Shown here: piece by piece, positions 1 to 54,007 of the stretch | Numbering within the stretch: position 1 is the first letter of the stretch | Layout: each line of letters opens with the position of its first letter | Assembly (NCBI GenBank): GCA_963575745.1 | Contig: CAUYUJ010000273.1 | Span: 62,001 to 116,007 of the forward strand | Direction of reading: 5' to 3' | Source: Prorocentrum cordatum | Lineage: Eukaryota | DNA length: 54,007 nucleotides | The notes under the pieces: generated by a model | Seen by the model: only the letters and a program-made list of their open reading frames with translations | Told to the model about the DNA's origin: nothing | Database searches by the model: none | Position numbers and translations under genes: made by a program

Positions 1-95
1 GAGATGTACGTGCAACGCACCTCCCCCACAAGAAAGGGCGCCAGACGCTCGCGCAAAGCGCGCGCGCACACGCGCGCACAACTATGCGATGCACC

Positions 96-2628
96 CTAGG
101 CCCTAGGCGACGCCAGGGCGAACCAGCAAGCCCAATCCCCGGCGTAGAAAACGCCAGGACGATGGGCTAGCCTCACCCCAGCCAAAGAGCCCCGTGAGGG
201 CACGTTAAAAAAAGGCCGTGCTGGGCGAGGCCTGCGCCTACACCCCGCGCCCCAAAGAAAGCGCGGCATCCGCTCAAAATACGAGGCTCCAGGACTACAA
301 TCAGGGCAATGCCGCCGTGGCCACGCAATGTCCCGCACAAACTACAAGTGCCCAAGCCTGGACGCACCGCGCGATCGCTCATCAGCGAAAGGCCAAAGAC
401 CAGACACGCCAACAACGAAGTGTCCTCCGAAACCCGAGGCGGCACCACGGGGATGGGCACCGACACGCGCAGCCAGGCCGCGCCCGCGAATGATGTTCCA
501 GAAAAAAGAAAAGCCCACCGAAAGTGCCATGCACCGACGGGAACAGAAAATGAGACCCGCGCAGCAAGCACGACAAGCCTGGAAGACCCTGGAGGGCACG
601 CAACCCCAAAACGGTGGAGCGCCGAGCCACGCCAGGCCTTAAAGTCCGGCGGGGCAAAGTTGGAGCCTCCTATGGGAGGGTTGGGGGGGGGGGGGAATGC
701 ACGACCGTGCATGATCTGACGGCGCGTGAACCAGCGCTGCCACTTGGGCAGGTCTGCATCCGCGCATTCCTGGAGCCAACAAGATCTGCAGACGAAGCCC
801 CTGCCCGCTTTGGGCGAGGAAAACCCCGACACTGGCCGTCCCACGCGCTCGTCTGGCACCTGAGGCAGGACGGCATCCATCCTTCGGGCGTGAAGTTGTG
901 GCATAAGGGAGCGGCGCAATGGTACTTGCCTGATTTCGAATACAAGCCTGGCCAGGCTCTGCCCTTGCAGTTCATGCACACTGGGGGTGCACGTCATCAT
1001 AGTTGGGCCTCAACAGCCTCCTTGGGGCCTGCTTCGTGGCACGCGCCGAAGCAGGCATGCGTCTGGCAGCGGGAGCGGCCGCGCGTTGCGACGGAGCAGA
1101 GCCGCCAGCTGCTGAGCCCCTCTCCTGCGCCTGCACTAAAGCAGACACTTCATTGGGAGGCGTAGGCGGCGAGTAGCAGTCGCCGCAAACCGTGTGCTCA
1201 CACGCCCTACACCAGATAGTGATCGAGCCGCGCGGGAGGCGTTTGTTGCGCCACCCACAGACGAACCTCCAATTCGTCTCATGTAGAAGGATCAGCGAGT
1301 GGCCCACCGAACACGCGGCTTCCCCTGCGTGGAGCTTGGCCCGAGGAGCCCTGCTGCGCTCTTCGGCGCGGCGGGCCTCAACCAGGCGCGCCGGCGGCGG
1401 GCCAGCAGGAAGACGAGCCACTGATTCCTGCTTACCAGGCCAAGGCGACGGTGAAGCAGCGATTCGACAGCGCCTCGCCTCCTCGAAGGTTTCTTGAGTG
1501 CGCAGCCCTTCCTTGGCGAACTTCGCGAAACGGCTAGGCTCCTCCCTGGGCGACAGAGAACCGCCGACGCAGTGGGAGGCCGAGCCTCCGCTGGGAGGGG
1601 GCGAGCTACTCGGCGAAGAGACTGGCCTGGCGTTGCGAATGCGGGCGCGAGACATGCTGCGATCTCGAGCACCTATTCCCCTACTGGACACGGGCCGCGC
1701 CCCGAGCCAAGCAGGGGGAGGGGGAGGAGTAGCAGGTCCCGGCTTTAAAATTAGCGCCTGAAGTAGCAGCAATGCCAGCCGCGGTAGCACGCATAAAATC
1801 AATCACGCCTGGCCTCATGATCGGCTGCTCAGGGTAGCCGATCCACAGACAGAGACGCGAACCAGCTGGAACGACATCGCCATGGTCCAACCATAGCCTG
1901 TCGGGCGGGCCAAGAGCTTCGCCGAGGTCGCCAGACGGCGGTGGAAAGAATGGGAACATTCCAACAGCCTTGTTGAACGAATCTGGGTATACATGGCGGC
2001 CGACTGCATTGCATACTGCCTGAACTGTCGCGCCATCTACATCGCATGGAAACTAGTGCCAGGCGGCCGCCCGCTGAGGCACAATAACATGAATACGATG
2101 TACAGGCCGCGGCACGCCCAAATCGTGGAGTTCGCGACGGGCGCCTTGTTGTTGACCGTCACCGTCACGACGCCGACGGCGGTCACGATCTTGTCCGCCA
2201 CCTTGTTCTTGAGAAGGTACTTCAGCTCTGGAGCGCCTGACGCGCCCAGCATGCCCGGCAGCAGATCCACCCTCACGACCCCAGGAAGCGAAAGCGGGGC
2301 AGGGAAGGCGACGCTGCCTAGCACCACGTCCAACCCGAAGCCGAAGAAGCACAGCAAGAAGGCCAGCCACGAAAGCCGTAGATGGAGGCGGTGTAGCGAG
2401 ATGGGTAGGCACCTGAGCGCGAGGACCACGCACACCAAAGTGCTGACACCGCAACACTCCAAAGACTGCCGTAGGTGAAAACGGACAACGAGAAGTGGTA
2501 AAGCGCTCCTCGCCGAGCGCTGCCGATGAATTGTTTTCAACGATCATCTTCGAGTCGACCACCAGGAAGAGCGCAAAAGCAAGGAGCACTGACATGACTG
2601 GCGTGCGGCAAAAGAACCCACCCACCAA
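96..2628 (-). pseudogene. Decayed Cys-rich multi-zinc-finger coding region (gene or TE ORF), broken by stops and frameshifts
   Basis: ORFs 2053..2628 and 1681..1959 are in one frame separated by a single stop, as are 342..599 and 96..338. Cys/His clusters: CSVGHSL..W.FVCGW...WCRACEHTVCGDC (C1/DC1-like), CMNC..HCAAPLC, CLRC..VCRSCW and CRACCAGLIFCSRRC (MYND-like). A spliced-leader relict lies upstream on the same strand. Confidence 0.45.
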
Positions 2629-2752
2629 GCGGGACGGGCGGGGCCCGTAGCGCCCAGTGACCGAGCACCCCTGCGTTCGTCTCGGATGGGGCGCTCAAGA
2701 AAGCACAGCAGAACGCTGGTCCAGCACAGGGGCACCCTGGACCCAGCACAGG

Positions 2753-2775
2753 CTTGGGTCAGAGTGGTTCTTGAG
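2753..2775 (-). other. Relict dinoflagellate spliced-leader sequence (tandem, degenerate)
   Basis: Minus strand reads CTCAAG-AA-CCACTCTGACCCAAG. The second part matches the SL 3' end CCATTTTGGCTCAAG at 11/15 positions, and all four mismatches are transitions. The first part equals the last 6 nt of the SL. Confidence 0.5.
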
Positions 2776-2778
2776 GAG

Positions 2779-2813
<35 letters not shown>

Positions 2814-2835
2814 GGAGGGGGAGGAGGAGGAGGAG

Positions 2836-2935
2836 NNNNNNNNNNNNNNNNNNNNNNNNNNNNNNNNNNNNNNNNNNNNNNNNNNNNNNNNNNNNNNNNN
2901 NNNNNNNNNNNNNNNNNNNNNNNNNNNNNNNNNNN
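2836..2935. other. Assembly gap (100 N) between a (GGA)n tract and a (CCT)n tract
   Basis: Run of 100 N with the same trinucleotide repeat in opposite orientations on either side. Confidence 0.98.
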
Positions 2936-4201
2936 TCCTCCTCTCCTCCTCCTCCTCCTCCTCCTCCTCCTCGAACACTTCGCGGCAGACAGCTGCAATC
3001 GCGCGAAGGCATCGCCGTGGTGGTCCCAAACCCGAGAGAAAAGAATGATTCAAAAGGGGAGGGGGGAGGCTCGAGAGGGAAGCAGCGCCACGGGCATACA
3101 AAATGGGGGGCGGGAGGCTCGACATCGCAGCAGTGCACCGTGCATGCGAGGAGCGGGGCGCGCAATCGCATTCGCCGCCCCTCCCCCCTTGAGGTCGAGG
3201 AGGGAGTCGGCTTAGTCCCCATCGCATCAAGGCCACCCAACTTCGCGCATCACGCGCCGCCATGCGCGGTGCGCGGTCCTCCTCGCGCCCTCGCGCCGCC
3301 CCCCCCTCCCCAATGGAGAAGCGCAGGCGCTCAGGCCCGGGCCGCGACGCGCGAAGCGCGATTGCGCTCGCGCCCCCGCGGGTGACCTAAGGTACCGGGA
3401 AATCGAGTCAAACTGGAACGCGCACCGGATCAGGCCGCGCCGGCACGGAGCCGGAGCCGAAGCGGATCAGCCGCGCAGGACTGCGCGGCAGAACCATTCG
3501 AGCACCGAGCCGCACTGGACAGCCCGAGCATCAGAATCGAGCCCAATCGGGCAGGCCAGGATCGGCATCGAATCGGACCGATCGGAGCCGTACGGGCCTT
3601 GGAAGGAGGGGTACGGGGCCGAAGTGGTGCCGTCGACGTCCTCACCGTCCTCGCCGTCCTCGCCATCGTCCTCGCGGTCGTCGTCGTCGCCGTCCTGGTC
3701 TTCGGATTTCGTCGTCGCCGCCAACGTCTCCGTTTTAGTCGTCATCGTCGCCGCCGCCGCCGTCATCGTCGTCGTCTTCGTTGTCGTCGTCTCCCTCCTC
3801 CCTCATCCAAGAGGGCGGAGGAGGGAGGCGCCAGGCGAAGAGGCAGCTGGGACAGACAGGGCCGTGCCTTTTCGAGGCACCTTGGCCGGAGACTCCGGCG
3901 CCCGCGCTGTGCGCTGGCGCTCGCGCGCGTGCGCGCGAGCACGTTGGCGCCCGAGCGCATCTGGGGCCGCACGAGGGAAAGCGAGCACGAAAACGTGGAA
4001 GAGGACCCCAGAGGCGCTCGACCATCAGAAGAAGAGAAAGCGCAATAAACAGAAACTCTTGGCGCTCGGCGCGGTGTTCTTGGATCCGCGCTGGGCACCC
4101 CCGGCGGCGCCTCCAGCGCCGCCCCTGGAGCGCTCCGCGCGCCAAGGAGGGGAGTCCAGGATCCAAGGAATCCGCGCGGAGCGCCAAAGGATTATGTTTA
4201 T

Positions 4202-4354
4202 TGACTACCTACCAGACCACCCCAACCCAACCCGAAAACCCGAATTTCGGGTTTGGGGGGTAAGGGTTCCACATGTTTCCCGACACCCCCCCACTGGAAA
4301 TCGAGGGTAAATCTGAGCCTTCGGGTTGGGTTGGGGTGGTTTGGTGGGTGGTGA
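4202..4354. mobile_element. MITE with ~35-bp TIRs, TG...GA termini, 5-bp TSD TTTAT
   Basis: Left TGACTACCTACCAGACCACCCCAACCCAACCCGAA is inverted at the right (TTCGGGTTGGGTTGGGGTGGTTTGGTGGGTGGTGA). TTTAT at 4197-4201 and 4355-4359. Related copy at 31471-31603. Confidence 0.85.
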
Positions 4355-4639
4355 TTTATGGCGTTGCTTTTTCTTCTAACCATGGGCCCCTTCATACTTA
4401 CGCGGCCTTCGGTTCTTGGCGGTCTCTCCAGCGGTCTGCCGCGCGGACGGATGGCCGCACCGGCAGAGGCATCCGGATGGAGCCAGAGGGGGGAGAAGGC
4501 TTCGGAGGACCGCACCACATCGGTGACGTCGGGATCGATGAAATCGGGTTCCAGATCGGACGTGGACCTTCGGCCCGCGGATCTAGAGTAAATGACCCTG
4601 GCACGACCCCAATGAGGGGAAACCTTCCTATTGCATGGG

Positions 4640-4752
4640 CGCAGTGCTCGACATTGCTTGGCACTGCTTGGCATTACTTGGCATTGCTCGGCATTGCTTG
4701 GCAGTGCTTGGTATTGCTTGGCATTGCTTGGCATTGCTTGGCACTGCTTGGA
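4640..4752. repeat. Tandem 10-mer (GCATTGCTTG)n
   Basis: About ten slightly diverged GCATTGCTTG/GCACTGCTTG units. Confidence 0.9.
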
Positions 4753-4929
4753 ATGAGCACAGGCAGAAGCCGCCGACCCAGTCGGCGTGTGGAAGAGGCT
4801 ATTCCGTTTGAATTGAGCAACGTTGTAGTTGAGTCGAAGGGAAGCCCCTTCCCTTTGATCCCTTCCCCGCCGGGGGGGGGTCCCGGCGGGATCCCGGGGC
4901 AGATACGACTCCCCCCCGGGCGATTCGGG

Positions 4930-5540
4930 GGCCCAGGAAAGCCCCAAGACGCAGCCAAAGTGCCCCAAGATGTCCCCAAGACGGTCTTCGAGGGCCCCGA
5001 ATCGCAAAAGTATCGGCCCAAGTCGCCAAAGTTACCACCAGACGGCTCAAAAAGTTTCCAAAACGCCCCAAGAGGCCTCCAAGAGGACTTCCAAGACGGC
5101 CCCAAGGGGCAGAAAACGTAGATTTCCCGCAGGTTTTTAAAACATTTCAGCATTCTCGCCTTGTCAGTTTCCCGACGCCCCAAGACAGGCCAAGAGGCCT
5201 CCAAGACCGCCCCAAGGTGGCTCAAGAGGCCTCCAAGAGAGCTCCACGACAACCCAAGAGGGCCCCAAGACCGCCCAAGAGGCCTCCCAGACAGCCGAGG
5301 AGACCCCCAAGACGGCTCCAAGAGGGAGCCCAGACGGGGGACCCGAACGGACATGTCGATCCCTCGGCCTGACAAGCTCTCAGGAAGCCCCCAGAGGCCC
5401 CTAAGAAGCCCCCCAAGAGGCCCCAAGAGGCCCCTAAGAGACCCCCACACGAAACCCCAAGAGGCCCCCACGAGGCTCCCAAGCGGCTCCCAAAAGCTTT
5501 CTAAGAGGCCCTCAAACTACCCCCAAGAGGCCCCCGAAGG
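4930..5540 (+). repeat. CCAAGA(G/C)GGCC-rich dispersed repeat family
   Basis: Recurring CCAAGAGGCC/CCAAGACGGC motifs. Related blocks on + at ~13690-13820, 44570-44830 and 49880-49980, and on - at ~10480-11050, 26380-26560 and 33330-33600. Confidence 0.85.
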
Positions 5541-5611
5541 CGCTCGTCGTCGTCGTCGTCATTCAGGGTCGGCGGCACCAGCCGCCAGGTCTTTGCAATA
5601 CGAGGCACTGG

Positions 5612-5885
5612 GGGCGGGGAACCCGGGGAACCCGACGAACCCCGGAACACGGGAAAAACGGGGAACCCAGGGAACCAGGGGAACCAAGAACGCAGGGAGC
5701 CCGGAAACTCGAGGAACCCGGGGAACCCAAGAAGCCCAGGGAACCCAAGGAACCCGGGGAACCCGGAAAACCCGGGGAGCCCGAGGCACCCGGGGAACCT
5801 CCGAGGAACGGGCAACAGAATGAGCGGAGGCACCGAGGGCGAGGACCCCGGGGAACCCGAGGAACCCAGGGAACCTCCGAGGAGC
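5612..5885. repeat. Tandem ~9-mer (GGGAACCC[G/A])n
   Basis: Many GGAACCC units with 9-bp periodicity. Confidence 0.85.
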
Positions 5886-8554
5886 GGGCAAAGTAGCCCC
5901 CGAGGCGCCAACCTTCAACCAAGTAAGAACCCTGTAGGCAAGACTGATTTCGAAGAGGACAAAACGCCAAAAGTTTGTGTTTATGCAGTTTTCTCGCTTT
6001 TCGGAAGCAAGAACCCCTTAGGCAACCCTACTAGGGGACAAGCTGCACGAAGGCGCAAACACGTCAGGGATAGGGGTCATGTTCTGCAGGTATCGAACCA
6101 AACCGTCCAGATGTATTGTCCCTAGTGCAAAGACTGCGACCTCCGTGAAGCAAAGTGCTTATCGTGTTATTATGGTTAAGGTTTTTCGTTTTCTGCGAAG
6201 GCGGGCTGCGCCTCTTCCACCCCTGCGCGCAGCACGGAGGGGTCCGAACACCTCCCCAGACGCCCTCCGCACGGCCCAGGGAGGAGTCGTGGCGCGGGGA
6301 TCCAAGAGCTCGTGCCTTCATTGTTCGCGACAACGCCCATGACCGCCCCCCCCTCCCTCCCGCGGTCACGCCACGATGCGCGGCGGCGCCGCATGGGAAA
6401 GAGCTAATTACGCTGGAACACTCCCAAACGGCGCCGGCGCCCATCGCGACGTGAACGGCCTTCTCCCCCCCCTGGTCACGCCGGTTATGGCTAGGCGATA
6501 AAAACTGTTTCTTGTCCGGGGGAGGCTCCGTGCGTAGAATCGTGACTTGGGGATCCAGCGCCCCACCCGCTCCCGCGAAGCTCCCCGGCGCAGGGAGGGG
6601 CAGGGGGTTCCCTCGCCCTCCCGGACGCCCCGCCTGCAGCGGACAGGCAGACCGGGGAGGCCGAGGTGTGGGTCTAGGTTTGGCCAGTCAAGCAGCAGTG
6701 AGTAGATTAGGAATGTCCTCAGAAACTGAGGGAAACCTTAATGTCGGCATCGAGATTTTGAAGACGATGCCGATCATAGGGACAGTGACAAGTTCGAGCT
6801 GGCACAGATCGCCCCCCCGGTGGGCGTCGCCCCGCTGGGCAAGCTCACGACAGCGGCCGCAGGAGCGCCTCTGGCAGCACCCCGGGAGCCCAGGTCGCAT
6901 CTGGCCCCCCCCGCAGGACGCCGCCCCGCTGGGCACCCCCGCAAAATCTCACGGAAGTGACAGATGCGCAGTTGGCAGTCTCCTCCTTTTCCTCCTCCTC
7001 CTCCTCCTCCTCCTCCTCCTCCTCCTCCTCCTTCCTCCTCCTTGGGCCCCCCGCAGGACCTCTCAGGGCCGGCAGAACCGGCCGTCGGGCCTTCACAGTC
7101 GACGGGCGCAGGCAGAGAGATGGGGAAAGCCCAGGGTTTGCTAGGGATTGGTTCCCCCCGAAACGCAACGCAACGCAACGCAAAAGTCTGATGCCGAGGC
7201 GCGTGGACACAATTCTACATGCAATGGCGGCAGACAGCGGACTGCCAAGCCACCCGGTCTGTCAGACCTGCTGGTACAAGAGCAGCACGTCGTTGCACTT
7301 GACCAGTCCATTCGTTCCTTGGTCCGCCAACGTGTCGCACCCTTCCAAAACCCTCCCGAAAACTTCCGAAAAACCTCCCAGAACCCCTCCCAGAGGGTTT
7401 CTGGAGGGCGTCGGCTGTTCTGCAAGGAAACCCATACCTGGCGAACCCTGGACCCTTCAAGGCCAGAAGGGCAAGGGGAGGATGGCAGGAGGGCAGGCCG
7501 GAGGGCGTGGCGGGGAAGGAGCGGGGGAAGGTGCAGGGCAAACAGCAGAGCAGGGAGGACTGCGCGTCTTTCGAGACCCTCCCATAACCCGAAGAGGCAG
7601 CGGATGTGGATACCTCTGGGCCTCCAGGGGCGGGGCCCACGGCAGGTCCTGGGAGAACGGTTCCCGAAGCGGTGGATCTGCATCCGCCACCGTGCCGCGA
7701 GGCACTGAGCGGAGTCTTCAGGAGCCTTCGAGCTCTCCGCATTGACTGCTGTATTGTTTTTGTTGTTGCCTTTGTTTAATACTTTTCTTTCGAAAATAGG
7801 AGAAAGAAGAGGCACGGCTCCGAAATGACGGTTTTCCTTGGGTTTGGCGCAGGGCTTCTGGGGAAGGTTGCGTGATTTACCCGAAGGCCAGAGAGACGGG
7901 TCAAGAGGGTCCTAAAATCCCACCGAGAACGCCCCTAACTTGGCATAGAATGTCCTAACGCTGTGGGCGAATTTTAGCAATCGACCTTCCGACACGCAAA
8001 GACTAGGCCCCCGAAAGCGCCTCAATATGGCCCAATAGACACCCAAGAGATTCGCCCGAGAGGGCCCAAAGACAGAGAGCCTCGAATTGACGGAGCCCCA
8101 TCCCCAAACCTCGTCACCCCGGATTCATGCTTGATTTCCCTCGGCCCCCCCTAGCGGCCCCGAAAAAAACCCGAGGCCTTGAACCACGATCCTTCAACCT
8201 CGCCGCCCCCCCCCATTCTTCTGGCAGACAAACTCAAAGACTGTCGGAGGTCCGCGCGGCTGGGCGCGCGAAGGCGCGCGAAGGCGCGGCGCCGCAACGG
8301 TGGGGGGAGAGGCCTGGACGCAGGTCCGAGAGGCCTGCTTCTGGAGCCCTGGAAACGTATGCTCACGCCGTCCTCTGTCAAGGGGCCAGGGAATGCACAA
8401 ACTGGTCTGCACGAGCCACAGGCATTCCCATGCTCCCCCCTTGCTTCCAAGATGCCCTCTTCCTTGCTGTGCCCCATCATGTCTCCGCATCCTCATGAAA
8501 AACAACTGCTGTTTAGGCTTCTTGGCGGGGCGCACCAGGGGGTAGAGAGAGGGC

Positions 8555-8660
8555 GGAGGGTTTCTTAGGAGGAGGCTGCTTCTTAGAAGGCGCCGGTCTT
8601 ACATCTATAGACAAGGCCCGCGCCTTCTAAGAAGCAGGGGTGCTTCTAAGAAGCCCTCCC
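8555..8660. repeat. Short foldback with CTTCTTAGAAG motifs; related diverged block at ~9080-9290
   Basis: GGAGGGTTTCTTAGGAGG..CTGCTTCTTAGAAGGCGC is inverted to GCGCCTTCTAAGAAGCAG..CTTCTAAGAAGCCCTCC. Outer ends and TSD are not resolved. Confidence 0.6.
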
Positions 8661-9647
8661 TTCACCCCCCTCCGCGCGTGGCTGATGTCTATTTGTCCCT
8701 CCCGGTCTTGTCCTGCGATCTGGGGGACCCCCCCCGTGCACAGAGGGGGCGGGACGCCCAGGACGCGCGAGGGGAGGCCGCCAGCCGGCTGCCGCGCTCA
8801 AGCGCTGCCTGCGAGGCCGTCACGCACGGCCGGTTTGTACACCCTCCGCCCGCGCGATGCTCCTCCCCCGTCACTGCTGCTTCGGCGGCGCGCACAACTC
8901 AGCGTCTCGACGGTGGGCGGAGGGGGGGGGAGGGGGGCGGTCTGGCTCGGGACCTCTGCTTGGTGCGACTGCTTGCAACGGTGCCTATGGAGCCCCCCCC
9001 TGCCTGAAAGAGGCGCCAAAAGCAGCCAAAATCTACTCCACGGGGATGGGGTCCGAGGGCCCGCGCCGGTCGGCACGAGGTGGGAAGGCTTCTTCGGAGG
9101 CCGTTTCTTATCAAAGGCGGCGGCCCTACATTGCAGACCAGGGCCTCTTAGCAGGGCCTCCTCGGGGGTGCTCGCGTCGTCCAGCGGCGCGCAGAAGGGG
9201 AGAGGGGGAGAGGGAAAGGCTCCTTAGAAGGAGGTTCCTTCGTGCGCCTTCTAGGAAGCAGAGGTGCTTCTACGAAGCCTTCCCCCTCCCCCAGACCCAC
9301 CTCGGCGCGTCGGCTGGCCTCGCAAGTGGGGTCCGAATCGATGGGTTCGGAGGGTCGCACCGCGTCGCCTGCGCACCGTACATCCGCCGCCGCGCCTGCA
9401 GCGGCAGGCGTGCTCGCTTGCTGCGAAGCAGTAGCTGGGCCCCCCCCGACGCGTCGGGGCCCCAAGATGCGTTCAGCTCTCCGACTGGGTCCCCGCGTTG
9501 TTTGGGGGGCTCCCAGGCAGAACATGCGCCGAAATACAAGGCTGGGCCGGGGGGGGGGACGTTCACACCCCTGGGCACCCGCCCAGCCCCACGTCAAGGC
9601 CCCCGCCCGAGCGCGGTGGCAGAATCGCGCGGCAGCGCCACTGGAAA

Positions 9648-10021
9648 CATATATATATATATATATATACACATACATACATACATATATATACATAGAC
9701 ACATACACATATACAAATACATATGCATATACATATATATACATATATATATATATACATATGCATGTATACATACATATACATACATACATACATACAT
9801 ACGTACGTACGTACGTACGTACGTACATACATACATACATACATACATACATACATACATACATACATGCATGCATGCATGCATGCATGCATGCATGCAT
9901 GCATGCATGCATGCATACATACATACATACATACATACATACATACATACATACATACATACATACATACATACATACATACATACATACATACATACAT
10001 ACATACATACATACACACACA
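9648..10021. repeat. Compound (TA)n/(CATA)n/(CGTA)n/(CATG)n microsatellite
   Basis: Directly visible. Confidence 0.98.
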
Positions 10022-10050
10022 CTAGAACCACGCGCGCGCTACGCGCGCTT
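10022..10050 (-). mobile_element. Helitron 3' terminus (hairpin + CTAG)
   Basis: Minus strand AAGCGCGCG-TAG-CGCGCGCGTGGTTCTAG|T: a GC hairpin a few bases before CTAG, followed by T. Nearly the same sequence ends the element at 25042. The 5' end was not located. Confidence 0.7.
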
Positions 10051-11260
10051 AGGTGCTAGTCGCGGATGAACCACGGGTGCCGATGTAAGCCCCGCTGTAG
10101 TCACAACGACGATTTCCAGCGTTCTCGGGCCCATGCCGTCGACGCAAAGAACGCGTAGTCAGAACGCTCTGGCTCTTCCGGGGCCGCCGCTGAGGGGCGG
10201 GAAGGGGGAAAGCAACTTGTGAAATGATAGGGTATAGCGATGCCCCGCTCGCTCTGGCGGGGCCTGTCTGGCGTTTTGGCGGGGCCATCCCAGGAGAGGA
10301 GGGGGAGGAGTACGAAAGCTGAGGTGTGAGGGGAGGAGGAGGAGGAGGAGGAGGAGGAGGAGGAGGAGGAGGAGGAGGAGGAGGAGGAGGAGGAGGAGGA
10401 GGAGGAGGAGAGAGGAGGGAATGGAGGCAAGGGGAGGGGGCGGGAGGGAAGGAGGGACGAAGGGGGGAGGCCCGGGCCATCGGAGCCGTCTTGGAGCGCC
10501 CTGGGGTCTCCCGCTCCCGCTCTGTGGCCCAGTTTGGGCCTGTCCTGGGGCTCTCTTGTGTCGTCTGGGGCTCCTCCTGGGCTCCCTGGGGCCGTCTTGG
10601 GAGTCTTTTGTGTGCCTCTTCGGCGGTCCCGGGGCGGTCTTGGGGGCGTATGCGGCCGTCTTCGAGCATTGGAAGCTCGAGAACGCAAGAAAGCGAAAAA
10701 CATAGAACAAACCAGTGCAAATCAATGGTTTGGGCCTCTTTGGGCTCTCTCGGGACGTCTCTCGGAGCTCTCTTGAGCCCTCTTGGAGGCCTCTTGGGCT
10801 GTGTTTGCCGTCTTGAGCTCCTCTTGGGCCATGGCGGGGTCATCTGAGCCGTCCTGGAGTTCCTTGGGGCCTCCCGCTTCCGCTCTGGGGCCCATTTTGT
10901 GCCTCTCATGGGATTCTCTTGGGCAATCTCGGGCTGCTCTTGGGCAGTCTTCAGACTCTCCTGGGCCGTCTTGCGGCTCTTTTCGGTGCCTCTTCGGCCG
11001 TCTTGGGAGCTTCGGCCGTCTTGGAGCGCTGGAAGCTCGAGAACGAGAGAGAGCCGAAAACATTGAAGAAAATGACCGAAACCCCAGGATGTCCGTGGCT
11101 CGTGTGATGCCGTGCCGTGCGGCGCAAGAGGCATAGCGTGGCACGGTGTAGCATGGGCCCTGCTGTGCAAGACTACGGCAAAGCGGCGACCGATCCTGGC
11201 GTCCCAATTTTATCGAGCCGGGCGAGTTCGCCCGACTGCAGGTACGTGTTCTTCCTCTTC

Positions 11261-11456
11261 TCGGGCCGGGCGAAAGGGGGGGGTAGCAAAGCGGGGGGTT
11301 GACAATCAGCTCACGTAGCTAACTTTCCCGGCGCCTCCCGGCGCCAGGAGGCGCCCATGTATGGAGGCATGGGCCCGGCGGCGGGGCCAGAACCGGCTGC
11401 ATGCAGCAGATGTCGTAACCCACCCGTTCCCTATCCCCCCCTTTCCCTCGGCCCGC
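11261..11456. mobile_element. MITE with ~45-bp imperfect TIRs (TCGGGCC...GGCCCGC), 5-bp TSD TCTTC
   Basis: Left end begins TCGGGCCGGGCGAAAGGGGG; reverse complement of the right end begins GCGGGCCGAGGGAAAGGGGG, and similarity continues to GGGTTGACAATC/GGGTTACGACATC. TCTTC at 11256-11260 and 11457-11461. Confidence 0.75.
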
Positions 11457-11469
11457 TCTTCGCGCGCCG

Positions 11470-11753
11470 GACCCTCCTCGTCCTCCTCGTCCTCCTCGTC
11501 CTCCTCGTCGTCCTCCTCCTCTTCCTCCTCCTCCTCCTCCTCCTCCTCCTCCTCCTCCTAGTCCTAGTCCTAGTCCTTGTCCAGCTCCTCCTCCTCCTCC
11601 TCCTCCTCTTCCTCCTCCTCCTCCCCCTCCTCCTCCTCGAGCGAGGAGCTGCGCGCCGCCGCCCCCCTCGGAGCCCTCGCGCCGCCGGCCCCCCCGGAGG
11701 GGGGGGGGGCGGCGCGGGGCAGCTCGCCGCCCCTGCGACGACGACGTGCGGGG

Positions 11754-11815
<62 letters not shown>

Positions 11816-11828
11816 GCGACGACGACGG

Positions 11829-11875
<47 letters not shown>

Positions 11876-11880
11876 ACGAT
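11470..11880. repeat. (CCT)n and (CGA)n trinucleotide tracts
   Basis: Directly visible. Confidence 0.95.
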
Positions 11881-12477
11881 TCTCCCCCTGTGGACCTCTG
11901 GGGTCCGATCGCACCGCCGGAACAGGGACAGAAGGGCGTCCTTCACAAGCACGGGGCCCTCCGCCGGCCAGAACACGCCGAGCATCCCCGGACACCCTCC
12001 CCAGGGTGCACAGGAGGCATCCGACAAGCACGAAGAGCACCGGGGCACCCACCCCGAGCCGACGGCCCCGATCCTGTGCCTCGGTCCAACAGTACAATCA
12101 ACGTGGTGTTGACAGGACTTCGTCGTCCAGATTGCGTCCAGATGTCGTCCAGAGTTCGTCCAGACATCGACCAAAACCAACGAAATATAAACAAAACACC
12201 CAAACCACAAGGGATGTTGGGACCCTCTGAAGCTCACATGGAGGACCACACAGGGGACAAAGTCATGTTCGGGCCCCTGCGGGGGGCCAGTGCCGTCCAC
12301 GGCGACGGCACGACCGAACACCGGCCGAAAAAACGGCGAAACCGAGACCGACCGACATCGACGGACCGAACGCAGCCCGCAGTGACGCAGCGGCGCAGCA
12401 AACGCCCCGACCGAGCGGACCGAATGCGCACGCCTGCGAGGCAGGCAGACCGATCGACCCACGGACCCCGCTGGTCT

Positions 12478-12850
12478 CCAACCTTCAGGCGTCCCCTGGA
12501 TGCGACGCCCCTCCGTCCATCCGTCTCCGCAACAAGGGCTCCCAACTTCGCGTTTCGCGCTGCGCGAAGCGCGAAGTGCGAATAACTTCGCGCTCTCGCG
12601 CCGCCTCCCAGGTGGGAAGAGGAGGAGGAGGAGAAAAACCGCAAAGCGCGAAGCGCGAGCAACTTCGCGCCCTCGAGGGCGCCCTTGCCAACCTTCAGGC
12701 GTCCCCTGGATGCGACGCCCCTCCGTCCATCCGTCTCCGCAGGGGCCAGCCGCGCGGGCTGGCAAGCGAGCGGGTGGCAGCAGAGGCTGTCCTGTATGCG
12801 CCCCGTCTCCGCAAGGGCCAGCCGCGCGGGCTGGCGGGAGCGGGCGGGTG
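12478..12850. repeat. Local direct duplications (~54-bp exact repeat at ~12478 and ~12688; second repeat at ~12731 and ~12803)
   Basis: CCAACCTTCAGGCGTCCCCTGGATGCGACGCCCCTCCGTCCATCCGTCTCCGCA occurs twice. CCGTCTCCGCA(G/A)GGGCCAGCCGCGCGGGCTGGC occurs twice. Confidence 0.9.
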
Positions 12851-13899
12851 GCAGCAGACGCCGTGCTGTACGCGCCCCTCGAGCTGATAAACTTGGGATC
12901 CTGCAGTGCCTTGAGGAGCAGCTTCTCCAGCAGTGGCCCGAATCCCTGCGATGTGATCCACCGACCCCGCCAGCGTGGCAGGAAACTGGCGTCGGGGTGC
13001 GCCTGCACAGAAAATTGAACCTGTCCGAGAACATGGCGCACGTGCCGTGACGCCGCTTCGGGGCGGCATTTGGGGGGCCATTCGGGGGCACTTTCTGCTA
13101 CAATCAGGCGTTCATGTGGGGTCCACTTGGGCCAAGCTGGGCGCATTCTAGCCAAATCGGTACCCCAAAAACATTACGGCTGATTAATGTCGTGCCGACT
13201 TCGGCGTTGGTTTATGACACCGCGGGGATCGTTCAACCTTGAACGATCCGCCGTTCCCAACACATTGAAGGGACCTCTCAAGCTTTCGTCAGGCCTGCGC
13301 AGTGTCCATAATAGCAAGAACGCAGCTGAGCACAGGAGGGCGCGCAGGCAGCTACGGAGCTCCGACATGCAAAAGCAAGTTGTGGACGACGCTGCAAAGC
13401 CCTAGAAGAGCAGAGCAGTGACAGCGCGAGCACCAAATCTGCAAGTGGCCGTTCCCGACACGTCAAATCGCTCAGCATCGATCGATTCTGGGTCGCCGGA
13501 GGCGTTCAACGATGTTCAACGTTGAGCGACGGCGGCGAGGTCGCCGCTGGCCGACACGACACGAACCTACCGCATGGACCGTTGTTACTAGACCTGTGCA
13601 ACCTCGAGTGCCGCCGTCGCCATCAGCATCGTCGCGGTTTCCGTCGTCGCCGCCGCAGCGGCGGCGACGACGGCAATGGAAACGGCGACGACGATGGCCC
13701 CCAAACAGCCTAGGAGGCCTACAGGAGGCGGCCAAGACAGCCGCAAGAGGGCACCACGAGGCCCGCAAGAGGACAGAAAAAACGTCCAAGACCGCCCTAC
13801 AGCGCCCCACGAGGGGCCCCAACACATCGGGTGGAGCTCCGCAGGGTCCTCAAATGCGATCCCCGGGAAGCGCAGCAGTCCATCGGTAATTTGCGCCTT

Positions 13900-14592
13900 T
13901 TCCTCCTCCTCCTCCTCCTCCTCCTCCTCCTCCTCCTCCTCCTCCTCCTCCTCCTCCTCCTCATCCTCCCCTCTTTCTCCTCTTCCTCCTCCTCCTCCTC
14001 CTCCTCCTTTTCCTCATGTTCGTTTTCCTTCGGTCGTCGTCGTCGTCCACCTCCTCCTCCTCCTCCTCCCTCCTCCTCCTTTTCTTGTTCATTTCCTCCT
14101 CCGTCCTCTTGTCCTCCTCCTCCTGTTCCTCCTGTTGCTGCGCCTCTCCTCCTCCTCCTCCTCCTCCTCCTGTTTCTCCTCCTCATCCTGTTTCTCTTCC
14201 TCTTCCTCCTCCTCCTCCTCCTCCTCCTCCCTCCTCCTGTTCCTCCTCCTCCGCACTCATATATATATATATATATATATACACATACATACATACATAC
14301 ATACATACATACATACCTACCTACCTACATACATACATACATACATACATACATACATACATACATACATACATACATACATACATACATACATACATAC
14401 ATACATACACACACATACACACATACATACATACATACATACACACATACATACATACATGCATGCATGCATGCATACATACATACATACATACATACAT
14501 GCATGCATGCATGCATGCATGCATGCATGCATACATACATACATACATACATACATACATACATACATACACCTGTGTTTTATATATACACA
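13900..14592. repeat. (CCT)n tract followed by (TA)n/(CATA)n/(CATG)n microsatellite
   Basis: Directly visible. Confidence 0.97.
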
Positions 14593-14619
14593 TAAATCAA
14601 TCCTGTCTCGCCGTTCGTC

Positions 14620-17600
14620 CTGCCAGCGCGGCGGGCGGCACCTCGCACTTCTCGAAGTGTTTCTTGGCGTGTTCTCCCACGGGCTGGAAAACCAATCCGC
14701 CGCTGGATGCCGAAGGAGCCCCCGCGCCAAGACCAGGTCGGCATGCCCCACTCCCGCCGCGCGATGCCACTTTCGCGGGGCCTAGCGGCGAAACGGCACC
14801 GCGCACCTGCACTTGAAATGGCGGTGGCGGGCCGTGCCCTTCTCGACGACACAGGCCTGGCACGTCGGGCCTTTCGCTGCGCCCACCCTGCTGAACTTGT
14901 CTCGCGCCCGATACCCGCGCGCCACCGCCTGCCTCGCCGCGCCGGCCGCGCACAATCCCCGCCCCCCGTCAGTCTCGCTCCTCAGCTCGGCCGCGACCAG
15001 CGCAAGCAGGGAGGGGCCCGGGGGCCACATTCCTCAGGACTTCCTCTTGGCGCGCGCCGCCCGCAGCTCTAGCTCCAGGCCCAGCTCGGAGCAGCGCCTG
15101 CACGTCCGCGGAGCATACCCTAGCGACGCGGAGGTCCAAGCCCGAGTGCGAGCAGCAGGTGCCCCACGCTGGCCGCGCCCACCCCGCACGCCGCCGCGAC
15201 AAGATGCACGCTCCGGCGGGCCCCCGTGATTCCCGCCGCCCGCCATGGACGCCCATCTCGACCTACTGCCTGCGCCAGGCCATGGATAGACTGGCTCACT
15301 CGACCGCCCCGCCGCAGACTGCAGCCGCCCGCGCGAAGATCGGCGCCGCCGTCGCCATGTATATCGAGTCCTCCTGCTTTCCGTTTGTGGCTAACGTCAT
15401 CGACAAGGGCGCACCCGCGACCTTTCCGCGCCCTGCCCTCACGGCTAAACACCTCAACTGCAGTAGCTGGATCCCTTGACAAGCCCAAGCACTTGGCGCC
15501 GTACATGCATGACGGCTTGAAGCGCGCCCTGAAGACCGTCGCCACCCGCTTCGCCATGCGCCTGCCCTGCCTCCGCAGCCACGTCAGCCTGGCCGCGCGT
15601 GCGCACGGCGCCACCGCACTCTGCTGCCTCTCACGATTTGCTGAGTGGCGCACCATCGGCATGCCGACGCCGAGGTCCAACCCCCGTGGCCTGCAACTTG
15701 ATGACCCCCCTCACGGCTGGCCCCGTAGCTTCCCGCTACTTGGGGGGGCCGGCGAGCACGCAACTTGCCGCCCTTGCCCGCCGAGAAATCCACGCCCACC
15801 AGGCCGACTTCCATCACCGCTACGTCGACCACCTCCTCCGCGCCCGTCATGAGCTTGCACCGCGCCGCCCGCTGCCGGGCGCAGAGGTCGCCCGCGCGCA
15901 ACTTCCTGTCGACCCGAGGTGACCTCTGAGCCAGGCTGGCCCGGCGTCAGCGGCAAGCGCAGCAGTGCCGCCGAGAACTTGCTGCCCGCCACACCAGCCG
16001 CCTGAGTGACCATCCCGCCTGAGCAGCAGCCCCCCACCACCACGATGGCGCGCGCCACGGCGAAGATGGACGTCGCAACAGCAAGGGCTGCCGGCGGGAA
16101 GCCCCAACGCAGGCAGGTCTGCCACGGCTTGACGCTTCACCAATGGCACCGTCTCGATGGCCTGCGCCAGGCCCACGGCCGACGTGGAGAACGCCTCGCC
16201 CTCCGCGCCCTCGGGCCTCCGGGCAGGCAGCCTCGCGGGCCACCAGGGCCCCCCGCGCTGCCGCCCCTGCCCCGCCCCCCGTCTGCAGCGCGGCCCAAGT
16301 CCCCAGGGCCCTCGCGACGCCACTTCTGGAGCGCGCCAACGCGGGCAGCAAAATAACCCCCGTCCTTCTCGGCCGATATCGGGACGAAGAACACTACGAC
16401 ACGGCCCGCCTGCCTCGGCCACACCAGCGCGCGCCCGACCTCCGAGAAAACATCGATGACGGGGGCCCCTCCTCGGCAATGCCGTCGAAGACAGGCGGGC
16501 GCCATCGGTCCGCGCCGATGTCCGCGGGCTGCTTGAAGCGCATCGACACGCCACTCACCGCCGCCACCTCGATCGGCCGGAGCTCCCCGCGCGACGACGC
16601 GAGCCGCGGCCTCTTCTCCTACCGCTCTGCTTGCCCCACCTGCAACGCCTCTGCCCCGGGCGCAAGCGCGGCTGCCGGGGCCCTCTCGGGGCCGGCCGCG
16701 GGCCCCGCTGACCCCGTGGGCTGCCGCGGCGGGGCAGGCGTGGAGAAACGGCGCAGCCCTTATGCTGCCCCAAGGCAGCGCTGGTCAGCCTGCCCCCCCA
16801 CGCGCAGAGGCGCTGGGTTCGGCTCTGCCGATCAGCCGCGTCAGCGCAGCCGCCGGCCTCGGCCGCCCAAGGCCCCGGGCCCCTCGTCGCCCTGCACCTG
16901 CCCCCGCGCCCCGTCTGCCCAAAGCTTCGCGCCCGCGGCGCGGCGAGCCTCCAAGGCACTGGGGAAGGAGCGCCCTTCGCCCGCGACTCGCAAGCGCCAC
17001 CGCGCCAACTCCCAGCGCAGCGCCCGCATGCCTCCTTCGACGTGGGCCACGCTCAAGCTGCCAGGCGCGCGCTCGATCCACCTCCACAGCCATCGCTCCG
17101 CCCCCGGGCCGGCCCCGCCGCCCATTGGCGTCGATGGTCGGACGGGTTCTTCACGCCTACCTCAGGCGCAAGGGCCAACCACCCAACTCCTCGCAAGCCG
17201 CGCGCCTCCTGCTCCACTCTGCCCACGACTTCCCCCCACGCCTGAGTGGCCGCCCACGCGTCGCCGAAGTGGGGGCCCCGCGGGGGCGCCGTCGGCCCCC
17301 CTCGGCGCCCGACGATGCGAGGAAGCATCAGCTTGGAGCGCCGCAACTCCTGATCCCACTTCGCGATCGGCTGGGCGCACGAGCTCCAGACCACTGGCAT
17401 CCGCGGCGCCGTCGGCTACCCCTCGTCGACCCACGCGCTGCACGGGCGCCCCTCCCGCGCTGCGCCCGCCGCAAAGCAGTCGATGGCACGCCCTCCTGCT
17501 CCATTGCTGCACGCGCCCTGAGAGGTGGTCGGGCATGCCATGATGGCCCCCGCCAGCTGCGATCTGCGACTGCGCCAGAGCTCCCCTGGGGTTTGCTGAA

Positions 17601-18780
17601 AGCCCCCGCCCGATCACCCATGGCAGACCTGTTCCGCGCGGCCGGCTCAGCAGGCGCTCGCTGCGCCCGCTCAGGCCTTCGCCCGCCCAAATGAGCCCTC
17701 GCCCTTAGCCAACCGCGCCATAGCAACTCGGCCACGGCAACCCGGAGGGGAGATGCCCCACTCGGCGACGCCCGCGGGGCGCGCCACGCGGACGCGGGCC
17801 GGCACCGCCGCGCCGCCCCAGCCGAGGCCCCCAACTTTCGGATTCCGCCCGTCGTGACGACCACCAGCGCAGGGGCCGTTGGGGGCGCGTCGCTTCGCTG
17901 CTTGGCCTCCTGCAGAGCGCAGCAGCAGCGCCTCGCCGTCTCACCCCCCAGCAGCCTCTCGCGGTGGGCCCCGCAGCCGGAGCCGTTGAAGGCCCAGATC
18001 TCGATCGCGCCCTCCTCAGTTGCGTCGCTCCTCTGCCTGCGCCACAGCGCCCGCCGCAGCCCGGGGTCCCGCGGCATCCCTGCGAAACCTCGGCATCGTT
18101 GCTGGGCCGAGCCCCCCCATCGGGGGGCTGGCTACCGCCGGCTTGCCTCAATCTCCTCGCGCGCATGCTGGACTCCGCAGCCTGCTTCTCCACTGCCGCC
18201 AGACAACCCCGAGGCCCCCAGCCCGCGCCTGGCCACGCCAGGCCGGCACCAGGCCAAAACTGGACCACCATGTCCCTCACCCCCGACGCGCCGAGGCCGA
18301 GCCCGTGCCCCTGCAGCACCAAGTACAAAAAGTCGTCTCCACCCATCGTTCGTGTTTCTCGGGCTGGGCGACTGGGTCAGGCAGCATGGGCTCGTCCTCG
18401 AGCCAGTCCACCTCCTCCTCCTCAGTGAGCTCTGTGACTGCCCACTGCCCTTCGCTCGAAATCCACGTCCGCTCGACTCGCTGTGGGGGACTGGCTCGGG
18501 AAAATAAGCATCACTAGCAGCGCGCTTCGCCGCCAGCTTCTCCAGCTCGGCCGCCAGCCCGCCGAGGCCCTCCGCGAGCCCGACGCCCTCGCAACGTGCC
18601 CCCATATCTCGTGCCAGCTGCTCGCAAATGGCTCTGGTTGCATCTGAACCGTTGGCCTTCGCCCTGGGTCTGACGACCCACCTACTGGAGGCGCGCCTTG
18701 ACCTCCATGTGCTTCGCGCGCGCAGCCGGCTCCACGCGGCGCGCACCTGCAGCTCCTTCTGCTTCGCCAGCAAGGCCTTC
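14620..18780 (-). mobile_element. Decayed non-LTR retrotransposon (LINE): ORF1-like coiled coil, AP endonuclease, RT, C-terminal CCHC knuckle
   Basis: Motifs in the expected order on the minus strand: helical AELEKLAAKRA segment (~18500); IEIWAFNGSG...ALQEAK (APE N-terminal motifs, ~18005-17900); GVAGSKFS (RT QG-like region, ~15990); DLGVG...ARLTWLRRQG..VATVF...PSCMYGAKCLG (post-RT region, ~15680-15480); CQACVVEKGTARHRHFKC (C-x2-C-x8-H-x4-C, ~14810-14863). Many frameshifts. Confidence 0.85.
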
Positions 18781-19079
18781 TAGGCTGCCGGCTTACAAAC
18801 GACAACAGCTTCACATATGGAAGGCGGGCCGTTTTCAAACTGTAACTCTCGCCTCATCGCCGCGCACATCGCCTTAGCGCCGTGCACACTCGACTTCAAC
18901 ATTTGCAAAAGCAAAAAAAACTGATTGAGGGCGGTTCCTTTCAATGTGGTGCTCTCACCCTCAACGCCGCGCACATTCGTTTTATACCATTTGCAACCAA
19001 CAAATAAGGATTCCCATGGTCATCATACCAAAAATGGCGTTTTAGAATGACTCCGGAGCATGTGGGTGCAACAATTATA

Positions 19080-19320
19080 TTGGCACGATTCCGGATCGCC
19101 AATGCGGAATCACCAGGTCGACCCGCGACGTTGGAATCCCAAAAACAATATTTTGGCATGCTTCAGCATCTTCAAACAATTGTCGTCCAACGAGGCAATT
19201 TCTTCTGCGAAAATGGCCCGTTGGAAAAGGCCTATACATAAAAGGCATGTGGAGAGATGGTTTAGTGTAACTTCGATGACGTTGATGACTCTTGGGTTTA
19301 CACTGGCCCTCCTCCTCCCA
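19080..19320 (-). repeat. Dispersed repeat with a CAGTGTAAACCCAAGA end; second copy at ~47275-47500 (+)
   Basis: GGAGGAGGAGG(G/A)CCAGTGTAAACCCAAGA(G/T)TCATCAACG is shared, with patchy similarity over the next ~200 bp. Confidence 0.7.
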
Positions 19321-19690
19321 CCCTGATATCCCCCGCCATCCTTCCCCAGAAATTCCCCCGAACGTTTGCGCGACGGCCGGGGAAGCACATGGCCCGATAG
19401 GTCGGCGGAACTCTTGCCGCAACGATCGGCCACACGGGCCATTCCAAAAGGCAGGGGCCGCAGGCGTCTTCGATTATCAAACAATTGGCCTGGCGACATG
19501 CACATCCATACGCAGTCACGCGTAGCACAGGGCGCGCCCTCGTATATACACATGTGTATACACGTGTAAATGCAGACACACACACATATACATACGTATA
19601 CATACATACATACATACAAACATACATACATGGCAAAATACCTACATACACACATTCACACATAAATGCGTATATACACCTGAAACGGTT

Positions 19691-19727
<37 letters not shown>

Positions 19728-19730
<3 letters not shown>

Positions 19731-19972
19731 CAGCGGGACTGAAGGCCGATTTCTGCGCGTTGAGGTAGGCTGACAGCCGAGGAGTCGAACTTATTATATT
19801 TCCCGTAGGTTGATGAAAGCAAAGGAAAAGGTCGCGAGCCCTTTTTTTCCCATGCGCCACGCACGGGCAGCGCTGTGCCGGATACCAGTACCTGAGCCGA
19901 GACGTCGGCGGTCGATAAAGATATAATTGGAACACGAGCGGACTTCACACACACACACACACGCCGCCACGA
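19728..19972 (+). repeat. ~245-bp diverged direct repeat, copy 1 (copy 2 at 24103-24343)
   Basis: Both copies start TCGCA, share AGGTCGCGAGCC..CCCATGCGCC..ATACCAGTACCTGA..CGTCGGCGGT..GAGCGGACTTCACAC and end in a (CA)n run. Confidence 0.9.
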
Positions 19973-20929
19973 ATCCCGCCCGCTCCACGCGGGCCACGGG
20001 CACACGGGAGACGAAGACTGGGTTCGGAAACAGAGGTGCGAGGTCCACTCGGTACACGATACACTATCATGCCCACCGCTCCTCCAAACGAGGCCGCCTC
20101 GGCCAGGAAGGGGAGGGGGGGGGGCCAACCCCGCCACGCAAGGCACTTGCGGGATACCACCTGCCTTTAACGGGCCCGCGGTGCGCCCCAAAAAAACTCT
20201 TCGGCACCCCCGAACGACCCCCCGCCACCACGGGCGACGAGGCTGGGAGAGCAAGGGGAAATATAACACATGGGAACACAGCTCCGCGTCAACAGCACGG
20301 GCACGGGTGTTTCCACCAGCGCAGAAAGATTCGTGCGCACAGCAACTGTAAAGTAAAATGAGCGTCACGCACTGGGCTCTCCAGGCCCAAATTCGAATTT
20401 GGATTAAGATCGAAGTTGCCGCGACAACTAATCGAAGAGGTTGCATGTGATCAAAGCTGCTACAACAGCTGATGACATTAGGACTGTTAAAATGTATGGC
20501 GCAAGGCACTCCAGGCCTAAAAAATGCGCGACGATTGCATAGAAAAAGCTGTGCTAGGCCGACCAAAATAAGAGCCATAGGGATCGTGCTGTGCATGTGT
20601 CGTACTCTGCGCTGCCGAACTCACATGAAAAGGATAATGCGATGGATGGTGCGAGAAGATTGGCGACGGGCGCCTTGCCATGGTGCGCCCATGCCCTTGA
20701 CCTCGCAGAGAATCAGGGATGAATGGCGGGCGACCTGCCAGGGTGCGCGAACGCCCGCAATGCCATAACATACTGAACGGTATTGTGTCATAAGACATGC
20801 AGCCTGAAATCTGTAGATACGCAGTGCCATAGGAGTGTCGAAAAGAAAACCTACATGAACGCCAAAAAATATACGCAACAACAGCAGAACCACGATATGC
20901 GAATCAACGAAACCTGCTGAAATCGTCGT

Positions 20930-22650
20930 ATGCACCATCCCAAATGCGACTACCACGGTCGTCGAACTGGCCGATCGTACGCGCAATATTTGGGCCAACC
21001 CACATGTAGTCGCAATCGCTCTAGCCAACGCAGACCCATCTACGCAAGTGGCATGACCAATAGCGGCGCGCGTTTTCCTCGCAGCGACCCAGGCGGTCGC
21101 GCCACGCTCTGCGCATTCGCCTGGGGCAATCCACGCAGCATCAACGTCGCCGTGGCCTCAGAGAGCATTGCAGACACAGGCGCCTGGTGACCACGCGATG
21201 GCTTCGTGGATAAATCATACCTCGAGGTCCATACATTCTGCGGCCGACGCCATTCCCGCCCCCCCCCGCGGGGGCAACACCCGCGCCGAATATGCCTTCT
21301 GGCACGCCGGCCCTTTGGGCCCAAGCCCACGCGAGACCCTATGGGAGGCCCAGAATGCCAGCGCCAGAAGCGACAACTCCGGCGCACACTCAGGCGGAAC
21401 CATCAGAGGACAGCGCCAGAAGCGGTCTCTTCGGCCGCGGAATGGATCCATCACAGCCACTACACCAAAAGATTCGAGAGAATCAACGGCCTGATCAACG
21501 GCTACCCTGGCCTTTGGAATACACGGTCATCGCCCGAGCGCGATTAAATGACAAGTCTGCGCCCGCGGCATTTCCGCCGCGATGCGACGCGGCTTGTTCT
21601 GCGGCAGTTCGTCGATAAAACACGGCCAATCTCTCGCGCGCGGGCAGGCGCTGAAAAGACAAAATTCGACGAAGCCACGAATTGCAACAACGCCCGCATC
21701 GACGAGTGGAGGACTTGGCTTCGGCAGCGGGCCGAGGCGGACGTGGGTGGCCCTCCATCCCCGCCACCAACCGACGGGAACAAGGAACCACAGCTGCCCT
21801 TGAGAGTTCCGCCGCCTCCGCCAAAGGCCCCCCCTCCAACCGAGGGCGCCGCTGCGCCTGCCCTGGCGAAGCCACCTCTGCCGCTGGCTGCATCCGCCGC
21901 CGCGGACTCCCCCGGCGAAGCCCAAGGATCCACCTGCCCACCGTCTTTGCCTACAATGCGCGACAGCGCGCCGGTGGCATCACCCGCAGACGCCGCTCCT
22001 TCCTCGGCATCTGCAGCTTCATCCCAGCTCGCAGCGATGGCCGCGCACGGGTGCTACGACCGATCCCGAACATGAACATGGAAAGAAAATGTTGGGCAAA
22101 TGTGGAAGCTATTGCACCCCGAGGGAATACTGCATGCGTAAGAGGACAGCTGACTCCTTCCCCTGGGTACATTCCCCTTGCGAGGACATGGCAACTACTC
22201 CATGTGCACGACGGATCAGCAGCATATTGAACGTTCACAATACGACAACTACGTCATTGCGCATGCCCCGGATTTGCATGACAGCGGATGTTTCCCTGAA
22301 TACGCATTGGCCACGCTGTGTCATGTGAGAACACAACAACTGGGACCATCTCTCCTCAAAGGGTGGACCAGAGACACGCCGATCATTTCTTTGGCACAAC
22401 CAAGCAGTTTAGCAAATCGGTTTCCACCACGCTACGCCTCGACAGCCAAGAGCGCAACGGACTCACCCAGTTCGTTGATCGTCGAGTCAACAGCTGGCCG
22501 CGGTCGCCCGATACGGCGCCATGAGGAGTTCGCAGCGCTGCCTTCTCGTTCGACCAGCCGATGAAAGCGGCATTTGGACAGGGCGGACATGGACTAGACA
22601 AACAAACTGTCGCTGACCACATGCGGCAGGCTCAAGAACTTGGACATTCT
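20930..22650 (+). pseudogene. Decayed ORF of unknown function (Helitron cargo 1)
   Basis: ORFs 20930..21190, 21206..21547, 21548..22075 and 22178..22564 all lie in one frame, separated by a few stops. The translation is protein-like (WIHHSHYTKRFERINGLINGYPGLW; DEWRTWLRQRAEAD; a Pro/Ala linker; WKENVGQMWKLLHPEG; YDNYVIAHAPDL). Confidence 0.55.
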
Positions 22651-24074
22651 TGACAGTCCTGGAATCGTCGGTTGTGTGCTTCGCGCATTTGTTCCAAACG
22701 AGCGAGCACGTCCTCGACCCGTGCCTTTTCAGCCTCTCCTGCGTGGGAGATCTGGGTGAATCGTAACTGCACGTGTTCCGCCGCGTTCCATACCTCGGCC
22801 GGTCGGGCTTCGAGGGAGTCGAAATCGTGAACCGGAATCGGGGTGCCCAGCGGACCAGTCTGGGTCCGTACAACACGCAACTCAGCCATCGCAGCGTGCA
22901 TTTCAAGTAGCTGTTGCTCGACCGCGTCCTTCCGAAGCGTAGGCACACGTCCCTCCGAAACGTCAAGACGCTGAACGATGGCCATGTCAGCACTACGCAG
23001 CTTGCCGTGCAACTATGACGTGAGCGCGGTATTTCGGGAATGTGGGTTGGCAATCGCATTGCGGTCCTCTCGGAGCTGTTGATCCGTAAATCCATGTACC
23101 TCCATAGCTGGAACGTGCCGCACTGTCAGGAGCGCATCGTGTAGTGTCCTGACGGCAGCAACGCCCGCGCCCCTGACGCTCACGAGTTGGGCCTCCGCTG
23201 CGAAGAAGTAGCCGTGGAGCGTCCGAATTGCAGTGGGGTCGGACACTCGGCGTGACTCCACGCGGTCGATTTGATAGTGGACCTGGGCGATGATCGATCG
23301 ACCCTCACCGATCCGAGCGTCGACAAGGGCAAGGGCGTGGTGGAGCGATTGCCTCAGCGCCGCTGTCCGCGCAGCAAGACCCGACAGCTGCTGGGTCGTG
23401 CAAGTTTCAAGCTGGTCTCGAAGCTCTGCCAAATCACTGGCCGAGGGCGACGCATACGGTGCGATATCGCGCCACCTGGAGCTCTGCCGTGAGCGCCTCG
23501 GGGAGGGGTTGCGGTTGTTGTCCTTAGTGGGACACTGGATGTGATACCGCTCACCGCTCAGGGGCTCTTCGCTGAAATGTCCACCCACTGAGATCTTCAA
23601 TGATTCGCACATGCTCTGAACCGGAAACCACGGTGGGGGCGTGAAATCGCCTCAGCGGCGGTGTCGCGCAGAAGCGCTAAGAGGAGACGCTGATCTGGCA
23701 CGACCACTGCGGGCGTCTCCACCAGCGTAGGTTGGAGAAGAAGGAGGCGAGGCGAATCCAGCGGTGGCTCCAAGGGCAACTGCTGGTGTTTCCATCAGCG
23801 AGGTTCTGAACTAAAGATGGAGCCAGGAGACGTATCAGACGAATCTGGCGCCACAGCATGTTGTTCGAACCCAGGCGCGTGATTGAGCGCGCGCGCGCGG
23901 TAGGCGAGTCGGAAACGAGGTCCCCGAGCGCAGCCTCGAGCGCAGCGGCGCGCCTGAAAAGAGGGAAGGCGGTATCGCAAGTCCTCTTGCCCTCGCCGTG
24001 GTGTCGCGACGCTCGCGCTCCGTCGAAGCCCCTGCACGCATAGTGGCACTGATTCCCGTGGGGTCCAGCGCCAT
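22632..24074 (-). pseudogene. Decayed helical/coiled-coil protein gene (Helitron cargo 2)
   Basis: ORFs 23013..23612 and 22632..23012 abut in one frame across a single stop (~326 codons) and have heptad-like segments (DLAELRDQLE; EKARVEDVLARLEQMREAHNRRF). A plausible start is MALDPTG at 24074, with frameshifts in between. Confidence 0.6.
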
Positions 24075-25619
24075 GCGGCAGAGTCGAAGACGAAGCGGGG
24101 TGTCGCAACGGAGAACGTGAAAGAATGTGATGGTAACCTGTGGAAGTAGGTTGGCGACCGAAGAGCCGAACCTACTATATTTCTCGCATGTCGAAGAAGG
24201 TTAGGGATAAGGTCGCGAGCCTTTTCCCCATGCGCCGCGGACGGGCGGCGCTGTACCTAATACCAGTACCTGAACCGAGGCGTCGGCGGTAGATAAGGAT
24301 ATAATGGTGATATGAGCGGACTTCACACACACACACACACACTGTGTGTGGGACACGATCCGCGTGAAGGGGGTGCCGAATAATCGGGGTGCAATCGCGC
24401 GAACCCGCCCAACCAGGCCGCAGGTGGAGCTGTTTGTAGGGCACCGACCCGTATGTGCCAAAATGGGCCAGAGGGCGCCATGCGAAGTTGCCCATTGGTG
24501 TCGTGGATGGAGCTCGCTCCAGAGCACGGTTCGCGTGAACAGTGTGCCGACATGGGCGGAGGGATGATTTGCAAACCTTGTCTCTAGGGCTATGGGTGGT
24601 ATGCCGAAAAAGGGGGGGCTATGCAAACCCTGAGGCGGGGGGCGGGATGCGAGCCTGGTCTCTGGGACCGTAAGCGAAACTCCCTGCAAAGCACGATGAG
24701 ACGTGTAGTGAATGGAGCGACGTTATGCGAAGCTTCCCTTTCTAAAAGCAGTTCCAGCGGGCCAGCACTATCCGCATGAGGGGTGTGGTGCTATGCAGTG
24801 GGGCCGCAGGTGAAGCTCCCTGTGGGGCACGATGCCTGTGAGGGGTGTGCCGAGATGGGCGGGGGGCCGTGAGTGGAGCTCCCTGCGGGCATGATCCGTG
24901 TGAAGTGTGTGCCGAAATGGGTAACAGGTGTGCCCACGTGGTGATCGTGGTGGAGTGGCGTGCGTATGCATCCACTGGTTGATGTGACGCTAGTTTTGCC
25001 TTTGACAGGACATAAGCGCACGCAAAGCGCGCGTGGTTCTAGGATACATACACATACGCATGCACATATACAGAACCAGGTGTGAGTATCCCTCTCTGAC
25101 GCCGCCCGTGGTGGCCGCTCCCCTCTTCTTGGCGGCCCAGGGTAGGAGTGGCGGGTTCGGGCGGAGGCGTGCCGGAAGGCATGCTGGCTGCAAGGCTCCT
25201 GCTCAAGGCAAAGCGTCCAATCAATCGATGTGCGGTGCCACTAGATGGAACGGCTTGTGCTGTCACATCGAATGTCATATTTACGCTGGCCCCGCAACAG
25301 GGGGCGCCGAGGGGCGTATAGCGCGAGGCCACGAGACCACGAGAGGAGCACGCGGGGAGGGGGAGGGCGACAGAAGAGGGGGGCGAAAGAGGATGGAGAA
25401 AGAAAGAAAAGACGTAGAAGAAGGGAAGGAAGGAGGAAGGGATGGAGGGAACAGACGGGGAGGAGGAAGAAAGAGAGGAGGACGAGGAGGGGAACGGGTG
25501 GAGGCAGGAGGCAGGAGAAAGGGCAGAGGAAGGGAGGAGGGAGACGCGGGCGGAATGATTGATTGGGAGGCATGTGTGGTGCTGCTCTTGCTCTTCGTCT
25601 ACCACTCCACCACCTCATC

Positions 25620-25749
25620 GTGATGATGTTCATCATCATCAGCAGCAGCATCATCAGCAGCATCATAACCATCAGCATCACCCTATTCATCATCGGCAGC
25701 ATCATCAGCATCACCAGCAGCATCATCATCATCAGCATCATCACCACCC

Positions 25750-25826
<77 letters not shown>

Positions 25827-26280
25827 GCATCAGCATCAGCATCAGCATCATCATCATCATCATCACCATCACCATCATCATCAGCATCACCATAAGCATC
25901 ATCATCATCGGCATCGGCATCATCAGCATCAGCATCAGCATCATAATCATAAACATCAGCAGCATCATCAGCATCAGCATCATCGACATCAACATCAGCA
26001 TCATCATAATCATCATAAGCATCAGCAGCATCATCAACGTTATGACAGACATCGTCATCATCAACATCAACATCAGCATCATCATCAGCATCATCATCAC
26101 CAGCAGCAGCAACTGCATCAGCATCACTATCAGCATCAGCATCAGCATCATCATCAGCATCAGCATCATCATCGTCATTATCATCATCACCATCAGCATC
26201 AGCATCAGCATCAGCAGCAGCATCAGCAGCAGCATCAGCATCACCTTCATCTTCAGCATCATCAGCATCATCATCATCCA
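25620..26280. repeat. (CAT)n/(CAG)n microsatellite
   Basis: Directly visible. Confidence 0.98.
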
Positions 26281-27040
26281 CGGTGACGCTCTCGGGTTGT
26301 CTGGGGCCCGCTGGGCCAGTGTTGATGTACCCTCGGGGGCAAACTGTTGCGCATTGCAAGCGTGGCGTGGGCATATTGAAACGTCGTGGGCCCTCTTGGG
26401 CTCTCGTGGGGCCCTCTGGGAGCCTCTTTGGGAAATGTCGAGGCACGTGTGGGCCATCTTGAGGCCGTCTTGAGCCGTCCCAGGCCCGTATTGGGCCCGT
26501 CTGGAGGCGACGGCCCCCTTGGGGCAGCCCTGGACATCTTGGGGCCCTCTTCGGGCCCGGCGGTCCAGGGATCCGCCTGGGATCACATTGTGGCCTTTCG
26601 GAGCCGTCCGCGGCTCACCTTGGAGCCTCGGCACCTGCTGAGCTCCCGCTAAGCCTGGTGAGCCGGGACATCTGCGGCGAGCACATGGGCCGTCTCGAGG
26701 GCTTGGGGAACCTCCCAGAAAAACCCAGGAGAGGCTCCCGCGAGGATCTGTGGATGGAGGGGGCCAGTGCCGTAGCCTGGGCGCCCATGGTGCAGAGCAG
26801 AGCAAAACAGAGCGGCCAATAGTCCGTCCAGCGGGACCGCTCCGTAGTGCGCTTCGCGCCCATGGTGGGAGGGATGATGCCATGAGCGGCCTGGGGCAGA
26901 GTTTATCGCAACAGCGGAACGTCTTGCAGAAGAACGAGGGCGAGGAGGGGAGAACGAGAGGAGCAGGAGAGGGAAGGGAGGTGGGAAAAGACGGGACGGA
27001 TGAAGAGAGGGGCGCTCACAGGAAAAGGCCCGTCCTTGTC

Positions 27041-28008
27041 CATTAAGAGCAGGGTTCGCTGTCCGCGCCGCCGCGGACTGTGTCCATTTGAAACACAAAA
27101 GGCCGCCTGTCCAACAGCGGCCTCTGTTGGTTCGGGACACCAATGTGTTGTTGCGCAATGTACGCATATTTCCGCACAAATTTCGGGCGTCCCACGTGAT
27201 GGGCTGTCCAGGTGTCGGTTGGCCGCGACCTGCTCCGACCTGCCCCCGCGCGTCCGGCTGCCCTGGGCTGCGAGGGCTCCCGGCTGGCCGAAGTCAGCCC
27301 CGTCCAGCCAGCATTGCGCTGCCGATCGCCATGGGACGAAGCGATGTCTGATCGATGGGTGGGTCCTACCGTCGTATCTTTAGGGGCCCACATGCGCTGG
27401 CATCGTCTCAGGCTCGCCACCTCCCACCAGCGCCTGCTGCGCCTTCGCGGCCCCTTCCCCCCGTAAAGGGTGTCGATCGTCCCGAGAGCGGGCGCGCGCG
27501 GGCGGGTCGGCGCAGGCCGCGGCCGACGGACACCCCGGCGGCCCACGACGAGAGCGGCCACGCGCAGCCTGTCGGGACGGGTCGCTGCCAAACCGAGCGT
27601 GCGCCAGCGCGGGGCAGGCCGCGGGCGGGGGGTGCCCGGCAGGGGCGGCCCGCGGCCGGCCGGGCCCGAGGGCGGGGGCCGCGCGCGGGGGGCCGGCCGA
27701 GGTCGGCCACGGCGCATGGGGCGGAGCCCGTGGCCGGGCGGGGCCGGCGAGGCCGGCCACGAACGACCCGGGTCGCGGGGCCGACCAGTCGGGGGCTCGT
27801 GCGGGCGCGGCGGGGCTTCCCTCCCGGGCGCGGCGCCCACAGCCAGGCGTCGCTGCGGACGCCCAGGGGGTACGGGAAAACAGGGGCGCGCGGCCCCACG
27901 GCAGAAGCCGCTGTCCCAGACCCACAGCGGCCGCTGTTGGGCGGGCGGCTCGTCGCCTGCTATGAACAACGTCCCCGGCGGCGAGGGCAGCGAATCTTGC
28001 TCAAAATG
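27041..28008. mobile_element. Foldback element with long (>=100 bp) diverged inverted repeats, possibly MULE-like
   Basis: Left CATTAAGAGCAGGGTTCGCTGTCCGCGCCGCCGCGGAC...GCCGCCTGTCCAACAGCGGCCTCTGTTGGTTCGGGACA. Reverse complement of right CATTTTGAGCAAGATTCGCTGCCCTCGCCGCCGGGGAC...GCCGCCCGCCCAACAGCGGCCGCTGTGGGTCTGGGACA. No TSD seen. Confidence 0.7.
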
Positions 28009-28019
28009 AGCGGCAACTG

Positions 28020-28290
28020 GTGATGATCATGATGATCATGATGATGATGGTCATGGTGACTTCGTACCTGGTGATGGTCATGATGATCATGATGATCATG
28101 ATGATCATCAGATGATGATGGTGATGATGGTGATGGTGATGGTGATGATGATGGTGATGGTGATGATGATGTTGATGGTGATGACGATGATGATGCTGAT
28201 GATGATGACAATGGTCAATCAATCAAACAATCAGTCAATCAATCAAACAACAAATCAATCAGTCGATCAATCAATTAATCAATCAAGTGC
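28020..28290. repeat. (GAT)n and (AATC)n microsatellites
   Basis: Directly visible. Confidence 0.95.
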
Positions 28291-29170
28291 CACATGGTCT
28301 CAGTTTTCACACTCCCAGCCCGCCGCTGCGTTCATTGCGTGAATGGCTCGCTGTTCTGAGACGTGGTCCCCATCAAAAGTAAAACTGACAGTTGCGCTTC
28401 TGGAGGCCAGGCTGCGGGCGCGGAAGGCCAACTGGCCTACTGGCGCCCAAAGCTGGGATGGCCTGTGGGCGGGGCCAGATGGCACCGCTCCGAGGGCAAC
28501 GACTGTTCAAGAGAGGCGAATTACGAGCCCCAGGTCAATTGACCCTGGACTCGGAGGCCAAAAAAACCTGCACCGCCCCGGATCGGGGCAGGCTCAGGCA
28601 TCTTTAGAAATCTAGACACGCTCAAGGAAACGCCTGTCTGGACACCTCCTCATCTTCCTGTCGGCGGTGCTGACCCGACACGGCGGCGGCTAGATCACCG
28701 ACGCGGCGGCTCCACAGTCACCTCCTCACGGCGCTGCATGAATTGATCGACCGCCTGGGTTGGTGCTTCACCCCTACGGACCAGCGCGGCCAGCCGCGTA
28801 CTCGTCGCTGCAGCGCGTGCGACGGCCAAATCTAATGTTATGTCGGGCGTGTCCTCATACAGGGGGACGACAAATTAAACATAGCCAAAAAAAACAAAAT
28901 GGTCAACAACAAGGTTTTATCCGAGAACTCCGCGCGGACCTCCGAATTTGTATGTTTACGTCATTGTTTGTTTCCCTCTCGTTGGCCTTGGTTTTCCGGC
29001 AGCGGCAGTGCCTCGCTTCCTCCCCCAGGTCCTGCATGGGGATCTTCAACATGCGCTCCTTCGAATGCTCGATGATGACCTTCCAGTGCGCCTCCTCGAG
29101 GCCCGGCACCGCCACCGCAGCCTTCAGGAGAGCGATCCACACGTACAGGAATGGAGGCCCCAGAGCTGTG

Positions 29171-29333
29171 TGAAGGGGAACTGGGACACACGAATAAATA
29201 CACACAAATAAACATATGCCCCATATTTTCCCATATTTTCTGGGTTTTTTGTCTTCCCCTCCACTTCCCATACTTTCCTATATTTTCTGGGAGTCGACGA
29301 TTAATTGTGTCTGTGTGTTTCTTTCCCTCCTGA
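29171..29333 (+). mobile_element. ~160-bp MITE family, copy 1 (11-bp TSD CCAGAGCTGTG)
   Basis: TGAAGGGG..GGGACACAC..CCCATATTTT..TTAATTGTGTCTGTGTGTTTCTTTCCCTCCTGA. Duplication at 29160-29170 and 29334-29344. Removing the element and one TSD copy restores the host frame GEAATALGPPF. Confidence 0.92.
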
Positions 29334-29490
29334 CCAGAGCTGTGGCCGCTTCCCCCTTCGCCCCTGGGCTCTCCGACTGCTTGTTCTCCTGCGCCTGCTC
29401 GTGGTAGCCCCGGCACGCCTGCATCATGGCCTCGGATATGCCCGCAGCGACCGGGACCAGGTACGCGTAAAACGTCACGGCGCACACGTC

Positions 29491-29653
29491 TGAAGGGGCC
29501 CTGGGACACACAAACAAACAGACACAAATGACAGAATGTCCCATATTTTCCCGTATGTTCCGGATTTGTGTCTTCCCCCCCACTTCCCATATCTTCCCCT
29601 GTTCTCTGGGGAATCCACGATCCATCGTGTCTGTGTGTTTTTGTGTCTCCTGA
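29491..29653 (+). mobile_element. ~160-bp MITE family, copy 2 (no clear TSD)
   Basis: End-to-end similarity to copy 1. Confidence 0.9.
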
Positions 29654-30614
29654 GCTCAGCCGCGCTCGCCAGGCTCGGCCGGGCGAGGAGGAAAAGACTC
29701 ACTGCGTCGACAACTCCTTGCCCCCCCCCTTGCTGGCTGCCGCGTCCTCGGCCTCCTTCAGCGGCTCGGCCGCCTTGCCGTCGGCCGCCTCCTCCGCCCA
29801 GCGCCTGCAGCCCGTCTTCAGCGCCCAGGCGGGCTCGCCGAGCATGCCGACGTCGTCGGCTGGCCTGGCCGCGCCCCCCGGCACGGAGCAGAGGCGGAGG
29901 CGGCGCGCGTGCAATCACGTGCTGGTGCAATGCCTCCAGGCTTGAGCTCTCGATGCTCCAAAGAAGGCAGGTGAGCACGTTGGGTATGATGACGTCCCCG
30001 ATGAAACGGCTCCGCCCCCTGCAACCCCTCCCCGAAGCAAGCATGCGCACGACGTGTCGTTGAGCAGTGGCACGGCACGAGTAAGCTTGACTACAGCATG
30101 GACATGCGTTGGTAATGACGATCACCCGATAGACGTCACGAAAGTAATGGTGGTGAAGACGAAGGCAGTGTAATTGCGGGCATGTCGCGAAACAGCGACC
30201 GCACACCCTGTCCTCACAGTCGGGCGACCGGTGCTCTGCGGCCCGCTCCGCCCTCGGCAGCTCGCACCGCCATGTCTTCCTCCTCAGAGAGCCCTGCGGC
30301 AGCCGCTGGATCAGCGCCAACGCCAGGAGGAGGTACTCGAGCACGTAGCTCTAGAGTCGAAGAGCTGCCACGTCCGTGCGAAGGGAACGATCCTGCAGGT
30401 CTTCATCGCGAAACAACAACAGAAGACGTCCTGCCAGCGCCTGCGCAAAGTCGTACGAGTCGTCTTGGACCTCCAGCGCGACAATGTCGTCGGCTTATTG
30501 CCGTGCCCAGGGACACGCCGTTGGACGGACGCGCCCCCGATCGCCGAAGGTGTTCTCCGTCTCGAAAGGGAGCGACCCGAAAAGAGCCGCGCGCCGCTGC
30601 GTGTGGTTGTGCGG

Positions 30615-30674
30615 ATGATGGTGATGATGATGATGACGACGACGACGACGATGATGATGATGAGAATGGTAATA

Positions 30675-30727
<53 letters not shown>

Positions 30728-30746
30728 AATGATAATGATAATGATA

Positions 30747-30783
<37 letters not shown>

Positions 30784-31130
30784 CGATGATGAGGATTATG
30801 GATGTTTGATGTCGGATGTTTGATAATGGATGATGGATGGCGGTGATGATGGTGAGGACGATGGTGAGTAGGATGATGGTGATGATGATGATGAGATGGA
30901 TGTTGGATGTTGGATGATGGATGGAGGATGATGTATGGCGGCGATGATGGTGAGGATGATGGTGATGAGGATGAGGATGAGAAGGAGGAGGATGATGATA
31001 TTGAGGAGGAGGAGGAGGAAAAAGCAGAGGAGGAGGAGGAGGGGGAGGAGGGGAGGAGGAGGGGAGGAGGAGGGGGAGGGGAGGGGAGGAGGAGGGTGAT
31101 GGTGATGATGATGCTGATGCTGATGATGGG
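30615..31130. repeat. (GAT)n grading into (GGA)n low-complexity tract
   Basis: Directly visible. Confidence 0.95.
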
Positions 31131-31289
31131 CTCCTGGCGGCCGGCCGCTCTCTGCGGCGGCCTCGGGCCCTCGGCGGTGCTCCTCCCCCCTGGGTGCCCT
31201 GCCGCCCTTGTGCGGCCGCCGCACGCCGTGCGGTGGCAGCGCGCTGCGGTGCGGTGCCACGAGCAGGCAGCGCTGTGCCATGCAGTCCA

Positions 31290-31456
31290 TAGGGCGACGA
31301 GATCTATGCATATACACTGCTCCTGGCCAGGCCCATCCTGGGCCCAGGAGCGGTGTATATGCCTCCCTGGCCTGGCCAGGGAGGCGTATACACAGCTCTT
31401 GGGCCCAGGATTGGCCTGGCCAGGAGCAGTGGATATGTATAGATATCGTCGCCCGA
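31290..31456. mobile_element. 167-bp fully palindromic MITE, TA...GA termini, 5-bp TSD GTCCA
   Basis: Two 83-bp arms pair around a single T at 31373 with scattered mismatches. GTCCA at 31285-31289 and 31457-31461. Confidence 0.92.
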
Positions 31457-31470
31457 GTCCAGCCGCGTGA

Positions 31471-31603
31471 TGACCACCCACCGAGCCACCCCAGCCCAAC
31501 CCGAAGACCCGAGTGTGACCCGAACTTCGAACTTCGGGTTGGGGGGGGGTACGGGTTGCATGGAGGCCTTCAGGCTGGGTTGGGGTGGTTTGGTGGGTGG
31601 TGA
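31471..31603. mobile_element. MITE of the 4202-4354 family
   Basis: TGACCACCCACCGAGCCACCCCAGCCCAACCCGAAG...GGGTTGGGGTGGTTTGGTGGGTGGTGA. Flanks CGTGA and TGTCA match at 3/5. Confidence 0.8.
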
Positions 31604-31620
31604 TGTCAGCCCAGGTGTTA

Positions 31621-31774
31621 GGTCGGGCGTGTCCACCTACAGGCGGATCCAAGACGAAGAATAAAAAATAGTCACATGATACCCAAGTAATAATCACAAA
31701 GGAGCGGAAAAATCGTCCCCAGGCTATCTTTTATTACTATGTTTGACTCCTCCTGTAGAGGGACAGGCCCGACT
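31621..31774. mobile_element. PIF/Harbinger-like MITE (TIR GGTCGGGCGTGTCC[T]CCTACAGG, TNA flanks)
   Basis: TIR pair with TTA/TAA flanks. Other copies at 34343-34500, 49991-50146 and 50247-50422 (TCA/TCA), and single left ends at 28841 and 52559. Confidence 0.75.
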
Positions 31775-31799
31775 TAACCCAAGTGCCAGCTATGCCTGC

Positions 31800-31985
31800 C
31801 GTCCAGCAGGAGCTCGGCCACAAGAGACCTCCCACAAGAAGCCCAACCCTGAGACCCCAGGAGGTCCACTGCGTTTTGGTGAGGGAGCGTCACGCTTTCC
31901 CATCACAAAACCATCGAAGCCCAAGACACCCAGGGGACCCTGGTGGCAAGCAGGGTGTCTCTGCATGGGTCTCCCCTGCATAGTC
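31800..31985 (+). repeat. Dispersed repeat; second copy at ~48805-48990
   Basis: Shared CAACCCTGAGACCC..TTTTGGTG..AACCATCGAA..CCCAGGG..CCCTGG.GGCAAGCAGGGTG..GCATGGG. Confidence 0.8.
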
Positions 31986-33652
31986 AGCCCGTGTAAGCCC
32001 GAATGCTGGCCATGCCTCCTGTGCCAGGGTGATTCAGAGGCTCTCGAACGACAGGAGTCTGGGACGCCAATCCAGCGCTTCGCTCGAGAGTCCCCGTGAT
32101 CTGGTTCCGATGTCCTCGGGACCAAATCGGGACGGGCCAGCCGGCACCGATTCCGAGCCGATGTCCATCGGATGGGCATGCGTCGTAGGGGGGTGGGGGA
32201 CGGCGGGCCGTTGAGAGCGGGAGGTCCTCGGCCGTCCGCGCAACCACGCACGGTCAACCCGTACACTGTAAGGACGCGCGATGAGGATGCAAAGGGCCTT
32301 GGAAGGCCATGTCGACACTCTGCGAGCGGGGCGCGGCCGGCGAAGACTGTCGAGGATGGGCCGAAGAGGAGGCTGCGGGGTAGCCTGGGAAACTCGCTCA
32401 TCCTCAAGATGCGGGCTGGCTGTACAGCACAAATTCAATCCTGCCGCTGCCTTCGCACGGCCCCTCAGTGCGCTGCGCTATCGGCGCCTGGGCCCCCTGT
32501 TGTCGGGCGCAAGGGCCCCATGGTGTGCCAAGCTGCGTGCTGTGATGTGCCGAACCGAGCAGGGCAGAACGCACGTCGTGAGACACAGCGCGGCCCGAAC
32601 CAGAAAATATGCTCCGACGTGCGACCTCGGAGAGATATCGAGTGGCACACGCGCCGGGGAGGGGGGGCAACATGTGACACGCTCCCTCGAGGGCAGTACG
32701 TGCTCGCCCGGATTGAACACGTGCCCTGCGCGCTCAACAAAAACACTGGATCTGGCCGAGTCGCGCCACGTGCTGACTGTATGACGCAGAGCAGAGCAGA
32801 GAATGATGAGGCATGTCATAGCACACAGCGTGGCCTGGGGGAACCAGATCACGACACAGCAGGGAGGCACACGTCTCAGCACGGCATCTCAGATCACAGC
32901 AGATCGCATCATAAAACACAAGGTGGCACATAGCATAGCGAGGCGTCACGAGTTTCCACAGGACAGTGCCAGACATCCTACACAAAGCACTGGTTCCTGT
33001 GACTAGAAATGCTCAAATACTGCGACATCCAACTGCTTTGCTTCAGTATCTGGCCTCAGTCGTCAACTGATTGCCTCTCTGATCCTGGCTGCGCTGGGCC
33101 ATTATATGCTATGCACAACTATGCAGTGCTGAGCCATGGCATGCATCTGAATGCCACGTAATGATTGTATGCCTTGATATGGTGGGCGGTGCTGTGCTAT
33201 ACACTGCTACGCTATACGACGTGTCGCAGCAGGCTGTATTGCGTTGTGCCTGTATGATCCAGCAACAAGAATATTCATTGATGGGGTCGCGCCAGATTCT
33301 TTAAAAGGCCTTCTGGTCCATCCCACCAACGTGCCTGGGTCGTGGATCAGAGAAGTCTTGCAGGGGGTCTCTTGGGGAATCTCTCGGAAGCCTCTTGGGA
33401 GACTTTCGTAGCCGTCCTGCGCACTCTTGACCCGTCTGTCGAAACGTTTCGGGGCCCTTTGGGGCCTCTTCTGGATCGCTCTTCTGGACCATCTGTGCGC
33501 CGTCTTGAGCCGTCTTGAGCCGCCACTGAACCGTGTCTGGAGTTACTTGAGCCTTCTTGGGCAGCCCCGAAGCTCTCTGAAGCCATCTTCAAGCTATATT
33601 GAGCCGAGAAGCCGAATAGGCCAAATCGTCAGGAACAACAAACGGGGCTTTG

Positions 33653-33821
33653 GGAAGGGGCCCTGGGACACACAAATAAATACACACAAATAACAGGATT
33701 CCCCATATTTCCTCATACTTTCGGGTTTTCTGTCTTCCCCCCCCCCACACTTCCCTGATTTTTCGCATGTTTTCCTGGGAATCGAGGATTCATTGTGCCT
33801 GTGTGGTTTTTCCCTTCCTGA
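33653..33821 (+). mobile_element. ~160-bp MITE family, copy 3 (diverged, no TSD)
   Basis: End-to-end similarity to copy 1. Confidence 0.88.
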
Positions 33822-33977
33822 AAGACACCGGCCAGGCGGGAGCACAGCAGTACAGCAAGCAGCGCGCGGGGCTCGCAACGGAGCCGAGATCCCCCGCCAA
33901 AAGGATGGCAGCGCGTCCAAGACATCTCAACGCACCGCAAGCATGATGGGAAGCACAGGGACATGCTGATACTATAT

Positions 33978-34140
33978 TGAAGGGGCCCTGGGACACACAA
34001 ATAAATACACACATAAAAAAAACATCCCCATATTTTCCTATATTTTCTGGGTTTTTGTCTTCCCCCCCACTTCCCATATTTTCCCATATTTCCTGGGGAA
34101 TATACGATTAATTGTGTCTGTGTGTTTCTGTCCCTCCTGA
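33978..34140 (+). mobile_element. ~160-bp MITE family, copy 4 (TSD TATAT)
   Basis: TATAT at 33973-33977 and 34141-34145. The host repeat has an uninterrupted paralog at ~52212-52400. Confidence 0.92.
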
Positions 34141-34342
34141 TATATGTCCTCCTCGGAGGCGCGCGTCCGACCCGAACATGTAGTATACCCATCTTGTAGT
34201 ACATCGTTTCCCGAGCGGTGTGGCCAGAAAGCGCCCGCCACGACGCATATAATATCAGATTTCTCGGTGCGCGCGTCGCCCCTGGGGGGGGGGGGGGCGA
34301 CGCACATATCGTAAAGTATATGTTGGGGGGACGCCGACATGA

Positions 34343-34500
34343 GGCCGGGCGTGTCCTCCTACAGGCGGAGCTTGGATAGAAAATCAAACATTGACAACAA
34401 ATACTCGAAACATGCTCAAGCATGGTTTTAAAACAAATCGTGCCCAGACAATTGTTTGACTAGTTTTGGAGATTCCCCCTGTAGAGGGACACGCCCGACC
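34343..34500. mobile_element. PIF/Harbinger-like MITE copy
   Basis: GGCCGGGCGTGTCCTCCTACAGG...CCTGTAGAGGGACACGCCCGACC with TGA/TAA flanks. Confidence 0.75.
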
Positions 34501-34917
34501 TAATGCAAGCATGTGATTGCACTGCGCTGCAGAAAATCCTCCCGATCCCTGCCCGGGGCGTGCGAGCCGAAGGCCGTCGCCTACAGTCAGGCACTGGGAC
34601 TGGCGGGGCTGGCGGGGCCGGGAAATCTGCGCGGTGGAATGTTCCCCCGAGCTCCTCCGCCCTCCCACGACACCGGAGGGCGACGGGGAAGGAGGGCGGA
34701 GGGAGGGCGCAGGAGCGAGGGAGCCGCGAGGACGACGGGAAGGAAGGACGAGGAGAGGAGGGAAGTTTTGGGAGGGAGGTGGAGACACGTGGCCAGGCAC
34801 TGTTGTTTGTGGAGGGGCGAGGAGGGAGGGGAGGCGAGGGGCGAGCCGAGAGAGAGGCAAGGGGGCAGAGAGCACGGAATGGAGGGTTTGCGGAGGGGGG
34901 AGGGGGAGGTGGGCAAG

Positions 34918-35069
34918 TCTGGAGGCAGGGAGGGAGTATGGCATAAAAGGGGTGTGGTGCTATTCTAAGTAACGGGGACTCCGGCGGTGTTGCTTATCGT
35001 AGACAACATCGCCATCTCCACGATTGGCACCATGCCCCTTTATGCCACACACCCCTTCCGACCTCCAGA
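34918..35069. mobile_element. MITE with ~48-bp TIRs, TC...GA termini, 5-bp TSD GCAAG
   Basis: Left TCTGGAGGCAGGGAGGGAGTATGGCATAAAAGGGGTGTGGTGC. Reverse complement of right TCTGGAGGTCGGAAGGGGTGTGTGGCATAAAGGGGCATGGTGC. GCAAG at 34913-34917 and 35070-35074. Confidence 0.9.
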
Positions 35070-36018
35070 GCAAGGGGGAAGCAGGGAGGGGGATTTGGCT
35101 GGTGCGGAAAGGGGACGGGGAAGGGGTGGGAATGGCGAAAGCATGGATGACGGTGGAGGAGGGGGGGGCGACGGGGGAGCATTACAGGGAGAAGGGAGAG
35201 AGGGAGGAGAGGGAGAGGGAGCTCTGCAAGGAGAGAGGAAAGAGGAGTGAAGGAGCGAGGGGAGACGTGACCGAGGAAGGAGAGAAAGAGAGAAAAGAGC
35301 AGGCAGGGATGGAGGGCAGGAGGGAGACAGAGAGCTAGGGGACGGAGGCAAGTTTGGTTGGGCGAGCGCCGGGGACATGGTCACGCCAGGACGCTCGCAA
35401 CAGATCCTCGGAGAGCCTCTGCACAACAGCAGCTGCAGCACACCGGAAAATCCCAAGCGGGTGCTGCACTCCACTGCTCGGGGAGGCGCATGCCACACTC
35501 TGGCGGTAGGCCGCTGCGGAGGCGCGGCACAACACTGGCCCCAGCACTGGTGGATGAGCCACCAGGCTTGCGCAGGGACCGACCGTACCGGCAGTCCTGT
35601 AGTCCTACCACGACATGTTCTCAGAACCCAGAAATGTGCTGAGAACAAACACCATGTTCTTAGAACATGCGCCCGCTGTGTTCAAACAAGACAGTCTCGG
35701 CCAGAAATGGACGTTTCCCCAAAGCTTGACAGGCGAACAAGCGTCGGCAAGGAGCTGGGAGTTCCCTGAGCCAGAGAGTACCCTCAAATTCGTCACTACG
35801 CAGCGCCGCGAAGCACGTCCACATCGCGCGCGGACTGCGCACGAGGGGCTCCAGGGTTCGCGATCACAGCGTCAGGCCCCCTGGCGGATCGCTTCTCTCG
35901 CGCCCCCGGGCGCCGACCGGGGAACCTCCAAGACTTCACTGCCAGTCGCTTCGAAATGGCGGCGGCGCAGCATGCATTCAAATCGGCTGCCAATCATCTT
36001 GACAAAGTGGCCCACTAC

Positions 36019-36180
36019 TGAAGGGAAACTGGGACACACAAATAAATACACACAAATAAAAAGATTCCCCATATTTTCCTATATTTTCTGGGTTTTTGTC
36101 TTCCCCACCACTTCCCATATTTTCCTATATTTTCTGGGAAATCGACGATTAATTGTGTCTGTGTTTTTTTTCCCTCCTGA
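36019..36180 (+). mobile_element. ~160-bp MITE family, copy 5 (TSD ACTAC)
   Basis: ACTAC at 36014-36018 and 36181-36185. Confidence 0.92.
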
Positions 36181-36341
36181 ACTACTTCCAGCCACTCCCT
36201 CCTGGTGACATGGGAGGGCAAGGCTCCGGGAAGGGCAGGCGGGCCTCCCCACTCTATATTCCGGACCAAACGCTCACCCGTTGGAGCGACCCCCGAGGAA
36301 CTCCGCGCAGCCGACGGAGGACTGTCTCCGTCGTACCACCT

Positions 36342-36547
36342 TCGGGGAGACGTAAGACCCGGGTACGGGGGACTCGGAAATCCCCGACGAGGTCGTCAAA
36401 AAAATGACGAGGCCGAGCCTGCATTTTGACGAGGCCTCCCGCTGCAGACATCCCACGAAACTCCTCCTCGTCAAAATCCGAGTCGCGGTCGTCAAAAAAC
36501 GATGGCGAACCCGAGTCCCGGCAAACCCGGGTCTTACGCTCCCCCGA
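36342..36547. mobile_element. MITE with ~35-bp TIRs, TC...GA termini, 5-bp TSD CACCT
   Basis: Left TCGGGGAGACGTAAGACCCGGGT..GGGACTCGG. Reverse complement of right TCGGGGGAGCGTAAGACCCGGGT..GGGACTCGG. CACCT at 36337-36341 and 36548-36552. Internal CGTCAAAA motifs in both orientations. Confidence 0.9.
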
Positions 36548-36831
36548 CACCTGCCACTTTCAGCGCACCAGCGCGCCCCTGAGGAATCCCAGAAACGCCG
36601 GCGGCCTTCCCAGCGAACTGATCGGCACGAGAGCTCGAGAAAGCTCAAGCTCGGCGACGCCCCACAGATCACGCGTCGAAGCCGTCGAATGGGCACTGGC
36701 CCAGGGCAGCTCCGGATCCCCCTCGCGAGAACCCAGGAGGTCCCAAGTCCAGACGCGGAGGCCCAGCACGAGGGAGCTCCGAGCAATCAACGACGCACTC
36801 CCCCTGAGGCCCCGACCCAAGGGCAAGCAAT

Positions 36832-36993
36832 TGAAGGGGCCCAGGGACACACAAATAAATGCACACAAATAAAAGAATCCCCCATATTTTGCCATATTTT
36901 CTGGGTTGCTGTCTTCCCCCCACTTCCCATATTTTCCCACATGTTCTGGGGAATCGACGATTAATTGTGTCTGTGTGTTTCTTTCCCTCCTGA
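36832..36993 (+). mobile_element. ~160-bp MITE family, copy 6 (TSD GCAAT)
   Basis: GCAAT at 36827-36831 and 36994-36998. Confidence 0.92.
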
Positions 36994-37401
36994 GCAATCA
37001 CAATAAGCAACAACGCCACCGCAAGCGTAGGTCGCTAGCACGATGGGCGCGAACCCTGGAGCTAGACTGGGCCTCCGCCTGCAAGGTCCTCACCAGGATG
37101 GCATCACGCACGAGCTCAGCATCAGTCGAGGCCTCATCGTTGAGCACCGCCGCCTGATTAACCACACCTCCCGAGTCTCTGGTCCAAGGTCCACTGCCCC
37201 CCCCCGAACCGCCGAGGCCACATCGGCCCCCTCTGACACGACCTCCCCGACAAAACTAACCCCAATCCTGTCGACCGCCACTCCGGGCCAGCAGGGGGGG
37301 GAACAGCAGCAGGCAGCGGAAGGGGGCAACGATTCCAGGACATGCTTCTCTCGCGCTGGGGATTACCAGATATCGCAGAACAATGCTGGGAACTCAGCTT
37401 G

Positions 37402-37592
37402 TGAGTATCGTTTATCCGATCCCCATCCCCAGCGGCGTGGCCTGGGCCCCACTGGCCGATTTGCCACCCCAGATGGGGCTATAGGTCGTCCCCTTCGGGT
37501 TCCGAGGGGTGTACTCCCCAGCTGGGGTGGTAATTTCGTGGGGGTCTCGAAGGGGATGGGGGAGGGGCTGGGGATCGGATAAAAGATACTGA
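37402..37592. mobile_element. MITE with ~28-bp TIRs, TG...GA termini (no TSD), at the 3' break of the LINE
   Basis: Left TGAGTATCGTTTATCCGATCCCCATCCCC. Reverse complement of right TCAGTATCTTTTATCCGATCCCCAGCCCC. Confidence 0.8.
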
Positions 37593-40342
37593 TTCGGCGG
37601 GGAGTCGACCTGCCCACCGGCCGAGCACGGCCAGGCAGGACGCGAGCCAGTCTCCCCCGGAGCCGCCCCGCACCGCGGGCACGCGCCGCCCCGGCGAGGC
37701 CCACGGAGCCCCGCGGCCCCGGCCTCGGGCCGGGCACCTCCCGAGACGACGCGCGCAGGCACGGCGGCGCCGAAGGCGCGCGGTTGGCGAGGCACCGCGA
37801 GGTCAACGCCACCCTGAAAGCTTTCCCCGTGGGACAGCCGGGCCGCCTTGCTGACGCACGTGCTGGACATGGCCCGCCGCGCGGCAGAGAACCGAAAGGG
37901 AGGCGGAAGTCCGTGTCCTGCGAATTCGTTCGAAGCACTGAGAGGCCCCCACCCCAAGACGCAAGACGCAGGCACCGCCCGGGATCACTCGAGATCCAGC
38001 AAGATGCACATGATGGCTGCCAACGGCCCAGAAAGAGCGCACCACCGACGGTTGGGCGCCAAGGCCGTCGAACCATCTCGATGTCGAGCCCGCGCTCTTC
38101 GCACACCCAACCGTTGTCCTGCGGCGAAAAAGCTCCATCCAACAGCAAGGGCAGACAGATGTTCCCGACGCACCCGACGCGCAGGGACCTCGCTATGATA
38201 CTCGTTATACTCAACACCGTAGTCGCACACGCACCTGTCGACTAGCACCCAGGGCTCCTAACGGACTGAGATCGGGAATTCTGGGGATCAGCGAGCGCGA
38301 GCCCAAGAACTTGCCCCCACGAACCAACAGAGAAAGCGCCCAGCTTCAAGATCTCGCGGAAACGACCGCACAAGAGGGCAAGATAAGCCAATCTGCGGGC
38401 GCGTTTGAAGGCCGTCCGTTGGCGGAGTTTGACCTTCCAGGTACACCTCCTTTTGCCTGCCGTAGTCATCTCCTCTAGGTCTTGACCGCCCTTTGAGACT
38501 CCATGGCCACCCCTGCCTCCGCAGACCTCAACTTGAGCTCCTCAGACAGAAGCGCGCCAGAGACGACGCCAGCGGACTTAAGCGAGATGACGCAGAGCAG
38601 GAGCTTGATGTCCAGACGCTGGAAACCAACAGCTGCAACAAGAGGTACAGAAAGGATATACCCACGGGCACCGTGCGCGCACTGGGCAGTGTCATCAATA
38701 TACGACAGAATCGGCACCAGTGGCAGTACCGTCCGCGCACGCTCCAGGACCCCATGTCTGCATGCCTTGACCAAGGGAACCACCTGCGAACACCTCGCGA
38801 GAATGGAACTCCCCAGCGGAATAAGGTTGGAAACGGTACGCACCCATCAATGTCCTAGGATCCTGGGACAAGCGCGCGCCACCATGTCAAAGCACAAAAA
38901 GATGCGAAAGGCTGTCAACCTTCAATGCCAACTACACCAGCTGGGACGGAACCGCGCGAAGAAGAATCATTCTCAACGTACCAGTGCAAGGAAGCAGACT
39001 CAAAGTTCCGAGCCCCCGCGACCTTACGACGCAGCACACGGAGCAAGGCAGCCTGCAATGCTGGCGACTTGAGCGCACCACTATCCTTGAGATATGCGCG
39101 CGCCACGGTTCATTCCTGCACGCAAACACCACGCATGCGTACATGCATACGATAGGTAAATGAGCACATAGAAACCGCGCGCCCGTCATGCACCGACATC
39201 GGGAAGAGTGCCAAAATATGTACGTACCGCTGCTGACGAAAGCCATGCATGGCCCTCTCACAGGCCGTTAAAAGAGCAGCAAGACAGCGCACCGCCCGAC
39301 CAGGGAGCCCCAAGAAAACCCGAGGCGCCCATTGGTCGACGACCACCGCAACGCCACTGGAGACGCGCGACGCCGCCCGCAGAACATCCTTGGCGGGAAA
39401 CCCACGCATCTCAAGAAAGGCCAAGCATCTCCCCGAACAGGCTAGTAGTGATCGACGCGATCTGCTCTGACAGCTGTTGCTTTAGTTCTCAGCTTCCTGG
39501 AAGTCAGCAGCAGACAGCTCCTGGAACTCTCCGAGGCCGAAGCTGTCACCGTCGTCCACCACAAAAGACGCGAGTTAGCCGTCCAAAAAAAACCTGTAGG
39601 CGCAATGTCGGTAGGCAGGCCGCCGATGCTGATGTTTGTGCCTGAGAAGAGATAGAGAGATGCAGCTCCGCGATCGCAACCTTGCATTCTGCATCATAAC
39701 GCTCAAATTCTCGATGCGTGCTCTCGAGATCCGACCGCTGCTTGGCCAGCCTGTTTTCGAGCGTGTGCTCATGTTCCAAATCACGATTCGTACTCTTGCT
39801 TTCGAGCGTGTTTTCGAGCGTGTTTTCGTCAATACTAATGCTGCTTTCCTAGGGGCTCCAACTCCTAAGTAGGGTCGCACTGGGGTAATTTTCGAGCGTG
39901 TGCTCATTTTCCAAATCACGATTCCGTTTCTTCTCGAGGATCTCCTGGAACGCGGCGTGTGCCCGCGTCTGGGCGGCAAGGGCGCCGCCTCCGGCTGGGC
40001 CCCCCTTTCTGCTGAGCCGGAGCGAGGAGCGGCGCGTCCCCAATCTCAGCGCGGAGCTCCACGAGCTGCTCGAGCTCACTCCTGGTCGCAGTGGCTGCTG
40101 ACGACCGTGCCGGTGGCCCCTGCCCGGAGGTTGCGCCTGCGGCTGCACGACGAACTTCCGCAGCGGCGCCTCGAGGGTTCGCACCACCTGCCACGTCTGC
40201 ATCTGGCGCTGGATCCTTCCCATGCTTGCCGCAGTGCTCGCACCAACTTGACAAGGAAGGCGTTATTCTTGCACTTGCAGTGGCCGCAGGTCCACCGCTG
40301 AGACTGATCGATGCCGCCACGAGGCTTGTCACCAGGAGCCAT
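37593..40342 (-). mobile_element. Decayed non-LTR retrotransposon (LINE): RanBP2-type zinc-finger ORF1, RT with YIDD, C-terminal zinc knuckle; endonuclease missing
   Basis: ATG at 40342 then WTCGHCKCKNN../..WCEHCGK (frameshifted RanBP2-like finger) and a coiled coil. RT motifs VDQWAPR..LPGRAVRCLAALLTACE, YRMHVRMR, ALQAALLR, SILARCSQ and SYIDDTAQ (YIDD at 38691-38702). Then WCALSGPLAA..LLDL, GGVDL and CPRCGAAPGET..WPC. Confidence 0.9.
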
Positions 40343-40609
40343 CGCGGCGCCAACGTGAGTGGAAAGTGGGGTGCGTCCAAGTCAAACTGGCCCGCGAACG
40401 CCCAGCCGCTCTGAAAATCGGCGATCGCATGCACAAATTGACTGTGCAAGACCAGCTGGGAGGGAGACACGGAGCGTGGGGAAAAGGAAGGAGGGGATGA
40501 GAGGATGAGAGGGTGCAGCAGGAAGGGAGAGTCAGAGGAGAATGAGAGTGAGAGGAGAAGAAGAGTGAGAGACAGAGTGAACAAGATATACCTATAACTA
40601 AGTAAGACG

Positions 40610-40769
40610 CATATAAACATAAATATATACATACATACACACACATACATACATACATACATACATGCATACATACATACATACATACATGCATGCATGC
40701 ATGCATACATACATCCATGCATGCATGCATGCATGCATACATACATACATACAGACATACATACATACA

Positions 40770-40800
<31 letters not shown>

Positions 40801-41450
40801 ATGCATGCATGCATGCATGCATACAAACATACATACATACATACATACATACATACATACATACATACATACATACATACATACATACATGTATCCATGC
40901 ATGCATGCATACATGCATACATACATGCATACATACATGCATGCATGCATGCGTGCATGCATGCATGCATGCATACGTACATGCATACATACATACATGC
41001 ATGCATGCATACACACATACATACAGGCATGTGTGTGCATGCATATCTACATATATGTATGCATGCATATATGCATGCATGCATGCATGCATGCATGCAT
41101 GCATGCATGCATGCATGCATACATTCATACATACATACATACATACATACATACAGACAGACCGACAGACATACATACATATATACAGATATACATACAT
41201 ACATACATACATACATGCATGCATGCATACATGCATACATACATACATATATACATGCATGCATATATGCATACATAACTACATGCATACACACATACAT
41301 GCATACATACACACGTCGAGACAGAGAAAGAGAGAGAGAGAGAGAGACTGACACATACACAGACACAGAGACAAACACAGACACAGACGCAGCCACACAG
41401 ACAGACAGAGAAAGAGAGAGAGAGAGAGAGAATGACACAGAGAACGAGAG
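40610..41450. repeat. Compound (CATA)n/(CATG)n/(CGTG)n then (GA)n/(CAGA)n microsatellite
   Basis: Directly visible. Confidence 0.98.
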
Positions 41451-41813
41451 GAGATGGATCTGAGGGGAGGGAAGTGAGGAAAGGAGGGAAGAAAGAGGCA
41501 CAAGGCGCGGGGAACAATTATCCACCTTCCAGGATCCCCGGCCCCAGCTGGCGTTCAAGAGCGGGTTGCGGGGAAACCAGGGGAAGTGAGACTGGTGGAC
41601 GACATCAAATGGGGCACCGACGTCCACCAAGCCTCAGGAGCGCAATGCATCTCAGAATCAAATTCGAGCTGTACATTGCAGCATGCTGATTGCCCCACCC
41701 TCTTGCTCCACAGGGGGGCAGACGCGCGCGTCTTCTTCCTCCCCCTCTTCCTGCACTGACGCTCCTCCTCCTCCTCCTCCTCCTCCTCCTCCTCCTCCTC
41801 CTCCTCCTCCTCC

Positions 41814-41903
41814 TCAAGCGGAAGACAAAGCGTTGTAAACACAAAGTTTCGGACGGTCCGCGCGGACCGTCGAAAACATAATGCATTTGTTTCTGTTCGC
41901 TGA
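41814..41903. mobile_element. 90-bp TC...GA mini-element with central palindrome, inserted in (CCT)n
   Basis: TCAAGCGGAAGACAAA at left vs reverse complement TCAGCGAACAGAAACAAA at right. Core GACGGTCCGCGCGGACCGTC is palindromic. TSD is ambiguous inside the microsatellite. Confidence 0.55.
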
Positions 41904-42342
41904 CCCTCCTCCTCCGTCCGCGAGAGGACAGCACACCCCACCCCCACCCCCCGCCAGGACCCTCACCCCCGACCTGATGATCCAGGGGGTCCTGGCTGGG
42001 GGTGGTGATGCCTCTCCACTGCCCCCAAGACCCGGGAGAAAGAACACGCCCCCGCCCCCAGCCAGGACCCCCCAGACCACCAGGTCGGGGGGGAGAGGGC
42101 CCTGGCGGGGAATGGCGCCGTGGCGAGTGCACAGGAGGCTCGAGGCGCACAGCGTCCCCTCCTCGCGGGGGAGGGGCTGGGCTGTGCCGCCCCCCACCCG
42201 TGCAGGCCAGGACACGGCCTGCCCGATGGCCGCCCGAAGCCCGCGGCCTGGGGCCGACGAGCGGTGCTCGCGCCAGGCCCCCTCCCCCCCCCCCCCCCCC
42301 CCCGAGAGCGGCGGCCCTGAGGGCCAGCTCGTGGGGCTCGCT

Positions 42343-42480
42343 CGATCATCGATCGACCCTCGATCCTCGATCCGTCGATCCATCCTCGATCCTCGATCGA
42401 CCCTCGATCCTCGATCGATCGATCAATCATCGATCCTCGATAGATCGATCGATCCACCCTCGACCCTCGATCGATGGATC
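42343..42480. repeat. (CGAT)/(CCTCGAT) simple repeat
   Basis: Directly visible. Confidence 0.9.
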
Positions 42481-43929
42481 CGCGGCTGCCTTGACAGCGT
42501 TTGCTGTGTCTTGCGGTAGAGGCCGTTGCCAGCACCAGCCGCCCAACCGCGTAAAGTCACGATTCGTGCTGACTTCCGAACTGTCATTGGTCATTCCTGA
42601 GACGTTCCCAGACGGCGCCGGCGCGAAACGTGACGTACCCAGAACCCCTCCCCCCCTCAGTAACGCCCGCTACCGCCTGGGGATTCAAGACGCTCTCCGT
42701 TGCGCGCCTCTGCGGGCGACCCTGGGTCTCGCGGGGAGGTGAGGTGGAGAAGGGGGGGCAGGCGGGGACGCGCTGACCCGGGTCAGTGCAAGCCTAGGCC
42801 AGTCGGCTTTTCCAGCACCCGGCAAGATCCCGGGAGCAAGCCCGGGCCAATGCACCCCTGGCTCTGCAGGCTCCTGCAAGATCCGGCGGCCTGGCTGACC
42901 CCCATTTGCATTGACAGGTCTGCGATGGATCGCATCGCGAAATCGGATCGGATCGAGAGCGGGTCCGATCGCACGCGGAATCGTCCCGAACCGGATCGGT
43001 ATCAAACCGCCGCGCCCCGCTTCCGGCTGGCACTGGCCGATGCCGGTGAATACTGAGCCGGATTCCATCGAATCGGAACCGCGGCCCCACCCGGCGAATC
43101 GAATCGCATAGAATCGGATCGCGGGCTGCCCTAATTGGCCCCCGTCTCGACGCCCCGGAGGTAAGGGGGGGAAGCTGGCCGACCAGGTCAGTCCTGGGGA
43201 ATGGTGAGTCGGCGATGCCCCCAGGAGCGGGGGGCCGCGAGGCTGCCCTCGGCATGGGCTGGGCGTGGACAGGCGCGCTCCACGGCTCGTGAAACTACTC
43301 GCAAATCGCACGGGTCCAGCGCGGGGGACTCAGGATCCATCACAACGAGGCGAACGCATGTTTTGCGGACGTTTGCGAGCAGGCACTCTGCGAGTAGTGG
43401 AACGCGCTGGGCGAGGGAAAGGCACAAGAGGGGCCCGCGGGGGCGATCGCGAGCCATGCCCCTGCTGGAGATCCCACCAGCCCGGTAGGGCGTGAGCGGT
43501 TTAGAGCGCTTCCTCTTCCAACCCCCTTTCTTCCCCCTCGAGGAGGAGTTGATCACTGTTCCCTATGAATACACACCCCCTCCCCCAGGCGCCTGGCAGC
43601 CAACCAGGAAAAATGAGGACCACATGAAGGCCCCCCCCCACCATCCCTGTCAAAAACCGTACAAAGTACAAGTTGAGGCAAAGTCTGGAGTCTGGAGTCA
43701 TGTTCGTGAGGCCCGCGAGCACTTTGCATGCTTTTTTGACAGGGACGGCGGGGGTGTCAGCATATTGCCTGCTGCGCGCAGGGCTATCATCCCTGAATCA
43801 TGCGCGGCCACCCCGCGATCACTGTCAAGCGGTGGCGTAAGGCCTGCTGTGCGCAGGGCTACCAGACGCAATGATGGGCATCGGCTTTCGACATAGATGG
43901 TGGGGGCCGACATGTTTCCCGATGTGTGA

Positions 43930-44140
43930 TGCCACGTGCGCAGGCGCACCTGACATACTCTGCACGTGTCCCGAACGTGGCGCACCTGGCGCGGCGGGAG
44001 TATGCGGCACACCTGGCGCACGTGGAGGCACGTGGCGCATCTGGCGCACCAGGCGTGCCTGGCACGCTCGGGCCCCAGGGCTACCTTGCGCACGTGGCGC
44101 GCCTGGCACGCGTGGCACACCTCGCCCCAGCGTCGCGCAC
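43930..44140. repeat. Tandem ~9-mer (GCAC[C/G]TGGC)n
   Basis: Repeated CACGTGGCG/CACCTGGCG units. Confidence 0.85.
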
Positions 44141-44286
44141 ATGGGCTCGGTTCTGGTTCCCAGTAGCTGCGCATCCAAAGACGGCCGCTGAGCATGCCGA
44201 GGCTCTGGTGTTGCGTATGTGCTGGGAGGGCGGGTGGGAGTGAGCTAGATGGCTTGCTATCTACGAGGGTGTCTTGACCCCTCCCC

Positions 44287-44413
44287 CAGGGCTGAACCTA
44301 AACGGTGTGTTTCGTTTTCGTTGTGTTTTCGTTTTCTCTCGTTTTGTCTTCAATCCGCCTTTACCGCAAAACGAAGCCAAAACGAAAACGGCCCACGAAA
44401 CGGTCCAGCCCTG
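44287..44413. mobile_element. hAT-type MITE, TIR CAGGGCTG(A/G)ACC, 8-bp TSD CCCTCCCC
   Basis: TIRs at both ends. CCCTCCCC at 44279-44286 and 44414-44421. Subterminal TTTCG/CGAAA repeats in opposite orientations. Confidence 0.9.
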
Positions 44414-46887
44414 CCCTCCCCCTGCCCTCTACCCCTGGACCTGGAGCGTGCAAGATGGCCTCGGCGAGGAGACCCGCATGACTGTTGTTACTGAGGTTTG
44501 GGCCACAGTCGGACCTCTCGGGTGGGAGGCCCTACTGAGGTACGATCCCTCCTTTGATCGACCTCCTTCAAGATGGCCCCAAGATGGCCCCCGAGGCTCC
44601 CGAAGGTGCCCCAAGAAGGTCCCGAGAGGTGCCCAGGAAAACCCAGGAGGCCCCCCAAACGCCCCGAAGATGCCTCGAAAAGGCTACCAAGAAACCCCCA
44701 AGAGGCCCCAAGAAGCCCCTCAGAGGCGCCCAAGACGCCCCAAGAGGCCTCCGGGACTGCCAAGAAACCTCCAAGACATCCCAAGAGGACTCCGAAAAGC
44801 TTTCGAAACGCATCCGAAGATATTCCGAGAGGCATCATGAAGCATCTTGCCTTTCTGCTCGCCCCTCCCCTCCTCCTCCTCCTCCTCCTCCTCCTCCTCC
44901 TCCTCCTCCTCCTCCTCTTCCTCCTCCTCCTCCTCGTTCCTCCTGTGGGAGCTGTAGTTGCCTCATGATCAAAACTCTGGCTGTGACCTGCGGCCACAAG
45001 TCTGCCAAAGGAGAGCAGAACTTCAGACGCATAGGGCTTTTGGCCCCACCCTAAGGGTATGCCCTTGAAGGTGAAGGAGGCCCTACATTGGCGCGATGCC
45101 AACAGGGCCATCGCGAGAGCTAATGCGCACGTGCATGTGTAAGTGTGTGTGTGTGTGTCTTGTCGGTCTCTCACTGACAACAGACGAGCTGATCTGGCAA
45201 CATGTCGTCTTAATTGTTTCCGTACGATTGTGTACTTCGGAAGCGATCTCATGCCGATTCTCCTCCTCCTCCTCCTCCTCCTCCTCCTCCTCCTCCTCCT
45301 CCTCTGCTTCCTCCTCCTCCTCCTCCTCCGATTCCTCCTCCATGCTTCCCCTCTTGGGGTATGACGTCTTACCCAGCCCTTTAGTCCACTGCATGCCTCT
45401 CCACATGCCTGATCGGGGCAACTCGCCCGGGCATCGCTTCTGATGGGCTGGTGGGGTCACACGCGAATCGTCTGGAATATCTGAACCATTCTTCCTCGGT
45501 GAGAGCATACGCCGCAAACAGGCAGAGAAGCCGAAGCCGAACGACTGACGCTCGGCGTCCTGTACAACAGTCGGCGGCCGCCGCGGCCTCCACAGTGCCG
45601 TTGCCCGCTGCGCGGCTGCAGCCGGGAGGGCCTGAGGCCGCCCCCTGCCCAGCCGGAGGTGCATGCGCTGCTTCGCCCGCGGCGGGAGCCGCTGCACCGG
45701 CCCAGCCGGAGGGGGGGCCGATGCAAATTGGCAGAACACCGAAGTCAACAACGAGCCGCCTTCTGGCAAACCGCTCGGGTCAACGTATGCACACGAAGCG
45801 GGCATGTGCTGTATGCCCAACGGTCCTACAACCCCGCGTGTCGTTTTGCGAGCTGTGTCCTCCCCGTGCTGCTGCTGCTTCTGCTGCTCCCGTGCCCAGA
45901 GAGGCGCGCACCCACGGGATGGCTGCCTCCTCACTCTTCAATCCAGAAAACTAAACTGGGCGCTGGCCGAAAGGACAGCAGGGCAGGGCCATCTGCGCCT
46001 ATCCAGCGCCAACGCCCTACACCCTGGCGGACTTGACGCCGCGAATCAAGCAAATCTAATTCTCTGCCTAGTTGGAACTTGAAAATACCCTTCCAGGCTC
46101 CACGAATCCCCAATGATCCTCCTGGCTCCTCCTGGCGATCTCGATCCCGTGAAGGGGCTCGCCCCACCCCATCCCATCCCCACGTCATCTGGTGCAAGCA
46201 AGCCGCGCCACGACTTACAAGGCGGCAGCGCGTACCTGAGCGGTTATGTATGGCAGGGCCCGCAAGCGAGATGCGTGCGAGTGAGGAGCGAGAGTCGTAG
46301 TGAGGCGGGGGGGCACACGAGCACAGACGCTGGGATGGGGGGAGGAAGATGAAGAGAAGGGGTGCGCCAGGAGTAGCAAGCGGAGGAGAAGCCAGGGAAG
46401 CATGAAGAGGATAGGAGGAGGGAGGGGGTGGGGGCAAGCTAGGTGCGCTCGCGTCAAATCTGACGTCATACCCCTCCCTCCCATCCCTAACCATGGCGTA
46501 GATCTCATCTCTATTCGAACAGTCGGAGGTCGAGCAAGGCAATGATCCCGAGAGGGTGCGCGATGCATCGTAGAGCACGGCATAGCAGGGCGTAGAAGAG
46601 CACGGCAGAGAGTAGTATGTCATAGCATGCCGTGGCGTTGCGTAGTAAAGACTTGCGTCACAAAGCATTGCAATGCAAATAATGGCATCGCACAACGGCA
46701 CAGAACAGAACACGGCATAACATGACGTTGAAGATCAAAGCGTAGCATGGCATAGCATGGCGTGGCACTGCGTAGTCAAGCACTGCATATCCTAGCATTG
46801 CAGCTGAAGGCATGGCATCGCACAGCGAAAAACAACGTAGCATTGCATTGCATGTCGTGGTATGGCACTGGAAATAATGACGCCAGC

Positions 46888-47060
46888 GCTGCAGCGGGAG
46901 CACGATTCGGAACGAGCGGAAGCACGGAAATGAGGCCACCGCTGCAGCGGGAGCACGATTCGGAACGAGCGGAAGCGCGGAGATGAGGCCATCGCTGCGG
47001 CGGGAGCACGATTCGGAACGAGCGGAAGCCCGAACATGAGGCCAACGCTACAACAGGAAC
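46888..47060. repeat. 53-bp tandem repeat, three full copies plus a partial
   Basis: GCTGC(A/G)GCGGGAGCACGATTCGGAACGAGCGGAAGC..ATGAGGCCA starting at 46888, 46941 and 46994. Confidence 0.92.
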
Positions 47061-48099
47061 AGAATTTTCTATTCAATCAAACCCAAGCGAAAACCCAACT
47101 CCCGGGAATTCCCTGTGTAAGAAAACAATATGCGGGGGGGCCGAACATCTTCTGGACTTCATCAGGGGAGAGAGGAGAGTAGTATTCATATTCTGTAATT
47201 GTGAAGAGGGGGAGGAGGAAGGAGCAGGGACGACTCAGGGAAGGAGGGATGGCGAGCCAGGGGAGGAGAAGGAGGAGGAGGAGGACCAGTGTAAACCCAA
47301 GATTCATCAACGATGTTACAATAAACACTCCCTCCAAGTTCCCTCTTCATTGGCCCCTGGCAACATCCATTTCACTGCGGGAGATGCCCCGTTGACAGAC
47401 AACCGTTTGGAAAAACCTGAGCCGTGCCAGAACACCGTCCCTGGTACTTCAACGCCGCGGATTGGCGTTGCTGTTGCGTCTTGACGATCCTGAATCGCAC
47501 CAGAACGCCGCTCCTGGGACTTCATTCAACACCGCAAATCAATGTGACTGCTGCATCCTGACAAGTCTACATCGTGCCGGAACACGATATTTCTGGGACG
47601 TTAGCTATGAGAACTCTTGAACATGCTGTAAACGATTCAAACGAATGTGCGCAGCGCTGAGGCGAGAAACACATGCTGGAAAAGAGCCGACCTCCATCCG
47701 TGAAGCGCTTGCAGCTGTTTGACACGAAGGTGCGCGACACTGCGGCGAGAGCTGCACTCTGAAGGGAACCGCCCTCGACCCGTGAAACTCTTGAAAACTG
47801 GTGCAACGAACATGAGCGGCACTAGATCGAGAGCCACACGTTTTGAAAACTGCCCCCCTCGACCCGCGAAACTCGTTCAACGTGCGCGGCGCGAATGCGA
47901 GAACCACATGTTGGAAACTGCTCCGAACTCGGTATGTGGAACTCTTACACTGGTTCCTTGACAAAACACAGAACGAATGCGCCACATCTTGGAAGCGGCC
48001 CGCCCTCCCTCCGTGACACCGCCGCAAGGTTTAAGCCTCGGGATCATACATGGGGAGGAAATATTTGACGATACGCCCAGCCCGCTCTTCACCATGTCC

Positions 48100-48121
48100 A
48101 TTACCATGATCAACCTTATCC

Positions 48122-48184
<63 letters not shown>

Positions 48185-48186
48185 CT

Positions 48187-48238
<52 letters not shown>

Positions 48239-48278
48239 GCATCATCATCATCATCATCATCATCAGCAGCAGCATCAG

Positions 48279-48309
<31 letters not shown>

Positions 48310-48336
48310 AGCAGTATCACCATCATCATCATCATC

Positions 48337-48404
<68 letters not shown>

Positions 48405-48408
48405 GAAG

Positions 48409-48449
<41 letters not shown>

Positions 48450-48453
48450 GAAG

Positions 48454-48485
<32 letters not shown>

Positions 48486-48487
48486 CC

Positions 48488-48522
<35 letters not shown>

Positions 48523-48623
48523 GCCACCATCATCATCATCATCAGCAACATCAGCAGCATCATCAAAAGATCGTCGTCATCATCATCATCATCATCATGA
48601 ACATCATCATCATCATCATGAAG

Positions 48624-48694
<71 letters not shown>

Positions 48695-48695
48695 T
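48100..48695. repeat. (CAT)n microsatellite
   Basis: Directly visible. Confidence 0.98.
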
Positions 48696-49990
48696 ATCTG
48701 GAGCGCCCCTGATCAGCAGCACTGGCCAGAGGCCAGCACAGTTTTAGGCGAAACGCTCGGCCCGACCTACGGACTGGTCTCGGGGTGCGACAGGGAGGAG
48801 TCATCTACAGTGGAGGCCAGTCTACGAGAAACCTTCCAAAAGAAACCCACAACCCTGAGACCCGAGGACTTCCATGGACTTTTGGTGTGGGAACGTCGCG
48901 CTCTCCACAGCAGAACCATCGAAACCCGAGAAGCCCAGGGCGCCCTGGAGGCAAGCAGGGTGCTTCTTGGCATGGGCCTCCACCTGTATGGACGAGGAGG
49001 ACGAAGACGGAGGATTGTGCTACGCCGATGGCCGCGGACGACGCCGGCGCCGCGGCACCCAGGGGTTCGGGACAGCCCGCACCACGGATCTCCCCCGCAG
49101 AACGGAGGGGCCCCAGTGCCGCCCCACACGCCCAGGGTGCAAGACGGGCACAGCGCGTGGCGCGCCAGGACGACGACGAGGACGAGGCTTCCAGAGGAAG
49201 GGAGGCAGGGAGGGCGGGGGGGGGGGGGGAAGGGGGGGGGGGGGGAGGAGGAGGACAGGGAGGCCCAGGGACGAGGGAGCAGAGGGCCGAGGGAGCGGGG
49301 TGGAGGAACGGATGGGATGCAGCCCAGTTCGATTGGAGAGAGCACGCGAGAGGACACGAGACCGTCCCGAGGGCCGCATTGCCAAAGGAATGTAGAAGGC
49401 ATGAGTCGTTGAGCTCAGGACGCCAGGATATCCTTCACTTGGCTGGGTCGGCCTGCTGATCAAGCTCGATTGTACAAGGACCAGGGAAAGAAGAGAGATG
49501 CTGGACAGGAGGGGGCGCTTCTGTCCGCCAGCCCCACCCGGGGGCGCCAGGCTGCGAGTCCTCGATGAACCGCTGTCCTGTGGCGTCTCGGGTCTTCTTA
49601 CCTGCGGTCCTGCGTCGCACGTCCTGTCCCTTCAGAAGGAGAAGGAGGAGGAGGAGGAGGAGGAGGAGGAGGAGGAAGAGGAGGAGGGAGGGGGGGAGGG
49701 GGGAGGGGTAGGAAGAGGGGTAGTAGTAGGAAGACGAGGAGGAGTAGTAGGAGGAGGAGGAGGACGAGGAGGAGGAGGAGGCCCACGACACCAGGAGGCC
49801 CCACCCAAGGAAGCGGGCACTCAGCCCCCCAGTCGATCCCGGCTGCCCCAGAACTCCTATGGGGGGACGACACCATACCGCCAAGACAGCCCAAGAGGCC
49901 TTCGGAACAGCCCCCGAGAAGGACCTGAGAGCCCACGGACGGCTCGGGATGGCTCAAGGAGGCCACGAAGACCCGAAAAGGCTACCCTTA

Positions 49991-50422
49991 GGTCGGGCAT
50001 GTCCCACTACAGGGGGACTCTGGACGAACGATAAAAAGTAATCCCCAAAAATACCTCCAAAGTGATCCACGATAGTCAAAAAATCGTCCCTGGACTATTG
50101 TTTGATCATTGTTGAATACTCCTCCTGTGGAGGGACGGGCCCGGCTTCAGGCCACCCGGAGGCCGCAGGACACCCCCCCCTCCTCCCCGCGAGAGCGGGC
50201 GAGGCCCCGGGAGGACTCCCCTCGAGGGCCCCAAGCACGACCGTCAGGTCGGGCACGTCCTCCTATACAGGCGGGTTTGGGCCGACGTGTAAGAAATAGT
50301 CATGTATTTTCTATATATCTATATAAATGTCCAAAAAGACCCCCCCCACAAAAACAGAAGAATCATCCCCAGAGTTTTTAACTGTTTTCGGATATTCCTC
50401 CTGTAGAGGGACACGCCCGACT
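49991..50422. mobile_element. Two adjacent PIF/Harbinger-like MITE copies (49991-50146 and 50247-50422)
   Basis: Same TIR as 31621-31774. Flanks are TTA/TCA and TCA/TCA. Confidence 0.75.
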
Positions 50423-51213
50423 TCACACGACCCCGAGGTGGCCCCGTCTGGGGGGGGGGGGGGAGGGGCGGGCGGCGGCGGCCGGCGCAGCTCCTGGGAT
50501 ATTTCAGGCCGGCCCTGCTGGCCCTGGCGGACACACAAAAAGCTCCCCGCAGAGCCAGGCCCTCCAGGCCCGCTGTGACCGGGGGCCGGGGCGCACCTCG
50601 CGAGACCTGCAGACGAGACCAAGCGGGGCCCTCCCCGGCCTCGGCTTCCTCGTCCGACCCTCCTCCTCGCCCTCCTCGCCCGTGGGTGCTGCCGGGCACA
50701 TGTCGCTTGGTATCTGGCTGCGCTCCACGGCGAGAGCGGAGCATCCTCATGGACTCCCACGTTCTGCTGACGCGGGCCGAGTGCCTGGCTTCCGGCCGCA
50801 CAGCATCACCCGTGCATCGACGCCGAGGAAGCGCGGCATGAGGGCAGACCCGCCTCCGGCGGAGCCAAGATTCGATCTCAGCGCCAGCTCGAGACAGCAG
50901 CAGCACTGCACAAACGCCACGCAGAGGCGTCATATGAAGAACCCTGCGCCCAGATTTTGGGGCCACGACGGGGCACACCGACAAGCGCAACGGCCTCTGC
51001 TGTGTGTGGTGTTGTGGGTGCTGCGCCTCCCTGCCTGCCCCTCCCTGTGAAGTGTGCAGATCCCCCGCTGTCGGCCACGGGGTTGAGACACCCCTGGAAG
51101 GCGAGGCGGAGGAGGCGCGAGAGCGAGAGCGAGAGCGCGAGAGCGAGGGCAGGAAGGAGGAAGAGCAAGACGGAGAGAGACCGGCGGCTCAAAGGGGGGC
51201 GGGCCGAGGCGTG

Positions 51214-51391
51214 CAGTCAACCCCTATCACAGGGACGCACGATATAAGGGTGCAAGGGCCTCGGAGAGCCATGCCAGCACTTTGCAGGCGGGGCGCAGCC
51301 AGCAGAAGCGGCCAAGGGTGGGCGGAAGGGGAAGGATGCAAGGGCAACCTTGGAATGGAGAGTCGCTCGTCCCTACTATGCGGGTTGACTG
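51214..51391. mobile_element. Tc1/mariner (pogo-like) MITE, TIR CAGTCAACCC; its right end is duplicated at ~51596-51645
   Basis: CAGTCAACCCCTATCACAGGGACG at left vs CGTCCCTACTATGCGGGTTGACTG|TA at right. The left flank is TG rather than TA. Confidence 0.6.
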
Positions 51392-51397
51392 TACTAG

Positions 51398-51592
51398 GGG
51401 CCTCCTGGATGGGGTCGGAGTAGATGGGGTCGGATGATCGCGCTGCATCGTCGACGTGGGAGATGCATCCGCGACGGCGACGTGACGCACATCGGGCTGC
51501 ACATCGAGCCGCATCGGCTATGCATCGCCGATGCATCGGCGATGGGGCGCGATCCTCCGACACCATCTACTCCGGCCCTCTCTAGGAGACCC
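51398..51592. mobile_element. Foldback MITE with ~45-bp TIRs and GCATC/GATGC internal repeats
   Basis: GGGTCGGAGTAGATGGGGTCGGATGATCGCGC at left vs reverse complement GGGCCGGAGTAGATGGTGTCGGAGGATCGCGC at right. TSD not evident. Confidence 0.75.
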
Positions 51593-52664
51593 AGACAAGG
51601 GCAACCTTGGAAAGTCGCTCGTCCTCACCGTGCGGGTTGACTGTGCAGGGCTCGAGCTCTGGGGGCTCGAGTTTGCCCGGCGGGACCGTGGGGAAAGCAA
51701 GGACGGGCCCCGGCCAAGAAAAAAATCGATCCAGAGACCCCAGCTGCAGGCATCTCTCTCGGACAAGACGGGGCCGTCCAGACCTCGCTGCCGGGGGGGG
51801 CCGCCAGAACGCGGCGGCAGAGGGCCGAGAGTTCTGGCGCCAGCTCGAGCCCCACGCCTCCCCGATCCTGGGTCTGGACGCTCGCGGATGGGTGCGGGAA
51901 GGAGGTGCACGACTGCAAACGGCGAGCGGCGTCCAAAACCGCCAGCGGCCGCCGTGGGCCGGGGGCCTCCCGGCCCCAGCGGACGACGCCACGCGACGGC
52001 ACCGACAGCGAGTCCTGCTCAAGACGGACAGGCACTGCTGTCGATCGTTGTCGTCGTTGGTCGCTCTCGCTATCGTCGTCGTTGTGATCGCTGTGATCGT
52101 CGTGATCGTCGTAGCCGTTGTCCCCGTGCCCAGCTCGACCGTACAGACCAGGGGGAGGGGTCGCCGGGCTCGGCGGCCTGCGCCCTCCCCAGGGCCCTCT
52201 GCTCCTGCCTTGGGGCGCACGGGGACATGCCAATTTCAATATCGGAGGCGCGCGCGTCCGACCCGAACATGTCGTGTACCCATCCTGCAGCGCGTCGTTT
52301 CTCGAGCGGTGCGGCCAGAAGGCGCCCGCCACGACGCACGTGCTACACGACTTCTCGGCGCGCGCGTCGCCCCTGGAGGGGCGACGCACACGTGGTGCTC
52401 GTATGCTGGGGTGACGCCGATGCCTGGCTGTCCCGACAGGTGGCGCCGGAGCCCATCTCTGCCGCCTCCTGCTCGTTCTCGGAGCCGTGTGGCTCCCCCG
52501 GCACTGGTCGGCGGCGCGCGCGCACGCCGAGGGGGGAAGCGAGAGGGGGCTTGCCTTAGGTCGGGCGTGTCCTCCTACAGGCGGATTTCGGGCGAACTAT
52601 TCTGGCGAAAGGCCCAACCGTATGCAGATAGTGGGTAACGCAATTGTGAAGCTCCCAGTGCTAG

Positions 52665-53714
52665 GGCTACCGCCCGCATGCGTCCCCCCCCCCACCCAGT
52701 ACAGCGTTTCGTGGCCCCATAGGGAGCTCCACCGAAGCCTCCAGTGCTACCGCCCGCATGCTCTCCCCCCCCACCCAGTGCAGCGCTTCGTTGCCCCATA
52801 GGGAGCTCCACCGAAGAAGATATTCGGTGGGGCCCCCCATGGGGCCACGAAGCGCTGCCCTGGGTGGGAGGGGACGCATGCGGGCGGTGACACTGGGGCC
52901 TTCGGTGGAGCTCCCCATGGGGCCACGAAACGCTGTACTGGGTTTGGGGGGGACGCATGCGGGCGGTCCACCTGGAACCTTCGGTGGAGCTCCCTATGGG
53001 GCCACGAAACACTGTACTGGGTGGGGGAGACGCATGCTGGTTGTGGCACTGGGGCCTTCGGTGGATCTCCCTATGGGGCCACGAAACGTGTGAGGGGTGT
53101 GCCAGATTGGGTTTTCGGGACGCATGCGGGCCGGTCCCACTGTGGGCCTTCGGTGGATCTCCCTATGGGGCCACGAAACGTGCGAGGGGTGTGCCAGATT
53201 AGGTTTTCGGGGCGCATGCGGGCGGTCCCACTGGGGCCTTCGGTGGATCTCCTTATGGGGCCACGAAACATGTGAGGGGTGTGCCAGATTGGGTTTTCGG
53301 GACGCATGCGGGCGGTCCCACTGTGGGCGTCGGTGGAGCTCCAATGGGGCCACGAAACGTGTGAGGGGTGTGCCACATTGGGCTTTCGGGGCGCATGCGG
53401 GCGGTCCCACTGGGGCCTTCGGTGGAGCTCCCTACGGGGCCACGAAACGTTTGAGGGGTGTGCCAAATTGAGTTTTTGTGGGGCCACGAAACGTGTGAGG
53501 GGTGTGCCAAATTGGACTTTCGGGACGCATGCGGGCGGTCCCACTGGGGGCTTCGGTTGAGCTCCCTATGGGGCCACGAAACGCTATAGTGGGTGGGTGA
53601 AACGCAGGGAGGTGGGAGGAGGGTGAGGGAGGAGGGAAGAAGGAGGGAGGAGGAGGAATGCGGGGACCGTCTCCTCAAAACGAGGACTCAACACCACAGG
53701 ATGGTTGGGAAAAA
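52665..53714. repeat. Satellite-like array (~75-90-bp units) with an internal orientation switch and a hairpin tail
   Basis: Unit GCATGCGGGCGGTCCCACTGGGGCCTTCGGTGGA(G/T)CTCCCTATGGGGCCACGAAACG.. repeated about ten times on +, with two inverted units before ~52818. Tail AAAACGAGGACTCAACACCACAGGATGGTTGGGAAAAA at ~53677-53714. Confidence 0.9.
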
Positions 53715-54007
53715 TATGCCACAAGTACCTAAATATAACCAAAACTCAAACAATCGTCCCCGTACTATTGTTCTACTGTTTTTGGATGTTCCTCCTCGAA
53801 GCCCGCGCGCCTGCCGAGGAGGCGCCCTCCCGGCGTCGGGGAGGGCTCCGAGAGCCTCTCCCGGAAGGCCGCGGGGGGGCCACTGCCGAGCCTCAGCCGG
53901 GGGACGCCCCCGCCAGCGTTCCCCCTGGGCTCGCCCTCGAGCCGAGGAGGAGAGCGGAGGAGGAGGAGGAGGAGGAGGCGCCAGGAGGAGCCAGGAGGAG
54001 GAGGAGG

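Follow-up and report, generated by a model that had tools for sequence, protein, structure and literature searches.

What moves several unrelated families of short non-coding elements that begin with T, mostly end in GA and are flanked by duplications of five bases? The question is raised by a 54,007-nucleotide window of Prorocentrum cordatum DNA (contig CAUYUJ010000273.1), the whole stretch analyzed here, in which a sequence-only reading had listed eight such elements and proposed a single, possibly undescribed transposase lineage as their source. We recovered all eight with their exact 5-bp duplications at the positions given for them. Each starts with T, seven end in GA and one (11261-11456) ends in GC, as had been read.

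Elements with 5-bp duplications

The window elements are real insertions of several unrelated small non-coding families, each duplicating five bases. The copies considered for this group are the following.

F1a, 4202..4354, + strand: 153-bp MITE, ends TGACTACC... / ...GGTGGTGA, TTTAT at 4197-4201 and 4355-4359
F1b, 31471..31603, + strand: second F1 copy, 133 bp, nhmmer E 8e-35
F2, 11261..11456, unstranded: 196-bp MITE, ends TCGGGCCGGGCG... / ...CGGCCCGC, duplication TCTTC in a low-complexity flank
F3, 31290..31456, unstranded: 167-bp near-perfect foldback (163 nt 91% self-complementary), ends TAGGGCGACG... / ...CGTCGCCCGA, duplication GTCCA
F4, 34918..35069, unstranded: 152-bp MITE, ends TCTGGAGG... 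/ ...CCTCCAGA, duplication GCAAG
F5, 36342..36547, unstranded: 206-bp MITE, ends TCGGGGAGACG... / ...CTCCCCCGA, duplication CACCT
F6a, 33978..34140, + strand: 163 bp, weak TIR, ends TGAAGGGG... / ...CCTCCTGA, duplication TATAT, 94.5% identical to consensus
F6b, 36019..36180, + strand: 162 bp, duplication ACTAC
F6c, 36832..36993, + strand: 162 bp, duplication GCAAT
F6d, 29171..29333, + strand: 163 bp, exact 11-bp repeat CCAGAGCTGTG instead of 5 bp, 93.8% identical to consensus
F6e, 29491..29653, + strand: older copy, 84.7% identical to consensus, flanking repeat absent
F6f, 33653..33821, + strand: older copy, 83.4% identical to consensus, first base G, flanking repeat absent
F7, 37402..37592, unstranded: 191 bp, good TIR, TGA at both ends on the + strand

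Exact 5-bp direct repeats lie directly outside the inverted ends in 8 of the 13 copies examined (P ~8e-21, based on a chance of 0.0013 per copy for an exact 5-mer flank match), while one copy carries an 11-bp repeat and four carry none. The uniform 5-bp picture drawn earlier holds for the eight listed elements and breaks down at unlisted copies, with 11 bp at 29171-29333 and no repeat at 29491-29653, 33653-33821 and 31471-31603, the last of which is flanked by CGTGA and TGTCA. Shifting the flanks by 1-10 bases left 4 matches in 390 comparisons, three of them attributed to the 11-bp repeat of one copy. An unbiased census of inverted-repeat pairs returned five pairs with exact 5-bp flanks, against a range of 0-3 across five displaced controls. 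Four of the pairs with exact flanks are elements on the earlier list, among them F1a, whose TIR has 36 identities over 44 aligned columns. The 5-bp duplications are poor in G+C (15/40, against 61% G+C in the window; P 0.002). The flank around the TCTTC repeat of F2 is rich in TCC/TCT, which makes it easier to obtain a match by chance.

These elements have the properties of MITEs. They are short (133-206 bp, with MITEs falling under about 600 bp), no Pfam family was found on the ORFs overlying them, and a target duplication of fixed length, exactly 5 bp in those 8 of 13 copies, lies outside the ends. Several families have multiple copies at unrelated sites, the window holding six copies of F6, four of F9 and two each of F1 and F10. 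The earlier view that the families are mutually unrelated is borne out by blastn (word 9, E<=1e-3), which detected no cross-family similarity among the elements.

The six F6 copies define the element boundaries most directly. In their alignment homology begins exactly at TGAAGG and stops at CCTGA, and the terminal TGA is constant in five of the six copies, which indicates that TGA is part of the element itself and not of a duplication. The four copies whose flanking repeats are intact are 94% identical to the consensus and the two without repeats 83-85%, showing that duplications are lost in older copies. The 11-bp repeat of the young copy F6d is a separate observation, of which a fixed 5-bp stagger gives no account. 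We also considered F6 as a solo LTR or TRIM and rejected this, as its ends are TG...GA and not TG...CA, and F6a, F6b and F6c each have their own duplication. At the two close F6 pairs, neither an outer duplication nor a purine tract before the second copy was found.

Two further intervals, 37402-37592 and 41814-41903, had been said to share the same ends without a clear duplication. This is correct for the former (F7), which has a good TIR (55 identities over 73 aligned columns) and flanks without a 5- or 8-bp repeat (matches 1/5 and 3/8); F7 is an unproven candidate member of the 5-bp group. The latter was rejected as an element of this kind, since it has no terminal inverted repeat.

Terminal sequences and a family with 8-bp duplications

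The ends of the families follow a common pattern, T-N-R-G-G. Position 1 is T in 13 of 14 family ends (P ~7e-9), position 2 is C in 10 and A in 1, and positions 3-5 are A/G in 12, G in 11 and G in 10. With the exception of F2, which ends in GC, the 3'-terminal base is A across the families. Two end types can be distinguished, TCGGG (F2, F3, F5, F10) and TGA/TCA (F1, F6, F7), and F4 differs again. F1, F6 and F7 each have one TG end (TG at 3/14 ends), and TGA is a direct rather than an inverted repeat in all three. The TIRs of F1-F5, F7 and F9 show 30-71 identities over 33-78 aligned columns, whereas that of F6 is weak; they measure ~23 nt ungapped in F5, ~26 in F9, 44 in F1, 78 in F3 and 65 gapped in F4, the last with 54 identities over its 65 columns. 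The description of the TIRs as mostly G-rich applies to just three of seven families.

Two additional families were identified, one with 8-bp flanks and one without a flanking repeat.

F9a, 31618..31777, + strand: ends TTAGGTCGGGCG... / ...CCCGACTTAA, 8-bp flanks CCCAGGTG and CCCAAGTG, 7/8
F9b, 49988..50149, + strand: 8-bp flanks GGCTACCC and GGCCACCC, 7/8, counted by eye
F9c, 34340..34503, + strand: flank match 4/8
F9d, 50244..50425, + strand: 8-bp flanks CACGACCG and CACGACCC, 7/8
F10a, 34153..34337, + strand: ends TCGGAGG... / ...GACGCCGA, 3-, 5- and 8-bp flank repeats absent
F10b, 52242..52420, + strand: second F10 copy, flanking repeat absent

F9, whose four copies the sequence-only reading had not listed, ends in T[T/C/G]AGG and has the same T-N-R-G-G pattern. 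Its 8-bp flanks match at 7/8 in three of four copies (two computed, F9b by eye), compared with 3/672 in an offset control; a 3-bp T-N-A reading of F9 was dropped once these flanks were found. The first 12 bases of F2, a 5-bp family, and of F9c agree at 10 positions. The F9 duplications are G+C-rich (18/24, manual count) whereas the 5-bp ones are G+C-poor, which implies that at least two enzymes are involved; the 5-bp families and the 8-bp family probably each have their own, the two being related. Finding the same kind of ends together with 8-bp repeats favors a hAT-like enzyme over an unknown superfamily. P, Novosib, Zisupton, Merlin and MULE elements also give 8-bp duplications, so F9 need not be hAT.

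Coding content, copy number and orientation

The window encodes no transposase that we could detect, in agreement with the earlier reading. A Pfam search of 482 ORF translations, comprising 49 ORFs of >=200 aa (from the first start codon) and 433 of 518 stop-to-stop ORFs of >=70 aa, returned no transposase or other credible family and no RT or integrase domain; the search left out 36-85 of the remaining 85 ORFs, mostly in microsatellite tracts. Matches below the cut-off were counted as spurious, namely L37ae on a zinc-ribbon-like stretch, DUF6594 on a His/Ile low-complexity ORF, and weak Collagen, BSP_II, DAZAP2 and zf-CGNR matches. For one ORF, an Atlas search gave C2H2-like neighbours, all of them weak, and pointed to no taxon. 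Rfam and tRNA scans of the window were without matches, and a dinoflagellate spliced-leader motif is absent from it.

The families appear to be present in many genomic copies. In a DNA run of low coverage (X1, 0.07 of the words), contigs matched unique parts of the window without difference at depth 2-4, and contig depth sums to ~4,400-21,000 over the element-holding bins, a figure that is not a copy number. Among the X1 joints listed, none represents a clean empty site. A metagenome scan with an F6 motif gave three loci of 40-48% G+C in which only 25-26 bases matched, and these were dismissed as chance. The F6 19-mer had no matches in prokaryote genomes and viruses, while the F9 end pattern gave one Burkholderia match without further similarity and no viral match.

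Multi-copy families are co-oriented across a 50-kb stretch in 10 of 10 informative comparisons. Such co-orientation would fit elements tolerated in one direction only within long co-directional transcription units, as in introner-like behaviour, introners being elements inside genes that splicing removes. GC3 scans of the window did not define exons. Long reading frames span the restored insertion sites and likewise random positions (random median 256 codons); the observed frames fall between the 3rd and 82nd percentile from the top of the random set, which is evidence in neither direction.

Candidate enzymes

We tentatively favor a reading, as yet unproven and somewhat short of an even chance, in which a hAT-like lineage whose target cuts are staggered by 5 bp mobilizes ordinary MITEs in trans. 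The elements, 133-206 bp long, would be non-autonomous cut-and-paste DNA transposons. Their transposase, encoded at another place in the genome, would bind the inverted ends, cut at the terminal T...A and insert the element at a target cleaved with a stagger of 5 bp, the repair of which would yield the 5-bp duplication. The enzyme may be a hAT-superfamily DDE transposase or close to one, with a stagger analogous to that of hAT5. Transposases of this superfamily are marked by a BED-type zinc finger, an RNase-H-like DDE core containing an insertion domain, and a hAT dimerisation domain at the C-terminus. We infer a hAT-like enzyme because 8-bp duplications, a hAT hallmark, flank a family of this window whose ends show the same T-N-R-G-G pattern. 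The superfamily is defined by 8-bp duplications and YARNG ends (PMC3014272), its 5' ends are described as always having G as the third base (PMC1131882), and its TIRs as short, 5-27 bp (PMC3517528), a range that takes in the TIRs of F5 and F9 and is exceeded by those of F1, F3 and F4. The earlier statement that hAT gives 8 bp is incomplete, since PMC12730594 describes the groups hAT5, hAT6 and hAT7, whose duplications measure 5, 6 and 7 bp, and credits hAT5 to Kapitonov and Jurka 2007, Repbase Reports.

Several observations run against a hAT assignment. The ends deviate from YARNG, with Y1 in 13, A2 in 1, R3 in 12 and G5 in 10 of 14 ends, so that the window elements depart from the hAT consensus at position 2 and only the TAGGG end of F3 (1/14) fits fully. 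The third-base G rule is broken in F1, F6 and F7, which have A, and in F4, which has T. The F6 TIR is weak and no autonomous partner was seen. Like the window families, hAT5 combines cut-and-paste transposition with a 5-bp duplication in a superfamily otherwise characterized by 8 bp, but it is placed inside the animal hAT lineage Blackjack (PMC12730594), and nothing here ties the window elements to that clade. The hAT MITEs Mar and Vege of Drosophila willistoni resemble the window elements in being short and non-coding, with short inverted ends, moved in trans, present in many copies and with duplications that decay with age; Mar differs in its 8-bp duplications, which in the window only F9 shares, and its CAGRG ends (PMC3517528).

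We rate a new superfamily as less likely than a hAT-like enzyme. Such a superfamily, of DDE or other type, would be characterized by a 5-bp stagger, 5'-T...A-3' ends and G+C-poor targets, and we consider it unlikely; a version in which an undescribed lineage with this stagger, obligatory T...A ends and G+C-poor targets amplified at least six unrelated families (~150-200 bp) to very high copy in a G+C-rich eukaryote is, if anything, a little more doubtful. In its favor, the described 5-bp groups with readable ends, Transib and Ginger2/TDD, all misfit, as does YARNG. Transib shares the 5-bp duplication but has a conserved CACAATG heptamer at its ends, a nonamer lying 23 bp further in, and G+C-rich targets (PMC1131882), in contrast to the T-start ends and G+C-poor targets found here, where no end begins with CAC and the duplications are 15/40 G+C. 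Ginger2/TDD-4 and TDD-5 resemble the window elements in AT-rich targets, terminal T...A and, in TDD-4/5, a 5-bp duplication, but differ in their TGTNR ends, TIRs of 50-180 bp and kilobase length (PMC2836005); TGT occurs at none of the 14 ends. Literature searches yielded only LTR and TRIM work for MITEs with 5-bp duplications, and nothing for algal MITEs with 5-bp target sites. On the other side, F9 pairs the same kind of ends with 8-bp duplications, which fits a described superfamily whose stagger varies. For many protist transposons the terminal motifs have been little catalogued, which makes a mismatch weak evidence, the comparison with hAT5 covers duplication length and not end sequences, and no protein was seen. 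Duplications of 5 bp are also given by TDD-4/5 of Ginger2 (PMC2836005) and by a dinoflagellate introner-like class, class 12 of Polarella glacialis with a TSD of 5 nt (bioRxiv 10.1101/2020.10.14.339549). With these and hAT5 already described, part of the premise behind a new superfamily is incomplete. Introner-like elements of dinoflagellates and Amoebophrya (PMC7789003) resemble the window elements in comprising many unrelated short families with inverted ends, 3-8-nt direct repeats, high copy number and orientation bias, but Polarella class 12 starts with C and Amoebophrya introner inverted repeats start with TTA or TAT (PMC7789003).

Alternatively, several unrelated transposases may be at work, the 5 bp and T...A in common being partly coincidence, and F1, F6 and F7 may derive from a 3-bp T-N-A class such as PIF/Harbinger, whose duplication is 3-bp TWA. 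The two end types with F4 apart, the direct orientation of TGA in F1, F6 and F7, and the possibility of taking the TGA of F7 as a 3-bp flanking repeat are consistent with this. It is nevertheless improbable given the T at 13/14 ends, the constancy of TGA among F6 copies, and 3-bp flank matches of only 0-1 of 3 in F2-F5. More improbable again is movement by a DDE enzyme of integrase type (rve), such as those of Ginger2/TDD or LTR elements, with F6 perhaps solo LTR- or TRIM-like. Five bases are the usual LTR duplication (PMC6839031) as well as that of TDD-4/5, single TG ends occur in F1, F6 and F7, the 3'-terminal A is compatible in all families but F2, and the passages of PMC12130899 on Amoebophrya sp. 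A120 describe TIR elements with integrase-like ORFs that are without Ginger ends or duplications. Yet besides the missing TGT, seven of the eight listed elements finish in GA and not in CA at the 3' end, LTR ends do not resemble TIRs of 23-78 nt, F6a-c each have a separate duplication and form no LTR-internal-LTR unit enclosed by an outer one, and RT and integrase domains are lacking among the 482 ORF translations searched.

Non-coding transposons are sorted into superfamilies by two handles, duplication length and end motif. In this window, as a compact example, several unrelated families join a rare length of 5 bp to ends matching no catalogued 5-bp group, and an 8-bp family with like ends lies beside them. 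Should the partner prove to be a hAT relative, as we tentatively favor, 5-bp hAT variants would extend beyond the animal lineage of hAT5; if it does not, one superfamily would be added. The strict co-orientation and narrow size range of the elements make this genome worth testing for transposon-made introns.

Elements flanked by 5-bp direct repeats

Eight elements belonging to six MITE families (F1 to F6) have inverted ends bordered on the outside by a 5-bp direct repeat without mismatch, and their boundaries agree with those that a sequence-only reading had given.

Elements with 5-bp flanking repeats and related copies
4202-4354: F1, 5-bp repeat
31471-31603: F1 (copy F1b), no flanking repeat
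11261-11456: F2, 5-bp repeat
31290-31456: F3, 5-bp repeat
34918-35069: F4, 5-bp repeat
36342-36547: F5, 5-bp repeat
33978-34140, 36019-36180 and 36832-36993: F6 (copies F6a to F6c), 5-bp repeats
29171-29333: F6 (F6d), exact 11-bp flanking repeat CCAGAGCTGTG in place of 5 bp; 94% identical to consensus, a young copy
29491-29653 and 33653-33821: F6 (F6e and F6f), no flanking repeat

Exact 5-bp repeats flank 8 of the 13 copies examined (per-copy chance 0.0013, P ~8e-21). Among 390 comparisons with displaced flanks there were 4 matches, three of which are attributed to the 11-bp repeat of one copy. A census that started from inverted repeats alone (756 candidates of 80-600 bp with a minimum of 15 ungapped matches in 20, after masking of tandem repeats) and checked the flanks afterwards yielded exact 5-bp flanks at 5 pairs; the five displaced controls gave 0-3. 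F1, F2, F3 and F5 account for four of these pairs, and F4 and F6 fall under the census threshold for ungapped inverted repeats. The F2 repeat, TCTTC, sits in a TCC/TCT-rich flank. Similarity between families was not detected by blastn, in agreement with the proposal that they are unrelated to one another. The uniform 5-bp picture holds for the eight elements and fails for four previously unlisted copies (F1b, F6d, F6e and F6f). Two further elements had been proposed to share the same ends: F7 (37402-37592) indeed has a good TIR, although its flanks agree at just 1 position in 5 and 3 in 8, and 41814-41903 has no terminal inverted repeat.

Family F6 has a weak TIR and a G+C content of 36-49%, and its boundaries were set by a six-copy alignment in which homology extends from TGAAGG to CCTGA. 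Four copies retain their flanking repeats and show 94% identity to the consensus; the two that lack them show 83-85%, a pattern that would be expected from decay of the duplications with age. The 11-bp repeat of F6d does not fit a fixed 5-bp stagger. Two pairs of F6 copies (29171/29491 and 33653/33978) show start-to-start spacings of 320 and 325 bp with unrelated intervening stretches. A paired-LTR reading of both was rejected because F6a carries its own duplication and neither pair carries an outer one.

End motifs and a family with 8-bp flanks

Of the 14 ends that seven families provide, 13 open with T (P ~7e-9), and the second base is C in 10, G in 3 and A in 1. A purine occupies position 3 in 12 ends, and G is found at position 4 in 11 and at position 5 in 10. 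An A at position 13, present in 11 ends, is suggestive only. Two end types can be distinguished, TCGGG (F2, F3, F5 and F10) versus TGA/TCA (F1, F6 and F7), and G-rich TIRs, described earlier as predominant, are found in only three of seven families. The 5-bp duplications contain G or C at 15 of 40 positions compared to 61% in the window (P 0.002), and G directly follows the duplication at 6 of 8 sites, as read off the flanks.

Self-comparison of the window combined with profile searches identified a family missing from the earlier list, F9. A further family, F10, has two copies.

Copies of F9 and F10
31618-31777, 49988-50149 (F9b), 34340-34503 (F9c) and 50244-50425: F9, four full copies
28838-28890, 52556-52600 and 53699-53796, plus strand: F9, three fragments
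34153-34337 and 52242-52420: F10, two copies; ends TCGG...CCGA, like the 5-bp families

The F9 TIR is 25 nt long and begins T[T/C/G]AGG[T/C]CGGGCG. Three of four copies possess 8-bp flanks matching at 7 of 8 positions (CCCAGGTG/CCCAAGTG, GGCTACCC/GGCCACCC and CACGACCG/CACGACCC; two counts computed, that of F9b read by eye from the flanks), and those of the fourth match at 4 of 8. An offset control gave 3 matches in 672, one of which is taken as the true F9b register. Reading T-N-A as a 3-bp duplication was dropped, as the 8 bases outside it match at 7 of 8 positions in three of four copies. The first 12 bases of F2, a 5-bp family, agree with those of F9c at 10 positions. In this genome, T-N-R-G-G ends are thus associated with duplications of 8 bp as well as of 5 bp. 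The G+C content is high in the F9 duplications (18 of 24, manual count), unlike in those of 5 bp, and two enzymes therefore likely underlie the 5-bp and 8-bp families. No repeat was recognisable at 3, 5 or 8 bp in the flanks of either F10 copy.

Copy number, orientation and sequence context

Over unique parts of the window, one low-coverage DNA sequencing run shows no differences at a depth of 2-4. A total of 14,084 of its contigs map to 12.3 kb and pile up in element bins, with summed depths of ~4,450 (29022-29432), ~10,600 (31488-31898), ~20,900 (33954-34364), ~10,900 (36009-36419) and ~9,100 (36831-37241); these are a sign of many element copies only, as summed depth is not a copy number. 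Pile-ups are also seen at 35590-35680 (up to ~23,700 at 35594), where there is a palindrome of ~60 bp (CATGTTCTCAGAAC...GTTCTTAGAACATG), and over 39708-40118 (~13,400), where a 36-bp unit is repeated at 39754 and 39889.

All copies of the multi-copy families F1, F6, F9 and F10 (4202-52420) are co-oriented (10 of 10 informative comparisons, P ~0.001), and A exceeds T on the plus strand in most 2-kb bins. Long stretches transcribed in one direction might account for this. Both the co-orientation and the narrow length range of the family representatives (152-206 bp) could fit selection within transcription units that share a direction, which we regard as a lead, not as a finding. Two F6 copies lie within a stretch reading as protein on the minus strand. 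Concerning a possible use of the elements as introns, frames spanning restored element sites do not exceed in length those at random points of the window, where the best open frame has a median of 256 codons and long frames occur throughout, and canonical splice sites fail to restore the frame at F6d (read by eye).

The window looks like gene-poor, repeat-rich eukaryotic DNA, with ~61% G+C across 54,007 bases, one 100-N gap (2836-2935) and no match in tRNA and Rfam scans. Long CAT/ATG-type microsatellites in inverted orientation lie ~4.6 kb apart (25600-28100 and 30590-30800). Others are a CATA/CATG array at 40600-41300 and, at 48100-48700, CAT repeats reading as poly-His and poly-Ile. A large, imperfect palindrome at 52660-53600 consists of an ~80-bp unit arrayed directly and then in inverted copies (ccgcccgcatgc...caccgaag). 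Three two-copy repeats of 68-81% identity, 19759-19962/24140-24340 (with a (CA)n run at its end), 31820-31981/48824-48989 and 19081-19345/47243-47502 (inverted), are without clear inverted ends.

The mobilising enzyme

As the sequence-only reading had supposed, the window appears to encode no transposase: no credible Pfam family was found among 482 ORF translations (49 ORFs of at least 200 aa from the first start codon and 433 of 518 stop-to-stop ORFs of at least 70 aa), with 36-85 ORFs, mostly within microsatellite tracts, left out. Weak matches, all under cut-off, were L37ae, DUF6594, Collagen, BSP_II, DAZAP2 and zf-CGNR; of the two inspected, L37ae lies over a zinc-ribbon-like stretch and DUF6594 over a His/Ile low-complexity ORF.

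The enzyme may belong to a hAT-like lineage that makes a 5-bp stagger, since similar ends go with duplications of 8 bp in one family and 5 bp in others, and hAT itself offers a precedent. hAT is otherwise defined by YARNG ends and 8-bp duplications (PMC3014272), with TIRs of 5-27 bp (PMC3517528), and the earlier premise that hAT gives 8 bp proved incomplete: hAT5, hAT6 and hAT7 groups with duplications of 5, 6 and 7 bp are described, hAT5 within an animal lineage (PMC12730594). YARNG does not fit our elements (a single end among 14 has A as its second base), and no protein was seen; both count against a hAT-like enzyme.

An undescribed superfamily mobilising all families, as first proposed, seems unlikely. 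In its favour, a full-text literature search for MITEs with 5-bp TSDs returned LTR and TRIM papers only (7 of 7), and a search on algal MITEs with a 5-bp target site returned no paper. Several unrelated enzymes acting on different families would be somewhat less likely still. We consider an integrase-like enzyme improbable. Amoebophrya A120 is reported to have TIR elements with integrase-like ORFs and without Ginger ends (PMC12130899); Ginger2 TDD-4/5 combines TGTNR ends with a 5-bp duplication (PMC2836005) and GingerRoot TA...TA ends with a 6-bp duplication (PMC6839031). Transib gives a 5-bp duplication, but its ends read CACAATG and its targets are G+C-rich (PMC1131882). Dinoflagellate introner-like elements include one 5-nt class, beginning with C (bioRxiv 10.1101/2020.10.14.339549), and Amoebophrya introner elements have direct repeats of 3-5 nt and inverted repeats beginning TTA or TAT (PMC7789003). 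Overall, we read the elements as MITEs of an ordinary kind that are mobilised in trans.
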